The translations under genes and the position numbers were made by a program. From an uncultured delta proteobacterium (GTDB lineage: Bacteria; Desulfobacterota; RBG-13-43-22): DNA of 64,000 nucleotides. The stretch's first letter is position 1, and every line of letters starts with the position of its first letter. The stretch is from positions 1,216,001-1,280,000 of the forward strand of contig CAWBOS010000012.1 of the NCBI GenBank assembly GCA_963790475.1, written 5' to 3'. Under the pieces are notes generated by a model, which was not told the origin of the DNA, ran no database searches, and saw only the letters and a program-made list of their open reading frames with translations. Shown one piece after another: positions 1 to 64,000 of this stretch.

Positions 1-413
1 GTCTTGTCGTCATATTTGGCCACGGCCTTTTTGCCTTCTTCCATGAAATCCGGGGAGTACTTTTCTAATATGCTTAAAAGGGCATCATGCCTCTCGCTCC
101 CCTGTACTTCGGTTGCCGTCCCAAAGACAATGGCACTCTCATATTCGGTTGTAAATTTGTCCGGAAGGACTCTGGTCTTGCCGACCACGCAAAAAGAGAC
201 CTTATTATTAGCCTTAATGTTGTCTAATTTATGTCCTTCCAAGGCACAATGAAAATATAGGCGATCGTCTTTAAAGACATAATTTAATGGAACCCCATAG
301 GCCTGCCCATCCTTACCCGCTGTGGACAAAACACCGTATTCACCCTCGGCCAGCAAGCTGGTCGCCACATCGATACTAATTTCCCTGTCTTTTCTTCTGA
401 CATTTTTATGCAT
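1..413 (-). CDS. Pyridoxamine 5'-phosphate oxidase-like / NimA-family flavin-binding protein (runs off window start)
   Basis: Manual translation from ATG at 413: MHKNVRRKDREI...EYGVLST...YGVPLNYV...LYFHCALEGHKLDNI...VSFCVV...TTEYESAIVFG. Absent from the ORF track because it has no stop in the window. Confidence 0.85.
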   Translation of the reverse strand, partial: MHKNVRRKDREISIDVATSLLAEGEYGVLSTAGKDGQAYGVPLNYVFKDDRLYFHCALEGHKLDNIKANNKVSFCVVGKTRVLPDKFTTEYESAIVFGTATEVQGSERHDALLSILEKYSPDFMEEGKKAVAKYDDK

Positions 414-464
414 TAGTTTTCCTTTAATTACTCGTTCTGAAATTCCAACCTGGGGACAGTTCGG

Positions 465-800
465 CTATAGGGTTTTGGCTTCCAATAATCGCCGTTGCAA
501 AAGTGTCTGCATGTCACGACGACCATCAGCAATCAACAGGACGTAGACATTCTTTTTTACGACTCGGTAAATGATGCGATAGGGTTTGAAGAAAATCTCG
601 CGATATTCAATAATCCCGAGGGCCATCAGTTCTTTAGGATAGGCACCCCGCTCGGGGAATTCCGACAGCCGGGAAAAGGCTTTCTCGATTTGCTCCAAAA
701 CGTAGTCCGCTTTTTGAGGACCATCGTGTAAAGCAATATAGTCATAAAGCTCATCGAGATCACATGCCGCGTCATTGGTCAGGAAAACGGCAAACGACAT
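465..800 (-). CDS. RelE/ParE-family type II toxin
   Basis: 111 aa with DLDELYDYIA...FPERG...YREIFFKPYRIIYRV...ADGRRDM; TGATG coupling to the upstream antitoxin. Confidence 0.9.
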   Translation of the reverse strand: MSFAVFLTNDAACDLDELYDYIALHDGPQKADYVLEQIEKAFSRLSEFPERGAYPKELMALGIIEYREIFFKPYRIIYRVVKKNVYVLLIADGRRDMQTLLQRRLLEAKTL

Positions 801-1075
801 CAGTGAGCCTCCCGCTGCTTGCGCAGACGTTTGATCACCTCCTCGGCGGGCTGGACCTTCCCTTCCCTAATCTGACGGGTCCCGAGCGCCAGGATCTTCA
901 GAAGAGCCATCGTTTCCTGGGTCTGCTCATAGCTTTCGATGTCTTGAATAACCACCTTGGCTTCACCGTTCTGGGTGATGACCAGAGGTTCCCTCTGTTC
1001 GTTCAATTTCCTTACGATTTCGGCGGCATGGGACTTCAGGTAGCTGATGGGCTTGATCTGGCTGGATAGTTTCAT
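800..1075 (-). CDS. Phd/YefM-family antitoxin
   Basis: MKLSSQIKPISYLKSHAAEIV...PLVITQNGEAKVVIQD; GGAGGA RBS before ATG at 1075. Confidence 0.9.
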   Translation of the reverse strand: MKLSSQIKPISYLKSHAAEIVRKLNEQREPLVITQNGEAKVVIQDIESYEQTQETMALLKILALGTRQIREGKVQPAEEVIKRLRKQREAH

Positions 1076-1099
1076 GGGGTTCCTCCATTTCTCGAACAT

Positions 1100-1134
1100 G
1101 ACTAAATATAGTCCGAAAACAGGTCATCTGTCAA
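1100..1134 (-). promoter_or_regulatory. Sigma-70 promoter with overlapping palindromic operator for the TA pair
   Basis: Minus strand TTGACA-N18-TATATT; palindrome GACTA-AATA-TAGTC (1100-1113) overlaps the -10. Confidence 0.6.
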
Positions 1135-1352
1135 GAGGAATGGTGAATAGCTTGGCCTAAGTTTATGGTTGGCCATCTCATGCCTGGAGGTTTTTGGGCT
1201 CTTCCCCGTAACTGATCGGATTCCTTTTCTTGTCTTTTTTTGAGAAGTTGAGTAATCTACTTCCGCTTTGTTCTTCAGGAGATGGTTGACTTTTTAAGTC
1301 TTTCATAGATTTAATTCTGGCAATGAATGCTTTTGGGAAGGATTTAAATCCA

Positions 1353-2501
1353 ATGCGTTTTTTTGAAAATATCGAGAGAGCCGAATTCATAGACCGGCCG
1401 AATCGTTTTCTGGTGCGTTGTCGGAAAGATGGACAGGAAATAACGGCCTTTCTTCCCAACCCGGGGCGGCTCCAGGAACTCCTGGTTCCCGGCCGGCCCA
1501 TTTTTTTAATATGGGACGGCCCCTCCAGCCTTCGAAAAAATCCCTATACCGCAGTGGCCGTGGAACGGGAAGGACTCCCGATTATGCTCCATACCCACAA
1601 GACCAATGCGGTGGCCCGTTATCTGATTGATAAGGGCAGGGTTCCCGGGCTGGAAGGGGCCAGAGTGATCGGGCAGGAGATACCGATCGGCCATTCTCGT
1701 TTTGACCTTTTGGTCGAAGACCAAGGGAAACCCATTTTATTGGAAGTCAAATCCTGCACCCTGGTGGGTGAACGGTTGGCCATGTTTCCCGATGCCGTGA
1801 CCGAAAGAGGTGCCCGCCATCTTCGGGAATTGGCCGAACTTTCCGAAAAGGGGAGAGAGAGCGGAGTACTCTTTGTGGTCCATTGGCCCATGGCCGATTT
1901 CTTTCTCCCGGACTACCATACCGATCTCCATTTTGCCCGGACCATGCTGGCTTGTAAAGGACAGGTCCGATTCTTCCCGGTATCGGTGAAATGGGAAAAG
2001 GATCTTTCCCTGGATTCAAAGACCAGGCTGTTAACCATCCCCTGGGATTTTATAAAAAGGGAAGCGGAAGACCGGGGGAGTTATCTGGTGATTTTGAAAT
2101 TAGGGGAGGGGAAAGCCATTGCTATCGGCAAAATAGGAAAAATCGTATTCCCTACTGGCTATTATATTTATGTGGGTTCAGCAATGACCAACCTGACCGC
2201 CCGTGTTGAAAGGCATCGCAGGTTAAGAAAAAATCACCATTGGCATATTGATTATTTAAGACAGGAAGCAGAATTTGAAACGGCCTTGCCGGTCCGTTCT
2301 TCTGTTTCTCTGGAATGTCCGATGGCCGAAGCTATGAAAAAAATCGCCGATTGGGAGATCCCCGGTTTCGGGTCCAGCGACTGTTCCTGTCCCAGCCATC
2401 TTTTCGGGATGAAGGACCATCCTTTTCATTCTTCCGAATTTATTAACCTGATCCAACATTTCAGGATGGACCGCCTTTATCCTTTATTGAAAAGAGAGTG
2501 A
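1353..2501 (+). CDS. sfsA: DNA/RNA nuclease SfsA fused to C-terminal GIY-YIG (DUF123) domain
   Basis: RPNRF, LPNPGRL, SRFDL, EVKSCTL, FPDAVTERGARHL (SfsA); GSYLV...YIYVGSA...RVERH...HWHIDYL...GFGSSDCSCPSHL (DUF123). Confidence 0.9.
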   Translation: MRFFENIERAEFIDRPNRFLVRCRKDGQEITAFLPNPGRLQELLVPGRPIFLIWDGPSSLRKNPYTAVAVEREGLPIMLHTHKTNAVARYLIDKGRVPGLEGARVIGQEIPIGHSRFDLLVEDQGKPILLEVKSCTLVGERLAMFPDAVTERGARHLRELAELSEKGRESGVLFVVHWPMADFFLPDYHTDLHFARTMLACKGQVRFFPVSVKWEKDLSLDSKTRLLTIPWDFIKREAEDRGSYLVILKLGEGKAIAIGKIGKIVFPTGYYIYVGSAMTNLTARVERHRRLRKNHHWHIDYLRQEAEFETALPVRSSVSLECPMAEAMKKIADWEIPGFGSSDCSCPSHLFGMKDHPFHSSEFINLIQHFRMDRLYPLLKRE

Positions 2502-2561
2502 CGTAAAAGCTAAGGGGCGCGGCGGTTTTTTGCCGGGTCCTCCTTGAGCGACTTGTTGGCC
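2496..2561 (-). mobile_element. attC site terminating the array (R' non-canonical)
   Basis: Minus strand GGCCAAC-AAGTC-GCTCAAG...GGCAAAAAACCGCC...CCTTAGC-TTTTAC-GTCACTC; imperfect palindrome with attC architecture. Confidence 0.75.
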
Positions 2562-2647
2562 TTTTTCTTCAATTCGAAAGTCTTGAGCTTTCGATTGAAC
2601 TCGTAAAGGTCACTGAGCTTTTTAAGTACGCTATCGATTCTTGTCAT
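2510..2647 (-). CDS. Small (45 aa) partner ORF overlapping the nucleotidyltransferase 3' end
   Basis: MTRIDSVLKKLSDLYEFNRKLK...; same position and shared EFNR motif as the small ORF at 23595-23765. Confidence 0.5.
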   Translation of the reverse strand: MTRIDSVLKKLSDLYEFNRKLKTFELKKKANKSLKEDPAKNRRAP

Positions 2648-3092
2648 CTTCAAGCTTCTCTATGTCAGCCTGGTCCTGCTTCGAGTACCTCGTCCTCTTA
2701 AGCCAGATCAGGTCTTTTTTATTCGCAACCATCACTCTCCCTTCTTCCGAATCCGCCTCCAACGCATCCTGGATTATCCTCTTGACCTCATCATCTTCGG
2801 CAATGAGAATATCGATCATCATTTCATCTACTGGGGCTGCAACCTTCAAAAACCGATGCAGTTCGATGGCCACGTTGCTGAATGTCCGGGGTGATGCCGA
2901 TTCGAAATACCCATCATTCTCGAGAATGCCTTTAATTTTCACGAAATCCACTGACTCAACAAGAAGGTCGATATCCCGGGTAAAACGTGGGTCGGCATAG
3001 AATGCCATGGCAACCCCACCCACAAGGGCATACCTCACTTTCTGTTTTTCCAACTCACGTATCAATCGTTTGAATTCTTCGAATACATTCAT
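2631..3092 (-). CDS. Nucleotidyltransferase (DUF6036/AbiEii-like fold), cassette-borne
   Basis: YALVGGVAM...PRFTRDIDLLV...IDIL...DLIWLK...KQDQADI. Confidence 0.85.
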   Translation of the reverse strand: MNVFEEFKRLIRELEKQKVRYALVGGVAMAFYADPRFTRDIDLLVESVDFVKIKGILENDGYFESASPRTFSNVAIELHRFLKVAAPVDEMMIDILIAEDDEVKRIIQDALEADSEEGRVMVANKKDLIWLKRTRYSKQDQADIEKLEDDKNR

Positions 3093-3107
3093 GTTGTCTT
3101 CCTCATG

Positions 3108-3255
3108 GGCCAATAAGTTATTCTACAGTTTCAGTATAAATCACCAGCCCAAAGATTCCCCAACGCTGCATATTTGCTTTCTCTGCCGGACTCGCAACGG
3201 TTTCTTTTATTATAGCACACACCACCCTTTCCAATGAATTAAAATATTCTGACAG
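3108..3255 (-). promoter_or_regulatory. attI-like site plus promoter element, copy B
   Basis: Aligns along its length with 8575-8723; GTAGAAT-AACTT-ATTGGCC; TGCTATAAT at 3209-3217. Confidence 0.65.
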
Positions 3256-3359
3256 GTTTTTTGACGGGATATGGGGTCAGCAATAATCACAAATCATGGT
3301 TTGCCCCCATATCCCCCATAAAGCAAAATGCTAAAAAAATAGAACTGACCCTCCCTCTT

Positions 3360-3461
3360 GTAGATGGCCATGTCCAATCCACCGCAAAGAGCATGCTAGA
3401 TCTTCTCTTCGTTTAGTCTTGTGATCAGGTTCTTCAGTTCGTCTAACATATCCATGATCAT
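3360..3461 (-). pseudogene. Truncated nucleotidyltransferase cassette remnant
   Basis: Directly after attC: MIMDMLDELKNLITRLNEEKI*HALCGGLDMAIY, homologous to the N-terminus of 2631-3092; internal stop and truncation. Confidence 0.7.
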
Positions 3462-3469
3462 ATCCCCTC

Positions 3470-3518
3470 ACCTAACGTCCAGTTCACCAGCTTGGCTGGT
3501 GAAACTGTTTTGTTAGGC
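3470..3518 (-). mobile_element. attC site (49 bp)
   Basis: GCCTAAC-AAAAC-AGTTTCAC-CAGCCAAGCTG-GTGAACT-GGAC-GTTAGGT; R'' contains the TAA of the upstream gene; extra base in L''. Confidence 0.9.
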
Positions 3519-5030
3519 TGTTTGCGAATTCACCTTCTCGGCCAATATTTCAGCCGTTTTTTCTATGCCTGCTTGGTTTAGATCAATGTGCCCAATCGTC
3601 GAATGAATTCCTACCACATTTACATCATCTATCCGTAGTGGAAGAAGGTATTCATTGGTCCGCTTTTCTGCGGCAGCCTTACCAATTGATAACTCGAAAT
3701 CAGTCCAATCTCGTTCAGGGTATGACTTCGACAAAAAAACAACCATGTAGAGGGCTTCATTGGCGTAAACTTCTGATAGCCGTGTCCTTAAATCCTTCCC
3801 CCACAACTGCGCCTGCTGATCGAAGTCATAAAATACAGTAAGTCCACGGTTTTTCAAGGCCCGAACGAATTCTTCCACCGAAGCGCGGACATCCCCGGCA
3901 AAGGAAACCGCAACATCATATGGGTATTGGCTCGAACGTAATTGAATCCGTGACCTTATGTCGGTGATGTCAAGAAGGTTCATGTAAAATCGTAATGACG
4001 GATCTTCAATCGATATATAGCTTCCACCTTTCTTGTAAAAAAGAATGTCATCCAACCCCTTCTGCTCAATTACGTCACTGAGATTGTTCAGACAGTTATA
4101 GAAAGATGTTGCCTTTCTAGCCCGCTCCTTAGGATCGGAAATGCTTCCTACTATCGAGCGATATAGTCCCTCAGTGGGTATTTCGGACGCAGGTGAGCTT
4201 GCGATGTAAGCAACAATGTCGAAATAGGTATTGTGGACCGATTTGGCTTGCTGTTTTCCTTTCGCCAAACCAACCACTTTATCGCGGTACTTGCCATGGA
4301 AAATCCGCAGAACGGCTTCTCTAATGCTCATTAGCGTGGTGTCGATAACCTTTAATTCTAACTGCGTTTCTTCGATCTTCGCATCGATGCAGCACACCCT
4401 GGCTATAACGTGTACAATTGACGGAACTCCATTAGAAGCCTTCACAATCTCTTTAGTGAGAGAGTCTGTAAAACTAATTTTGAGAGCTGCTGACCCTAGG
4501 CGAAGGAGTTCCTTACAGAAGTTGTCCGACTGAGTTTTCAATTCGTATGGATCGTTACGAATGCCGAGTTCCGGGTCAGTACCATATAACTCCTCAGCAG
4601 AAGTGGCAATACCGATAATAATGAAGCGAACGTTTTTTTCATGCCAGAGCTTTAATTTCGACGCGATTTCAAGGCGAGCCCCCTGCTTAATGAAGTGAAA
4701 GTCATCGATCACAACGAAGCTGACAAGTTGTAATAACTCAGTTATTTGATTAAAAGAAGGGGCGGTCCCAAGTTCCTGAGCTAGCAGAAGTATCCCAGAA
4801 TCTACATCTGCATACTGTCGCCCATTGATCCAAAGGACGTCCGTCTCGGCAATTGATAGTTCTCGAAGGATTTTTCTCGCAACTGTTGTTTTTCCAGTGC
4901 CAGACGCGCCGGATAAGGTGATGTGCTTACCTGGAGTCTTAAATGACGCTTTGATGTACGGGTATTCCTTCGGCTCTACAAAAGTTACTTCAGGGAACGC
5001 TGCTTCATTAAATACATGTTCAAGTTGCAT
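3513..5030 (-). CDS. P-loop ATPase with C-terminal TIR domain (defence-like), cassette-borne
   Basis: Walker A GASGTGKT, Walker B VVIDDFH; TIR motifs YDVAVSFAG, VFYD, VVFLSKSY, WTDFEL. Confidence 0.85.
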   Translation of the reverse strand: MQLEHVFNEAAFPEVTFVEPKEYPYIKASFKTPGKHITLSGASGTGKTTVARKILRELSIAETDVLWINGRQYADVDSGILLLAQELGTAPSFNQITELLQLVSFVVIDDFHFIKQGARLEIASKLKLWHEKNVRFIIIGIATSAEELYGTDPELGIRNDPYELKTQSDNFCKELLRLGSAALKISFTDSLTKEIVKASNGVPSIVHVIARVCCIDAKIEETQLELKVIDTTLMSIREAVLRIFHGKYRDKVVGLAKGKQQAKSVHNTYFDIVAYIASSPASEIPTEGLYRSIVGSISDPKERARKATSFYNCLNNLSDVIEQKGLDDILFYKKGGSYISIEDPSLRFYMNLLDITDIRSRIQLRSSQYPYDVAVSFAGDVRASVEEFVRALKNRGLTVFYDFDQQAQLWGKDLRTRLSEVYANEALYMVVFLSKSYPERDWTDFELSIGKAAAEKRTNEYLLPLRIDDVNVVGIHSTIGHIDLNQAGIEKTAEILAEKVNSQTA

Positions 5031-5201
5031 TCATGCCCCCCATTTAAATTTAAATCGCCATCTAAACTTTAACCTTCAGTTCATAGAATATTGCACCAAG
5101 CACGTCAGGATACAGGAGACTGTACATCAGCCGATTTAGCGGACTCTCATTCTGTTCCTTATCAGTATCAGTAAAGAAGGAACCATCTGCGCCTCCCTTT
5201 A

Positions 5202-5262
5202 ACCCAACGCTACTAATCAGCCGCGAGGCTTTTTGCGTCGGCTAAAATATCCTAGGTTAGCC
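5202..5262 (-). mobile_element. attC site
   Basis: GGCTAAC...AGCCGACGCAAAAAGCCTCGCGGCTG...GTTGGGT immediately after the stop at 5264. Confidence 0.8.
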
Positions 5263-5263
5263 G

Positions 5264-6025
5264 CTATAATTTTTCCTTTTTAAGTTCATCAAATTCTTTT
5301 TTCTTTGCAGGAAGTCTCTCAAATATGTAGTCCAGATACTCTTCTATTGCTGCGGCCGGTGGATTTTTATATTCAGCTGCATGTTGAATTATGTAACGAT
5401 ACTTTGTGTAGAACGGATGGAGGGTAATTAATCCCACGCCGAACTGACCGCAAAGGCCCACAATATCTTCTAATCCATCGAGCCTGCTATCCTTGTCCCT
5501 TTCGATGACTACATAGGCTTCATTTGAAAATATCCCATGGGAGGCAGCCTCATAGACACAACTCGAGTTCCACTTGTCTTTTGGTTTTATCTCATATGTG
5601 GTTAAGGCAACCGCCTTTATACCCAATAAAGGATAGTGCTGAATGGAAATCTTCACAACGTCCGGATTTGCCCATTTACCCCGCTTTTTAAAACCGCTCG
5701 TGTCGCATAATACAGCTAATTCCTCATTCTCGTCTTTTTCCGCCTCCAATACTTCTATGAAAGGCGTGTAAATAGCCAGTTCCTTCTTCGAGGCCTTTTC
5801 TTCGGGTGGTGCGATTTGTTGTTCCCCTGTCTCTGTTAATTGTATCCCTCCACCACGACAGCAATATTTCTTTACAAAACTACCATCTAGAAGCCTCTGG
5901 CGAACCTTGTCGTAGCGTTGATCGTTCAAGTCGAGCTTAGATCTGATTTGATAATTTGAGGTGGGGCCATTGTCAAAAAGAAGTTGTAGTACCCTTTTTG
6001 TGTCTTTCATCTTTGGCATCGTCAC
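5264..6025 (-). CDS. Winged-helix plus PD-(D/E)XK-like nuclease domain protein, cassette-borne
   Basis: N-terminal wHTH-like region (GGGIQLT); GKWANPDVV...YEIK...YEAASH...SNEAYVV. Confidence 0.65.
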   Translation of the reverse strand: MTMPKMKDTKRVLQLLFDNGPTSNYQIRSKLDLNDQRYDKVRQRLLDGSFVKKYCCRGGGIQLTETGEQQIAPPEEKASKKELAIYTPFIEVLEAEKDENEELAVLCDTSGFKKRGKWANPDVVKISIQHYPLLGIKAVALTTYEIKPKDKWNSSCVYEAASHGIFSNEAYVVIERDKDSRLDGLEDIVGLCGQFGVGLITLHPFYTKYRYIIQHAAEYKNPPAAAIEEYLDYIFERLPAKKKEFDELKKEKL

Positions 6026-6050
6026 TCCTTTATTCTTGCGGGCATTATGA

Positions 6051-6111
6051 GGCTAATCGCGGCGCTGACGAATTTAGCGCCGTGATTCTCGGTGACGCAG
6101 TCGTCGAGAAC
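6051..6111 (-). mobile_element. Candidate gene-less mini-cassette with degenerate att hairpin
   Basis: G|TTCTCG...CGAGAAT-CACGGCGCT-N9-AGCGCCGCG-ATTAGCC. Confidence 0.5.
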
Positions 6112-6159
6112 GAAAAAATCAGCCGGAGTGTAGCGATCGGCTGAATTGATTGGTTAAGA
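6105..6159 (-). mobile_element. attC site
   Basis: TCTTAAC-CAATC-AATTCAGCCGATCGCTACACTCCGGCTGATTT-TTTC-GTTCTCG; TAA stop inside R''. Confidence 0.8.
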
Positions 6160-6917
6160 CTTCATATCTTCGGGACTCAATCTTTGAACAGGCATACTTT
6201 CAATATTCTGTCCAAACCCGATTACCTTGTCGAAAAGGGCGAGACAATTCCCTTCTGTTACGAAAAGCACCAGAGACAGCCACTGCGCTTCTTGGTAAAT
6301 ACTGAAATGCATGTGGAGGCCAAAATCTACTTTCGATAGGGCCACGGTGCCGTATTCAGCCCCTCTATTAGTTTAGCTTCCTGCCTACAATATGATATGA
6401 TCTTTTCCAAATCGTCGTGAAAATCGTCAGGATGCCACGCCAGCCAGTCTGAGTCTTTTCCGTTCTTCTTGGGCTTGAATGAACAATACTGCGTATAGGG
6501 CTTTTGACCGTCCGTGAGAAAATCAAAGAATGATGGATCAATAGGCTCGTGTCTAAAAAACCCCGTTCTGCCTTCGTGAAGTGAGTCCCATGTTTCTAAG
6601 TTGGGCGAAAATGGGAGTTCGGTGAGCAAGACCACCGGGTGAGGATTGTTCTTTGCTTCGCAGACAAAACGAACCGATACACAGACTTTCGTATCAAGAG
6701 GTGGCCTCTCGTGGACAGAATCCCAAAGTTCTGCTACGAGATCGATTTCACGGCTTTTCCCTGTTGTTGGGTCAATGATCCGCTGGTTTGGTTCAATAAA
6801 GAATCCGTTTTGGACAAGGGAGTGTACTATTCTAGACTCCATTACATACCCAGACCGCAAAAGTGCGTCGGACATCATAGACTCAATTGATTCCAGACTT
6901 TTTGTTTTCTTGGTCAT
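6154..6917 (-). pseudogene. Frameshifted restriction-endonuclease-like cassette gene (ORFs 6327-6917 and 6154-6345)
   Basis: SGYVME...DPTTGKSREIDLVAE...VCEAKNN motif; two overlapping ORFs inside one cassette, the second ending in the attC R''. Confidence 0.6.
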
Positions 6918-6924
6918 TGTTCAG

Positions 6925-6984
6925 CCATAAAAGTGCACCTCAAGAGCGGCGCGAAGCGACGTCATCTGCGTGTGCTTGTTGTGT
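6925..6984 (-). mobile_element. attC site with mutated R' (TTT instead of GTT)
   Basis: ACACAAC-AAGCA-CACGCAGATGACGTCGCTTCGCGCCGCTCTTGAGGTGCACT-TTTATGG. Confidence 0.7.
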
Positions 6985-7450
6985 CTGTATCTATCTTTTC
7001 TTTGGTTACGTTCCACTCTCGCTTCAGGATCCTACGTGAGACTGCCATGATCTCCGTATGCGACTTACAAAAATCCTCGTCACCTTCCTTACCACGTTCA
7101 AGTGAGGTGATCATCTTTCGGATAAGACGCTCAAGTTCATTATGATCGTCTTCCATAGGATTCAGCATGAGCTGAATCCTATGCTCCAATAAAGAAAGAT
7201 GCTGATATTCAGAATCCTCTCGTTCTTCAAACCCAGCACAGTAGTAATGCTGTGCACGACTGGTAAGTTCCGCAAGCACGTCACGTAGGTTGTTGATCCA
7301 CGCTTGCCGCATGGGGGCAATGATTTGTTTATGGGACGTTACGAGCGCACTGGCAATCTGTCGTTTTGCAACGAGGTATGAAATGATTGGCCCCACGAAA
7401 ACAGCAAGGGCGGCCACGACTAGCGATAAGATGGGAATTACCTCATTCAT
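6962..7450 (-). CDS. Hypothetical protein with N-terminal TM helix, cassette-borne
   Basis: 162 aa; hydrophobic N-terminus then helical domain (RQAWINNLRD...ILKREW); AAGGA RBS; bounded by attC sites. Confidence 0.75.
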   Translation of the reverse strand: MNEVIPILSLVVAALAVFVGPIISYLVAKRQIASALVTSHKQIIAPMRQAWINNLRDVLAELTSRAQHYYCAGFEEREDSEYQHLSLLEHRIQLMLNPMEDDHNELERLIRKMITSLERGKEGDEDFCKSHTEIMAVSRRILKREWNVTKEKIDTDTTSTRR

Positions 7451-7465
7451 TCTTTATTCCTTTTG

Positions 7466-7522
7466 ACATAACGTATACTTCAAGGGTGGCAGGATGCCGT
7501 CACGTGGAAGTGATTGTTGGGC
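7466..7522 (-). mobile_element. attC site
   Basis: GCCCAAC-AATCA-CTTCCACGTGACGGCATCCTGCCACCCTTGAAG-TATAC-GTTATGT. Confidence 0.85.
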
Positions 7523-8525
7523 CTTCCTTTCTATCTACGTATTGATGAATCCAAGACATGATGCCGTCAATGTCCTTAAGATCCAACTCCCATAAGTGTG
7601 CTTCTGCAAACTCAACCGCCGGGCGTGTGAAACCTGAGGTAGTCGCCAAGATCGCTTTACTGGCTCCGATGTGGTGCTTGACCCCGTAAAGGGACCGGAC
7701 CAACGCAACGTCCACTCTTCTTTCCTTCGAATACCGCTTGCACTCGACAAGGAAGCGCAATGGAACTTTATGAAGATTCGTCACAGCAAGAATGTCGACA
7801 CCTCCGTCACGAGTCCGTTTCGTTTGTTCTACCGAGTAGCCAAGTCCCTTGAACAGCTCAGCCATTAGGTCTTCGAAAGGCTGAGAACCAACCTGGTAAA
7901 TAAGCTCGGGATTCTTAACTATTTTTTTTATGAGTAGCTCGCCGATGTCTATAATAAGAGGAATTCCTTGTTCGCTGTATGGCGTTTCCTCCGGCAAAGC
8001 AATCCAATTCTCCTTGCAGATGTCGAAAACCGCCTCTGCAATATGTACTGTCTCTGGTGATAATATGGGAAGCAACTCGTAGGCGCATTTCAGGACATCT
8101 GTTCCTGGGGTAACTTGGTCGTGGGCCACACAACTGATCGAGAATAGCCATGCTTCCGCTTCGGCAACGTCACGGAGTCTCTGCCACGATTCCTCTGGCC
8201 GGGAATCCATGTGATCAAGCATTAAATGCGCAAGTTCGTGGTAGAATACCAGTCTATCCTGTGCGACGGCACTAATTTGAGAAAGAATCATGCCCATAGA
8301 ACCGTCTGGCATGGTCAGGCTGAGGCCACGAGCTTCCCCGACGGAGTCGCTGGTATCGATCGCTATAGTGAAACCAAGGTCCTTGCAGAGGTCAACGGCG
8401 ACCTCGGGAAAAGGTCGTGATCGGTAGCTTTTCGAAATGCCCGCGATTTCAAGGGACTTGTCGAACACCGCCTTCAGACGTATGGGATTGCCACCCACCA
8501 ACTTCGCCAATTCGTCAATATCCAA
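7500..8525 (-). CDS. ImmA/IrrE-like metallopeptidase domain fused to Mrr-like restriction endonuclease domain, first cassette
   Basis: HELAH (HExxH) then EAEA; C-terminal FEDLMAELF..LGY...DGGVDI...VECKRY...ATTSGFT. Confidence 0.8.
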   Translation of the reverse strand: MDIDELAKLVGGNPIRLKAVFDKSLEIAGISKSYRSRPFPEVAVDLCKDLGFTIAIDTSDSVGEARGLSLTMPDGSMGMILSQISAVAQDRLVFYHELAHLMLDHMDSRPEESWQRLRDVAEAEAWLFSISCVAHDQVTPGTDVLKCAYELLPILSPETVHIAEAVFDICKENWIALPEETPYSEQGIPLIIDIGELLIKKIVKNPELIYQVGSQPFEDLMAELFKGLGYSVEQTKRTRDGGVDILAVTNLHKVPLRFLVECKRYSKERRVDVALVRSLYGVKHHIGASKAILATTSGFTRPAVEFAEAHLWELDLKDIDGIMSWIHQYVDRKEGPTITST

Positions 8526-8574
8526 TTCTATTCCTCAAGTAGGACCCTGTCTCCACATTGGCGACGTCGCAGGC

Positions 8575-8723
8575 GGCCAACAAGTTATTCTAATGTTTTT
8601 CTGTATATCTTCCCAGCCCACAGGATCACGAACCTATTAAATTTGATTTATCTGTCAGGCTGACAGTGATTTTTTATTATACCACTCTAAATTTATTATA
8701 AATAATTAAAAATATCCTGACAG
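8575..8723 (-). promoter_or_regulatory. attI-like site, LexA-box-like 16-mer and Pc-like promoter, copy A (array head)
   Basis: TTAGAAT-AACTT-GTTGGCC; CTGTATATCTTCCCAG at 8601-8616; TGGTATAAT at 8676-8684 pointing into the array. Confidence 0.7.
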
Positions 8724-8750
8724 ATCCTTTTTCGATATCTATTGATTTCA

Positions 8751-8782
8751 CTGTATATCTTGTCATTTTACAGGATATACAG
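8751..8782. repeat. Inverted repeat CTGTATATCTTGT / ACAGGATATACAG
   Basis: 13-bp arms with one mismatch; CTGTATATCT also present at 8601-8610. Confidence 0.75.
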
Positions 8783-8926
8783 AAACACGGATAATCATCA
8801 TCATGCCATATATTAAATGCCCGGCCCACGCGCCGGCAGGAAAGCCAGGATGAGCCGTTTATGGGCCAGGATTAGGCGCTATGGGTTCAATCAGATTCAT
8901 TTTTGAATTGGACCTTAAGAAAGAAA

Positions 8927-8969
8927 GGGCGGTCCTTATGCTAACCCAATTTGGTTAAAAGAACCGCCC
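8927..8969. terminator. Long hairpin downstream of serC, possible terminator
   Basis: GGGCGGT...TAACC...GGTTA...ACCGCCC. Confidence 0.4.
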
Positions 8970-9053
8970 CGTTGTCTCCGGTTTTGTAAATGGTTTTGCT
9001 GTAATACTTTAGGTTTTTGAAGATTAGGCCTTTTCAAGACAACATTAGAGTCA

Positions 9054-9130
9054 AAATCCCCCTCAATCCCCCTTTTTCTAAGGGGGAAGTCTTTCTCCTT
9101 CCTTTGAAAAAGGGAGGTCGGGAGGGATTT
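9054..9130. repeat. Palindromic REP/MITE-like repeat
   Basis: AAATCCCCCTCAATCCCCCTT...AAGGGGGA...AAGGGAGGTCGGGAGGGATTT; terminal inverted repeats and internal hairpins. Confidence 0.65.
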
Positions 9131-9175
9131 ATGAATATTTTTTCAAACAGCTAAATTAATACTTTTTGCCTTGTT

Positions 9176-10303
9176 TTACAAGGCCGCCGCCTTTTCCTGA
9201 TAGACTTTTTCCAGTTCCGCCAGTGCTGTTTTCACATCCGCCGCTTCGATGGTCGGACCGCACCAGAAACGAAATCCCGGAGGGGCGTCCCTGTAAGACC
9301 CTATATCGTGGGCAGAGTTTTTTCGGCTCATTTCGTTCACGATGCTTTTGATGAATTTGGTTTGGTCCTCTTTGGCAAGGGCTGTAAACTTTTCCGAGGT
9401 CACATTCAAACAAACGGAGGTGTTGGAGCGGATCTCGACCGATTCTGCCAGAAAGGCTATCCAGTCGGTTTTTTCCACCCAATCTTCGATCACTCTCAGA
9501 TTGGCCTTGCTTCGGTCGATAAGCCCGCGAAGCCCTATTCCTCCTGCCCACTTGAGGGCATCGAGATAATCTTCTACGCAAATCATGGAAGTGGTATTGA
9601 TAACCTCGCCGATAAAGATGGCCTGGTTAATGGTATCGCCCTTTTTCATGCGGAAAAGCTTGGGCATGGGCCAGGGCGGATCATAAGACTCAAGGCGTTT
9701 GACCGCCCTGGGACTTAAGGCCAGCATGCCGTGGGCGGCTTCCCCACCGAGGCACTTCTGCCAGGAAAAGGTCAAAACATCAATTTTCGCCCAGTCGATA
9801 TCCATAGCGAAGGCCGCGCTGGTGGCGTCACAGAGGGATAACCCCTGACGATCGGCGGGAATCCATTCCCAATTAGGGATCTTGACGCCGCTGGTAGTGC
9901 CGTTAGCAACATAAACAACATCGTTGGACCAGTCTACGGATTTCAAGTCGGGAATTTTTCCATAATCCGCTTTCTTGATAGTCGGATTAAGTTTCAATTG
10001 TTTGGAGATGTCCGTCGCCCAGCCTTGGCTGAAGCTTTCCCACACCAAAACCGTTACTGGCCTGGGACCGAGCAGACTCCACATGGCGGCTTCAAAAGCT
10101 CCGGTATCTGAGGCAGGCATGATGCCCAGCAAATAATCTTCAGGCATTTCCAGAATTCTTTTGCTTTCATTAATGGCCTTGGCCAGCTTTTCCTTTCCCA
10201 AGGCGGAGCGATGAGATCGGCCTGTCAGGGCATCCTTTAAGCCGTCAAGGGTCCATCCGGGCCTTTTGCTGCAAGGGCCGGAGCTGAAATTTGGATTGTG
10301 CAT
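9176..10303 (-). CDS. serC: Phosphoserine aminotransferase (Methanosarcina-type)
   Basis: [53 protein letters not shown]. Confidence 0.93.
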
Positions 10304-10663
10304 AAATTCTTCCTTTCCTTTTTTTAACTTGGTGATTTCTCTTCCGGTAAAATAGAAGATATTTTGATTGGATTATGTCTTCGGGGTCTCCTCGGATAAT
10401 TTCTTTTCGATTCCCGGACTTGGAAGTTTTTCCTTTGATAGGAGACCTGTAAACTTTTTTTATGCCACATTTTCCAATAATTGTGAAGTGATTTTTAACT
10501 ATCAAGGGTGGATACACCTTATCCCGCGGCCTCTCCAAAACTAATCTTCCATGTCATTGAAAATAGGCAATAAGGATTTCCCTGCGTTTTCTCTTGAAAC
10601 TGTAAGCAATATCATTCAATTTCCAAAATTCTCCGAAACAACCCATTAATAATTATATTAATA

Positions 10664-10704
10664 AATCAATGTGTTGTTTAGAATTATTTGGTATATGCCT
10701 TGCT
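10664..10704 (+). promoter_or_regulatory. Sigma-54 promoter with upstream IHF site
   Basis: TGGTATATGCCTTGCT (GG-N10-GC) at 10689-10704; AATCAATGTGTTG (WATCAANNNNTTR) at 10664-10676. Confidence 0.7.
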
Positions 10705-10800
10705 GAATCAATAGATAAAGGGATTCAGAAACAACAGGCGGGAGGAGTCCTGAAACCTTTTTAGAGGGGAAAAACGACGGGAAAAAAGCTCAGAAGGATT

Positions 10801-11061
10801 TTGTACATCGATCCAGGCGGGAAAGTCATGTATATCCTGATCCGAGGAGGGGTAATGATAAAATCGATGCTCTCTTTGGAAACCACCCTGTCAATCCTGA
10901 CAAAACAGAATTTTGATTTACTCCTCACCAACCCCCTGAATATGACCATCCTGAACCCTCAGGAATCAATCCAGAATAGGGTCATGGATGTCTTAAGGGT
11001 ATTGACCTGTTCCAAAAAAGACTCTTTTGGACCCTTTGATTCTCAAACTGCAACGGCTTGA
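10801..11061 (+). CDS. Small hypothetical protein, degenerate receiver-like; start uncertain
   Basis: ILYID...LSILTKQNFDLLL resembles a receiver N-half; lies downstream of the sigma-54 promoter. Confidence 0.4.
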   Translation: MYIDPGGKVMYILIRGGVMIKSMLSLETTLSILTKQNFDLLLTNPLNMTILNPQESIQNRVMDVLRVLTCSKKDSFGPFDSQTATA

Positions 11062-11157
11062 ATATCCATTCTTTATTTTGCCAAAACCCAGTAATGTCTT
11101 CTCCATACGGGGAGGGCAATATTATAGAGTCGGGATTTTGAAACTGCTGAGGATTCG

Positions 11158-11790
11158 TTATTGAACACTAACGATAGAAATGACCGGGTTCATCATGTAG
11201 CGGTTACTTCCGGTTTGGTGGATAGACTTATCACCGTCTAAGTCCAGTAAAATACTTTTTACCCCTCCAGCTGCCAGATCGAATTCCCGGTTCAGCTTTA
11301 TTTCCCCCGATGATATTTCCAGGGGGGCATTCGCTCCCATGGGAGTGTCAATGAAAGAACCACAGGACGAACCGCCCGCAGTATTGTCAAAATAAAGAGC
11401 ACTTTGGGTGACCACTAATCGAATCTGAGTATAATGGCCCGCCGGAAGGAGAGCGGTTCCCAGGACGTCATTCGCCCCCCCGACCAGTTTCTTGAGGTCG
11501 CAGGTGCGTGAGTTTCCTGTCGTAAAGGGGACCGTAACCCAGCCGTTGGTGGTGTGATGGACTTGTACTTCGGAAAAGGTCACCAGAACCGCCTTGGCCT
11601 CGTTGAAGGGGCTGTCGGTCAGGTTGACAGTCAGGGTTCCGGTGGTCCCGCCTCCTCCTGAACTGGTGGTGCCTCCACCGCCGCCGGAGCAAGCGCATAA
11701 TCCGGAGAGTGATAAAACAAGCATCCCCAGCCCGATTAGATAAAAGAATTTCTTTAAATCCATTTTCATCTCATAAAAAGATTTCGCCAC
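11158..11790 (-). CDS. DUF4382-family lipoprotein
   Basis: Lipobox-like LCAC, Gly linker, GTLTVNLTDSP...AVLVTFSEV...GHYTQIRL...LDLDGDKSI...MNPVI. Confidence 0.85.
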   Translation of the reverse strand: MAKSFYEMKMDLKKFFYLIGLGMLVLSLSGLCACSGGGGGTTSSGGGGTTGTLTVNLTDSPFNEAKAVLVTFSEVQVHHTTNGWVTVPFTTGNSRTCDLKKLVGGANDVLGTALLPAGHYTQIRLVVTQSALYFDNTAGGSSCGSFIDTPMGANAPLEISSGEIKLNREFDLAAGGVKSILLDLDGDKSIHQTGSNRYMMNPVISIVSVQ

Positions 11791-11836
11791 AATCCTTGTT
11801 AAGGCATACCTCTTCCTTAATTATTTAGTTGATTTA

Positions 11837-12514
11837 GAAACCCCCGCCCTAAGGGCGGGGTCATGTGGACTGGCTATGCCGGTCCCGAATGGGCTTGGCT
11901 GAAAGCCCACCCACTGCTATTTTTTCCATCGAGTTGTTGCCGCAACATCGAAAGAAAGGAGATAGCAGTGAGTAGATTCCGAAAATTATCACATACCATA
12001 TGGCATTGTCAGTATCATATTGTCTGGGTTCCGAAATATCGCTATCAGATATTGGCTGGGAACATCGGGGAAACGATGGCCAGCGGGATCCAAGCGATTT
12101 GCGGGTATGCGGGTTGTGAAGTTAACGAGTTGAATGTTCAAAAGGATCATATTCATCTGGTAGCCATGGTTCCGCCCAAAGTATCGATATCGGACTTGAT
12201 GGGGCGGGTCAAGGGTCAGACATCGATGAAAATGTTTAACCAGTATCGGCAGTTGCGGAAGAAGCCGTATTGGGGTAATCATTTTTGGACCCCGGGGTAT
12301 TGTGTGGATACCGTTGGAATGGATGAGGAACTGATCCGGAAGTATGTCCGGTATCAAGAGGAAAAAGAAAAACAGTTCGAACAATTGCACTTGAATTTGT
12401 AGATCATCCATAACGCGGCACAACTCGGAAGCCCTGCCTCCTCAGGGGGCAGGGCCATTGCCCCCCTATGGGGGGCCCAGTTAAAGCCACGCCCTATGGG
12501 CGTGGATTATTTAC
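11837..12514 (+). mobile_element. IS200/IS605-family element (tnpA only); ends approximate
   Basis: Left hairpin CCCCGCCCTAAGGGCGGGG; right hairpins GCCCCCTATGGGGGC and CCACGCCCTATGGGCGTGG flanking tnpA. Confidence 0.85.
11968..12402 (+). CDS. tnpA: IS200-family Y1 (HUH) transposase
   Basis: YHIVWVPKYR, DHIHL, FWTPGYCVDTVG, IRKYVRYQ; AAGGAG RBS before GTG at 11968. Confidence 0.95.
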   Translation: MSRFRKLSHTIWHCQYHIVWVPKYRYQILAGNIGETMASGIQAICGYAGCEVNELNVQKDHIHLVAMVPPKVSISDLMGRVKGQTSMKMFNQYRQLRKKPYWGNHFWTPGYCVDTVGMDEELIRKYVRYQEEKEKQFEQLHLNL

Positions 12515-12530
12515 TGCATATCTGGTGCCA
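12515..12530 (-). promoter_or_regulatory. Sigma-54 promoter abutting the IS right end
   Basis: Minus strand TGGCACCAGATATGCA (GG-N10-GC); AT-rich tract and TGTAGGGAAAACCAGACA candidate enhancer upstream. Confidence 0.7.
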
Positions 12531-12695
12531 ATATCTAAACGCATAATTTATTAATTATATTTACTTGTTATAATTAGACTTGAAAAAGACAAATTCATCT
12601 ACTGTAGGGAAAACCAGACAAGAAATAGAGGAAAAACAAAAAAATCGATTTCGACTAAAAATTATCACTCCAAATTTACAGGTGTTCCCTTCGGT

Positions 12696-13079
12696 CTATT
12701 TCAGCCACCGGATGAATTCTAGCACATTATGGTCAGGATCGCTAATATAAATCCATTTCTCCTCCCCGGCGATTTCCAGCGGACCTTTAACGACCGGGAT
12801 ATGATGGTCCTCAATCAACTTGAGGGTCTGAGACATATCATCGCTGGTGAGTGCCAGATGCGGGCAATACGGCGGTTTGATCGTCGGCCTGGTAAAGGGT
12901 TCTCCGCCCAGCCGCTGAATCAATTCCAAGTTTCCTCCGGTTAACTCCAGAAAGGCATATTCCTCTTGTTCTTCCGTGTTCACCTCCCGGAAGATGAGCC
13001 GCAACCCTAAGACCTGGGTGTAGAACCTGATGGACTGATCCATATCGGAGACCTCAAAAGCCATATGATCGTTTTTCAC
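12696..13079 (-). CDS. VOC/glyoxalase family protein
   Basis: DHMAFEVSDMDQSIRFY, LELI, HLAL, DPDHNVLEF. Confidence 0.9.
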   Translation of the reverse strand: MKNDHMAFEVSDMDQSIRFYTQVLGLRLIFREVNTEEQEEYAFLELTGGNLELIQRLGGEPFTRPTIKPPYCPHLALTSDDMSQTLKLIEDHHIPVVKGPLEIAGEEKWIYISDPDHNVLEFIRWLK

Positions 13080-13256
13080 AATTGATGTCCTTTATCTCCA
13101 CAGAATAGGCGACTGATCCCTGCCTGATTCTTACATTAGATTATTTGAGAGTCTATCTCTATCATTTTATACCAGACCCTCTATGACCATCCTAAGATTT
13201 CGAATAGCATTTTTTACCTTTTATTCCCTAATTTATTGAATCGGGTTGGTACGGGG

Positions 13257-14528
13257 TTATGTGGCCAAGTCTTCCGCTCTTATCCATTCCAGTATGCGTT
13301 TGGCTACCTCTTCGCCGGCGTCTTCCTGAATCATATGACCAGCTTTCTGTATAATTTCAATCGACCCGGCGTTCTTAAATATCCCGGCCAGATAAGGGCC
13401 ATTGGGTTTGGTCACCTCATCTTTTTCTCCCCACAGGAGCTTGACCGGTATATCCAGGGACTTCAATCGCTCGATGGCTTTACGGTTATCATAGGAGCCG
13501 GGTTGATCGGGCCTGATCGGCACCAGTCGTGGAAAAAGAAGGGCACAGGTCTGGTAGTCTCTTGAAGGAAACGGCGCTTGGTAGGCGGTAGCCTCGGCAT
13601 CGGTGAGAGCCCTGTTTACGGCAATACGCATCATCTGATCCACCGGCATTTCTTTCATCCGCTGGGAAGCCCTGAGCCAGTTGTTGAAGGCCTCATGGGA
13701 TTTCACTCCGGGGGTTATACCCGTATTCATGGCTACAAGCCGTTTGAAGCGTTCCGGCTTCTCAGAAAGCACCCTCATCCCGATCATCCCGCCCCAATCT
13801 TGGGCAACCAGGGTTATGTTCTTCAGGTCCAGGGTCTCGATGAATTTCTTCATCCATCGGACATGAGATTTGTAGGAATAGGCGTTCACCTGGGCAGGCT
13901 TATCGGACCGGCCGAATCCGATCAGGTCCGGAACGATGACCCGTCCCGCTTCAGCCAGGACCGGGATCATGTGTCGATAAAGGAAACCCCAGGTCGGTTC
14001 CCCGTGCTGCATCCAGATCGGATCACCCGAACCCGCCTCCACATAGGCCAAACGAAGGCCTTCGATCTCCACATATTTCGGTTCATAGGGAAAATCAGGC
14101 AGATTGGCAAAGCGTTCTTCGGCGGTGCGCAAGACCGAACCTTCCGGCCAATCCAGAATCTTCGGCATGTCCCGGTGACGAACCAGTTTTTCAACAGTCA
14201 CCGCTTCAATACCCTCGGAAAACTCGGCCATCCAAAGCAAAAAATCGAGAAGGTCGTTATTGATCTCGTGTTCCGGGGGCCGGGGTTCCCAGCGATCCCA
14301 ATACCCGTAGATCGTGGCCATAGAGGGGCGGCTGCGGCCAAGGTCCGCCAACTCCAGGCTGTACAAGTAATCATGCTTCGATTGCCAGTAAATTTTCCCG
14401 GCACGCAGGCCCAAGGCCTTCTCCAAAGCCTCGGCCATATCGGGTCGCACATCCAGTTCCTGCTCCCACAAGAGGGGATCGGGGCGGAGATGTTCCAGTT
14501 CTTTCGGATCGGGTTTTATGAATTCCAT
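13257..14528 (-). CDS. Haloalkane dehalogenase-family hydrolase with ~130-aa N-terminal extension
   Basis: LRTAEERFANLPDFPY, HGEPTWGFLYR, PDLIGFGRSDKP, QDWGG, GHMIQED. Confidence 0.88.
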   Translation of the reverse strand: MEFIKPDPKELEHLRPDPLLWEQELDVRPDMAEALEKALGLRAGKIYWQSKHDYLYSLELADLGRSRPSMATIYGYWDRWEPRPPEHEINNDLLDFLLWMAEFSEGIEAVTVEKLVRHRDMPKILDWPEGSVLRTAEERFANLPDFPYEPKYVEIEGLRLAYVEAGSGDPIWMQHGEPTWGFLYRHMIPVLAEAGRVIVPDLIGFGRSDKPAQVNAYSYKSHVRWMKKFIETLDLKNITLVAQDWGGMIGMRVLSEKPERFKRLVAMNTGITPGVKSHEAFNNWLRASQRMKEMPVDQMMRIAVNRALTDAEATAYQAPFPSRDYQTCALLFPRLVPIRPDQPGSYDNRKAIERLKSLDIPVKLLWGEKDEVTKPNGPYLAGIFKNAGSIEIIQKAGHMIQEDAGEEVAKRILEWIRAEDLAT

Positions 14529-14549
14529 TTCAATATATCCTCTCCGGCC

Positions 14550-15461
14550 TTAAGCCTTTTTCTGTTTATCCAGAAAACGGACGATTTCTCGGGCCAGATC
14601 AGGTCCGCGATCATCCTGCAGGAAATGGGCGGCGCGATCGAACTCAATCGGCCCTTCGGCTTGGGGCAACAGCTTTTTCAAATGGTGGGCATAGCTGATA
14701 TCGAACACATTGTCGCCGGGTGCCCACAGCAGCAGGGTTGGAATATCCTTCAGTTCTCCCAGACGATCTTCAATGAGCTGCATGTCCGCCCAACCGCGAT
14801 CCCCTTTCTTCAGGGGAATCGTCCGCGGCCAGGTCAAAACCACATGATCTGAATCCGGTTCCTCAAAAACGTGGTGATAAGCCCGGGCTTCATCTTCGGT
14901 CATTCCCCTTTGAGAGACTGCCGATGGTCCGCGCATAGACAGGACCTTCATTTTTTTATGAAAAAATTGACCGAACAGCGGGGCATGCCAGGTAGTCCAG
15001 GGCCAGGGAGATTGATGAAATCGCCCGATATAACTGGTGTAACACCAGGTATTCATCAGCACCATGGCTTTTAAACGATATACCCTGGTCAAAGCCGCTC
15101 CTACCCCCTGAGGTCCGCCCCAATCCTGACCCACGATGACAAAGTCACGCAAGTCGAGTTGATCGATGAGCGACACGAGATCGGCGATGTGGTGGGCCAA
15201 AGTCAGGGCCGCATCGTGACGCGGGTGATCCGAATACCCCGCGCCCACCCAATCCGGGGCAATGGCCCGGTATCCGGAATCGACCAATACCGGGATAAAA
15301 TCCCGGTATAAAAAACCCCAGGTTGGATTTCCGGAAAGCAGAAGCACCGGAACACGATCTTCATCGCCTTCATCGACATAGGCCATGGCCCGGCCGTTTA
15401 CCTGGAGAGCTTTTTGTTCCCAGGGAAAAATCTTCTTGAGCCAATCAGGTTTTGTGCGCAA
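14550..15461 (-). CDS. Alpha/beta hydrolase, haloalkane dehalogenase-like
   Basis: MAYVDEG, GNPTWGFLYR, QDWGGP, AAHFLQDD. Confidence 0.88.
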   Translation of the reverse strand: MRTKPDWLKKIFPWEQKALQVNGRAMAYVDEGDEDRVPVLLLSGNPTWGFLYRDFIPVLVDSGYRAIAPDWVGAGYSDHPRHDAALTLAHHIADLVSLIDQLDLRDFVIVGQDWGGPQGVGAALTRVYRLKAMVLMNTWCYTSYIGRFHQSPWPWTTWHAPLFGQFFHKKMKVLSMRGPSAVSQRGMTEDEARAYHHVFEEPDSDHVVLTWPRTIPLKKGDRGWADMQLIEDRLGELKDIPTLLLWAPGDNVFDISYAHHLKKLLPQAEGPIEFDRAAHFLQDDRGPDLAREIVRFLDKQKKA

Positions 15462-15803
15462 TATCTTCCCCTCCTTTATCTTGATCCTGCAAAAGTCGTG
15501 GCTTCACGATCATCCCTCTCATCCAAAATCCGGGATTAAGTGATTAATAAGAATCGGCGGTATTCACCCACCCACGCGGTCGTTTTTTACAGAGTATCAA
15601 AAAGTTTCTCAAAATACAACTAACCATCAACGACCTATTGTGTCTTGACCCATACCTCATTCTTTTTAATATTTATTGATTAACTCCAGCAAAATTGTTA
15701 AATTATTATATTAGATCATCTGAGAATTTATCTCTAACATTTTGGGCAAGACTCCCTATGACCTCCCAATATTTCAAGTAGGTTTTGATAGGTTTATCAG
15801 ACG

Positions 15804-16790
15804 ATGAATACCGTGCCTCAAGAGAAAGGCGGCGAAGAGAAGGGAACCCGTGCCGGAATAAGCCTAAGGTTCGCGCCGATTCTATTTTTTCTTTGCCTTA
15901 TCTTTAATCATTTTTCCCCCCCTGCGGGATTCTGCATGAATGAGGGCCAAATGGTTGATCGTATAGCTTGGCCGTCCGAGATAGGCGGCTGGATATGGGA
16001 CAAAGAAGCAAAGGCGTTTGACCGAAAGACCCTCTTCAATCATATCGACGGCGCGGCTGAAGTCTACCTCGCCTATAACTTTCAGCAGGCCTCCGTTCGC
16101 CGATACATAAAGACCGGCCAAGCGGATATCGTAGCCGAGGTTTACATAATGGGGTCCTCCGAGGATGCCTTTGGGGTTTTTTCCTTAGAGCGTCAAGATC
16201 CGGAGGTTGGTATCGGTCAGGGATCGGAGTTCGGCGGCGGCCTACTGAGATTCTGGAAAGGGAGATATTTTGTGTCCGTCCTTGCCGAAGGAGAAGGAAA
16301 AGAAATAGAGGCGGCGGTTCTCAGCTTCGGACGCCAGCTGGAGTCCTCGATTAAAGAGACCGGTCAGCCACCAAGGATCCTCCGCTATTTGCCGGAGCTT
16401 CCGTCACTTCCCTCCTATGATAAGCTTTGTTTTGTGCACAGCCCCATTCTTCTAAACCGCTGTTTCTTCCTTTCTCATGACAATATTCTCAAACTCGGCA
16501 GCGATGTTCAGGCGGTTCTCGCCCGTTATCCCCGGGGCAATAACAAGATACGTGTGCTTATCGTCGGCTATCCTTCAGAGGCCAGTGCCCGTTCGGCTTT
16601 GGAAAGTTTCAAATCCGCCTATATGCCGGAGGCCGGGCAAAATAATTCCGTCCGGACAGAAGACAACACCTGGACAAAAATAGAACATTACCGGAAGTTT
16701 GTCGTCGTCGTATTCGGGACAGAGCTTCAATCCGACGCCGAACAACTGGTACAATTCACAGTTGCCAAAATAAAGGAGGAAGGCTCATGA
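15804..16790 (+). CDS. Exported protein, DUF6599-like
   Basis: TLFNHIDGAAEVYLAY...EVYIMGSSEDAFGVFS...FWKGRYFV. Confidence 0.7.
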   Translation: MNTVPQEKGGEEKGTRAGISLRFAPILFFLCLIFNHFSPPAGFCMNEGQMVDRIAWPSEIGGWIWDKEAKAFDRKTLFNHIDGAAEVYLAYNFQQASVRRYIKTGQADIVAEVYIMGSSEDAFGVFSLERQDPEVGIGQGSEFGGGLLRFWKGRYFVSVLAEGEGKEIEAAVLSFGRQLESSIKETGQPPRILRYLPELPSLPSYDKLCFVHSPILLNRCFFLSHDNILKLGSDVQAVLARYPRGNNKIRVLIVGYPSEASARSALESFKSAYMPEAGQNNSVRTEDNTWTKIEHYRKFVVVVFGTELQSDAEQLVQFTVAKIKEEGS

Positions 16791-17680
16791 AACAAGGAAT
16801 CACAGTGACCCGTCGCGATTTTTTGAAGGGGACCGCCGGCCTGGTCATGACCATGGGTCTTGGAGCGTCAATCCCATCCGAAGCAAAGCCGGAGGGTAGG
16901 GCAAGGGTTGTCCTCATCAGGCACCGGAAGGTGCTGGGCTCAGACGGCAAGATAGATGCGAATATTCTGCAATCCATGCTTGATGAGGCCGTCCAAACGC
17001 TCCTTAATGAGAAAGAGCCCTTGAAGGCCTGGCAGAGGCTGTTCAAGAAGTCGGATATCGTCGGTATTAAGAGCAATTCCTGGCGATACCTGCCCACGCC
17101 GGTGGAGATGGAGCAGGCCATTCGGAGCCGGCTGCTCAATATTGGCATTCCTGAGGGTTCGCTGGCGGTCGATGACCGGGGGGTGCTCAACAATCCGGTA
17201 TTCCAGAAATCGACCGCGCTCTTAAACGTGCGCCCGGTGAGATCGCACCACTGGGCCGGTGTCGGGACTTGCCTTAAGAATTACATCATGTTTGTTCCCA
17301 CACCCTCGGCCTATCACGGGGATGCCTGTTCCGATCTGGGAAAAATCTGGACCTTCCCCTTGGTCAAAGATAAGACCCGCTTGAATATCCTCGTGGCCCT
17401 GACTCCCCAATTCTATGGGAGGGGCTCCAATTCTTTTGACCGACGCTACCTCTGGTCTTACAACGGGTTGATCGTAGGCCTTGATCCCGTTTCCGTTTCA
17501 GCCGTTGGGGCAGAGCTCCTCCGGTTGAAGAGAATCGCCTTCTTTGGTGAAGATCGTGACCTGGATGTCCAGCCTGTTCACATTGCTGTGGCCGACAAGA
17601 AATATCACCTTGGTATAAGTGATTTGAACCGCATCGAGATTATCAAGCTCGGGTGGATGGACCAGGTGTTATTGGCTTGA
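16787..17680 (+). CDS. DUF362-family Fe-S protein with Tat signal
   Basis: TRRDFLK; VGIKSN; RSHHWAGVGTCLKN; DPVSV; ATGA overlap with the upstream gene. Confidence 0.8.
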   Translation: MKQGITVTRRDFLKGTAGLVMTMGLGASIPSEAKPEGRARVVLIRHRKVLGSDGKIDANILQSMLDEAVQTLLNEKEPLKAWQRLFKKSDIVGIKSNSWRYLPTPVEMEQAIRSRLLNIGIPEGSLAVDDRGVLNNPVFQKSTALLNVRPVRSHHWAGVGTCLKNYIMFVPTPSAYHGDACSDLGKIWTFPLVKDKTRLNILVALTPQFYGRGSNSFDRRYLWSYNGLIVGLDPVSVSAVGAELLRLKRIAFFGEDRDLDVQPVHIAVADKKYHLGISDLNRIEIIKLGWMDQVLLA

Positions 17681-18003
17681 GGGAGAATGCCGCCTGAAAT
17701 CTTTGATCGGACCCTTTTATAAAGAGACAGGGACTCAATCGATAATCTACGAAAGGGATTTAAACTTATTGACTTTCCGACAATTAAAGGGTAGGAATTT
17801 CGTAGCAATCTAACCAAGCTTTCTTGTTGGCAACCTTTATCCGAAGGAAGTGTCGATGGAAGAAGATTAAACCCCATTTCTCAAAAGAGAGGTGGGGTTT
17901 TATATTTTTAGGAAAAGAAGGGATTATTTTCAAAAAGGTTGGGCCTTTTTCTTGTCTTAATCTCGTTCCGGCAAAAATCAACTTATATCAAAAGGAGGAT
18001 ACA

Positions 18004-19695
18004 GTGGCTGAGGATAAAAGGTGGTTGAAAAGCTATGATGAAGGAGTTCCGCACTCCCTGAAACCTTATCCGGAAATGACTCTGGTCGACTATGTGGATA
18101 AGGCGGTCAAGGAAAAACCCCAGGCCGATATGCTGATCTTCAAAAAACGGCATATGTCTTATATGGAAGTCAATAAGCTGAGTGATGAGTTTGCCGCGGC
18201 CCTGTTTAGGCTGGGTGTGAAAAAAGGCGACCGTGTGGCCCTGGTTATGCCCAATTGCCCCCAAGCCATCATCTGCCGCTGGGGTTCCTGGAAAGTCGGT
18301 GCCATCCTGGTGCACCTGAACCCCGTCTATACCGAGGCGGAGATGGAACACGCCCTGAAGGACTGTGGTGCCGAAACGGTAGTGGTGCTGACACCGTTTT
18401 ACCAGGGGATCAAGAAGCTTCAAGGCAAGACGGCGGTGAAAACTGTCATTGCCACCAGCATCAAGGAATACTTGCCACCCCTGTTAAAAGTACTCTTTAC
18501 CCTATTGAAGGAAAAGAAGGAAGGTCATTATATTGTCATTGAAAAGGATGATCTGTGGCTGCAGGATTTGATGAAAAAGCACGCCGGCGCCGAGCGGCCG
18601 AAGGTGGCCGTCAAGCCGGAAGACCCGGCCCTGATCCTGTTCAGCGGCGGCACTACCGGTCTGCCCAAGGGTGTAGTCGGCTCACATTTCTCCCAGGTGG
18701 CCACCGGCCTGCAATTCCAGGCCTGGGTAAAAAAATACATTGAGCCCTATAAAGATGTCTTGATCGCTGTGCTCCCGCTTTTTCATTCATTCGGGACTTA
18801 CGCCGTTATGTGCACTTCAGTCGTCAACGATATGCCGTTGGCGCTGGTGCCCAACCCCCGCGACCGTGATGACGTAATCGGGACCATCCAGTACACCAAG
18901 CCGGCCTTCTTCGTAGCGGTGCCGGCACTCTTCATTACCCTGATGGAGCACCCCAAGGTCAAGGCGGGCAAGGTCGATTTCAGGTCCATGAAGACCTGTT
19001 GCTCGGGTGCCGCTCCGCTTCTGGCCGAGACTAAAAAGCGCTTTGAGGACCTGACAGGCGGGCGCATCCTGGAGGGCTATGCCTTGACGGAGACCACCAT
19101 GGCCGCCTGCGTGGGGCCCTATATGGGCAAATACAAGGAAGGATCAGTAGGCCTGCCTCTGCCCGACGTGGCCGTGCGGATCGGCGATATCGAGACCGGT
19201 GAAGGAGAGCTCCCGCCGGGTCAAGAGGGCGAGATCGTTTTCAGCGCGCCGAACCTCATGTTGGGCTATTGGCAGAAACCGGAAGAGACCAAGGAGATGC
19301 TGCGAGACAACTGGCTGTACACTGGCGATGTGGGCTATATGGATGAGGACGGCTATGTCTTCATTACCTCACGTAAAAAAGATCTGATTAAACCCAGCGG
19401 TTTCCAGGTTTGGCCCCGAGAGGTGGAAGAGGTGATCAGTGCTCACCCGGCCGTAGCCGAGGCCAGTGTGGCCGGCATTCCCGACGCCAAACAGGGCGAG
19501 GCCGTCAAAGCCTGGGTCGTGCTCAAAGAGGGCAAATCAGCCACCGCCGAGGAAATTCAGGCCTGGTGCCGCGAGAAACTCGTGGCTTACAAAGTGCCCA
19601 AGACCGTGGAGTTCCGCAGCGAACTGCCCAAGACCATGGTGGGCAAGGTCCTGCGCAGGGTATTGGTAGAGGAAGAAAAGGGAAAGGCAAGATAA
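18004..19695 (+). CDS. Long-chain fatty acid--CoA ligase
   Basis: FSGGTTGLPKG, EGYALTE, YTGDVG, PKTMVGKVLRR; AAGGAGG RBS before GTG at 18004. Confidence 0.93.
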   Translation: MAEDKRWLKSYDEGVPHSLKPYPEMTLVDYVDKAVKEKPQADMLIFKKRHMSYMEVNKLSDEFAAALFRLGVKKGDRVALVMPNCPQAIICRWGSWKVGAILVHLNPVYTEAEMEHALKDCGAETVVVLTPFYQGIKKLQGKTAVKTVIATSIKEYLPPLLKVLFTLLKEKKEGHYIVIEKDDLWLQDLMKKHAGAERPKVAVKPEDPALILFSGGTTGLPKGVVGSHFSQVATGLQFQAWVKKYIEPYKDVLIAVLPLFHSFGTYAVMCTSVVNDMPLALVPNPRDRDDVIGTIQYTKPAFFVAVPALFITLMEHPKVKAGKVDFRSMKTCCSGAAPLLAETKKRFEDLTGGRILEGYALTETTMAACVGPYMGKYKEGSVGLPLPDVAVRIGDIETGEGELPPGQEGEIVFSAPNLMLGYWQKPEETKEMLRDNWLYTGDVGYMDEDGYVFITSRKKDLIKPSGFQVWPREVEEVISAHPAVAEASVAGIPDAKQGEAVKAWVVLKEGKSATAEEIQAWCREKLVAYKVPKTVEFRSELPKTMVGKVLRRVLVEEEKGKAR

Positions 19696-19738
19696 CCGGA
19701 TGAAGGCAACCTAAGTACGAAAAGGAAGGAGATAGGAT

Positions 19739-20749
19739 ATGAAAGCAGCCGTCATGCACGGAGCAAGGGACATCAGGACCGAAACCGTACCCGATCCCGT
19801 TCTCGAACCCCATGGGGTGATTATCAAAGTGAAGGCTTGTGGTATTTGCGGGTCTGATCTTCACGTCTATAAACGCGATGGCCAGGAGGGGACCATCTTC
19901 GGGCACGAATTCAGCGGCGATGTGGTGGAATGCGGGTCTCAGGTGACGGGCATCTCACCGGGGATGCGCGTGACGGCTGTCGGATTCAAACCTTGCGGAA
20001 AATGTTTCTGGTGTTCCCAGGGAAAGGGATATCGTTGTTCCGACATGGCGCTTCTCGGCTATCAATTTCCAGGGGCCATGGCGGAATATGTCCATGTTCC
20101 TTTTGCCGCCTTCGGCCGCACCGTGTTCCCGCTGCCTGAGGAATTGACCTACGAAGATGGGGCGTCTGTTGAGCCCCTTTCCATTTCTTATTTTTCTGTC
20201 AGAAAAGCCCAGCCTAAGGAGAATGAATCCATTGCCGTCATCGGCTTGGGCGTCATCGGCCTGAATGCCGTCCAGGTGTTGAAAGCCATGGGGGTTTCTC
20301 AGATTCTGGCCAGCGGTCGCAGACCTTCTCGTCTGGAAGCCGCTAAAGCTTTCGGGGCCGAGATAGCCATTGACGCGGCTAAGGATGATGCCGTCAAAGC
20401 AGTAATAGAGGCAACAGGCAAAATGGGCGTCAATACGGTCATTGAATGTGTGGGTACCCAGGCAACCTTTGATCAGTCCGTCGCCATGGCCCGGGGCGGC
20501 GGAAAAATCATGCTGGTCGGGGTTTACGAGAAACCCCTCACCTGGAACCCCCAGCCCGTGATCTCCAAGAACCTCTCCCTCATCGGCTGTCTGGGAGGCA
20601 ACTTTCCGGCATCGATTGAGCTGCTCAAAAAGGACCAGGTTAACGCCAAGCCCCTGATCACCCATAGATTCTTATTGGATCAGGCCGCCGAGGCCTTCAA
20701 AGCACAGCTTCAGGACCCCGGTGCCATCAAGGTGATGATCAAACCCTAA
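19739..20749 (+). CDS. Zn-dependent MDR dehydrogenase
   Basis: CGICGSDLH, GHEFSG, CGKCFWC..C, GLGVIG. Confidence 0.92.
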   Translation: MKAAVMHGARDIRTETVPDPVLEPHGVIIKVKACGICGSDLHVYKRDGQEGTIFGHEFSGDVVECGSQVTGISPGMRVTAVGFKPCGKCFWCSQGKGYRCSDMALLGYQFPGAMAEYVHVPFAAFGRTVFPLPEELTYEDGASVEPLSISYFSVRKAQPKENESIAVIGLGVIGLNAVQVLKAMGVSQILASGRRPSRLEAAKAFGAEIAIDAAKDDAVKAVIEATGKMGVNTVIECVGTQATFDQSVAMARGGGKIMLVGVYEKPLTWNPQPVISKNLSLIGCLGGNFPASIELLKKDQVNAKPLITHRFLLDQAAEAFKAQLQDPGAIKVMIKP

Positions 20750-20856
20750 TGATACCCTGATCATGGGATCCTTTCTGAAAACCTTAAGAAAATAGGCGCT
20801 GTTTTAATTTTTGTTAGCGGTAGCTTATGAAAAATTAGGACAGAAAATTAAAGGAG

Positions 20857-21144
20857 ATGAGCATGGATGAAATATTTTTAAAAAAAGTTCGGGCTGCGGC
20901 AGTGGCTGGATGGTGGACTTTGTTAATTGCCTTTGGTATCCTGCTGATTCAATGGTTTGCTTATTTGCTGATTATGACCAATCAGCCGGCAGGAATGGGT
21001 TGCTTATGGGGTAAGGGCTTTACCTGGCCGGAAATCCGTACTATCTGGCTAAGGGCAATGGTGACCTATAAGTTCGTCGTCGGCATGATCTTATTTGTCG
21101 TCATCTGGCTGACACTTTGGGCAAGACAACTGGCAAAAAAATAA
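20857..21144 (+). CDS. Small membrane protein
   Basis: 95 aa, two hydrophobic segments, AAGGAG RBS. Confidence 0.7.
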   Translation: MSMDEIFLKKVRAAAVAGWWTLLIAFGILLIQWFAYLLIMTNQPAGMGCLWGKGFTWPEIRTIWLRAMVTYKFVVGMILFVVIWLTLWARQLAKK

Positions 21145-21230
21145 TAATGAACGTAGTGGATGAATAGCGGTTTCTTTATTTCAAAAAGTCTGAAAAACCG
21201 TAGGTCTTGGACAAAATCATCTTTGCCAAT

Positions 21231-22220
21231 TTATTCCTGTCGCTCTTTTTGCCAGGATAAAATAGTTTTCCCGATCCATTCATCGGCATTCAAAAGTATG
21301 GATAAATGATTTTCTTTTTTGATAATTTGGCTCACCGATTTTTTCTGTATCGCGCTTTCAGCATAGGTCGCATATTTGATCACTTTTTCAGGTGAAAACA
21401 AGTCATCATTGGCTCCAATAAACAAACCAAAAGGTTTATCTATTTTCTTGAACTGCTCCCGCGGATTATCCGGGGTCATTGATAAAGACATGTTGCGCGT
21501 AATGGATTTGAGAAGCAAAGGTTGTGCCGCCCGGATTTTCTCGGGATAATTAAAATAAACCGCTTGAGTGTTTCCAAAAAAGCGCCCACCGGAAATGGCC
21601 GATAGTATAAAAACCCATTTTTTGACGGAAACAAAGTAGTCTTTTGCGTTTTCACGGGCCGTGTCGGATTTATATCCAAATTGTGGTGAGACAAAGAAAT
21701 AGCCGTCAACCCCTTCTCTCTTATCCCAGACTGAATAATTTAATAACAGTCCGCCACCGGAAGAATGGCCGCCCAGAAATACAGGAATTCCCGGGTTGTT
21801 TCTTCGGACCATAGTGACAAATGGATTCAGATCTTTCCAGACCTGATCGACGGAAGGAGCGTCACCCCGTGGACCGCCGGAATTACCATGACCCCGCAGA
21901 TCAACAAGATATACGGAAGTTTGATATTTTTCACTCAACCCCTGGGCCAGATGTTGATAGCCGGCTCCACTATAGGCCCCCCCTCCATGGATAAATATCA
22001 AGGCGGCCACCGGTTTTGCCGGCGGAATTTTTGTATAATAGGCCAGATCAATTCCGTCAGAGGCTTTTAGAAATTGCGGTTTGTTCAGGAAAACCTTTGG
22101 CCCCTTCTGTATCTCCTCAAAAGATATCGGCCTTGGTTGTTCCTTGGATTTGCATCCACCCAGGAAGATCACTATCAGAAGAATAGGGAGAAATGGAATA
22201 ATAAGGCTTGCCTTGATCAT
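21231..22220 (-). CDS. Alpha/beta hydrolase lipoprotein (lysophospholipase-like)
   Basis: Lipobox LGGC; FIHGGG, DLRGHGNS, GHSSGG. Confidence 0.85.
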   Translation of the reverse strand: MIKASLIIPFLPILLIVIFLGGCKSKEQPRPISFEEIQKGPKVFLNKPQFLKASDGIDLAYYTKIPPAKPVAALIFIHGGGAYSGAGYQHLAQGLSEKYQTSVYLVDLRGHGNSGGPRGDAPSVDQVWKDLNPFVTMVRRNNPGIPVFLGGHSSGGGLLLNYSVWDKREGVDGYFFVSPQFGYKSDTARENAKDYFVSVKKWVFILSAISGGRFFGNTQAVYFNYPEKIRAAQPLLLKSITRNMSLSMTPDNPREQFKKIDKPFGLFIGANDDLFSPEKVIKYATYAESAIQKKSVSQIIKKENHLSILLNADEWIGKTILSWQKERQE

Positions 22221-22373
22221 GATTTATTTACTCTTTATTGTAATATTTTTAAAACCCGATTTTTGATAGATGTAAAACGGTCTTCATCTCTACCATGGCC
22301 CGGCCTCAATTTAAGAACAAATTAAAAATCCCAAATTAGGAAGAATCATCAACCTAATCATCAACCGCTTTTG

Positions 22374-23429
22374 TTACTTTAAAACATAATATACCGACCT
22401 TCCTGCACCCTCCGGCTTAATCACTTTGAGATCAACCAGCCTGGCTAATTCCTTATGAACCGCTTGGGCCGATATTTTAAAAAGTGTCTGCAAATCCTTA
22501 TTCGTGACTTTGCCGTAAGCGTTCATAAATTCAACAATCTTCATCTGCCTGTCGGTAAGAGTAATTGGCGCCTTCAAAGAGCGTTTTTTCTTGGAACCCA
22601 ATTTCAAGATCGCTTCCTTAACCTCGTTTACCGAATAGGTGACACCTGTTGTGAAATATTCGAGCCATTTAGTAGTATCGCCATCATTTTCCTGCACAGT
22701 CTTCAGAGCCGAATAATAGGCTGGCCTGTCCCGGTCATAAAAATCATCAAAGGCAAAAAGCCTGCGGTGATTAAACCCGCTTAAGTAGAGAATGAGTGCG
22801 GCCAATAGCCGGGACGTGCGGCCATTGCCGTCAATAAAAGGGTGGATCCTGGCAATTTCATAATGGGCGATTCCAGCCAGTAAGACTGGGTTTGTTTCCC
22901 AGGTTTGGTCAAGATTCAACCAGGCAATAAATTCTTTCACCAGATGAGGCACCTCCTCAGTCTTGGGGGGCCTATATACGACTTCTGATTTAAAGACGGT
23001 AGCATTAAAAACCCGTCTGCCCACAAAGACTTGTCGGTTACGAAAATCTCCGCTTTGGGTTTTGTCAGGCAAAACGTCTTTGGAAATCATCTTGTGAATA
23101 TTCAAAAGGTCTTCAACTTTGATTTTGCCATTTTCGGCAAAGGAATGAACGGTATCCAAGGCTTCAAGATAATTAAGCACCTCTTTTTTGTCTTTATCGG
23201 CAGCAATAATCTCCTTGCCTTCGGCCAGGGCCTCGACCTGCTCAAGAGTAAGTTGATTGCCTTCGATGGCGGTAGATGAATGGGTGTTACGAAGTTTAGC
23301 CTGCCTGCGCAGCGAGGCTTCCCATTTAGGCACCAGATGCGCTTGCTCGACAACTTCACGGGCCGAGGCAATAAGAGTGAGGTTATTGAGTATCTTTTCG
23401 GTTATGGTATATTTCGGATTAAAAGCCAA
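22374..23429 (-). CDS. Fic-family protein with C-terminal HTH
   Basis: HPFIDGNGRTSR catalytic motif; STAIEGN inhibitory motif; TTG start after GGAGAGG. Confidence 0.92.
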   Translation of the reverse strand: MAFNPKYTITEKILNNLTLIASAREVVEQAHLVPKWEASLRRQAKLRNTHSSTAIEGNQLTLEQVEALAEGKEIIAADKDKKEVLNYLEALDTVHSFAENGKIKVEDLLNIHKMISKDVLPDKTQSGDFRNRQVFVGRRVFNATVFKSEVVYRPPKTEEVPHLVKEFIAWLNLDQTWETNPVLLAGIAHYEIARIHPFIDGNGRTSRLLAALILYLSGFNHRRLFAFDDFYDRDRPAYYSALKTVQENDGDTTKWLEYFTTGVTYSVNEVKEAILKLGSKKKRSLKAPITLTDRQMKIVEFMNAYGKVTNKDLQTLFKISAQAVHKELARLVDLKVIKPEGAGRSVYYVLK

Positions 23430-23559
23430 TGGTTGCCTCTCCAATCTACAAAGGCTCTCTATGCGAATTCTCAACTATCAATTTTTGCCTTAAAAAGGGC
23501 CATATAGGCCTAAAATAAGCCCTCTTGCTAAATAATTATCAGGTATTCTGACCAGTTCG

Positions 23560-23573
23560 CGTGGCCCGCCCCC
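23560..23573 (+). repeat. CGTGGCCCG(A/C)CCCC short repeat, copy 1
   Basis: Matches 24407-24424 and the reverse complement of 27748-27765. Confidence 0.6.
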
Positions 23574-23594
23574 AAATTAACAATCTGGATCTTC

Positions 23595-23765
23595 CTAAAT
23601 TTCTGCTGCCCTTAGTTTTGTCCTTATTTCTTTTTCTCGCTCATCTAAGATAATCCGATTGAACTCATTTATTTCTTCCAGCCATCGTAGTTTTTCTTCG
23701 GTGGAAAGTTTCAAATATTCGATTATCTTCTCCTCTTCGAGGGTATATTGAAATCCTTTTTTCAT
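23595..23765 (-). CDS. Small (56 aa) partner of nucleotidyltransferase
   Basis: MKKGFQYTLEEEKIIEYLKLSTEEKLRWLEEINEFNR...; ATGA overlap with the upstream stop; below the ORF-track cutoff. Confidence 0.7.
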   Translation of the reverse strand: MKKGFQYTLEEEKIIEYLKLSTEEKLRWLEEINEFNRIILDEREKEIRTKLRAAEI

Positions 23766-24262
23766 TTTATTTCCCCAAGATACTTTCTGACTTTTTTCAG
23801 CATTTTTATATCACTGGCATCTTGAATTCTTCCGCTGAATTCCTTGGTCTTTATAAGGTCATTTATGGATGCCAGATAAATCTCAAAATCCTTGACTTTC
23901 TTCACGGTTTTGTTCTTAAACGATTCTTCAAAATGGAGCGGGTGGACGAGCAGGATGTCGATCACCTTATAGTTGTCTTGCTTATGATAAAAACTGAAGG
24001 CTTTAAGATTTCTGTTTTCAATCCAGTCTTTCACTTTCTCAGAATCAGTCAGGTCCTTCGGATTCACCGGCAACCGGGGAGTATAACCAAGATACTTCAG
24101 TACTTCGTTAATTTTAATAATATTTGATTTTCTCGTTGAAATAATAAGGTCAATATCTTGAGTCAATCGCGGTACACCGTAAAGGTTAACCGCAAGCCCA
24201 CCAACAATAAGATATCGCACCTTTTTCTTATACAAGGCCTCCAGAATTTCAAAATAATACAT
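23762..24262 (-). CDS. Nucleotidyltransferase (DUF6036-like)
   Basis: YLIVGGLAVNLYGVPRLTQDIDL...IDIL...DLIKTK...RIQDASDI. Confidence 0.85.
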   Translation of the reverse strand: MYYFEILEALYKKKVRYLIVGGLAVNLYGVPRLTQDIDLIISTRKSNIIKINEVLKYLGYTPRLPVNPKDLTDSEKVKDWIENRNLKAFSFYHKQDNYKVIDILLVHPLHFEESFKNKTVKKVKDFEIYLASINDLIKTKEFSGRIQDASDIKMLKKVRKYLGEIK

Positions 24263-24406
24263 TTAATGCTGCCCCATTTTTTATTTGTTTTTTACCCTCA
24301 ATCATATCTTTTAGAATTTCTAACCACCGATTTATTACTTCAAAAAGTGTGATATAGATCTTTTTAAAGCTCGTTTTATTAACGGCCTTGAAATGATTTT
24401 GATCTG

Positions 24407-24424
24407 TTGACGTGGCCCGACCCC
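24407..24424 (+). repeat. TTGACGTGGCCCGACCCC repeat, copy 2
   Basis: Near-identical to the reverse complement of 27748-27765. Confidence 0.65.
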
Positions 24425-24513
24425 AGATTCATTTCATTCGCGCCTTTTGACCGAAAGTATACCCGACCCCTCTTTCGGCAGAGAGTCTTTCCCTCTAACC
24501 ATCCATAGCCGTT

Positions 24514-25668
24514 CTAAAATGGGATATCGTCTTCGGGGAAAGGACCCTTAGTCTGCTCAGCTTCTTTGAAATTATTCCATTGCTCAGCAAACGGCTTCAT
24601 CCATGGATTCTCAAGGCTTTGCGTTCCATCCTCTTTATACTCTAAAAATGAGTGGAGAGCATTATAGAACCTCTTGTCCCCTTCCTTGAGTCCCCGTTTG
24701 ACAGCAGCCTGAAACATCCAGTTTGGTTTCTGCAGAACCTTTGATATCTCATCGAACAAGTACTGGAAGACACAGTCCTGTTCATACGTGTCTGAACTAC
24801 TGAGCTTTTCTATACAGGCATCCGCTGTTTCCTGCTTTAGAAGAAAGTATCTTGCCCTCCCTCTTGCCCATGTTCCCAAAGCCCCCTTTAGGCACTTGTT
24901 TTGGCTTATGTCGTAGGAGCCAATTTTTATGGACTTGATAATCATATTCTCTGCACGCATTCTGCTAATTTCATCAAGTCTGGACCAGTATTCCATCGGA
25001 AAAGCCTGCATTAATGTGTAGATCGGTTTGTCCTCATCAGTGATTCTCAATTCCTCAGAGATGACTTTATAAAGTTCGGTGATTTCCTCATCTATCATCC
25101 GTTTCAACAAGGCGTTCACAAAATACTTTATCTTATTGAATTGACCTTCTCTCTGCCTAAAAACCTTTATCATGACGTCGAGCCGCTTACGGGGCGGAAC
25201 TTGCTCTGCCAACAGGGCGCCGTATCTATCTTTTTCGACGAAGTCCGGATCAAACACCAGTTTAAGAAAGCTGGACTCTGAGAATTGTGTCCTAGATTGA
25301 TCGATTATTCCTATCAACCAGTTGACGAATATAATGATTGAATCAGCGTCGATAACTTTATCGCTGTATTTCTCGTGGCTTCTTGGATTACGAATAGCCT
25401 TAATGATTCCGCGCAGTATTTGTTCCAACCCCTCTTGAACATTCCAATCCGATTCGGTCTGAAGGCTATTCACTTTCAGTCTAGGTTGTTTTCCTCCGAA
25501 AGCCTGACCGATGAGGGCCACGCCATCACTTTCTATCCCTGTTTTATCTCTAATAAGGTCGTTCAGGAAGTAGATACTATCAAGGATGGATGACGTATAC
25601 CTACTGTTTTCGTAGTTCTCTCTAATGGTCTGCCAGAGTCTCTCGTCAATCCTAGTTTCCAAATTCAT
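24514..25668 (-). CDS. TIGR02391-family protein
   Basis: IRDKTGIESDGVALIGQAFGG..P.LKVN.LQTESD.NVQEG...IRNPRSHE; low-GC accessory gene. Confidence 0.8.
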   Translation of the reverse strand: MNLETRIDERLWQTIRENYENSRYTSSILDSIYFLNDLIRDKTGIESDGVALIGQAFGGKQPRLKVNSLQTESDWNVQEGLEQILRGIIKAIRNPRSHEKYSDKVIDADSIIIFVNWLIGIIDQSRTQFSESSFLKLVFDPDFVEKDRYGALLAEQVPPRKRLDVMIKVFRQREGQFNKIKYFVNALLKRMIDEEITELYKVISEELRITDEDKPIYTLMQAFPMEYWSRLDEISRMRAENMIIKSIKIGSYDISQNKCLKGALGTWARGRARYFLLKQETADACIEKLSSSDTYEQDCVFQYLFDEISKVLQKPNWMFQAAVKRGLKEGDKRFYNALHSFLEYKEDGTQSLENPWMKPFAEQWNNFKEAEQTKGPFPEDDIPF

Positions 25669-25776
25669 TCATAACCCCCCTTTCCATCCAAAACGGTATG
25701 CCGAATTATAAAAATCAGGAAATCAAAACCTTAGTTCCTTGCCCACAGACACAAACAGGCAAATACTTCTGGCCGT

Positions 25777-25920
25777 TCTGTGCAAGTTATTTTATGGTTT
25801 CTGAATGTATTCCCAACCCCAAAAGTTATATTAGAGTCGCATAGCAAATAATTTTGGTTTACCAGCCCAGCCTCCAATGTTTTATTTTATCATATCATTC
25901 TTAAACTATTATAAATAATT
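25777..25920 (-). promoter_or_regulatory. attI-like plus promoter element, copy C (diverged)
   Basis: CAAGTTATTTTATGGTTTCTGAATGTATTCCCAACCCC and TTTTATCATATCATTCTTAAACTATTATAAATAATT match blocks of 8581-8707; TGATATGAT extended -10. Confidence 0.55.
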
Positions 25921-26022
25921 ATAAGCCCTTAAGCGGTCTATTACAATAATTTAATTTTTGCCTTTTTAATGAATTATCATTTCTAGAATTTTAGATAGAA
26001 AAAGCAGAATTTTTGGTGTTGT

Positions 26023-26886
26023 TCAAATCACTTCTTGAAACATCTCGTCGGACAGTTGTCCCTCAGCGATACGGGTTACGGGTCCGGTCATGGTAACAGC
26101 GAAGTTTTCATCGATGGTGATGTGGAGTTGGCCGCCGGGCATATGGACGGTGATAGGGGAATCACAGAGCCCGAGCTTTCGGGCCACGGCCGCGGCAGCA
26201 CTGCTGCTGCTGCCTGAGGCCAGGGTGTAGCCCGCACCCCGCTCCCAGATCTCGATCCGGATATTGTGACGATCCAGCACTTTTAAAAACTGCACATTGG
26301 TGCGATTGGGGAACATAGGGTGAACTTCCAAAAGAGGGCCGTAGCTTTTGGCTAACTCCGGGGTAAGGTTCTCGACTTGGATGACACAATGGGGGTTGCC
26401 GATGGTTGCCCCGTTGAAAAGAAAGGTCGTCTCGATAATGGTGATCGGCTCCTGCAGGACCTCCCGGGGCTTTCCGGGAACGGGGATATCGGGGCTCCAA
26501 AAGCTTACCCGGCCCATCTCCACCTGGACCTGCCTACCGGCATCCAACACCAGGCATTGGACCAGGCCTCCCTTGGTTTCAATAGGGAAGGATTGTTTAT
26601 TAACGAGTTTCCGGTCCCAGAGATAGCGGCAAAAGATACGCAAGCCATTGCCGCTCTTTTCCGCCTCACTCCCATCGGGGTTGAAGATACGAAGCGAAAA
26701 AGGGGCTTTTTGAGAGGGCAGGGGACCTAATAGAATTCCATCGGAGCCGAGGCCATAGTTTCGGTGGCAGATGATCCTTATCCGGTCCTGAGTAAGATCA
26801 AGGGGCTGATCCTGGGGATCCAGGACTATATAATCATTGCCCAGGGCATGGTATTTGTAGAATTTCATCGATTTCATGCTGAACAA
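26023..26886 (-). CDS. dapF: Diaminopimelate epimerase
   Basis: KYHALGNDY, GSDG, NPDGSEAEKSGNG, GNPHC, WERGAGYTLASGS (Ser variant at the catalytic Cys positions). Confidence 0.9.
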   Translation of the reverse strand: MFSMKSMKFYKYHALGNDYIVLDPQDQPLDLTQDRIRIICHRNYGLGSDGILLGPLPSQKAPFSLRIFNPDGSEAEKSGNGLRIFCRYLWDRKLVNKQSFPIETKGGLVQCLVLDAGRQVQVEMGRVSFWSPDIPVPGKPREVLQEPITIIETTFLFNGATIGNPHCVIQVENLTPELAKSYGPLLEVHPMFPNRTNVQFLKVLDRHNIRIEIWERGAGYTLASGSSSSAAAAVARKLGLCDSPITVHMPGGQLHITIDENFAVTMTGPVTRIAEGQLSDEMFQEVI

Positions 26887-26947
26887 TAATTTTTCGAATT
26901 GAGCGACTGATAGGCAAGATTTTCTATTTGCCGGCCCGATGATGTTA

Positions 26948-27358
26948 TTAGGCCACAGGATATGGCAATAACTTTAATCCGGCAATAAAATGATAATCGC
27001 GATGGTTCTTTGAAATGAATGGTTGATTCAAAACCAAGGCGGTAGCGGCTATCAGCGCATCCGGTATCAACAAACCGTGACTCAGCCGATATTGACGAAT
27101 TAGTTTTATCGTAACATCGCTGATGGCTTCATTTAGTTTGATAATTTGGAAACGTTGGAGAAAACGTTCGGTGTTGCGTAGCTCGACTTTATTCCGACAG
27201 CCGACAATTATCTCCATTGGGGTTATTGCGCCAACGGCCAATACGGATTGCTGTTCAATTTGAGCCGGGCAATCGATTGCCACGTTGATCTGCAAGGCCG
27301 CATCAATCAGAATATCGGTATCAATGATCGTCAAGCTATTCAGGCGCTGCGTTTCCAT
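26948..27358 (-). CDS. vapC: PIN-domain VapC toxin
   Basis: IIDTDILID...EIIVG...IPDALIAATA...SKNHRDY. Confidence 0.88.
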   Translation of the reverse strand: METQRLNSLTIIDTDILIDAALQINVAIDCPAQIEQQSVLAVGAITPMEIIVGCRNKVELRNTERFLQRFQIIKLNEAISDVTIKLIRQYRLSHGLLIPDALIAATALVLNQPFISKNHRDYHFIAGLKLLPYPVA

Positions 27359-27582
27359 TCTTCCTTACGCAGACTTCGCACCCAGGCTGCGCCATCTTTG
27401 ATATCTTCCCGCCCTCGCCACATTCCAATGAAAGGCTCATCGGACAACTTGATTCGTCTCGTTTTCCCGGAAGATTGTTTCGTGGGGTAACGGACTTTCA
27501 AAAAGGCTACAAAGTCGATAACTTCTTTCTGGGCTTCAGGCGGTAACGATGCTATCTCTCGAACGATATTGGCAGTTTCCAT
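27340..27582 (-). CDS. DUF2281-family antitoxin
   Basis: IASLPPEAQKEVIDFVAFLK...FIGMW; overlaps vapC start. Confidence 0.8.
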   Translation of the reverse strand: METANIVREIASLPPEAQKEVIDFVAFLKVRYPTKQSSGKTRRIKLSDEPFIGMWRGREDIKDGAAWVRSLRKEEWKRSA

Positions 27583-27747
27583 TTCTTAACTCCTTTCCGC
27601 TAATAATAATATCCGTGGCCGCCTGTCAGTTGAATTCCTGTGCCATCAGCGCCAAGGGGCCATCGGGGTGAAGACACATTTTCCTATGATTGATCTAGTT
27701 AATATTTTTTGCATATCTGCCGGTTTGTGTCAACTTATTTAGGAAGA

Positions 27748-27765
27748 GGGGGTGGGCCACGTCAA
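27748..27765 (-). repeat. TTGACGTGGCCCACCCCC repeat, copy 3 (inverted)
   Basis: Reverse complement of the 24407-24424 motif. Confidence 0.65.
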
Positions 27766-27962
27766 GGAGTTGAGATTTATTGACCAATGTCCCGGCAAGA
27801 ACTGGTTACAACCTCTTTCCCTTTGTTTTTGACCCCTAATGATCTCTTTTAGAATTCCCAATTATCGCTTTTGTGTTTGAGAGGCGCGATATAGGGTTAA
27901 AAAGCCCCTTCGTTGAATAATTGTCGTGTTATTTTATTCAGTTCTTGTGGCCCCCTCCCTCA

Positions 27963-29072
27963 TTATGTAAATCCATAGCGTTTGCGTAACAATAAGGAAA
28001 GTTGGCTCAATAAGCCCAAGACTCGTTCTGCCAAGGCTTCGGTGAGCACCCCACCGGCACCGCAACTGGGGGTGATCAAGGCCCGCCCCAACAGCAGCTC
28101 CCGATCAAATCCTTTCTCCGCCAATTGGTTTATACCCTCTTCAAAACGGGACAGCAAAGAGGGGACTGTTTCCGTAGCGGCCGCTTCCCGGTCAAGGGTT
28201 GGGACAATCCCCCAACCGAGACTGCCTCCCCGATCCAAGAAGGCGTGTAGTTCGGCAGGATAGAGGGTGATGGCCTGCAGGTGATCATAGGCGTCGAAGT
28301 CCAGGATATCCAGATCGGTCTGCATTAACAAGGACCAGCCGGTATTTTCTTCGCAGTGGACCCCGGCCAGCCCGCCATGGGCATGGATGGCTGCCGCCAC
28401 TTCGTTAATATCTTTAATAACATCTTCCCGGCTTATGGTTAAAAAAAGATGTTTACCGAACCCCAGCAAAGACGGCTCGTCGATAAAAATCATGGATGGC
28501 AGGTTGAACCGGCTTAATTGGCCGATCTGCCAGACCGCTTTCATGGCAATCATTTTGATGATTATGTCCCGCAGTTGTTCATCGTAGTAGGAACAACGTC
28601 GGTCTTGATCTAAAAAATTTGTCCCCAGGGTGAAAGGTCCGGTAACCTGTCCTTTGAGCATAATCGGCGCGCCCGATGCCATCCCTTCAGACAGTTGGTT
28701 GATGAATTCGGCAAAACCGGCTGCATAGTTCGGCGATAAAGCGAAAGTCTCGAGGGCCTGAAGATCATTGTCTTCCGTCACGGCCAGGTAATTACGATAA
28801 AAAAAGACCATCTGTTCGATGAAGTCGACGGATTCGACTGAGAAATAGCGATAGTCTCCCTCTTGAATCAACCCCGGCAAACCTTCTGTAAATTGGACCA
28901 GCATATTTTCATATTGGTTCCGTTTAGGAAACTGAATCCAGGAAGGGATGTCCGGGGTGCTTTCAAACATGAGCCTGGTCCCCCGGGCTACATCGGTATG
29001 GGGGAGGCTGCCGATGGTGGTTGCCAGACAGCAGGGTTCAAAAACCTGCGGGGATGTGCTTGAGTTTTTCAT
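27963..29072 (-). CDS. Core (single-barrel) MetE-like methionine synthase
   Basis: TTIGSLPH, KGQVTGPFT, FIDEP, GVHCE, WGIVPT, ITPSCG; lacks the N-terminal folate barrel. Confidence 0.8.
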   Translation of the reverse strand: MKNSSTSPQVFEPCCLATTIGSLPHTDVARGTRLMFESTPDIPSWIQFPKRNQYENMLVQFTEGLPGLIQEGDYRYFSVESVDFIEQMVFFYRNYLAVTEDNDLQALETFALSPNYAAGFAEFINQLSEGMASGAPIMLKGQVTGPFTLGTNFLDQDRRCSYYDEQLRDIIIKMIAMKAVWQIGQLSRFNLPSMIFIDEPSLLGFGKHLFLTISREDVIKDINEVAAAIHAHGGLAGVHCEENTGWSLLMQTDLDILDFDAYDHLQAITLYPAELHAFLDRGGSLGWGIVPTLDREAAATETVPSLLSRFEEGINQLAEKGFDRELLLGRALITPSCGAGGVLTEALAERVLGLLSQLSLLLRKRYGFT

Positions 29073-29130
29073 TTTAATTCGCTTCTCCTCCAACTTTGTA
29101 TCAATTTTGGTTTTAGAAATAACCGCTTTC

Positions 29131-29199
29131 ACCGCAAAGCCGCAAAGGCCGCAAAGAAGAAAATTTATAGATTGCCGGGGAGAGGCAGGCAATCTATAA
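29131..29199. repeat. CCGCAAAG x3 tandem repeat followed by 12-bp perfect inverted repeat
   Basis: ACCGCAAAGCCGCAAAGGCCGCAAAG; TTATAGATTGCC-N11-GGCAATCTATAA. Confidence 0.7.
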
Positions 29200-29256
29200 C
29201 TTCCCTGCCCTACAGGCAAATATTGGGCCGGAGGCCGGAGTCCAGCCTTGGCGGGA

Positions 29257-29721
29257 TTAAATCCCGCCCCTCACGTGACTTGACAAAATAGACTCTCTTT
29301 GCGACTCTTCCCGCGGGTTCTGGATGATCATCCACTGGTCCGGATTAGCCAGAGGACCAAAACCCAATCGGGCATACACGCCGTGGGCGTCCTTGGTCCG
29401 GAGTAACCACTGGTAGACCAGCGACAAATCCGGATGTTCCACGGCATACTTAATCATGGCCGTCCCGATGCCCTGCCTTCGCCATACCGGGTCGACAACT
29501 ACATCGAGGATATAAGCAAATCTGACCTTGTCGGAAATAATGCGCAGAAAGCTGACCTGTTTTCCGGATTCGTCGAAACCGCCTACCAGCAGACTTGAGT
29601 TCCTGGCCCCGAGGATCACCTCATCTCTAGTTATGCCCGGTGACCAGTAAATTTCCTCCAGCCATTTCGATACCGCATCGAAATCAATATGTTCGAAACC
29701 GTGCTTAAAGGTGACTGACAT
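29257..29721 (-). CDS. GNAT N-acetyltransferase
   Basis: FAYILDVVV...RRQGIG...TKDAHGVY. Confidence 0.9.
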   Translation of the reverse strand: MSVTFKHGFEHIDFDAVSKWLEEIYWSPGITRDEVILGARNSSLLVGGFDESGKQVSFLRIISDKVRFAYILDVVVDPVWRRQGIGTAMIKYAVEHPDLSLVYQWLLRTKDAHGVYARLGFGPLANPDQWMIIQNPREESQRESILSSHVRGGI

Positions 29722-29854
29722 GGTTGTTCCTTCAATACAACTTTAGTTCATTGGCTTCCAGGCTTCGGTTTTGGGCCGTCGACAGGTCCAAAATTAGGCA
29801 ATTATTCAATAATTAAAACGGGATTGTCAACAGAGAAGTCAATATTAAGGGTGG

Positions 29855-30535
29855 TTAAACTATTTTCAGCTTGGAGAAAAGTGGACCCCTGGCCCAGCCG
29901 CGAATGGCCTCCCAATCGCGGTAATCACCTTCCGGTACTCCCTTGGATATGATGATTTTCTTATTCAACCAGGAAAGGTTGCTGTAACGCATCGCTCCGG
30001 CAAAAGGTTCAATCTCGACCGGCTTTACCTGGGGTATGGTTTGAAGAACAGGATCTAAATAGGACAAGGCTTTTCGGCGGTTCTCTTCGCCCGGCAGATG
30101 CATGGTCATACAGACCAGGAAATAAGCCACCGGGACCTGCTGCAAAATCTCATAGTTGGCCTTCACAAAATTCGTCGCTTCCGGCATCCATTTGCCCCTG
30201 TAGATCGCACTGCCGATGACTATCCCTTGATAGGAATTCAGGTTTTTCACATTTCTGGTTAAGAAAACGTTCACCTTCGCTCCATTACCGCATAATTCCT
30301 TCCCAATGGCCTCAGCAACACCCCCGGTGGAGCCGTACTCGCTGGCATAGGCCACTAATATTCTTTTGCCTATATTAGGGTCTCCACATTTTGGTTCAGG
30401 GAAGGCTGTTGCAGCGGCCTTACCGGATCCTTCGGCCGACAGGCCTCCCAAGGATATGGCTCCGATGATTCCCCCCGTCAGTGCCAGGAAATCCCGGCGA
30501 CCCATTTCCTTTTGTTTTATATCTTTTGTTTCCAT
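29855..30535 (-). CDS. Flavodoxin-domain protein (HemG-like) with Tat signal
   Basis: GRRDFL; ILVAYASEYGSTGGVAE; GSAIY; GDYRDW. Confidence 0.85.
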   Translation of the reverse strand: METKDIKQKEMGRRDFLALTGGIIGAISLGGLSAEGSGKAAATAFPEPKCGDPNIGKRILVAYASEYGSTGGVAEAIGKELCGNGAKVNVFLTRNVKNLNSYQGIVIGSAIYRGKWMPEATNFVKANYEILQQVPVAYFLVCMTMHLPGEENRRKALSYLDPVLQTIPQVKPVEIEPFAGAMRYSNLSWLNKKIIISKGVPEGDYRDWEAIRGWARGPLFSKLKIV

Positions 30536-30704
30536 GAACTCTCCTTTTTACTTTGTTTTCCAAGGGCCGGAAAAAAGTCCGGCAACATCCGATAATTCCA
30601 GATTCTATATTAGATTATCCGGGAATTTATCTCTATCATTTTATGCAAGACCCCCGATGGCCATTTCAAAAATTTCAAATCGGTTTGGCTGGAATTTCTT
30701 TGGA

Positions 30705-31169
30705 TTAACCTTCTTCTTTCTGAATCCGGCCGGTACGTTCGAGGTAGGCTTCAAAGGCATTCTTTCCCTCTTCCTTCCAGTAATCGTCATAGTACCTCCA
30801 GTAGCGATAAGTGCCACCGGGTTTCCAATTCTCATCCTGCCAATCCCAGTCCATTTTTGCCCCAAAATGAGGTCTCCACTTAGAGGGAAATTTCCGGTAA
30901 ACGCCCCGAGGGTGATGGTGTCTGCCGAATCTGCCAAAGATGAGTTTCGCCAGCAACACGATTCCCACTGCCTGCCAGTAGCTTATCTCCTTGAGATTGA
31001 ACAGGTCGGGCATGAGCCGATTCCAAAGGATCTCAACGAACCATCCCAAGATCAGAGCAAAAAATCCGGCAAGAATTAATCCCCAAAGAAACATGAAAAT
31101 GATCCGCAATCCCCGGCGAGGGGACCTATGATATTTTCCATTTTGTATGGTATTTGAATTCTCATTCAT
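30705..31169 (-). CDS. Membrane protein downstream of ECF sigma
   Basis: LWNRLMPDLF...ISYWQAVG..LLAKLIFG. Confidence 0.75.
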   Translation of the reverse strand: MNENSNTIQNGKYHRSPRRGLRIIFMFLWGLILAGFFALILGWFVEILWNRLMPDLFNLKEISYWQAVGIVLLAKLIFGRFGRHHHPRGVYRKFPSKWRPHFGAKMDWDWQDENWKPGGTYRYWRYYDDYWKEEGKNAFEAYLERTGRIQKEEG

Positions 31170-31201
31170 AAAAGTCTTCCTTATGGTTAAAACCTTTCAG
31201 G

Positions 31202-31771
31202 TCAATTACCCTTTGGTTCTCCTATAGACCGGACTCCCGATTTACTGAGGGTCTTTTTTAACTTGGCGATGGCTCTGGACTTCCTGGCCAAGAGTGTTCC
31301 CAGGGGGAGTTGCCATTCAATAACCAGTTCTCTAAAAGATATCCCCTGGAACTCGGTGGCCACGATCAACTCTTGTTCCTCTTCCGACAGGGCTTCTATG
31401 GCCTGCAACAACAGATTTCGGATTTCCTGTTGCTCCACCATCCGGGCTGTATTAAAACGTGTATCGCGGAGGACATCAGCCAAGGTCATATCTTCCCCGG
31501 TAACCGGAGAATCAATCGGCAGGTTCTTCTTTCGCCGGCGGAAGTAATCGATCACCCGATTTCGCAAGGCTTCGTAAACATAAGCCGAAAGATTTTCGAT
31601 CGGCTGGGATATATCCGCCTTGTTTAAAAGGTTCAGGACCACATCCTGCAAGATATCTTCGCTGTCGCTTTCGGCCGTATCTTCCATCAGTCTGTGGATG
31701 TAAGCGAGAAGTCGTTTACGCTCTTTTTCAAAGAATTCCGCCACCCGCCGCCGGAAACTGTCCTTGATCAT
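31202..31771 (-). CDS. ECF RNA polymerase sigma factor
   Basis: SEDILQDV...RNRVIDYFRRR...PLGTLLARKSRA. Confidence 0.9.
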   Translation of the reverse strand: MIKDSFRRRVAEFFEKERKRLLAYIHRLMEDTAESDSEDILQDVVLNLLNKADISQPIENLSAYVYEALRNRVIDYFRRRKKNLPIDSPVTGEDMTLADVLRDTRFNTARMVEQQEIRNLLLQAIEALSEEEQELIVATEFQGISFRELVIEWQLPLGTLLARKSRAIAKLKKTLSKSGVRSIGEPKGN

Positions 31772-31779
31772 GACTTATG

Positions 31780-31806
31780 AGACGCACCAACGAGGTTTAT
31801 ATTGCA
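31780..31806 (-). promoter_or_regulatory. Candidate ECF autoregulatory promoter (near-leaderless)
   Basis: TGCAAT-N16-CGTCT ending 8 nt before the ATG; no RBS. Confidence 0.5.
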
Positions 31807-31926
31807 ATTTATTTTAGGGAGTATCATGGAGGGCATTTTTTATTAACGTCTGGCGGCCTGTTCGATAGTTAAGAAAGACCTGTGAGATGCACAAGAACGA
31901 TAGATACCGAAAATTAAAAATAAGTA

Positions 31927-32772
31927 TTAGGCCAATTTGATGGCCATCATCCCCAGTACAATTAAGAGGATTCCCATAACTTTAAGCAAGGTTGGTTTTT
32001 CGCCTAAGAAAATGAATCCCAAGACAGCCCCGAAGGCTACCGCCAATTCCCGCAAGGCCACAACATAACTGACCTGGGCAATTCGGTAAATAAACAAAAT
32101 TAATAGATAGGTGATCAGTGAACCTGTCCCGATAATAAAACTGTGTTTCCTATAATCTCTCCAGGCCAGTGCCAATTCACGCCGCTTATAAATGAAAACG
32201 TAGGGGGACAGCCAAAGGGTGGCGAAAATCCAAAGACCGAAGATATAGGCCACCGGATTCATGATTCCCACCCCCAGTTTATCAACAATGGAATAGCCGA
32301 CAATCGTTGTCCCGACCAATAAAGCAAAAGACAGGCCTTTGAGGAATCCTTTTTGCTGGGAATGTTTCCACCCGACGAAAAGGGTTCCAAGACTAATGGA
32401 GACTATGCCAAACAGACCGAAAATGGTAATGGCCTCGTTTAAACATAAATAAGCGAGCACTGCGGTCCCGGCCACCCCGGTCCCCCGGGCAACCGGGTAG
32501 GCACTGGAAATATCCCCATGTTCATAGGCCTTGGCCAGGGCAAAGAAATAGATGGCATGGATGGTTCCAGTGGCCAAAACGTAGGGAAAGGCCCGGACAT
32601 TAAAAATATCAGAGAGCGACAAGGTAAAAAGGAATGGAAAGAATAAAACCGAGGCTATCAGCAGGCTCAGATAGAGTACCTGAAAATTGCCGGAGGCCTT
32701 TTTAGCGGCAAAGTTCCATAAGGCATGAAAAAAGGCCGAACAAATAATCAGCAGGAATACAATCAGAGACAT
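31927..32772 (-). CDS. EamA/DMT transporter
   Basis: About 10 TM segments; HALWN, AYEHGDISSAYPVARG, SYVVALRE. Confidence 0.9.
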   Translation of the reverse strand: MSLIVFLLIICSAFFHALWNFAAKKASGNFQVLYLSLLIASVLFFPFLFTLSLSDIFNVRAFPYVLATGTIHAIYFFALAKAYEHGDISSAYPVARGTGVAGTAVLAYLCLNEAITIFGLFGIVSISLGTLFVGWKHSQQKGFLKGLSFALLVGTTIVGYSIVDKLGVGIMNPVAYIFGLWIFATLWLSPYVFIYKRRELALAWRDYRKHSFIIGTGSLITYLLILFIYRIAQVSYVVALRELAVAFGAVLGFIFLGEKPTLLKVMGILLIVLGMMAIKLA

Positions 32773-32970
32773 ATCAACAAGGCCTTCCCAAGAGGGACGG
32801 GTTTGGTTTTTAGGGCGCCATAGGCCGAACTGCTTTCATTGTGTTTAGGGGTCCACAACGAAATAGTTTTCCTCCCTGTGGGTTCTCTGAGGGCCCAAGC
32901 GAAGGAAGGGAACTGGCGAGAGAAAAGGGGCAGATAATAATTCCCTGAATAAGTGTTCCTTTCTATTCTA

Positions 32971-33585
32971 TTATTCTCCGGCTGTCATTTCCGTTAGAAG
33001 TTTTTCCATCCTCTGAGGATTTCCGATCCCACAAACACAGGGTTTGATCAGAATTTTTGCCCCTTCATCAGGGGTCATCTTTCCTCGTTTAATTTTTTTA
33101 ACGATATCTTTCACCAAGTGGGGAGAAATCAAGGCATGGCCGCATTGGGTGACAATCTCCAAGGTCTTTTCATCGGGGAGTCTCTTGGTTTTGCCGAAAA
33201 TGCCCAGCGAGACGTTGTAGGTATGCTCTTTCAGACCGTTGGCCCGGCATAGGCAGCGCACATCGGAAAAGAGACCGGACAGGACCACAGATATTCCCAG
33301 TTTTTTCTCTTTGACTTCGGCGATCAAGTTTTGGACATCCTCCCGGTTATTAAAAACAGCGGTGAGGATCCCTCCCCGCGGCAGAAGTTTCATCAGTTGT
33401 TCTTCATTAAGTCCCATGGGCGCACCGATGATATTGGCGGGTTTGTATTTTAAGACCGTTTCGACAATGGGGACCATCCTTTCCGATTTCTGTTTCTTCT
33501 CCTGTTGTTGTACCATGAAAAGCACCACGATCTCTTCGCCCGGTTTGGCTTGGGAAAGACCTCTTCGATTTAAGGTGTGAGTCAT
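32971..33585 (-). CDS. Conserved hypothetical protein with Cys motifs
   Basis: MTHTLNRRG...SVVLSGL...TQCGH...CVCG; GGAGG RBS. Confidence 0.75.
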   Translation of the reverse strand: MTHTLNRRGLSQAKPGEEIVVLFMVQQQEKKQKSERMVPIVETVLKYKPANIIGAPMGLNEEQLMKLLPRGGILTAVFNNREDVQNLIAEVKEKKLGISVVLSGLFSDVRCLCRANGLKEHTYNVSLGIFGKTKRLPDEKTLEIVTQCGHALISPHLVKDIVKKIKRGKMTPDEGAKILIKPCVCGIGNPQRMEKLLTEMTAGE

Positions 33586-33610
33586 AATTCCTCCCGTTTT
33601 TTGTCAAAAA

Positions 33611-33669
33611 AGTTCGGAGTTCGGAGTCTAGAGCAAGGAGATTTTGCTCCGAACTAATTACTCCGAACT
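33611..33669. repeat. AGTTCGG heptamer repeats in inverted arrangement
   Basis: AGTTCGGAGTTCGGAG ... CTCCGAACT-AATTA-CTCCGAACT. Confidence 0.7.
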
Positions 33670-33738
33670 ATGAATCGATTCTTAATACCATGGATCTTCG
33701 AATCCATTTTCATTCTTGATAAATATCTTAAACTGTTT

Positions 33739-34449
33739 TCAGGACAAGGCCAGGCCGATGTTGACTTTTCCGTTAGGATAAATATCATGGCCGGCATTTT
33801 TGAGACGCTCCATAAAACGGCAGTCCCCGTTGGAATCGGCCCGGGAGATCACACTCATGGTGGCTACAGAGTCCAATTCCTTGTTCAAGAAGGCCTTCAT
33901 CTCGGTAATGAAATCGATGGCCCGGTCTTCATCGATGATAAATTCGGCAATGGCGCTGAGCACCTTTTCGCCCAAAACCTCCGGTCTCAACGCCCCGGTT
34001 TCCTGGTCGACAATCAGTTCCATGACCGGATTGTCCTTGGCGAATACCACTTTCATTTTTTTTAATTGCTTGACGACCCTCTCCAGGTCAATAAGATAGG
34101 CCCCCACACCCGGACGGCCTAATTCGATGGAAAAGCCGATTTTCCCCTCCACAAAATTATTGGTGACGTCGTTGGTTTTCATTTCTTCCGTCCCCCGGCC
34201 GCTGACTCCGGTGCTTTCGTGTCTTATCGTTGGGTCGGAAAAAATGCCCCTGATAATCCTCGGATAAGGAATAGGATCGACCTGTTTTATGGCCCCTTCC
34301 GGGCAGATGTTTATCCGCCGGCAGACCCCGCATTCCACGCAGGTCTCGTAATCGATGACCACTTGCTTGTCTTTGACCACAATTGCGCCCATGGGGCAAA
34401 CCGGTCGGCAATCCAGACATTTTTGGCAGAGTTCTTTTTCAATATACAT
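33739..34449 (-). CDS. 2x[4Fe-4S] ferredoxin-domain protein
   Basis: CQKCLDCRPVCP and CVECGVC...CP, then GRGTEEMKTNDVT and ELGRPGVG. Confidence 0.85.
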   Translation of the reverse strand: MYIEKELCQKCLDCRPVCPMGAIVVKDKQVVIDYETCVECGVCRRINICPEGAIKQVDPIPYPRIIRGIFSDPTIRHESTGVSGRGTEEMKTNDVTNNFVEGKIGFSIELGRPGVGAYLIDLERVVKQLKKMKVVFAKDNPVMELIVDQETGALRPEVLGEKVLSAIAEFIIDEDRAIDFITEMKAFLNKELDSVATMSVISRADSNGDCRFMERLKNAGHDIYPNGKVNIGLALS

Positions 34450-34501
34450 GGCAGGAAAGTCTCCTTTTTATTGTTGAAGAATAATTTCTTGATTTCCAAC
34501 T

Positions 34502-35446
34502 TTAATTTATTTCTGGATACAGCGAAGAGCCGGCTTTCATGAAACGGGTCATATGCCGCATCCCGGCAACGAGCTTGTCGGTTTTCTGCTCGTATAACCG
34601 GGATTCATACCAATAGTATTCCGTCTTGCCGGTAACACCTACGGCGATAATCTTACCTCTGGCCCGGTAAGGCCAATCAGTTTTTATGGGGCCGTTGAAA
34701 AAGCGAATCTCGGTGCCGCCAAAAAAGCCGACTGCTTGGGGGGCAAACGGGAGCGGGACCTGCATAAAATTGATTATTCGACTGAGAGGGGCGATAGGCG
34801 GCCCCCAGGGTGATTTCTTTGAGTACCACTCAATCCTATCCTCAAGATACACCAGCCAGTTTTCCAGAGCAAGGGAATTGAGCACATCCTCAAACAGCTG
34901 CATTTCATCGCCGGCATTGACTCCTTTGAGAATCCTTAATTCTTCCTTAGGACTGCTTTTTATCTCCAGGGCCTGCAAATAAGATTTTTCAACAGGATTG
35001 CCCAGAGAGAGTGTACCCTTAGCCACCATACGTCCCTCCGGTGTTTCCGCCCAGGCCTCCACCTGGACGTTGTTTTTTTCGGCCGGTGGACACTGGACAA
35101 CCGCCCTGACCTCTTCTCCATCCAACAAGGCATAGGTATAATACAAACTGATCGACCCTGTTTCAAGTCCTTTCTGTCCGAAGGCCTTTAACATTAGGGG
35201 GGCAAAAAGATCAAGGTGTTGAATCCCGGCGACCACTCCGCCGCGCATGCCCACCTTTTGGGCCACGTCATCATTGTGAATTGTTAGGTGTTGTTTATCT
35301 ACCGTTTCAATTTGGATATTAAGGGGATTGTCTTGATTCCGGAAAAGAGTCCGCAGAATGGGACGGGTTACCGGGGTAAAATCATTGATGGCCTTACGCC
35401 AGGGCCCAACCATACGATCATTTTGAATCCTGATATCTTCCGGCAT
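34502..35446 (-). CDS. Double hot-dog-fold-like protein
   Basis: IHNDDVAQKVGMRGGVVAG..H (MaoC-like motif); GGAGG RBS before ATG 35446. Confidence 0.65.
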   Translation of the reverse strand: MPEDIRIQNDRMVGPWRKAINDFTPVTRPILRTLFRNQDNPLNIQIETVDKQHLTIHNDDVAQKVGMRGGVVAGIQHLDLFAPLMLKAFGQKGLETGSISLYYTYALLDGEEVRAVVQCPPAEKNNVQVEAWAETPEGRMVAKGTLSLGNPVEKSYLQALEIKSSPKEELRILKGVNAGDEMQLFEDVLNSLALENWLVYLEDRIEWYSKKSPWGPPIAPLSRIINFMQVPLPFAPQAVGFFGGTEIRFFNGPIKTDWPYRARGKIIAVGVTGKTEYYWYESRLYEQKTDKLVAGMRHMTRFMKAGSSLYPEIN

Positions 35447-35544
35447 CGTAGTAAACCTCCTCGACAAACTTCGGAAAGGGGAACTTTTAAGATTATGGAT
35501 TGATTCGCTTGGCCCTTTTTCCTCCAAAGGCATAAATGGCTATT

Positions 35545-36543
35545 TTATTGGACCGCTTGGATGCCAATAACGGAGCTTCGTCTCTCAAACAAGAGAACAT
35601 CCCGCCACCTACCGTTCATTTGTCCGAGTTTCTCGCGCCGGCCGATCATACGAAATCCGCATTTCTGGTGGAGGGTGATGCTGGGCCCATTCTCCGGGAA
35701 GATGCCTGACTGAAGGGTCCAGATTCCGGTTTGCTCCGATTCAGACACCAGGGCCTGGAGTAATCGCCTTCCGATTCCAAGGCCCCTTTCTCCGGCAGAA
35801 ATGTAGACGCTCACTTCGGCCACGCCGGCGTATACACAACGGCTTGAGACCCGGCTCAGGGCCGCCCACCCAACAACCCTCGCGGCATCAGCGGCAACCA
35901 GGCGGCATTCCCTCAGGTGACCGGCGTCCCAGGCCTCTGAGGATGGTGCTTCCGTTTCAAAAGTGGCATTTCCGGTGGCCATACCTTCTTCGTAAATTGA
36001 ACGGACTGCGGGCCAGTCCTCCGAGGTCATTTTTCGAATGAAAAGGTGGGGATCATTCACTTCTTTGGCCTGATCAAGGACGGTTCTTGAGGGATTTGTG
36101 GAAATCGCTTCTCCGCCACTTCCATCCAGAGTCTTTGACATCACAATGAGATCTGAGCGTTCTTCCCAACCAGCCGACTTCCAAAAAACGATGCCGGACT
36201 CGTTGGTCTTAAAGACGAAAAGATGGCATTTTTGAATACCGGCTTCCCGCAAGACCTGAAGACACCGATCGACCAGTCTTCGACCGAGGCCCTGACGCCG
36301 CCGGTCCGGATGAACAGTCAGATGGTAGATATAACCGCGCCGGCGGTCATGACCGGCCAGAACCGTCCCGATAATCCGGCCTTCCGCTGAAGCCACAAAA
36401 TTTATGCCGGGGTTCTGCTCCAGAAAACGGTGAATATTCTCCCTCGAATCGGCGCCGCTCAACCCGACCCCTTCGCACTTTTGCCACAGGGCGAGGACGT
36501 CCTTATAGACTTCGTTGTTAAATGATTGGATGGTAATGGTCAT
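35545..36543 (-). CDS. Tandem GNAT fusion (YpeA-like plus phosphinothricin acetyltransferase-like)
   Basis: GHDRRRGYIYHL...RRQGLG; second domain ATFET...VSSRCVYAGVAEVSVY...GRWRDV. Confidence 0.88.
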   Translation of the reverse strand: MTITIQSFNNEVYKDVLALWQKCEGVGLSGADSRENIHRFLEQNPGINFVASAEGRIIGTVLAGHDRRRGYIYHLTVHPDRRRQGLGRRLVDRCLQVLREAGIQKCHLFVFKTNESGIVFWKSAGWEERSDLIVMSKTLDGSGGEAISTNPSRTVLDQAKEVNDPHLFIRKMTSEDWPAVRSIYEEGMATGNATFETEAPSSEAWDAGHLRECRLVAADAARVVGWAALSRVSSRCVYAGVAEVSVYISAGERGLGIGRRLLQALVSESEQTGIWTLQSGIFPENGPSITLHQKCGFRMIGRREKLGQMNGRWRDVLLFERRSSVIGIQAVQ

Positions 36544-36544
36544 C

Positions 36545-37438
36545 TTAAATCGTGTCCATCACCCCTCGGATGAAAATCGGCTCCATCTCCTGTTGAGAAA
36601 CGTCTTTTTGTATCTTCCCCTCCAGCTCGATTGCCGAAGCGTTTTCCTCGAACTTACTTGCCGCCTCCAGGATCGAAGGCAGAAGGGTTGCATCGCTTGA
36701 GGTATTCAGAAAAATATTCGGTCTATTTAATACCCAATGGACCATTCGCCGGAGGGCCTCAGGATCCTTGACCGGTTCATACCAACTGAAACGTTTCTGG
36801 GCGTCTCCTTCCCGCCAGCGGCGCCGGGCAACGGATTTTATGGTTTGAACCGCCACACCCCGATCCGCACAAAGTCTTATCAGCCCCTCAACATCTGAGG
36901 TATATTCGGGACTTTGCATCAGCATGTAATTGTAAGGAAGAAGTACTGAATCGAAATCGAAACGTCCGAGACTGCGCAGGTGCATTTCCGGCGCCCGTGT
37001 GCCGTGACCGGTCACCCCGATAAATCGAACCAGTCCCTTGGTCCTGGCTTCAACGGCCGCTTCCAGGGCACCACCTGGCCCCAAAGCGGTTTTCCAACCG
37101 GGTTCATCAGTCAGATTATGGAACTGAATCAGGTCGAGTTGGTTCACCTGGAGACGTTCAAGAGACCGCTGTATGCTGTCCCGAGCACCGGAAGCCGTCC
37201 TTTCCCCGGTTTTGCTGGCCAGGAAAAATTTTTGGCGGTGCTCCTTCATCCAGGAACCGACCCGCAGTTCGGCATCCCCGTAACTGGCTGCAACATCGAT
37301 GTGGTTAATCCCGTACTTAAGGAGTGTCTCCAGGACCTGGTCGGCCCGCTCCTGACGCATGGCCCCCAGAGAGGCGGCTCCAAAAATAATACGGGTGCTC
37401 AAATGTCCTGTTTTTCCGAAGGGTATTTGGGTGATCAT
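36545..37438 (-). CDS. Aldo/keto reductase
   Basis: GINHIDVAASYG, SLERL..DLIQFH, RFIGVTGH. Confidence 0.9.
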   Translation of the reverse strand: MITQIPFGKTGHLSTRIIFGAASLGAMRQERADQVLETLLKYGINHIDVAASYGDAELRVGSWMKEHRQKFFLASKTGERTASGARDSIQRSLERLQVNQLDLIQFHNLTDEPGWKTALGPGGALEAAVEARTKGLVRFIGVTGHGTRAPEMHLRSLGRFDFDSVLLPYNYMLMQSPEYTSDVEGLIRLCADRGVAVQTIKSVARRRWREGDAQKRFSWYEPVKDPEALRRMVHWVLNRPNIFLNTSSDATLLPSILEAASKFEENASAIELEGKIQKDVSQQEMEPIFIRGVMDTI

Positions 37439-37453
37439 TGGCGATTTCTCCTG

Positions 37454-38245
37454 TTAAGGTTTTAGGCATTGAATAAATCTGAATCCGGCATCAAAAGACG
37501 TCTGATTTCTCAAATAACCGTATTCTCTATCCCACTTTCCGGTTTCCAAATCGTTTTTCAGGGCATCAACCCCTTTTTGAACCATATTTTTTGAAGCCAG
37601 GGCCAGTCCGGATACGTTCTGTCTGAACTGAGGGTCTAAGTATATTTCCGGTCTATTCCATCCGGCGTACATATTCTTATCCGATAAATCATGGGGCAAG
37701 GGAAATTTCCGTATCGATTTTTCCCATTGCCCTTCATGGGCAATCTTATCCGCCACTTCATTAATCGGCGGAAAGGAAGAGAAATCCTTTTGATAAGCTT
37801 CGGGAAAATAGTTCTTGAACCAAGGCTCTTCCCCTTGCCGGGGATCAAAGGTAAACACGACAATCGGACCTTTAGGACAAATTCTACAAATTTCTTTGGC
37901 CGCCGATGGGACGGAAGGAAAATGATGCAGGGCTAAAACAATGATCACCCCGTCTACCGAATTATCAGATAATGGGATTGTTTCGGCAGAACCCGAATAC
38001 CATTGGACATTAAAATGCGGTTTACCCTGCCTTTGCATTTCTTGGGAAGGTTCGATCGCCTTGATTCTATATCCGAGATCAGCCAGAGCGTTGGCATAAT
38101 TACCCGTTCCGGCGCCGATATCGGCAATGATGGAGCCGGTCGGGAGGTTCAATAATTCAATAATTTTCTTGATAATATTGGGGTCGGCCGTTCGATTGAT
38201 TTGGTAATTTTTACCTATGGTATCGTAAACTCTTCCGCTCATCAT
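37454..38245 (-). CDS. Class I SAM-dependent methyltransferase
   Basis: IADIGAGTGNY, AIEPS, AETIPL, LALHHF. Confidence 0.9.
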   Translation of the reverse strand: MMSGRVYDTIGKNYQINRTADPNIIKKIIELLNLPTGSIIADIGAGTGNYANALADLGYRIKAIEPSQEMQRQGKPHFNVQWYSGSAETIPLSDNSVDGVIIVLALHHFPSVPSAAKEICRICPKGPIVVFTFDPRQGEEPWFKNYFPEAYQKDFSSFPPINEVADKIAHEGQWEKSIRKFPLPHDLSDKNMYAGWNRPEIYLDPQFRQNVSGLALASKNMVQKGVDALKNDLETGKWDREYGYLRNQTSFDAGFRFIQCLKP

Positions 38246-38435
38246 TAAAACCCTGAGGTCTTCGAATAATTGAAAAACATTACCAGGAAAATAAAAAAAT
38301 AGCAAAAGATCCAATAAAGTTTTTGGGTTTTTCGGTATTTTCTTCGCCAACAAATTGGCTTGACAGACAAAAGAGCCTTCTCCTATACTCCAATATTTCA
38401 TAAGAAATTTTTATCGAACTGAGGAGAAACCCTCC

Positions 38436-39427
38436 ATGACAGCGGATTATGCTCTAAAGACTCCGACCCTAGGCGAACCCCTGGTTGAAACCATGACCGG
38501 TCCCATTAGTACGGCCGAACTCGGGTTCACCCTTATGCACGAGCACATCATTGTACAATCGGAGGGTATGGCTAATAATTTCCCGGGTGTCTGGAACCGC
38601 AAGGCAGTTCTGGAAAAGGCCCTGGAGATGCTCACGGCCCTTAAAGCCAAAGGGGTGGACACCATCGTTGATCTGACCGTGCTTGGTCTGGGGCGTGATA
38701 TCCCCCTATTACTGCCGGTAGTCAGGCAGGCAGGGATTCAAGTCATCACCGCTACCGGTCTCTACACTTTTAACGACCTGCCGACCTTCTTCCGGAACCG
38801 CGACGCCAACGAAATGGCTGACCTCTTTGTGGGGGATATTTTGGAAGGAATTCAGGGGACCGGGATCAAGGCAGCCATCTTAAAGTGCGCTACCGATGCC
38901 CCCGGTGTTACCCCTGGAGTAGAAAAACTGTTGCGAGCCGTGGCTCGTGCCCATCTGCGCACCGGTGTGCCCATCAGCACCCATACCCATGCCGCCACCC
39001 GGCGCGGTCTGGGACAGCAGGACCTTTTTGAGTCGGAAGGGGTAGATCTGACACGCGTTATCATCGGTCATAGTGGAGACAGCGACGACCTGGGTTACCT
39101 GACAGAACTGCTCGACCGCGGCTCCTATATCGGTATGGATCGTTTCGGTCTCGATATCTTTTTACCCGAGGAAAAACGTATCGCTACCATAGCCAAGCTC
39201 TGTCAAATGGGCTGGGCCGAGCGAATGGTCCTTTCTCATGACGCCATGGTCTATTTTGACGCATATGAATTGGGGTCCATCGAGTCCGCCCGACCCGGTG
39301 GAACTATTTCAACATCGTAGATAACATCATCCCCAAGCTTTTAGGGGCGGGGGTCAGCCCAAGGCAGATCGCAATCATGACCAGGGAAAATCCCCGCCGC
39401 ATCTTCGAGAACGTAGGAAAATACTGA
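38436..39427 (+). pseudogene. Phosphotriesterase-related protein, frameshifted near 39290
   Basis: TLMHEH, ILKCA, STHTH, IGH, LSHD; the expected C-terminus (WNYFNIVDNIIPKL...ENPRRIF) is in another frame ending at 39427. Confidence 0.8.
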
Positions 39428-39518
39428 CTCTGACTCTTTTTTGCTTAGTGTACCACGAGACAGGAAAAGGGTGAATCAAAAATAAATTTATCCAATCATT
39501 TATTGAACGGAGAAACGC

Positions 39519-40811
39519 ATGTCTGTTGAACTATCTGATATCCTGGAGATTGTTGAAAAACAAAATCAGTGGCGGGGCCGGGAGACCCTGAACATGATTG
39601 CCAGTGAAAACACCCAATCTCCTGCCGTGCGCCAAATCGAGTGCAATGATTTTATGGGACGTTATGCAGAAGGGCACCCCAACACCGAAACCTCTACCAA
39701 CCGATATTACGAAGGAACGGCTTATATTGATCAGCTTGAAAGCATGGCTACCAAAGAGATGATGGATCTGGCTCATTGTACCCATGCCGACGTGAGGCCC
39801 ATCAGCGGGAATCAGGCCAATACGGCCGTCGCCCTGGCCCTTTTGCGGGGGGGAGATACCGTCATCGTCAATTCAATCGATACCGGCGGTCACATCAGCC
39901 ATAACCCCATCGGTATCGTCGGCCGTCGAATTCAGATACGCGGGCAGGCATTGACCGTGGGAAGTGAAGATTCCATATCCCTCCATTATTGGCCTACTAC
40001 CCCGGACGGTTATCATATGGACGTCGCCAAGGGAGTAGCCCTGGTTGAGAGAACATCCCCCAAAATGGTGGTCCTGGGCAAAAGCCTTTTTTTGTTTCCT
40101 GAACCGGTGAAAGAAATCGCCGAAATTTGCCGGGCTAAAAATATTCCTGTTCTCTATGACGCCGCCCATGTCTTGGGGTTGATCCTTGGCGGTCAGTTCC
40201 AGGATCCTTTCCGTGAAGGGGTCCATTTTATAGCTGCCAGCGTCCATAAAACCTTCCCCGGGCCTCAACGAGGTGTCATACTCGGAAACTGCCAATCGGA
40301 AATCGAGTTAAATTGGTGGTCGAGTATAGACCGTGGGATCATGCCCGGGTCTTCCAGCAATCATCATCTGCATACCATCCCCGGGCTTTTGGTGGCCATC
40401 CGCGAAATGAAAGCCTTCGGCCAGGCCTACGCCCGACAGATCGTTTCCAACGCCAAGTCCTTGGGCCGGGCTTTTTCAGAAAACCATATCCAGGTTGAAG
40501 GCGAAGAGTTCGGGTTTACTGAAAGTCATCAGATCGCTTTAAAAGTTTCCAAATACGGACCGGCAAAAGAAATCGCCCGGCAATTGTCTGAGAATAATAT
40601 TATTGTCAATTATAATCTCTTGCCGGGAGATCAGGACCCAAAAAATCCTACCGGTCTTCGGATAGGGGTCCAGGAACTGACCCGATTTGGTATGAAGGAA
40701 ACCGAAATGGGAGAAGTGGCAGGCTTATTCGGCGCTGTTCTTGGAGGGAAACAAGTTAAGGAAGAAGTCATTCAATTAAAGAACCGCTTTCAGGAGATGC
40801 ATTATTGTTGA
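39519..40811 (+). CDS. glyA: Serine hydroxymethyltransferase (archaeal-like)
   Basis: NMIASEN, RYAEG, RYYEG, GGHISH, YDAAH, SVHKTFPGPQ, SNHHLH, GLRIG. Confidence 0.85.
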   Translation: MSVELSDILEIVEKQNQWRGRETLNMIASENTQSPAVRQIECNDFMGRYAEGHPNTETSTNRYYEGTAYIDQLESMATKEMMDLAHCTHADVRPISGNQANTAVALALLRGGDTVIVNSIDTGGHISHNPIGIVGRRIQIRGQALTVGSEDSISLHYWPTTPDGYHMDVAKGVALVERTSPKMVVLGKSLFLFPEPVKEIAEICRAKNIPVLYDAAHVLGLILGGQFQDPFREGVHFIAASVHKTFPGPQRGVILGNCQSEIELNWWSSIDRGIMPGSSSNHHLHTIPGLLVAIREMKAFGQAYARQIVSNAKSLGRAFSENHIQVEGEEFGFTESHQIALKVSKYGPAKEIARQLSENNIIVNYNLLPGDQDPKNPTGLRIGVQELTRFGMKETEMGEVAGLFGAVLGGKQVKEEVIQLKNRFQEMHYC

Positions 40812-41261
40812 CCGGCTCTGGTCCAATCTCTTTGACATAAAGAGAATTTCGAACGGGAAATGGGGGGAATGGGCCTTTCTTAATTCAATAAAACCGATTT
40901 TCTTGTACCAGTCCTTCAGCTCGAAGTGTTCGGCGATAATACCGATATCAACCTGGCGTGCACCTGACAACCGAGCTTCCTCAAGAACATGATCTACGAG
41001 CGCCCGGCCAAAACCTTGACGTTGGTGGGCCGGAAGGACGGCCAGCCGTTCCAGATAACAGACCTCAGGGCCGGCCCGTTCCAGGGCCACACAACCACAA
41101 AAATCCCCATCCAAGTCGAGGATGAAATACCGGACTCCCTTTGCGAGGGCCTCCTTGATCCAGTCGGGTTTGCAGTTGGAGGGGTGCTTCGGGCAGTTGG
41201 CTTCGGTCAGGCCGAAACGGACGGCCACCTCAAAAAACGCATTTCTGATACTCCCGACCAT
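40776..41261 (-). CDS. GNAT N-acetyltransferase; true start uncertain
   Basis: YLERLAVLP..QRQGFG...WYKKIGF. Confidence 0.85.
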   Translation of the reverse strand: MVGSIRNAFFEVAVRFGLTEANCPKHPSNCKPDWIKEALAKGVRYFILDLDGDFCGCVALERAGPEVCYLERLAVLPAHQRQGFGRALVDHVLEEARLSGARQVDIGIIAEHFELKDWYKKIGFIELRKAHSPHFPFEILFMSKRLDQSRSTIMHLLKAVL

Positions 41262-41311
41262 CCTGGGAATGTCCGCTGTATCCGCCTGTCTGATTGAATA
41301 TGATATAATAT

Positions 41312-41510
41312 TTGAGGTTTTGAAAATCTCTCAAATTTCGTCACACCGGCGAACCCCGGATCAGGTCCGGGGCAGGAGCCGGTGTCCAGACATCGTCCCG
41401 GCGAAAGCCGGGAACCAGTTCCATCTTCCTGGATTCCGGCTGGAGATTATCCCACACCGGGACCGGAATGACTCCAAAGGGTATTCCCCGATTTGTTACG
41501 AATCCAATAA
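41312..41510. repeat. Composite palindromic REP/MITE-like element
   Basis: GTCACACCGGCG...GCCGGTGTCCAG, CCCGGCGAAAGCCGGG and CTGGATTCCGGC...CCGGAATGAC nested hairpins. Confidence 0.75.
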
Positions 41511-41754
41511 CTTTTATTGCATACTCTCTTTTCTTCTAATGATCAATGCCCTATCTTGCCTACAAAGTTATAGTTAAGATCTATTTTTTCCCGTTGAAAA
41601 TTATTTAAAATCTTGGTAAAAACCTTTAATCATTGTAATAAGTTTTGAAACACCGGTGAAGGGAATACCTCTATGCCGGACATCAGCAAAACTCAACACC
41701 GAATTTCTCCTGCCCAAAATATCCGATAGCATCCACTTTTCGAAAGGGAGCTAT

Positions 41755-42019
41755 TGTGAAAAATCACCTGAACAAACTCACCGACTTGGGGAAAATAGTT
41801 GGCTATTGGGAACAAAATTTTCCTGAAGAACCTACACGGTGGACGATAGAATAAAGGGATATTAAGCCGTTTTTATTGGACAGAGGTTTTATCATCATCG
41901 ATCATCTACAAGCCAAAACCGATCAAATCCAGAGGAAGTATATTAGATCTCGTGATGGATTGTCTGTGGGGCAGGTACCGCCCTTTGTCGGTCTCGTGAC
42001 TGCAGCCGTTGCGCCTTAA
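41755..42019 (+). pseudogene. Remnant of an LCM-type SAM methyltransferase C-terminus
   Basis: EEPTRWTIE*RDIKPFLLDRGFIIIDHL...RKYIRSRDG..VGQVPPF; internal stop, no intact start. Confidence 0.45.
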
Positions 42020-42087
42020 CTGAAATAAATCGAAGGCCCTTTTTTATTCTGGGCTATTCTCGGACAGATCAGGAGTTCAAAAAAGAT

Positions 42088-42909
42088 CTAAAACCCTCTG
42101 CCGGTTACCTCAGTATAACGTTTAAGAAAAGACTTAACCATATTTTCAGAAGAAAATTGTTGTTGGGTTCTTTGGGCACTGGGACTTTCTTCCCCGAAGA
42201 TCTGTTCTCTTATGGCGGATGTGTTCAGGCCTTTTTTATACAGGTCTTCAACTTTATTTCCTAAATCTTCCAGATGAGCGATAACCATATTCAGCTTTTC
42301 CCCGGGTTCAACTATGATATTACCCGGAGCCGGAAAAAGAATTCTGGGATTTAACTCACGAATGGTCTTGAGGTCTTCAAGGATTTGCCACTGGTCATCC
42401 ATGGGACGGCAAACCACCGGTCTGGTGCCGACAAAAAGGTCCCCGGAAAAGAGCAAGCCTTTTTGACGCTCAAACAAACAGACATGGTCGCGGTCATGTC
42501 CCGGCGTTGGGATGACTTCAAATAAGAACGTTTTGGTGCTGATGCTTTTACCCAGCGGTTTAACCTGGCTGGGAACAGGGTAGCCCCAGACCTCTTCCTG
42601 ATAAGGATAGAGATCGGCCGGTTTATTGATTTTGTCCACTGAAAGGGGGGGCGCGAAGATCTCGACCCCATAACGTTCCTGAAGGAATCGGTTGGCTGCT
42701 ATATGATCCTCATGAAAGTGGGTATTGACAACGATTCTAACCAGCTTATCATTTAGAAAATCAGTTAATTCTTCAGCCGTGTGGGCAGGGCCGCTATCGA
42801 TCAAAAGGCCGTCTACCAGATAGGCGGACACGGTTGCGGCGGGAATGAGTTCAGTATATCGGCAGAGTTTTATCTGCAGAACTTCTTCAAATTCCTGGGT
42901 GGCGATCAT
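42088..42909 (-). CDS. MBL-fold metallo-hydrolase
   Basis: LIDSG, NTHFHEDH, TPGH, FSGD. Confidence 0.9.
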   Translation of the reverse strand: MIATQEFEEVLQIKLCRYTELIPAATVSAYLVDGLLIDSGPAHTAEELTDFLNDKLVRIVVNTHFHEDHIAANRFLQERYGVEIFAPPLSVDKINKPADLYPYQEEVWGYPVPSQVKPLGKSISTKTFLFEVIPTPGHDRDHVCLFERQKGLLFSGDLFVGTRPVVCRPMDDQWQILEDLKTIRELNPRILFPAPGNIIVEPGEKLNMVIAHLEDLGNKVEDLYKKGLNTSAIREQIFGEESPSAQRTQQQFSSENMVKSFLKRYTEVTGRGF

Positions 42910-42934
42910 CAGGCTTGCCTTGATAAGATGGAAA

Positions 42935-43180
42935 TCAGCCGCCTCCCAAGACGGGAAGCAATAGGACCTGATCACTCTCATTTAAGATTGATTGAAAGGA
43001 GGCCTGTTTTTGATTAATCAGGACGACGACCTGCTCACTTTTTAGGAGTTGATTGTCAAATTGGATACCAAGGGAATTCAATAAGTCCGATACCGAGGCC
43101 CCATCGATCAAATCAACGGCTACTCGGTCCGTACCCACGATTTGACCCAAAAAAGAGAATAATTTAACGGTCACTTGCAT
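42935..43180 (-). CDS. MoaD/ThiS sulfur carrier
   Basis: 81 aa, VTVKLF start, C-terminal GG. Confidence 0.88.
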   Translation of the reverse strand: MQVTVKLFSFLGQIVGTDRVAVDLIDGASVSDLLNSLGIQFDNQLLKSEQVVVLINQKQASFQSILNESDQVLLLPVLGGG

Positions 43181-43241
43181 CGTCTAATGCTCTTTCACCC
43201 GAATGGGGGAGAAAATATATTGTCGCAACCCTTACAAATCA

Positions 43242-43290
43242 AGGCAAAAGGGAATTGTTTGACATCCTGCCAATCAATTCCCCTTTGCCT
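43242..43290. terminator. Hairpin, probable terminator
   Basis: AGGCAAAAGGGAATTG...CAATTCCCCTTTGCCT. Confidence 0.55.
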
Positions 43291-43333
43291 CAAACAGATG
43301 GACTGCTATTCACCCCGATGAAGCTTTAACCTC

Positions 43334-43711
43334 TTATCTCCACCTTCCGTCCCGGTGATGTCTAGGGCCACGGTCATATCTGTGTCTATGGTCATATCTA
43401 TGCCCCCTGGGCCTGTCCCAGTGGCCGGGATATCTATGATGTCCTCGAGAATATCCGGGTACCCAAACCCATCCCGGATGGGGAGGTAGTCCTGGTACAA
43501 CAACAACCGGTGGTCCCGGGGGAAGGGGCGGCACCAGAACGGGCGGAGGTCCCGGGGGTAAAGGTGGATGGGGAGGTAACGGGATGGGCGGCCCGGCTAT
43601 CCCGTTACCTGCAAAGAGGAGAGAAAAAGCCCCTATCGACATTAATATACCCAGGGTTCTGAACCACCCTGCCAACAAGCCTTTCTTCCTGTTTTTTAAA
43701 ACTGATTTCAT
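43334..43711 (-). CDS. Secreted Pro-rich / His-Arg-rich low-complexity protein
   Basis: GGAGG RBS, signal peptide, PPLPPGPP repeats, GWVWVPGY...PGHW, HRYD repeats. Confidence 0.75.
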   Translation of the reverse strand: MKSVLKNRKKGLLAGWFRTLGILMSIGAFSLLFAGNGIAGPPIPLPPHPPLPPGPPPVLVPPLPPGPPVVVVPGLPPHPGWVWVPGYSRGHHRYPGHWDRPRGHRYDHRHRYDRGPRHHRDGRWR

Positions 43712-43727
43712 AAGCGCCTCCTGATGA

Positions 43728-45590
43728 TTACCCGTGAAGATCTTTGATCACATCATCCATGCCACCCAGGGCTTCGAGGGATTGCCGACTTGGTTTTCCG
43801 GTTTCTGAATCCCAGTCCATGGCGGCAAAAAAGTTTTTTGCCAAAGCCTGGTGATCGATCGTGACACCCGCGACAGGACCTTCAGTCTGAGCAGGTTCAC
43901 CGACCAACCTTTTAGGCAGCGCAACCTCGGATGGTTTTTGACCTTCCCTAAGGTTGAAGACATGTCTCATGTTAAAAATTCGAATCCCGGTTTCCTTCAA
44001 AAAAGTATCATTAACATCCCAGCCGGTCACGGCCGCCAACATTTTTGGAGCCAAGTCACGAACACCAAGAAACCCGCTGAATAGACAGATCCCGGTGGCA
44101 TTGAGGATCTCCATGCGGCCGGTCATGGTGACATCCGTGGGGCCGGTGTTAATGCTGAAATCGTACTTGTTGGGCCGGCCGGCCTGTCCTTGCCACATCC
44201 CGCCCTTCACATGACGGGCAGGAGTGGGATCAATTTGATAGGTTCGGGCGTAACCCGGGGTGAGCCTGGAATCATGCATGGGTAATTCAATCCCTTTCAC
44301 GGTCTGCAGGTATTCAAAACCCTTGCCTAACTTTTCAGCAGCCGCCGCGGAACCCAGAGCGAGTATCTTGCCCAGACCGGTCTGTTCGGCTATGGCTTGG
44401 GTCATGGCCACAATGGCCTTGGCATTACCCCAGGTCAGTTCGATACCGCCGGTCTCTTGTTTATTAAAAGTCCCGTTCTCAAAGCATTCGATCGCCCAGG
44501 CCACGGTTGCACCCACCGAGATGGTGTCCAGGCCATAGCGGTTGCAAATATCATTACATTTTATGATCGATTCCACATTGTCATTCAAGCACAAAGTGCC
44601 AAAGGCTCCCGAGGTCTCATATTCGGGACGGTAGGTCTCCTTGAGGGGCCAGGGGCCGTCTTTGACTTCATAATCGGCTCCGCATCCCACAATGCAATTG
44701 GCGCAGGCATATTTTTTGGTTCTGAACTTCTTGTCCATATTGGCCGCGTCCAGTTTATGAGCCTTTTCTTCTCCGAAGTCGACAATACCGATGCCTCCCC
44801 AATTTTTTACCGGCGTATCCCCGGAAAGGGCATTGGCCCCGGTTCCCATCCCCGTCCCTAATTGAGCAAAGACTTGGGCAATTGAGGCCATGGGGCCTTC
44901 TTTCATGGCGGTTTGTAAAGATTGGTTGATCTCTTTCAATTTTTCCGGATCGGCTACCGGAATCGGTCCCGTTCCCCGGACTACGACGGCTTTTAGTTTT
45001 TTTGAACCCATGACCGCCCCGAGACCGCCACGACCGGCGGCCCGGTGATAGTCGTTCATGACGCAGGCCATCAGGGACAGCTTTTCTCCCGAAGGCCCGA
45101 TGAGGGCGGCGCGAAGCATCTTGTCGCCGATTTCTTCCACCAGGGCTTCATGAGTCTCGACGGCGTCTTTGCCCCACAACTTGGAGCCATCCCGGATCTC
45201 AGCCTTCCCATCCTTGATCCAGAGATAGACCGGTTTATCCGAGGCCCCGGAGACAAACACCGCATCGAATCCGGCTTTTTTAAGTTCCGGAGCAAAAAAG
45301 CCGCCGGAGTTGGCATCATTCCACCCGCCGGTGACCGGTGATTTGCAGACAACGGTGTATCGAGCCCCCAAAAAGGCGCCGGTTCCGTTCAACGGCCCGG
45401 TCACAAATCCAATGACATTATCCGGTCCTAATGGGTCAACCCCTGGTTTCATCAGGTCATAGAGAACCCGGGCTCCGATTCCATACCCACCGATAAATCG
45501 TTTGGCCATTTCCTCGGTGAGTTCCTTTTCTTCGATCTTTCCTTTGGTCAGATCCACAAAAAGCATTTTGCCGGCATATCCGCCTTTCAT
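43728..45590 (-). CDS. aor: Aldehyde:ferredoxin oxidoreductase (W/Mo-pterin)
   Basis: GGYAGK..VDLT, KSPVTGG, AAGRGGLGAVMGSKKLKA, CANCIVGC, PEYE, GLDTIS. Confidence 0.93.
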   Translation of the reverse strand: MKGGYAGKMLFVDLTKGKIEEKELTEEMAKRFIGGYGIGARVLYDLMKPGVDPLGPDNVIGFVTGPLNGTGAFLGARYTVVCKSPVTGGWNDANSGGFFAPELKKAGFDAVFVSGASDKPVYLWIKDGKAEIRDGSKLWGKDAVETHEALVEEIGDKMLRAALIGPSGEKLSLMACVMNDYHRAAGRGGLGAVMGSKKLKAVVVRGTGPIPVADPEKLKEINQSLQTAMKEGPMASIAQVFAQLGTGMGTGANALSGDTPVKNWGGIGIVDFGEEKAHKLDAANMDKKFRTKKYACANCIVGCGADYEVKDGPWPLKETYRPEYETSGAFGTLCLNDNVESIIKCNDICNRYGLDTISVGATVAWAIECFENGTFNKQETGGIELTWGNAKAIVAMTQAIAEQTGLGKILALGSAAAAEKLGKGFEYLQTVKGIELPMHDSRLTPGYARTYQIDPTPARHVKGGMWQGQAGRPNKYDFSINTGPTDVTMTGRMEILNATGICLFSGFLGVRDLAPKMLAAVTGWDVNDTFLKETGIRIFNMRHVFNLREGQKPSEVALPKRLVGEPAQTEGPVAGVTIDHQALAKNFFAAMDWDSETGKPSRQSLEALGGMDDVIKDLHG

Positions 45591-46008
45591 ATCAATCCCT
45601 CCTCCAAAATTTTTACCTTCCTTGGGCTTTAGTTAAATGCCGCTGATATTCTTTCTATCAATAAGCAGATGGTAAATTATTCCCGATTTTCCGTCAACAA
45701 GATAAATCGTCAAATAAAGAGATCAGGGGATCAAGGGAGTTCCAAATCATGGGAATAGGCAGGGCCAATGAAAGGCAAGGCATCGGACGGCCATAGGAAA
45801 GAAGCATTTAAGAAGAATAGGCCTTAACCGGTTTGGAGGCATCTAAAAGGCAGGAGGCCTCGACCGATGGTTTTGGCTGGATGGTTTTGGAATAGGTTGA
45901 GGGTTTTAAAGATTTTCATAAATGTTGAGTTAGGGCAAAATCATCCCCCCTGTCGTTGGGGTAGTCAGGACAAGCCTGTTTTGGGGCTCGGTGAGCATCA
46001 AATTGACT

Positions 46009-46455
46009 TCAACCTTTTACCAGAAGAACCGGACATTTCACATTCCTTACCACCTTTTCCGCCACACTTCCGATAAGATGACCTAATAAGCCTGTCTTGC
46101 CGTGGGAGGCAATCACGATCAAATCTATCTTTTTTTCTTGTTGAGCTCTCAAAATTTCCTCGTAAGGGGTTCCTTTTCGGATATCGGCTATGATCTCAAT
46201 CGACTTTGAATCCGGAAATTTTGCCAGTTGTTCGGTAATCATCTTTTTGGCCGAAGAGACACTTTCATTCTCCACCTGATCAACCGTTTGCGGAGGAAGG
46301 CAATAATCGACCGTGCACTGTATGACTATTCCGATGACATGTAGCAGATAGATCTTACTCTTGAATTGTCTGGCGATATCTATCGCCTGTTGCAGGGCCT
46401 TGTCCGAATGCTCGGAAAAATCCGTTGGCACTAAAATACTTTTGGGGGAAAACAT
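46009..46455 (-). CDS. Universal stress protein
   Basis: ILVPTDFS, DLIVIASHGKTG, GSVAEKVV, CPVLLV. Confidence 0.93.
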   Translation of the reverse strand: MFSPKSILVPTDFSEHSDKALQQAIDIARQFKSKIYLLHVIGIVIQCTVDYCLPPQTVDQVENESVSSAKKMITEQLAKFPDSKSIEIIADIRKGTPYEEILRAQQEKKIDLIVIASHGKTGLLGHLIGSVAEKVVRNVKCPVLLVKG

Positions 46456-46530
46456 GTCGGGCCTCCTTAAAAATTAATAATTTAATGGATTGCCTCTCTT
46501 TAATCGGATTTCATTTATTATTGGACCTTG

Positions 46531-46947
46531 TTAATCACTTAACATTTTTCTTAATACCCCTTTTACCTCATTGATATCACTGTCGTGGTAGCTCAAGAAA
46601 CGAGGTCGCAAGTTGTGCCCTCTGGCAATCATTTGGCTTCCTCTTTCCGGAAGGATAAGTATTATGGGTATATCGTTTAATAGAAGTTTTTGCGATATCA
46701 AAGTATCAAGATCCTCCTGGCTATAGATAAAAAGGATTAAAACGGGCTTTTGAGCCAGCGGTTTTTGGAGTTTTGTTAACAGGCTCTCCATATCCCTATA
46801 AATTTTAACTTTTTTTCTCGGGATCCATGCCTCTAACGATTTTATCAGATCATTTTCCGAGTTGCTGACTTGGGTCGAAAAGAGAAGGATGTTTGTTTTT
46901 GATCGTAATCCCTTTCCCCCATTATTATTGATATCTGTAGTTTTCAT
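46531..46947 (-). CDS. Hypothetical protein, pseudo-receiver-like
   Basis: Alpha/beta pattern, IPIILILP...GHNLRPRFL; start placed downstream of the sigma-54 promoter. Confidence 0.6.
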   Translation of the reverse strand: MKTTDINNNGGKGLRSKTNILLFSTQVSNSENDLIKSLEAWIPRKKVKIYRDMESLLTKLQKPLAQKPVLILFIYSQEDLDTLISQKLLLNDIPIILILPERGSQMIARGHNLRPRFLSYHDSDINEVKGVLRKMLSD

Positions 46948-46966
46948 GATGTCTATTAAACGGTTA

Positions 46967-46982
46967 AGCAAGATGGATACCA
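46967..46982 (-). promoter_or_regulatory. Sigma-54 promoter
   Basis: TGGTATCCATCTTGCT (GG-N10-GC). Confidence 0.7.
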
Positions 46983-47330
46983 AGAAATGGTCTTGAGAGA
47001 AAAATATGAATATATTTAACGATTATTATAAGTTATAGCTAAAAGGAAAGGGATTGATTAAGACACAAATGAAGACGGTTTTCTCTTTCGGTAAGACAAC
47101 GTATCATTTAAAAAGATAAAGTCTTGGAGGATGTTATGAGACGAACATTCCGGTTGGCTGTTTCTGAAAGATGTTTGGGTGTAGGAGGTAAGATTCTTCC
47201 TCAATAAGGCATCTCGGCTCTGACGATGACTGACCTAAAAGCAGTATTCGAAGCAGTGGGCTACACATCATTTATTGTCAACCGCTTCCAGGTCTGACGG
47301 TTGAATGGGAAGGGAAGGACTGGGATGGGC

Positions 47331-48452
47331 CTAAATTAAGCCCTTTTTTTTAAGTTCTTCAAAGAGGATCCGGCCTTTATCGAGGCCTCTAAAAATTGCA
47401 GCCGAGGTGATAGTCGCTGAGGTAACAGCGTCAACCCGGGAGTTGAAAGAGAAAGGGTTATAAATATATCTACCGATAATTCTTCGGCGAATCTTGGCTA
47501 CATCGGCCTCATCCCAATTCAGATTTCCATATTTAGTCAATTGAAGCGGGACAAATTGAAGGATCTTTCCTTTGGTATCGAAGGTGTATATAAAATGGGT
47601 ATTATGGCAAACATCACAGGTTGGGAGTTGGCTGACCACTTCGGCAAAAAGGCGACTCCTTTGCCCGTCTTTTTCAATTATTCCGGTATAGATGACTCGT
47701 CCTTGCTTAAGGAGAATCCTTTCCAAGCCGGTTAACTCTCCTCCTGTCTGGGTAAAAGCCTCTTTGATCCTGGTTTGAAGCTCTTCTTCACTGTAAATGG
47801 GTTTGACCGTCAAAACTTTACCTTTGATTTCTTCTCCTTTTTTTCGAATAGTTTTCAGATCGACATTTATCAGCGTGGTCATTTGCTGTAAAATCTCTTC
47901 ATAATGTTGGGTGAAACCCAAGTGGGTACCGGCCACTAAGACGACTTTTCCTTTCTCTTCCCGTCTGACGATAATTGAGAAGGGGGTTGGGCTTCCTCCA
48001 ATAGCCTCGTGCATGACATATTTAGGATCAGGAATTATTGGATAAGGCACCTGGAAATGATCCCGAAAAATTTTGACCTCTTGATCATTATTCCCCGCAG
48101 CAATCCCAACCATCTTAATTTTTTTCCTGATGTCGGGGTTTGATTGAATTCGGGCAAACAGGTCATTGTATACTGGAGCCAAGTTCTGGCAGCTGGCACA
48201 ATAAACATTCATAATTTCAACTAAGATAACTTTGGCCTTTATGTCTTTAATGGTAAAATTTTCTTTATCTGAAATCTGTAGATATCTCCTGTCGTTAGCA
48301 TCGCCAGGGGTTTTCAGGACAACATCCGGGAATAAATCGCCTTCTTTTGTTAAAGGGTTTCTTTGAGCCCGGATTTCGGTTACCAACCCGAAAACCCCCA
48401 TAGCTATTCCCAATCCTACCAAGATCGGAATAAAGGCGGATCTTTTTAGCAT
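47331..48452 (-). CDS. Exported TlpA/thioredoxin-like protein with CxxCH and C-terminal flavinylation motif
   Basis: Signal/TM; YCASC; TPF; CDVCH; VDAVTSAT. Confidence 0.75.
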   Translation of the reverse strand: MLKRSAFIPILVGLGIAMGVFGLVTEIRAQRNPLTKEGDLFPDVVLKTPGDANDRRYLQISDKENFTIKDIKAKVILVEIMNVYCASCQNLAPVYNDLFARIQSNPDIRKKIKMVGIAAGNNDQEVKIFRDHFQVPYPIIPDPKYVMHEAIGGSPTPFSIIVRREEKGKVVLVAGTHLGFTQHYEEILQQMTTLINVDLKTIRKKGEEIKGKVLTVKPIYSEEELQTRIKEAFTQTGGELTGLERILLKQGRVIYTGIIEKDGQRSRLFAEVVSQLPTCDVCHNTHFIYTFDTKGKILQFVPLQLTKYGNLNWDEADVAKIRRRIIGRYIYNPFSFNSRVDAVTSATITSAAIFRGLDKGRILFEELKKKGLI

Positions 48453-48459
48453 GATCGTT

Positions 48460-49503
48460 TTATCCTTCCGCCGTCCTGACAGTTTTCGGCCACTGCAACG
48501 AATGGACTTTATTGCTTTCACGGGTTATGAGCATGGAGGCAAGACGCTCATCCCGGTTGATGAAAGCCCTGCCTTCCTCCGGACTCAATATCATAAGCGA
48601 GGTGGCCAAGGCGTCCGCTTCTTCGGCTGAGGGGGCCATAACTGTAGCACTAACGGACCAGGGCGGTGATACCCCGCTTTGAGGAGAAAGGATGTGGTGG
48701 TGAATCTTTTCCTGGTCAAAATAAACCATATAGCTTCCGGATGTAGCCACCGCGCCTTCTACTAAGGAAATTATTTCCTGAGATTTCACTCCATCAGTGG
48801 GGTCATAAACAGCAATTCGCCAAGGCAGCCCCCCAGAACGCCCCCCGATCACCCTCAGGTCGCCACCCGCATCTACCAGGGCGTGTCGAATCCCCTTTTT
48901 TTGGAGAAAGGTAACAGTCTTATCCACAATAGTTCCTTTGGCTATTCCATCAAGGGTAATCCCCATCCCTTCCTGACAAAAGGTAATTTTTTTGGGACCA
49001 ACCTCCACTCTTGAGGCACCTACGCGTCCCAAGGCAGCCCGGATGGATGCGGTTGTGGGAAGACCCCCCGATTCCTTTTCAGATTCAGCCTCATAAAGGT
49101 CCAAAACGGGCTTGATAGTAATGTCAAAGGCCCCGCGGGTCCGTAAGTGGATCATCATCGAACGCCGAAGTTCTTTAATCAACTCTGGGGGAGGATCATT
49201 GATGAAGCCTCGTTCGTTTAGGTAACTTACTGGCGAACTATCTACATGGCGATTGAATATTTGAATCAGATTTTCCATCCGATCAAAGGCCTCGCCGAGA
49301 ACAGCCTGGGCCTGTTCACGAGAAGGATGAAAAAGGGTAATGGTAACAAAGGTACCCATAAGATTTCTTGTTTCGGAGACGTGAACCAGGGTTGAAGAAA
49401 AACGAGTATATTCCAGAGGCTTTGCCCAGCCCTTGACCGCCCAGCCGGCAGATAGGATACCCAGGCTTTGAAGGAAGGCTCGTCTATCTATAAAGGATAT
49501 CAT
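48460..49503 (-). CDS. apbE: FAD:protein FMN transferase with Tat signal
   Basis: DRRAFL; LMGT; GAFDIT; LDGIAKG; DAGGD; ATSGSY; HHIL; ADALAT. Confidence 0.92.
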   Translation of the reverse strand: MISFIDRRAFLQSLGILSAGWAVKGWAKPLEYTRFSSTLVHVSETRNLMGTFVTITLFHPSREQAQAVLGEAFDRMENLIQIFNRHVDSSPVSYLNERGFINDPPPELIKELRRSMMIHLRTRGAFDITIKPVLDLYEAESEKESGGLPTTASIRAALGRVGASRVEVGPKKITFCQEGMGITLDGIAKGTIVDKTVTFLQKKGIRHALVDAGGDLRVIGGRSGGLPWRIAVYDPTDGVKSQEIISLVEGAVATSGSYMVYFDQEKIHHHILSPQSGVSPPWSVSATVMAPSAEEADALATSLMILSPEEGRAFINRDERLASMLITRESNKVHSLQWPKTVRTAEG

Positions 49504-49686
49504 ATTTGATCTCCCCGAGGAGGGTGAAATGGTATGCCAATAAGATTAAAATAGTGATGGGGTGCTACTTGGAATTGGATAAAATCTTTGAATAGATCAA
49601 CAACAGGGTTATAAGAAATAAGAGGCGACTGAAGAATCAGCCGCCTCTTATAATCTAAATGGTTAGGGATCGGCGTATTCCTTTTC

Positions 49687-50103
49687 TTAGGCACCGCCGG
49701 GACCGGGAACACCCATCTTCAATTCATTCATCATTTGTTTTTCGGCTGCTTCACTCCAAACGACTTTTCCACCGATCTTCAACGTGTTTACCTTCATGGA
49801 TTTGTACTTTGGATTTACATCCCCAGTTGCTTCCACGACCTCCAGGGCATGCCTTGCTTTGAGGCCTAAGCTGATATTCGTCAGGAAATAATAATCGCCA
49901 CTCGCCGTTACCACCACGAAATCTTTTTCCAGATTGATCATGGGATCGGCTTTATCGATCGGGCAAATATACCCCTGAATCAGGCAAGTAAGACCAGTAA
50001 CCTTGCCCGTGATGGTCATCATTTCAGCATTGGCCAAAACAGGCAGTAACAACAACGCCAAAACGCCCAGGATAAAACAATACTTTCTGGCTTTATTCAT
50101 CAT
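49687..50103 (-). CDS. Secreted hypothetical protein with Cx6C
   Basis: GGAGG RBS; signal peptide ending ANA; GLTCLIQGYICP. Confidence 0.75.
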   Translation of the reverse strand: MMNKARKYCFILGVLALLLLPVLANAEMMTITGKVTGLTCLIQGYICPIDKADPMINLEKDFVVVTASGDYYFLTNISLGLKARHALEVVEATGDVNPKYKSMKVNTLKIGGKVVWSEAAEKQMMNELKMGVPGPGGA

Positions 50104-50256
50104 TTTTCACCTCCCTTCTCTTAAGTAACTCCGCTCCACAAAATGCGGGCGATAAAAGTATTTAGATCCTTTCCTTGAGATACATCTCTGATTTAACCTG
50201 TTTTTTTGTAAAAAGCAAGAATTTTTTAACATTTTAATTATGTTATTTAAAAGTAC

Positions 50257-50272
50257 CGCAAGAAGGATGCCA
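50257..50272 (-). promoter_or_regulatory. Sigma-54 promoter
   Basis: TGGCATCCTTCTTGCG (GG-N10-GC), directly downstream of the enhancer-binding protein gene. Confidence 0.75.
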
Positions 50273-50460
50273 GAAGCCTATTTAAGGAGGATATAACTTA
50301 AATAATAAATGATTAAAGTTGGTTACATTAAAACGGAAAAAATCGAATATCCCGGGAAAGGGATATTTTTTTCTCGTTTCGCAAGACATTAGGTCCTTGA
50401 AAAAGATGACGTCTTGTCGGGTAATACTAAAAGTCGGAGAAAAGCAATTTCCAATGGTTC

Positions 50461-51861
50461 TTAAGTTAAAGAGAACTTTTTTAAAAGGGCATATAACCGG
50501 GGGCGTGAAAGGCCGGATATCCGGCAGGCTTCTTTGATATTGTGATCGGTATTTTCCATTAAATCTTTGAGATATTGTTTCTCCGCCTCGGCAACAGCGG
50601 TTTCTCTGAAATCTTTAAGGGTCCCCAGAGATAAAGCCTTTGATGGGATTTCTTTACTGGTCATTAGTGGTTCTGAACTCCGGCTCATTTCCGATTTTTT
50701 CAGCCGAATACGTATTTCAGCGGGGAGATGTTTGGGGAACAGAGTTGGTTCGTTAAAGGCAGCGGAAATGGATCTTTCTGTGGTGTTAATCAGTTCTCTG
50801 ACGTTCCCGGGCCAGGGATAGGCCATAAATGCTTCCTGATATTCCTTGGAGCATCCTTTTATTCCAATACCGTACCGTTCACATAGTATGGTCAGGTAGT
50901 AACTCAATAAATCCTTGATATCTTCGGTACGCTCCCTCAAAGGGGGTAAATCGATAGTTAGTGTGCAGATACGAAACAATAGATCCTCGCGAAATTGACC
51001 GCTTTCCACCATCCGATTAAGGTTCTTATTGGTGGCTGAAATCAGCCGGAAGTCACTTTTAACCTCCCGTTCACCACCTAGCGGACGAAAACGATGTTCC
51101 TGCAAGACCCTCAGGAAGTTTTTCTGGAGAGGAACAGGAAGCTCTCCCACCTCGTCCAGAAAAAGTGTCCCCCCATCGGCCTGTTTGATAAGACCCTCTC
51201 TCGGTTTATCTGCTCCGGTAAAGGCCCCTTTTTCGTGACCGAACAAGACGCTCTCGACCAAGGTCTGGGGCAGGGAAGCGCAGTCTACCACGACAAAACT
51301 TTTATCGGATCGACGGCTGTTATTATGGATAGCCAAGGCGAAAAGCTCTTTCCCGGTGCCGGTTTCACCGCCAATGAGGACATTGGCTTCGTTTTGGGCC
51401 GCCTGAGCGATAAGATTTTGGCTGGCTCGCATCTGTGGACTGTTTCCGATCATTCCTTCCAGCTTTAAGTTTACCAGAGGTTGCTTGTATTTTTTCTCAG
51501 CCCTATACTCAAGAGCACGAAGCAGGGGAAGCTGCATTTCCTTTAATGAAGAAGCTTTTTGTATGAAATCCCAGGCCCCGTTTTTAATCGCCAGTTCAGC
51601 TCCGTTCAAATCCCCAAATCCGGTGATGATAATTATTTCCGGAGAGGAGGCCACTTCCCGAATCTTAGGTAGGATCTCCAGGCCGTTTCCATCAGGGAGC
51701 TTTATGTCCAGGAAAACCACATCAAATGACCCGGATGAGGTCGATTCCAAACCGTCTTTAAGGTTAAACATCCTGGTGGCTTCATAACCGAGCCGCTCCA
51801 CCATGTTGGAAAGCATCTCGGAGAAAATCTCGTCGTCGTCTATGATAAGAATTTGGACCAT
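50461..51861 (-). CDS. Sigma-54-dependent response regulator (NtrC family)
   Basis: Receiver (IIDDD, FLDIKLPD), GETGTGKE, GAFTGA, LFLDEV, WPGNVREL, Fis-type HTH. Confidence 0.95.
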   Translation of the reverse strand: MVQILIIDDDEIFSEMLSNMVERLGYEATRMFNLKDGLESTSSGSFDVVFLDIKLPDGNGLEILPKIREVASSPEIIIITGFGDLNGAELAIKNGAWDFIQKASSLKEMQLPLLRALEYRAEKKYKQPLVNLKLEGMIGNSPQMRASQNLIAQAAQNEANVLIGGETGTGKELFALAIHNNSRRSDKSFVVVDCASLPQTLVESVLFGHEKGAFTGADKPREGLIKQADGGTLFLDEVGELPVPLQKNFLRVLQEHRFRPLGGEREVKSDFRLISATNKNLNRMVESGQFREDLLFRICTLTIDLPPLRERTEDIKDLLSYYLTILCERYGIGIKGCSKEYQEAFMAYPWPGNVRELINTTERSISAAFNEPTLFPKHLPAEIRIRLKKSEMSRSSEPLMTSKEIPSKALSLGTLKDFRETAVAEAEKQYLKDLMENTDHNIKEACRISGLSRPRLYALLKKFSLT

Positions 51862-52160
51862 TACCGGCTCTCTCTTTGGTTTCGGTCTTTGGCTTGATCC
51901 AGTACCCGGCGGATCAGTTCGGCAAAATTTTCTTTTTCCATGGGTTTGGGATAAAACCCTAACGCTCCGGCCCTTTAATTTTTTTCATGGGGACCCGGCT
52001 CGTCTAAATCGGAACACAGGATGATGGGAATATTAGGCCTTATCAGGAGCATTTTTTTGTCCAGCTCAAGTCTCTCATAATTAGCATAGTATAGTCTATA
52101 GTCGGAGACAACAAAATTAAAATTTATTGGGTTTATTTCGAAACTTGTCCAATGCTTCAG
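51861..52160 (-). pseudogene. Decayed receiver domain, probably the tail of a hybrid sensor kinase
   Basis: LELDKKMLLIRPNIPIILCS [frameshift] KIKGAGALGFYPKPM...ELIRRVLD; TAATG coupling to the regulator. Confidence 0.6.
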
Positions 52161-52371
52161 GATTGCTAAACATAATTGGGATTCAAGGGGGCGCAGGCAG
52201 CAGGGATTATGAGTAAGGAAATTGAGCCAATGGGCTGAAGGGCAAAAAGGGAAAGGATTTTACTTCTCTTCGATTTTTGTTATAATGGAAGAAAATCATG
52301 AAAATCAGTTTTCGAGAAATAGGCCTGAAACAGATAACAGATAATCCTTCCAGGCTGACCAAATAGAATTT

Positions 52372-53034
52372 ATGGACTTCTTCAATTTTCTATCAGATTC
52401 GACGATGGTCTCCTTCTCCGTGAGATCGTTTGTCTCCCTGTTTGTGATCGTGAACCCGATTGGAAATGTCCCCATCTTTGTTACACTCCTTGAGAAATTC
52501 GATGAGAACGAAAGAAGATCCATTGTAAAAAAAGCGGTCCTCGTGGCCTGTGCGGCCCTGGTCATTGTCACCCTTACCGGAAATATTTTTTTCAGACTCC
52601 TGGGGATAGAACTCTATTCCTTTAGGATTGCCGGAGGTGTCCTTCTTACAATTGTCTCCATCGAAATGCTTTACGGGAGAAAGTCCGGGACACAATCATC
52701 GGCGGATGAAGAGGAGCATTATGCTCAGAAAGAGGAGATCATTATTCTACCCCTGGCCATTCCCTTATTGACGGGTCCCGGCGCCCTGACCACGGGGATC
52801 GTCCTTTTCGATACGGCAGGTAATCTGTTTAACCGTGTGATCCTCCTCCTCCTCATCGGCATCGTCTTTTTTATCTCTTACCTGATATTGAGCAGGTCGG
52901 GGGTTGTCTTCAAGTATCTGGGGAAAACGGGGACAACGGTTTCCATCAGGATCATGGGTCTTATGCTGCTTTCCGTAGCCGTTCAGTTTATAATCGGGGG
53001 CATTAAAGAAGCGTTTCCTCGCTTTGCCGGATAG
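52372..53034 (+). CDS. MarC-family membrane protein
   Basis: LFVIVNPIGNVPIF, FRIAGG, PLAIPLLTGPG, RIMGL. Confidence 0.92.
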   Translation: MDFFNFLSDSTMVSFSVRSFVSLFVIVNPIGNVPIFVTLLEKFDENERRSIVKKAVLVACAALVIVTLTGNIFFRLLGIELYSFRIAGGVLLTIVSIEMLYGRKSGTQSSADEEEHYAQKEEIIILPLAIPLLTGPGALTTGIVLFDTAGNLFNRVILLLLIGIVFFISYLILSRSGVVFKYLGKTGTTVSIRIMGLMLLSVAVQFIIGGIKEAFPRFAG

Positions 53035-53114
53035 AGGTTGTCCGGAATCCTTCTATTTCCCTTTTTCCCATCCTGATTCCCAATTCTCAGAAGGGTAGCT
53101 TAGGCCACCTTTCA

Positions 53115-54719
53115 TCACAGCCACCGATCCCCTCCGTCCACACTGTCTACCCGGAAATGGCAGCCCCGACTCTGGCGGTTGTGACGGGCGGCCTGGGCGA
53201 TGATCAGGGCCACCTCGACGGCATTTCGCAAACCGATCAGGCCGTCGCTCAGCTTGGTCTTTCGGTAGAAAGTCTCGATCTCGTTCTGCACGTGACGCAG
53301 TTCGCGGATGGCACGAGAGAGCCGGTCCCCGGAACGTACAAGGCCCACATAGTGCCACATGATGTTTTGGATGGTCTGCATATCCCCTTGAATGAGGGCC
53401 GGATCAGGTTCTTGGGTCAGCCCGGATTCGTCCCAGGGGGGTATGTCCTCAGGGGTGGGTACCGCAGATTTCGGGTGGGCAATCAAACGGGAAGCGATAT
53501 CACGGGCCGCCCGTGTTCCCCAGACCAGTCCCTCTAAAAGAGAAGTGGATGCCAGCCGGTTGGCCCCGTGCAATCCGGTGCAGGAAACTTCGCCAACGGC
53601 ATATAGATAGTCGATGCCAGTGCGGCCCCACTCGTCCACCGCTACCCCGCCGCAAAAATAGTGGGCCGCCGGGACTACAGGGATCGGTTCCAGGGCGATG
53701 TCCAAGCCGACCCGTTGGCATTCGTAATAAATATTAGGAAATCGGGCCTTGATTATCTCGGCCGGCATGTGCGAGGCAATGTCCAGGAGGACGTAGGAAT
53801 AACCGTGGGTTTCCATTTCGGTATGGATAGCCCGGGCCACTACGTCCCGCGGGGCCAGATCTTTCCAGTCAGGAGCATATTTCTCCATGAACGGCCTCCC
53901 GTCAGGGCCGAGCAGGACCCCTCCTTCACCGCGAACAGCTTCACTGATCAGAAAACCCTCCGCCCCTGGAACGGCCAGCGCAGTCGGATGAAATTGGATA
54001 TATTCGCTGTTAAGGATACGCGCTCCGGCACGATTGGCCATGGCCAAACCATCGCCCCTGGCCCCGGAGGGATTGGTAGTGTTACGAAAAATGCGACCGA
54101 TGCCGCCGGTGGCCAGAATGGTGAAAGCGGCCAGGGTACGGTGCACGGCTTTTCCCTTACGGTCGAAGACATAAGCACCGTGACAGGTGACCGGTTCGTA
54201 GGCCGCCAGCGGGTCCCGGGAGTGATGTGGATAGGTGATCAGATCCACCGCGGTGGCCTCGGTAATCAATTCTATATTGCGTTGTTGCTCGACGGTCTGC
54301 ATCAGTGCGGAAATGATCGCCTGACCGGTCCCATCGCCGACGTGTAAAATCCGTCGACGGGAATGGGCCCCCTCTTGTCCCCAATCCGGTTCCCCATTAC
54401 CTTGCTGATCAAAAGGAACTTTGGCTTTCTCAACCAGGATTTCTTTTAACAGGGTCGGGCCTTCTTCGGCCAGGATGTGGGCAGCTCGCGGCAGGGAGGC
54501 CCCTGCCCCGGCAGCCAGGATGTCTTCAATCAGCAACTTCGGTGAGTCTCCCGGTCCGCGGCCGATTATCCCCCCTTGGGCGTAACGCGAATTGGATTCG
54601 CAAGGATCAGGTGCACGGTTAATCAGAATGATATGTCGCTCCGGATCCCGGGCCAGGTTCAGGGCGGCCGTTGCTCCGGCTATGCCGGAGCCGATGATCA
54701 GTACATCTGTTGTTTTCAT
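53115..54719 (-). CDS. nadB: L-aspartate oxidase
   Basis: IIGSGIAG, SRYAQGG, EGAHSRRRILH, QFHPT, LISEAVRGEG, HGANRLASTSLLE. Confidence 0.95.
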   Translation of the reverse strand: MKTTDVLIIGSGIAGATAALNLARDPERHIILINRAPDPCESNSRYAQGGIIGRGPGDSPKLLIEDILAAGAGASLPRAAHILAEEGPTLLKEILVEKAKVPFDQQGNGEPDWGQEGAHSRRRILHVGDGTGQAIISALMQTVEQQRNIELITEATAVDLITYPHHSRDPLAAYEPVTCHGAYVFDRKGKAVHRTLAAFTILATGGIGRIFRNTTNPSGARGDGLAMANRAGARILNSEYIQFHPTALAVPGAEGFLISEAVRGEGGVLLGPDGRPFMEKYAPDWKDLAPRDVVARAIHTEMETHGYSYVLLDIASHMPAEIIKARFPNIYYECQRVGLDIALEPIPVVPAAHYFCGGVAVDEWGRTGIDYLYAVGEVSCTGLHGANRLASTSLLEGLVWGTRAARDIASRLIAHPKSAVPTPEDIPPWDESGLTQEPDPALIQGDMQTIQNIMWHYVGLVRSGDRLSRAIRELRHVQNEIETFYRKTKLSDGLIGLRNAVEVALIIAQAARHNRQSRGCHFRVDSVDGGDRWL

Positions 54720-54762
54720 AAATATCCTTAACCGATATTTCGGAAAGTGTCGGTCATAACTT

Positions 54763-55608
54763 CTAGGTAAAATAGTCAAAAGAGGTGTCGAACACCTTGG
54801 CCGAATGGGTCAGTTCTCCTGAGGAGATAAAATCCACCCCGGTCTCGGCAATCCGGCGGACGGTTGAAAGCGTTACATTGCCGCTGGCTTCCAGTTTGGC
54901 CCGGCCGTCCGTCAGGCGGGCGGCATCGGCCATCATTTCGAGAGTCATGTTATCGAGAAGGATACGCGCAACCCCGATGGCCAGGGCCTCGCGGACATCA
55001 TTCAAAGTGCGCGTCTCTACCTCGACCTCCAGGCCGGTGTGGGCCGACCGGGCCCGCTTCACCGCCTCGGTGATGGACCCGGCATAATCTATATGGTTAT
55101 CTTTGATGAGGATCATATCGTACAAACCGATGCGATGGTTTTCTCCCCCACCCCGTTTGACAGCCAGCTTGTCGGCCGCGCGCAAACCGGGTGCAGTCTT
55201 TCGTGTGTCAAGAATGACCGCCTTCGTTCCTGCCACCGCCTCCACGAATTGACGTGTCAGCGTGGCGATTCCCGACATTCGCCCCAGGAAGTTGAGGGCG
55301 GTTCGTTCGGCGGTCAGCAGACTGCGGGTCCGGCCGGAGACCAGCGCCAGCACCTGCCGGTCGGTCACCCGGGCGCCTTCGTCCAATTGCGGAAGGAAGT
55401 CCACCTCAGGGTCTATCCTCTGGTAAACCCCCTGGGCTACGTCCAATCCGGCTATGATACCGTCTTGCTTGGCGATAATCCGGCCTCGCATCATGGCCTC
55501 GGCGGGAACAATACTGTCGGTGGTGACGTCGCCGGATCCAATGTCTTCGCTCAAGGCACGACGGATTGCCTCAAGAATATCGGGGTGTAGAGATTTTTGA
55601 AGTGTCAT
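54763..55608 (-). CDS. nadC: Nicotinate-nucleotide pyrophosphorylase
   Basis: EDIGSGDVT, ERTALN, DTRKTAPG, HRIGLYD, IKDNH, EASG. Confidence 0.95.
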   Translation of the reverse strand: MTLQKSLHPDILEAIRRALSEDIGSGDVTTDSIVPAEAMMRGRIIAKQDGIIAGLDVAQGVYQRIDPEVDFLPQLDEGARVTDRQVLALVSGRTRSLLTAERTALNFLGRMSGIATLTRQFVEAVAGTKAVILDTRKTAPGLRAADKLAVKRGGGENHRIGLYDMILIKDNHIDYAGSITEAVKRARSAHTGLEVEVETRTLNDVREALAIGVARILLDNMTLEMMADAARLTDGRAKLEASGNVTLSTVRRIAETGVDFISSGELTHSAKVFDTSFDYFT

Positions 55609-55906
55609 TTTTTAAGATGCGGCAGGAAGATTTTTAATAGGTTGAAGGCGCTTTTCCCTTTCATTGGTTCCGGGTTCGGAGTCGTCATGGCATTTACTGA
55701 AAAACCCTACTCTCGATCCCAACACGAATAGAAAAATAGCATCGATACCCCTAAAAGTAAAGGCCATACTTCAAACAGGATCTATTTTTCCAGCCAGGCT
55801 AAGATAATTCTCAGATAACGGCGTCCGGTTCTTCGGCTGTCGAGGTTTTACAAGCCCGGCGATGTTGGGCACTTTGATGACAGGAATAGAATCCCTCCTT
55901 TATCAT

Positions 55907-56426
55907 CTATCTTTCAAAGAAAAACCGATAATTTCGAAAACATTGGCCTTCGGTGTGCATCATACATCCGGTCACCTTGGGCTCCACTTCATATTTAATC
56001 CCCCGCGTATCGAACCAGGTTTCGATCCGCAGCATAATTCCGCATTCATAGCGGTCTGCTACGCCCAATCCTTTCATTCCCTCATACGCAAAGCAGGATT
56101 GCCACGCTGCATGGATCAGGTTCTCTTCCTGAAAGGAAAAGCTATATTTCATGAATTTTCCGGAAACCATTTCCATCACTGTTTTAAAAAAGCCTACTAA
56201 TTCATCAAAGGTATTGATGGGTCCTCCACCCAGGGCCTTAATTAAGATAACGTTTGATCTCGATGGCTGCCATGGATTTTACAGCCGCCTTATTGATCTT
56301 GTTGGTCTGCTCTATGCCGCATTCCTCCAGGCAGTGGTAAAACCACATAGCATCGTGGGTCATCCAGCCCTTATTCAACAGTTCTTTCAGTTCATTTTTT
56401 TCAAGCGAAATTGTTTCAGATGTCAT
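55907..56426 (-). pseudogene. DUF6125-like protein split by a frameshift near 56245
   Basis: WMTHDAMWF N-half and CFAYEG...YECG...C C-half; the second frame is open back to the junction (IKALGGG...). Confidence 0.7.
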
Positions 56427-56546
56427 TTTGAATACCTCCTTTAATAAGAAAGGGACCGTTCGTCGTGAAGCGTTCGGTGTCCGATGAGATCAAATTTAAT
56501 CTTTAAAGGGTCACCCTTTGGCCATCAGTCTTCAGCTTCAACCTGA

Positions 56547-57029
56547 TCACTCCCAAAGGCCGTTGGTCATTTCTCCCACTTGGACGGGCTCAAAGGCATC
56601 AAAGGAAATATCCCTCACCTTGGAAAATCTTTCCCAAAGAAGGGAATAGCCTTTTGTACCTTTGGCCAAGGCGATCTTTTCTTCCCAGGCGGCCATTTCA
56701 TCTGCTGTTGCCTCCCTCAACTCGCCAGCCATACCCACCAGCCTTACGGCAGGCGGGCTTATGAATTTCCCCTCAATTAGGGACTGCCCCCAATAAACCT
56801 TATCGGCGTTCACCGCCAGGATACAGACCCGAGGGTTTCGCTTCAGATTGCGGGGCATCCTTATAGGATTCTCTTCAAAATAAAAACCTGTTCGGTCCTG
56901 ACGGAGGATAAGCGCTCCGATAGGGGTCACATGCGGTGAACCCTCTTCATTAACGGTGGCCACCGCGAAATGAAAACAGCTTTGGTAGGCTTCTTCGAAA
57001 ACACCTAATCGTTTCCCAGTGATTACCAA
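56547..57029 (-). CDS. Pyridoxamine 5'-phosphate oxidase family protein
   Basis: ATVNEEGSPHVTPIG...NLKRNPRVC. Confidence 0.85.
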   Translation of the reverse strand: MVITGKRLGVFEEAYQSCFHFAVATVNEEGSPHVTPIGALILRQDRTGFYFEENPIRMPRNLKRNPRVCILAVNADKVYWGQSLIEGKFISPPAVRLVGMAGELREATADEMAAWEEKIALAKGTKGYSLLWERFSKVRDISFDAFEPVQVGEMTNGLWE

Positions 57030-57399
57030 TTTCCAATGGACACCTCCTGGCTGAGTATTATTAAAACGAATATATATATTATATCATTTGTCAGGAGGCA
57101 AACCAAATGATCTATAAAACCATAGGAAAAAAGATTCAAAAAGCGAGGGAGGACGCCGGTCTCCTCTTGACTGGGATATACCCAGGCCCCAGTTTAATGG
57201 CCAGTGAAAACCCAAAAGAATTGAGAGACGAGATACAAATGGAATTGCAATCATTGATAGACAGGCTGGTTCCTTTGCCATAACTTTAATGATTCCCTTT
57301 GTCTTACCGCCCTTCGGGTCCACCGGCAAACCCCTTGGGGGAGATCCAATTCTGATTAGGGCCTTGAAGATATCCATCCCCTTTCAGGGTGAATTCGGA

Positions 57400-58314
57400 C
57401 TATCCCTGGCTACCGCGCCTGGCCACCAGGATCCCGAATAATACCAGCATTCCCCCCAAGGCCTGCCAGATACCGACGGCTTCGCTGAGCAGGAGCCAGG
57501 CCAGAAGGGCGGCGGCTACCGGTTGAACCAATAGAGCTACTGAGGAAAAGGAGGCCGGAAGATGAGCCAGGGCATAGGCGATAAGGCTCTGTCCCCCTAC
57601 ATGAGAGATCAAGGCCAGGCCGATCAGGATCATCCAGCCCTGAAGGTTTCCAACTTGGATACTTTCCCCGGAGATCAGAGTGATCGGCAGTAGAACCACC
57701 GTAGAAATCAGGCCACTCCAGGCCATGATGGTGGAGGTGGAACAACGGTCCCGAAGATATTTTACCGACAAAAGATATCCAGCGTAAAAAAAGGCGGCCG
57801 TAAAACTCAAGGCGTCTCCCCAAAAGTGATGAAGACTGACCTGAAAACTTTTTCCGGCGATCATGGCCATGCCTGATAAGGCCAGGACCATCCCCAGAAT
57901 AAAAATCATTCGCACCCTCTGACCAAAGATCAGCCAACCGCCCAGAGTGACGAAAACCGGGGCAAAATTGACCAGCAAAGTGGCATTGGCTACGGAAGTC
58001 AATTTGAGGGACCAATGCCAGATGGACAGATCTCCGGCAAAGAATATACCAGCCAGACTCAGGAGGAGATAATCAGATCGGGAAGCGGGAGGACGATGTT
58101 TGACCCTGCTCTCTCTTTCCCAAGACATCCATAACCATAAAGGAGGCAGGGCCAGAATAAGTCGCCAAAAGGCCGTGGCACTCGGGCCCACAGGACTGAG
58201 GCGGACAAAGATAGGGGCAAACCCGATAGCCACAGCACCGGCTACCAGGGCGAATAAGGGCAATCGGTTTGCTTTGGGAAGGTGGGATTGAGGCCGAAAA
58301 TGATTTTGGTTCAT
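57400..58314 (-). CDS. DMT/EamA transporter
   Basis: About 10 TM segments; TSVANATLL, GGQSL..YAL. Confidence 0.9.
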   Translation of the reverse strand: MNQNHFRPQSHLPKANRLPLFALVAGAVAIGFAPIFVRLSPVGPSATAFWRLILALPPLWLWMSWERESRVKHRPPASRSDYLLLSLAGIFFAGDLSIWHWSLKLTSVANATLLVNFAPVFVTLGGWLIFGQRVRMIFILGMVLALSGMAMIAGKSFQVSLHHFWGDALSFTAAFFYAGYLLSVKYLRDRCSTSTIMAWSGLISTVVLLPITLISGESIQVGNLQGWMILIGLALISHVGGQSLIAYALAHLPASFSSVALLVQPVAAALLAWLLLSEAVGIWQALGGMLVLFGILVARRGSQG

Positions 58315-58332
58315 AAGAGAATTTTTACGGGC

Positions 58333-59598
58333 TTATTTTTCGGCATCGGAAATGCCTTGCAGGGAAATGATCCTTTCCAGCAGTGGGGGATGGGAATAAT
58401 GGAACCGGACATAAAGGGGATGAGGGAAAAGGTTGCTTAAATTATCGGCCGCCAGTCGCTTCAGTCCGGTGATCATGGCTGATGAAGACCCGAGCAGCCT
58501 TGCGGCAAAGGTATCGGCCTGACGTTCAAATCGCCGGGATAAGGCCATGAACAAAGGCGTTAAAAAGAAACCGGCCTTCTGCCAAAAGATCCCGATCAAC
58601 AACAGACCGGCATAAGTCCTTGGCCGTTCAAATCCGAAGGTCCGGTAAAGGAAAGGCCAGTCGATCAGGAGATAGGTCAGATAGAAAAATATCAGCATGG
58701 CCGACTCGATCAGCAGGAATTGCTTCAAAATGTGTTTCTTTTTAAAATGTCCGGCCTCATGGGCCAAAACGGCCAAAACCTCTTCCTGGGGATGGCTCTG
58801 GATCAGGGTATCATAGAGAACGATCCGCTTGGTCCGGCCTAAACCGGTAAAATAGGCATTGGTGTGACGGCTGCGTTTCCCGGCATCCATCTGGAAAATC
58901 CCTTTGATTTGTATTCCCGCTCCCTCCATCAGATTCTTAATCTTTTGTCCCAATTCCTCATCCTGAATAGGTACAAATTTATTGAACAAAGGGGCGATCA
59001 GGATCGGATAGAGGATCGTCAGCAGTAACTGAACGGCGGAAAGGACTATGAATCCCCAAAGCCACCAGCGCTGGGGGGAAAAAAGGATCATACCCAGAAG
59101 CAGAGACAGGACCAGGGAAAACAAGACCAGAGACAAGACGCCGGATTTCAAATGATCGACGGCCCAGACCCTTTTCGTGGACTGATTGAAACCATATTTC
59201 TCTTCGAGCATAAAGGTGTGATAGTAATCAAAGGGAAGATCGAGCACATAAGAAATGAATCCCGGGACCAGAAAGAAAAACAGGCCGGCCCAGACAAAGG
59301 GAAGTCGCCAGCCGGAGGCCAAACGGTCCAGAAAAGGGAAGAAGCCGGAGAGGAGAAAGATCAGGAGAATTATCTCATTGAACAGGTCTTGCCCTACCGA
59401 GAACCGGCTGTTCTCCAAAGTATAAGCCCGGCTTTGATCCAATTTTTGCTGATCGATAAACCCTTCAAAAACCCGGGGCACACTCCGGCCTTCTTCTTTC
59501 AGATAATTCCGGTTTCGGTATTCCAGCCAAAGGGAAAAAACCGTCTGCAAGATATACATGGTCAGAAAGCCGAGCAGTAAACCATTCCAGAGAATCAT
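58333..59598 (-). CDS. M48 (STE24-like) metalloprotease
   Basis: NAYFTG, HEAGH, ERQAD, YSHPPL.ERI. Confidence 0.93.
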   Translation of the reverse strand: MILWNGLLLGFLTMYILQTVFSLWLEYRNRNYLKEEGRSVPRVFEGFIDQQKLDQSRAYTLENSRFSVGQDLFNEIILLIFLLSGFFPFLDRLASGWRLPFVWAGLFFFLVPGFISYVLDLPFDYYHTFMLEEKYGFNQSTKRVWAVDHLKSGVLSLVLFSLVLSLLLGMILFSPQRWWLWGFIVLSAVQLLLTILYPILIAPLFNKFVPIQDEELGQKIKNLMEGAGIQIKGIFQMDAGKRSRHTNAYFTGLGRTKRIVLYDTLIQSHPQEEVLAVLAHEAGHFKKKHILKQFLLIESAMLIFFYLTYLLIDWPFLYRTFGFERPRTYAGLLLIGIFWQKAGFFLTPLFMALSRRFERQADTFAARLLGSSSAMITGLKRLAADNLSNLFPHPLYVRFHYSHPPLLERIISLQGISDAEK

Positions 59599-60629
59599 GA
59601 TCCCTCCATCCTCAGTACCTTGGCTCCCCGGATTTTCCTTTCCTTAAGTTCCATGAGGGCTTGATTGGCCTCTTCCAGCAAAAATCCCTGGACCTCGGGG
59701 ATGATTGGGATTTCAGCGGCCAGGGTCAGAAATTCTTCTACATCCCTCCGGGCCACATTGGCCACGCTTTTAATCTCTTTCTCCAGCCAGAGATCACGGG
59801 GATAATCGATTTGAGTTAAAAACTTTTTATCCTTTTCCTCTTTTCGAATGGCATTAATAACCAATCTTCCCCCTTTCCCCAAATTTTTTAGAGTCTCGAC
59901 CACCGGCTGCCAGGCCGGAGTGGTGTCTATAGCAGCGTTCAATTTTTCCGGAGATTCGGCCTCGATTCCCCCGGACCAGACAGCCCCCAGTTCCCGGGCA
60001 AAGCCCTTTTCCTGATCGCTGCGGGCGAAAACAAAAACCCGGACCTGCGGGTATTGGTGCCGAACCATTTTGAGCACCAGATGGGCCGAGGCCCCGAACC
60101 CGATCAGCCCCAGGTTCCAGCCGTCCCGGATTCCGGTCAGTCTTAAGGATCGATAACCGATCGCCCCGGCACATAACAGGGGAGCGGCCTGACTGTCGGT
60201 AAATCTCTCCGGAATTTTATAGGCAAACCGTTCGGAGACCCGGCAATATTCGGCGTATCCTCCCGGGACGTCCCGACCGGTGGCCTGGAATTGATCGCAC
60301 AAATTCTCATCTCCCTGGAGGCAAAATCCGCATTTTCCGCAGGCCGAATAAATCCAGGCTATACCTACCCGCTCCCCTAGTTTGAACCTTTCGGCCCGGG
60401 GCCCGGCTTTTTCCACCCGGCCGACGATCTGATGTCCTAAGATCACCGGAAAACTTGAAGGCGGAGTACGTCCCTCGATCTCATCCAATTCCGTGTGGCA
60501 AACCCCGCAGGCCGAGATCCGGACCAGGATCTGGTCGGCTTTCGGCTCCGGAACAGGGAGGTCCATCATGACCAGGGGGGTTCGGTTTTTTCCCAGATCG
60601 CACAGCTGATTTAAAACCATGGCCTTCAT
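59595..60629 (-). CDS. Zn-dependent alcohol dehydrogenase family protein
   Basis: CGVCHTELD, GHQIVG, CGKCGFC...ENLC, LLCAGAIGYR, GFGASAH. Confidence 0.92.
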   Translation of the reverse strand: MKAMVLNQLCDLGKNRTPLVMMDLPVPEPKADQILVRISACGVCHTELDEIEGRTPPSSFPVILGHQIVGRVEKAGPRAERFKLGERVGIAWIYSACGKCGFCLQGDENLCDQFQATGRDVPGGYAEYCRVSERFAYKIPERFTDSQAAPLLCAGAIGYRSLRLTGIRDGWNLGLIGFGASAHLVLKMVRHQYPQVRVFVFARSDQEKGFARELGAVWSGGIEAESPEKLNAAIDTTPAWQPVVETLKNLGKGGRLVINAIRKEEKDKKFLTQIDYPRDLWLEKEIKSVANVARRDVEEFLTLAAEIPIIPEVQGFLLEEANQALMELKERKIRGAKVLRMEGS

Positions 60630-60797
60630 GATTGGGGGTCTCCTGAAAGGGCTTACGGCAGTTCTTGGCTGCCATTTGTAGATTAACAAAAATATCGGAA
60701 AAGAAAAATGTTTTTTAAATTGCCGGTCCTTTTTCTCTTTGACAAAGTCCCCGGGAAGGTTTAATTTTTTTTCAGATGAAAGGACGATGATACCCCA

Positions 60798-60989
60798 ATG
60801 GATGACAGAATAACTCAATTAAAAGCAGAAATCGAAAAGCTGAAAGAGGACAAATCAGATAGGGAAAAGGCCCTTCCAGCTCATTCCATCTGGCCTAATC
60901 AATTACTGGTTATTGAAGAACTGGAAGAGGAAATCGACCGGAAGCAAAAAGAACTTATGGGCTTGACCCTGGCGACAGAAGAGAATTAG
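60798..60989 (+). CDS. Small coiled-coil hypothetical protein
   Basis: REKALPAHSI...IEELEEEI; AGGA RBS. Confidence 0.65.
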   Translation: MDDRITQLKAEIEKLKEDKSDREKALPAHSIWPNQLLVIEELEEEIDRKQKELMGLTLATEEN

Positions 60990-61005
60990 AAATTCCTTTT
61001 TCCGG

Positions 61006-61518
61006 TTAAAAAGAAGGTTCCTTCTTCACCCGCCCAAAAAGAGTTCGGTATTTGTGGCATTGGTCGAATTTAAGATAAGGGATGACCTCTTCGGTTGCCT
61101 CCTGGCTTAAAGGGAGAAATTTCCCTTTGGCCCTGAGGCACTCTTTGCCGTTAGAAATCAATTCTCCCTGGCAATAGGCGATACGCCCGCCATCTTTAAG
61201 CAGGTGACCGATAATCTCGATCTCCTCTCCCACAGTGACCGGGAGCAGATATTTTATGGTCAACTCTCCGGTGACAAAGAAAAGATGCTGCCGGCTGAAG
61301 ACCGTTGCCGCCCAGCCCATGGTTTCATCCAGTAACCCGGCCAGGACCCCGCCGTGGGCGATTAACTTGTAGCCGTTAAGGTGTTGGGGCAGGGTGAGGC
61401 GGGTCCGGACGGTGTCCCCCTCGACAAAAAATCGTGTGTGCGCCCCGCAAGGATTTTCATCACCGCACAGAAAACAGCCGCTGGAATGGGGCAGATATTC
61501 ATGGTCTGATCGGGTCAT
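61006..61518 (-). CDS. PaaI-family thioesterase
   Basis: CFLCG.ENP.G; HGGVLAGLLDE. Confidence 0.9.
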   Translation of the reverse strand: MTRSDHEYLPHSSGCFLCGDENPCGAHTRFFVEGDTVRTRLTLPQHLNGYKLIAHGGVLAGLLDETMGWAATVFSRQHLFFVTGELTIKYLLPVTVGEEIEIIGHLLKDGGRIAYCQGELISNGKECLRAKGKFLPLSQEATEEVIPYLKFDQCHKYRTLFGRVKKEPSF

Positions 61519-61572
61519 AGAGTTTCTTTCTTTTGTTTCAGAAATAACCTCTGCTTTCAATTCGCGTCAGCC

Positions 61573-62190
61573 TCAACTTTTCGTCAATAACTGTACAAAC
61601 AGGGTCACCAACACGGCCAACACTTCAAAGTCAATTATTTGAGTCGCCTTATGATCGAACAACAGGGTCACCCGGGCAGGAAATTCATCATCCCGGTCAT
61701 AGAAAATAAGTTGTAGCGGAATGTGTGGGAGCAGATCAAAAATCAGGCTCACCGCCCCCGATCCTGCTTCTCCACCCTGGCGGCCCCCAACCGATGATGC
61801 CTTTGCCAACAATTCCGGAAGGCGCCCTTGAAATCGTTTGATGATAGGGCCTTCCAAGGCACCCTGGGAATAACTCCCTTGTTTGAACAGGGGGCCCGCA
61901 AGCTCGGCGAAGGTTACAAAATTTCCTTCCCCCCGGTTGCGACTGCCTTTCAAAATATAGTGGATCAGTACACCTCCGAAGGCATAGGGGAACCTTTGAC
62001 CATCCGATCGCCGCACACCTTCTCTGGACACCAGGTAGGTTTCGCCAAAAAAAGGGATCTCAGCTTCCCCGGCATCATTTAAGGGAAGATCAAGGTGGTC
62101 TGCTGAAGCGGCAATATCCGTATCGGCCAGACGATCGACAAGGTCTTCATAAATCTTTCTTTGACCGCTATCAGCGAAGTTGTCTTTCAA
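61573..62190 (-). CDS. DUF3786-family protein
   Basis: LIHYIL...FVTFAEL...LPHIPL.LIFYDRDDEFPA. Confidence 0.85.
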   Translation of the reverse strand: MKDNFADSGQRKIYEDLVDRLADTDIAASADHLDLPLNDAGEAEIPFFGETYLVSREGVRRSDGQRFPYAFGGVLIHYILKGSRNRGEGNFVTFAELAGPLFKQGSYSQGALEGPIIKRFQGRLPELLAKASSVGGRQGGEAGSGAVSLIFDLLPHIPLQLIFYDRDDEFPARVTLLFDHKATQIIDFEVLAVLVTLFVQLLTKS

Positions 62191-62342
62191 GAGATAAACC
62201 TTTCATCCCGCACTTCTATAAAAATAGGCATACTTAGACCCCCGAGTGGAATGGTCAATTTCGCTCGTTCGATGCAGCGTTGACCCGTAGCTCGAAGTGT
62301 ACGGGGCCGAAGGCCCATGCAAGCGGGTGAGGGGTGCGCAGT

Positions 62343-62678
62343 TCAGCGCCCATCACGACCCGCAGATTGGATCTTCTTTCTTGCCTTTCTGTTACTCGCA
62401 AGATCGAGCAGGGCATCCGGATGATTTTCCGCAACCTGCAGTAATATTCGCGCCGGTCCTTCCGGCTTGCGCCGCCCTTGCTCCCAGTTACGAAGCGTTG
62501 CGGTGCTTATCCCCATGAGGATTGCGAATTTGTCCTGTGAAAGACCATATTGGTCGCGAATCTTTTTCACTTCGGATTCCGCGAAGGTGAAGGTTCGTGC
62601 CGGCTTCATTGTGCGCTTCATTATCTCGCCGCCCTGTTTTACGCTTTTAAGAAGTTCGTCAAAAAGTTTTTTTTTCAT
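62343..62678 (-). CDS. XRE-family HTH protein (NadS/HigA-like antitoxin)
   Basis: FDELLKSV...IRDQYGLSQDKFA...TLRNWEQGRRKPEGPARILL. Confidence 0.88.
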   Translation of the reverse strand: MKKKLFDELLKSVKQGGEIMKRTMKPARTFTFAESEVKKIRDQYGLSQDKFAILMGISTATLRNWEQGRRKPEGPARILLQVAENHPDALLDLASNRKARKKIQSAGRDGR

Positions 62679-62958
62679 CGTATGCATGGCAAGTTATTTA
62701 TTGGCAGAAATTGGCGTCGATATCTCTTATAGCATCGATGGACAATAGGCCAGACCTTATTGGGAACAAAATATCGATTGGTTCTCGGCATTGAAGTTTT
62801 TCTTAGAACCTTAGAACCTTCTTTTTAAGGGTAAAAAGGGTACTTTAAGACCCTTCTTACCTATCATCTTTTATATAATTCATTGAGAATCGAATTCCTT
62901 GGTCTAGTCCGACTCCCATTTAACATTTACCCATTTAATTAAAAGAGAACCGGCCCCT

Positions 62959-63864
62959 TTATGATTCTTGGAAATAATCGGTATCTATCCTGTAAATGTT
63001 ATAGGTTTTTTCTATTGCAAGTCCGAGACCATAATCTACCATAAGTTCGGCAAGTGATTTACCATCAATCAGGATCACTTTAACATCAAGATTTTTAACA
63101 TAATCTAATGAATCAGCAGTAAACCGAGAAGTTGTTATAAAAAGCCCTTTTTTTGCATGCTTTCCGTGAAGTGCTCCAACAAATTTCTGGATTTCTGGAC
63201 GACCGACAGAGTTATCCCACCTTTTTGCTTGGATGTATATAGCATCAAAACCAAGCCGATCACCTTTAACTATCCCATCTATTCCCTCATCACCAGAACG
63301 CCCCAATGCCTCACCGGCATCTTCAAATGTTCCGCCATATCCCATCTTTAACAACAAATCAATAACAATTGATTCAAAGAATGACGGTGAACAATTTTTA
63401 ACCTGCTGAATTAACTCATCGGAAAGATTCTCTTTTATCTGCTGATAACCATTCTCAATCATCTCTTGGGGTGTTGTCGAAATGCTATCTTGCCTTAATT
63501 CTACTTTCTGATTTTCCTTTGAACCTTTCAGTGATTCTAAATAATCTGGTAGCGTTCGTAGGAAGTTTATATCAATTTTATCGGGAGCTTTCTTGATAAT
63601 AGCTAATCCAGAATCCGAAATGCAAAAAGAACGAGCCCCCATACTTTTAAGCAGTTTAGCAGCTTTTAAATGAGATTGTGCCCACGATACCGTGTTTGCA
63701 AATTTTGTTTGACGAGTATTATTAAGGCGTAATTCACGATCTTCATTCGAAAGATGGAACTGGTCCGCAAGCTTTTCTGTCAATTCTTTTCCATTATGTT
63801 CCTTACCGTCAGAACATTGTTTTAATAAAGGGAGCATTAAATCTTGAAAACCTGGTAGTGCCAT
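62959..63864 (-). CDS. mrr: Mrr type IV restriction endonuclease
   Basis: Mrr_N (LMLPLLK...VSWAQSHL), FFESIVIDLL..MGYG, DEGIDG, IQAKRW, FITTSRF. Confidence 0.93.
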   Translation of the reverse strand: MALPGFQDLMLPLLKQCSDGKEHNGKELTEKLADQFHLSNEDRELRLNNTRQTKFANTVSWAQSHLKAAKLLKSMGARSFCISDSGLAIIKKAPDKIDINFLRTLPDYLESLKGSKENQKVELRQDSISTTPQEMIENGYQQIKENLSDELIQQVKNCSPSFFESIVIDLLLKMGYGGTFEDAGEALGRSGDEGIDGIVKGDRLGFDAIYIQAKRWDNSVGRPEIQKFVGALHGKHAKKGLFITTSRFTADSLDYVKNLDVKVILIDGKSLAELMVDYGLGLAIEKTYNIYRIDTDYFQES

Positions 63865-64000
63865 TTTAATCCTCAATTTTAATTTGTTTAGAAAATCAGT
63901 TTATTTTATCGCGTGCGGATTTATTGTTTTCCCGGGCCAGCGAGTGGAATTTGGGACCAAGCGACCGCAGTTCCATGCGTTTGATTGATTGCGAGGGCTA

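Follow-up and report, generated by a model that had tools for sequence, protein, structure and literature searches.

The attI1 site of class 1 integrons is made up of four boxes, DR1, DR2, L and R. In the attI/Pc platforms represented by attI1 and by Vibrio cholerae attIA, the site lies divergent from intI, the cassettes are transcribed from a promoter, crossover takes place at G|TT in the R box GTTRRRY, whose junction is complemented by R'' of the first attC, and an inverted box ending in AAC is preceded by GTTAY-like direct repeats. All of these features recur in the module described here, divergence from intI in its complete copies and the promoter as a prediction. The sequence of the module is nevertheless unrelated to known attI sites, and its -10 lies about 126 nt from the crossover.

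A cluster of attC sites without an integron-integrase is termed a CALIN (IntegronFinder, PMC4889954). In that source, loss of intI is one proposed origin of CALINs, which are usually regarded as separated from both Pc and attI and whose cassettes Pc cannot drive; attI is given there as unknown for most integrons and hence not searchable. Two other systems come close. Degenerate chromosomal integrons with intI pseudogenes (e.g. Xanthomonas) likewise keep the platform while intI decays, although at one locus rather than at many per genome. Insertion at secondary genomic sites also places cassettes outside the canonical, intI-linked attI, and such cassettes are expressed when they lie behind a promoter, according to bioRxiv 10.1101/2022.09.11.507474; the receiving site in our case is a conserved attI homologue and not an arbitrary GTT. 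A literature search, supplementary files excepted, found no account of this site or of dispersed attI copies.

A repeated module and its distribution

We observed that one repeat of about 150 nt occurs three times in the window (the whole 64-kb stretch of DNA that was analysed), at 8575-8723 (module A), 3108-3255 (module B) and 25777-25920 (module C), each time immediately 5' of a minus-strand accessory gene. The copies align end to end, and the coordinates and common blocks are as a preliminary description had given them. Modules A and B are identical at 105 of 152 aligned columns, with a local score of 61 against 17.3±2.6 in 300 dinucleotide shuffles (max 33), and A and C at 96 of 141 (score 50; shuffles 19.3±2.7, max 29). 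B and C alone aligned weakly (39 columns, score 23; shuffles 17.4±2.4, max 30), and since this score lies below the shuffle maximum, that pair is not above shuffle level. All three could be aligned with the attI regions that adjoin intI in relatives, A from end to end.

Module A (minus strand; core HMM E 4.7e-11) carries a Pc-like promoter with a -35 CTGTCA at 8723-8718 and a -10 TATAAT at 8700-8695 (10/12 matches in the promoter scan), a second extended -10 (TGGTATAAT, 8684-8676), a palindrome (CTGTCAGGCTGACAG, 8652-8666) and an attI core at about 8625-8575, with the crossover G|TT at 8581|8580. On its 5' side, at 8751-8782, lies an unstranded inverted repeat, CTGTATATC-N14-GATATACAG; complete platforms (L135-L137) have this element between Pc and the start codon of intI, and a resembling motif was found upstream of 23 of 108 modules. 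Module B (minus strand; E 5e-9) has a -35-like CTGTCA at 3255-3250 and an extended -10 (TGCTATAAT, 3217-3209), has lost the canonical -10, and the crossover in its attI core, at 3114|3113, is degenerate (A|TT). Module C (minus strand; E 1.7e-7) has a TATAAT-bearing promoter region and an attI core without GTT (…AACTTGCACAG), and is a decayed copy. Counted on the sequence, 95 nt separate the end of the extended -10 box from the G|TT position in A and in B alike; this spacing, the ATT of B and the missing GTT of C had all been correctly recorded before.

The part of the module nearest the gene, about 50 nt (…GGAGTTATACAGAAACTTTAGAATAACTTG|TT), is present in 23 copies in the window's genome at a core HMM threshold of E<=0.0012; read from the alignment, eight of these, B and C among them, are without the canonical CTTGTT. 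With up to three mismatches allowed, the core pattern was found in 19 of 41 genomes (reversed-pattern control, 0/41): the window's own, 15/20 of the same family and 3/20 of other families of the phylum. Exact core matches fell in records titled Syntrophaceae, Smithella, Syntrophus, Desulfobacterales, Desulfomonilia or Syntrophorhabdaceae in 56 of 71 cases. Judged from these matches, the site is conserved over several deltaproteobacterial orders. This conservation distinguishes it from the known attI platforms, as do its copies, which number as many as 23 in a genome, mostly lack intI and in some cases lie within arrays.

The module beside intI and at the crossover

Of 21 genomes of the order, six have an IntI (TIGR02249) above cut-off. 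At four of the ten IntI loci of relatives the core adjoins IntI on the opposite strand, the four integrases scoring 354-386 bits (cut-off 265). The distance to the divergent intI in these four related genomes is about 230 nt; in L135, 232 nt that include TTGTCA-N17-TATAAT separate the ATG of intI from the crossover. Since the module adjoins a divergent, bona fide intI at 4/10 loci, it is probably the attI of this lineage together with its Pc promoter, and the proposed homology to the attI region of a cognate intI has thus been located in four genomes. No core was seen near IntI at the other six loci, some of which are at contig ends and three of which have a second IntI type. A complete integron was found at L100 (= G007:C174), where a full-length IntI lies 21 nt upstream of the module, the junction GTTAGCG pairs with R'' CGCTAAC of the first attC, and three attC hits follow.

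We also examined the junction itself. In 109 unique copies conservation ends at GTT, which is present in 97/109, a count to be read with the fact that many copies were collected with a pattern itself containing GTT. The next four bases lean towards RRRY (+1 A47/G37/C22/T3, +2 G69, +3 G46/C34, +4 C58), so that the boundary with the first cassette resembles an R box. The reverse complement of the junction heptamer occurred within 2.5 kb downstream in 30 of the 109 copies and in no more than these, compared with 10.15±2.93 for permuted junctions (0/300 permutations reach 30). Allowing one mismatch and demanding a hairpin gave 39/109 against 16-25 in five permutations. The matches are located in textbook attC sites, RYYYAAC-hairpin-GTTRRRY, and the junction is therein complementary to R'' of the attC of the following cassette, as for an attI. 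The module end is GTTRRRY-like and, by these sequence tests, appears to behave as a G|TT crossover; the earlier crossover reading is borne out by the GTTRRRY bias and by the excess of junction complements.

Consensus matching gave TTGTCA-N17-TATAAT in the intI-adjacent copies and CTGTCA-N17-TATAAT in module A. A strict TTGTCA-like -35, a spacer of 16-18 nt and a TATAAT-like -10 were found in 28 of 108 copies, many copies being core only. The predicted Pc would be a sigma-70 promoter reading into the cassettes, with TTGTCA-N17-TATAAT as its canonical form. A LexA box had also been proposed. The 16-mers at 8601, 3132 and 25801 are present, CTG-N10-CAG being exact only at 8601. The lexA promoters of the window's genome carry CTGTACAAATGAACAG in two of three paralogues, i.e. 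CTGT-N8-ACAG; at the module position this motif occurs in 0/109 copies and CTG-N10-CAG in 2/109, and visual inspection of the stretch from intI to Pc in L135-L137 showed no LexA box. We therefore rejected an SOS/LexA box in the platform.

The near-consensus promoter could also mean that the module is mainly a lineage-specific promoter or 5' leader (a regulatory RNA), and that cassettes landed at a fortuitous GTT by secondary-site insertion. A conserved, predicted-transcribed stretch of 95-135 nt and hairpins just 5' of GGAG, seen by eye and differing in sequence between copies, would suit this, and IntI-mediated insertion outside att sites has been reported (bioRxiv 10.1101/2022.09.11.507474). 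RNAalifold, however, returned 0 consensus pairs for 85 copies, in an alignment that is rough in the variable part, and an Rfam search gave no hit, which speaks against a structured cis-regulatory RNA. A conserved 'native' downstream sequence appeared in no copy, because every copy stops at the crossover, and adjacency to intI in four genomes fits an attI. We consider the leader reading improbable.

Cassette arrays behind the modules

Cassettes were searched for with an attC model built from 11 sites, all from other genomes, and distinct from that of IntegronFinder. Over 94 sources, 52 of 52 attC hits were co-oriented with the nearest module. At single-module loci we found 28 new attC hits downstream (234 kb searched) and nine upstream (265 kb). 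The view that the module heads co-oriented attC cassettes thus holds across sources.

Between modules A and B, downstream of A, the window has three strong attC sites, each on the minus strand: 6105-6159 (R'' TCTTAAC … R' GTTCTCG; 34.2 bits, E 2e-6), 5202-5262 (R'' GGCTAAC … R' GTTGGGT; 36.9 bits, E 4e-7), which comes after a 253-aa gene at 5264-6025, and 3470-3518 (R'' GCCTAAC … R' GTTAGGT; 34.5 bits, E 1.7e-6). In the last of these R'' includes the stop codon of an AAA-TIR gene (3513-5030; TIR_2, AAA_22), and its DNA fold of -14.2 kcal/mol (z -5.57) was equalled by 0/200 shuffles. With three co-oriented attC sites at E<=2e-6, where two suffice, and no intI nearby, the window array qualifies as a CALIN. 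In contrast to CALINs as treated in PMC4889954, the orphan arrays here retain an attI and, in part, a Pc of their own.

The first gene after module A (7500-8525, minus strand) combines an Mrr_cat restriction-endonuclease domain (9.4e-26) with an N-terminal HEXXH part, which looked ImmA-like by eye. Module B is followed by a nucleotidyltransferase gene (2631-3093, minus strand; NTP_transf_5 / DUF6036 / AbiEii-like), and 70 nt beyond it by a weak or decayed attC (2496-2561, minus strand; 20 bits, E 0.012), whose R'' GGCCAAC complements the B junction (A)TTGGCC; a longer version of this site, 2451-2561, folds at a z of only -1.56. Of the proposal that A and B each head attC-bounded cassettes, the part on B is retained through this weak hit. 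For A, the nearest candidate (7466-7522) is poor, at 11.4 bits, E 2.1 and a fold like that of shuffles (z -0.56, -0.28), while the three strong sites do lie downstream. The gene after module C (24514-25668, minus strand) has a Hypoth_Ymh domain, and the attC model scan of the window showed no attC after it. The 8.7-kb block with A, B and the cassette array (426-9176, unstranded) is missing at the orthologous locus of a genome of the same genus, where the counterparts of window positions ~425 and ~9177 are ~200 nt apart. The cargo behind modules (Mrr nucleases, STAND NTPase, TIR, BrnT, Schlafen/AlbA_2, nucleotidyltransferases) is typical of gene cassettes.

Some modules lie inside arrays, 356-361 nt behind a co-oriented attC (window B; L050), and some cores directly 3' of an ORF, where an attC is expected. 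The module might accordingly be the attC-type end of an ORF-less, promoter-carrying cassette, mobile like other cassettes; in canonical copies the right arm and the region just past the -10 can be paired by eye with G·T wobbles. Yet a search for a matching left junction came back negative: GTTNNNN and its complement were paired upstream of or inside the module 50 times in 42 copies, compared with 56 times in 44 for reversed sequences. A RYYYAAC box that changes with the upstream junction is absent, the attC model had no hit on the modules themselves, and the module occupies the attI position beside intI. The module itself as an attC, with an R'' RYYYAAC matched to the cassette 5' end, was rejected on the pair counts and on the missing model hits, and the promoter-carrying cassette is very doubtful.

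Decayed and dispersed copies of a probable integron platform

The homology to attI sites beside intI, the crossover signature and the co-oriented attC arrays are all observed. It is quite likely that the modules are variously decayed copies of a functional integron platform specific to this lineage. From the sequences we infer that the promoter is active, that IntI binds the boxes and that each copy has undergone recombination in the past. The platform would consist of a sigma-70 Pc and then a 95-135-nt stretch ending in the attI recombination site, in which a GTTATAC-like direct repeat is followed by an inverted …GAATAAC box, then by a TT spacer and by the R box G|TTRRRY. With the integron intact and intI divergent, ~230 nt from the crossover, IntI would put circular cassettes in at G|TT and Pc would transcribe them. 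This makes a searchable attI/Pc sequence available.

A divergent IntI, full or remnant, lies within 1.5 kb of 13/109 modules, a decay series comparable to that of degenerate integrons. Unlike those in relatives, the window copies adjoin no divergent intI upstream. No IntI was found in the window's genome (best profile score 105 bits, cut-off 265), and its only remnant, beside one of the 13 modules, is a 70-aa stub at C10:587184-587336; recombination can therefore not be claimed there. The intI-free platforms described earlier are real, with 23 copies and no IntI in the genome, whereas their service in trans in this genome has to be given up, as no IntI is assembled and 8/23 copies have lost the canonical GTT. 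As intI is gone, the copies would be frozen as landing pads, at most still promoting the defence-like and toxin-antitoxin-like cassettes behind them. With the integrase lost, cassette arrays would keep a landing pad and a promoter without the enzyme; arrays without integrase can thus retain their own landing site and predicted promoter, which suggests how defence-gene cassettes may remain expressed once intI is lost.

In relatives holding both IntI and solo modules, trans service is possible, and an attI in many copies, 23 in one genome, makes it testable whether one integrase serves many platforms. Multi-core arrays (e.g. C13:505-510k, C12:1522-1524k), and likewise cores that come after an ORF or attC, are unlike products of canonical integron mechanics. 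Tentatively, the attI-Pc module may itself be a mobilisable unit, a 'portable integron platform' on which one or a few integrases act in trans. Recombination by IntI between the attI crossover and an attC (or secondary GTT) upstream of it would excise a circle carrying attI, which could re-insert at any attC elsewhere, and new promoter-equipped mini-arrays would be seeded around the chromosome. Such a platform would account for the 23 copies per genome, the modules closely behind an attC, the tandem cores in arrays and the solo modules alongside IntI in relatives.

Dispersed copies could also mean that the module forms the terminus of a MITE or IS-like element whose promoter faces outward. An IS200-like transposase is present at 11863-12402, and a contig breaks at the module. 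We found no target-site duplications, though (with the junction heptamer upstream of seven copies, the excess over the 2.9 expected is weak), no paired inverted copy, clustered copies being all direct, and no associated transposase, and the orientation is always toward a gene. We regard such an element as highly unlikely. The broken contig, L136, carries IntI and ends inside the core, because of which attI is flagged as one probable reason why assemblies of these genomes break.

Three copies of the module and its wider family

The preliminary description had placed three copies of the module on the minus strand at 8575-8723 (A), 3108-3255 (B) and 25777-25920 (C), and these positions were confirmed. 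Each copy lies immediately 5' of a minus-strand gene, encoding a HEXXH N-terminal part followed by Mrr_cat behind A (7500-8525), a nucleotidyltransferase behind B (2631-3093) and a Hypoth_Ymh protein behind C (24514-25668). Copies A and B shared 105 identical positions over 152 aligned columns (local score 61; 17.3±2.6, maximum 33, in 300 dinucleotide shuffles), and A and C shared 96 of 141 (score 50, against 19.3±2.7 in shuffles). The similarity of B and C taken alone was within the dinucleotide-shuffle range. The predicted promoter boxes of A end at 8695 (TATAAT) and 8676 (TGGTATAAT) on the minus strand, and the distance of 95 nt from the extended -10 to the G|TT crossover was borne out for both A and B. 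The 8.7-kb block holding these two copies was absent from the orthologous locus in a same-genus genome.

An HMM built from A, B and C gave many partial matches elsewhere in the genome, all of them to the gene-proximal ~50 nt (the core, which ends at the crossover). When copies were counted across the genome and its relatives, as had been proposed, the core HMM yielded 23 copies at E<=0.0012 over five contigs of the window's genome; small direct clusters of cores were seen at C12:1522-1524k, C13:505-510k and C10:194-200k. With as many as 3 mismatches allowed, a 24-nt pattern was present in 19 of 41 genomes, the window's own included (15/20 from the same family and 3/20 from other families of the phylum), while the reversed pattern, used as a control, had no match in any of the 41.

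A search of the species-level genome collection for an exact 20-mer gave 71 stretches. By title, 56 of these records were deltaproteobacterial or Thermodesulfobacteriota (Syntrophaceae, Smithella, Syntrophus, Syntrophales, Desulfobacterales, Desulfomonilia and Syntrophorhabdaceae), 7 were 'Proteobacteria' only and 8 belonged to other taxa. The outlier MAG titles were Algoriphagus, Methanobacterium, Verrucomicrobia and Bacillota; the Bacillota-titled record matched a Deltaproteobacteria-titled record across the 204 nt compared. Three Psychromonas records were rejected as an unrelated transporter promoter, the divergent gene being an ABC-transporter binding protein.

The probable cognate integrase and crossover

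No IntI was detected in the window's genome, where the best TIGR02249 score was 105 bits (cut-off 265) and the sub-cut-off matches skip the IntI-specific segment. Service in trans, as first proposed, is thus impossible in this assembly. Within the same order, IntI scored above the cut-off in 6 of 21 genomes. In 4 of 10 IntI loci of relatives the core lay just past the intI start on the opposite strand, so that module copies abutting intI do exist. The window copies can be aligned with these intI-flanking regions over their whole length. The complete platforms carry an inverted repeat between the intI start and Pc, and the same repeat, CTGTATATC-N14-GATATACAG, is retained by copy A at 8751-8782.

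The geometry can be seen in the IntI locus L135, with the intI ATG at 2952, TTGTCA-N17-TATAAT at 3030-3058 and the crossover at 3184|3185. By eye, the TTGTCA that forms the Pc -35 box shares bases with a TTGACA read on the intI strand (L135:3025-3040, and likewise in the loci L136 and L137), which places Pc and a candidate Pint back to back, apparently with one palindromic -35 region in common. The integrases beside attI in these loci (L135:1498-2952, L136:1498-2970 and L137:1498-2970; 485-491 aa) begin with an extra ~170 aa, ahead of the SAM-like and catalytic domains; the TIGR02249 match, over model positions 4-313, leaves this N-terminal extension uncovered. A further locus, L100 (identical in sequence to G007:C174), combines a full-length IntI, placed 21 nt from the module, with a junction GTTAGCG answered by the R'' box CGCTAAC of the first attC and with three attC-model matches downstream of the module. 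This locus holds every part of a complete integron. The IntI on contig C5 of G045/G009 is a second IntI type; it has no core nearer than 40 kb, and no array is obvious beside it.

We also noted a 314-aa Xer-like tyrosine recombinase in the window's genome whose similarity to the IntI model (105+72 bits) does not extend to the IntI-specific segment. Two attC-model matches adjoin this recombinase, the stretches concerned being C10:1649482-1651184 and C10:1651376-1652170, and an identical copy of the recombinase is found at C11:98089-98883.

A divergent IntI-like match lay within 1.5 kb of 13 of the 109 modules, and these matches form a series of progressive decay. One was full length, four were internal or C-terminal pieces, and the other eight, of 19-90 aligned residues, were only N-terminal stubs or short N-proximal pieces. 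The sole IntI trace in the window's genome is a 70-aa stub adjoining the copy at C10:586993.

The 109 unique copies were near-invariant up to …AGAATAACTTGTT; beyond it only a purine-purine-(G/C)-C bias was left, fitting GTTRRRY. GTTATAC and GAATAAC are the further candidate IntI boxes of the core. The canonical CTTGTT has been lost in 8 of the 23 copies of the window's genome, among them B, which reads ATT, and C, in which the GTT is missing. The reverse complement of the junction heptamer occurred within 2.5 kb downstream in 30/109 copies, a number reached in none of 300 permutations of the heptamers among copies (10.15±2.93). The matching heptamers are R'' boxes of textbook attC sites, in which RYYYAAC is followed by a 5-nt spacer, an imperfect hairpin containing bulged bases and finally GTTRRRY. 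Judged from sequence, this is the pattern left when the 5' end of a cassette has been joined at G|TT.

Cassette arrays behind the modules

Two energy-based attC finders were discarded, the first giving 26 matches in the window versus 40-52 in shuffles and the second giving, among the shuffles, best energies on a par with the real ones. As these finders were non-specific, we adopted a covariance model, trained on 11 sites, all from other genomes. Three strong matches lie between A and B on the minus strand (5202-5262, 3470-3518 and 6105-6159). A weaker match (2496-2561) and a poor one (7466-7522) were also obtained; the 64-kb window had no further match below E 0.1. The fold of the site at 3470-3518 is far more stable than that of its shuffles (z -5.6), and the fold at 7466-7522 is no better than shuffles. 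Directly past the former site, at 3390-3460 (minus strand), is a 21-codon ORF encoding a peptide similar to the N-terminal end of the nucleotidyltransferase behind module B, apparently an earlier cassette that has been truncated.

The expectation that module copies precede attC cassettes was supported. All 52 attC matches (94 sources) were co-oriented with the nearest module, and the 41 outside the training set comprised 30 downstream of a module and 11 upstream. At single-module loci the numbers were 28 downstream versus 9 upstream, with slightly more upstream sequence searched. A genome-wide search, in which 150 of 1598 candidates were scored and one known site was missed, returned at least 14 sites, 6-8 of them within 4 kb of a core (coordinates read by eye). 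The modules are associated with cargo of the kind usual in chromosomal cassettes, namely Mrr nucleases, STAND and TIR proteins, BrnT, Schlafen-like domains and nucleotidyltransferases.

These features indicate that the window's modules are integrase-free copies of an integron's predicted attI/Pc platform, heading cassette arrays. That part of the distributed integron proposed in the preliminary description stands; trans service in this assembly and the LexA control do not. Under canonical integron mechanics each array has a single attI. In these genomes cores are repeated within arrays, directly follow ORFs, or sit 356-1320 nt behind a co-oriented attC. Either repeated loss of intI from many integrons or mobility of an attI-bearing unit is possible. 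The predicted attI that emerges is well defined and widely conserved, and it exists in multiple copies, most of them orphans; no description of it was found in the literature searched.

Other readings of the module and neighbouring repeats

The LexA box had been read from a motif that the family does not keep: of 109 copies, none had CTGT-N8-ACAG at the module position and 2 had CTG-N10-CAG there. The lexA promoters of the window's genome carry CTGT-N8-ACAG in two of the three paralogues (G000:C15:185598, C10:1588213 and C10:972813), where the operator CTGTACAAATGAACAG is placed between the -35 and -10 boxes. In the third paralogue the sequence is CCATACAAATGTATGG, which suggests a second LexA specificity.

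A consensus RNA structure was not obtained (RNAalifold, 85 copies, 0 pairs), and Rfam gave no family in the window (gathering search) or in six good copies (E<=1). A strict canonical promoter is kept in only 28 of 108 copies. The module was also considered as a promoter cassette; since the left-junction test was negative (50 pairs versus 56 in the control), it is not bounded like a cassette. Several cores lacking the canonical promoter share a ~70-nt element (…AAGATCTTAAGGAGATTTATGGCCC..TTCCATGTCTCAAAAGATCCA…) on their 5' side, at L042 (G000:C10:192000-203000), L041, L052 and L031/L084, which may represent a second kind of upstream platform or simply a further repeat.

Other elements were seen in the window. 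An interspersed ~110-160-nt repeat (…CCCCTCAATCCCCCTTTTTCTAAGGGGG…) at 9000-9165, between a conserved gene (9176-10303) and module A, is MITE-like; the window's genome and each of the 13 searched genomes of its genus have dozens of copies. A segment at ~10359-12696, which includes an IS200-like Y1 transposase gene (11863-12402), is absent at the orthologous locus of a same-genus genome. A 59-nt direct repeat family has three copies of 76-81% identity (13132-13190, 15707-15765 and 30606-30664). Finally, a 50-nt repeat (24284-24333 and 27822-27871, 78% identity) lies upstream of a nucleotidyltransferase gene (23762-24262) and of a DUF2281/PIN pair (26948-27582), and may serve both as a common promoter or operator of toxin-antitoxin type.
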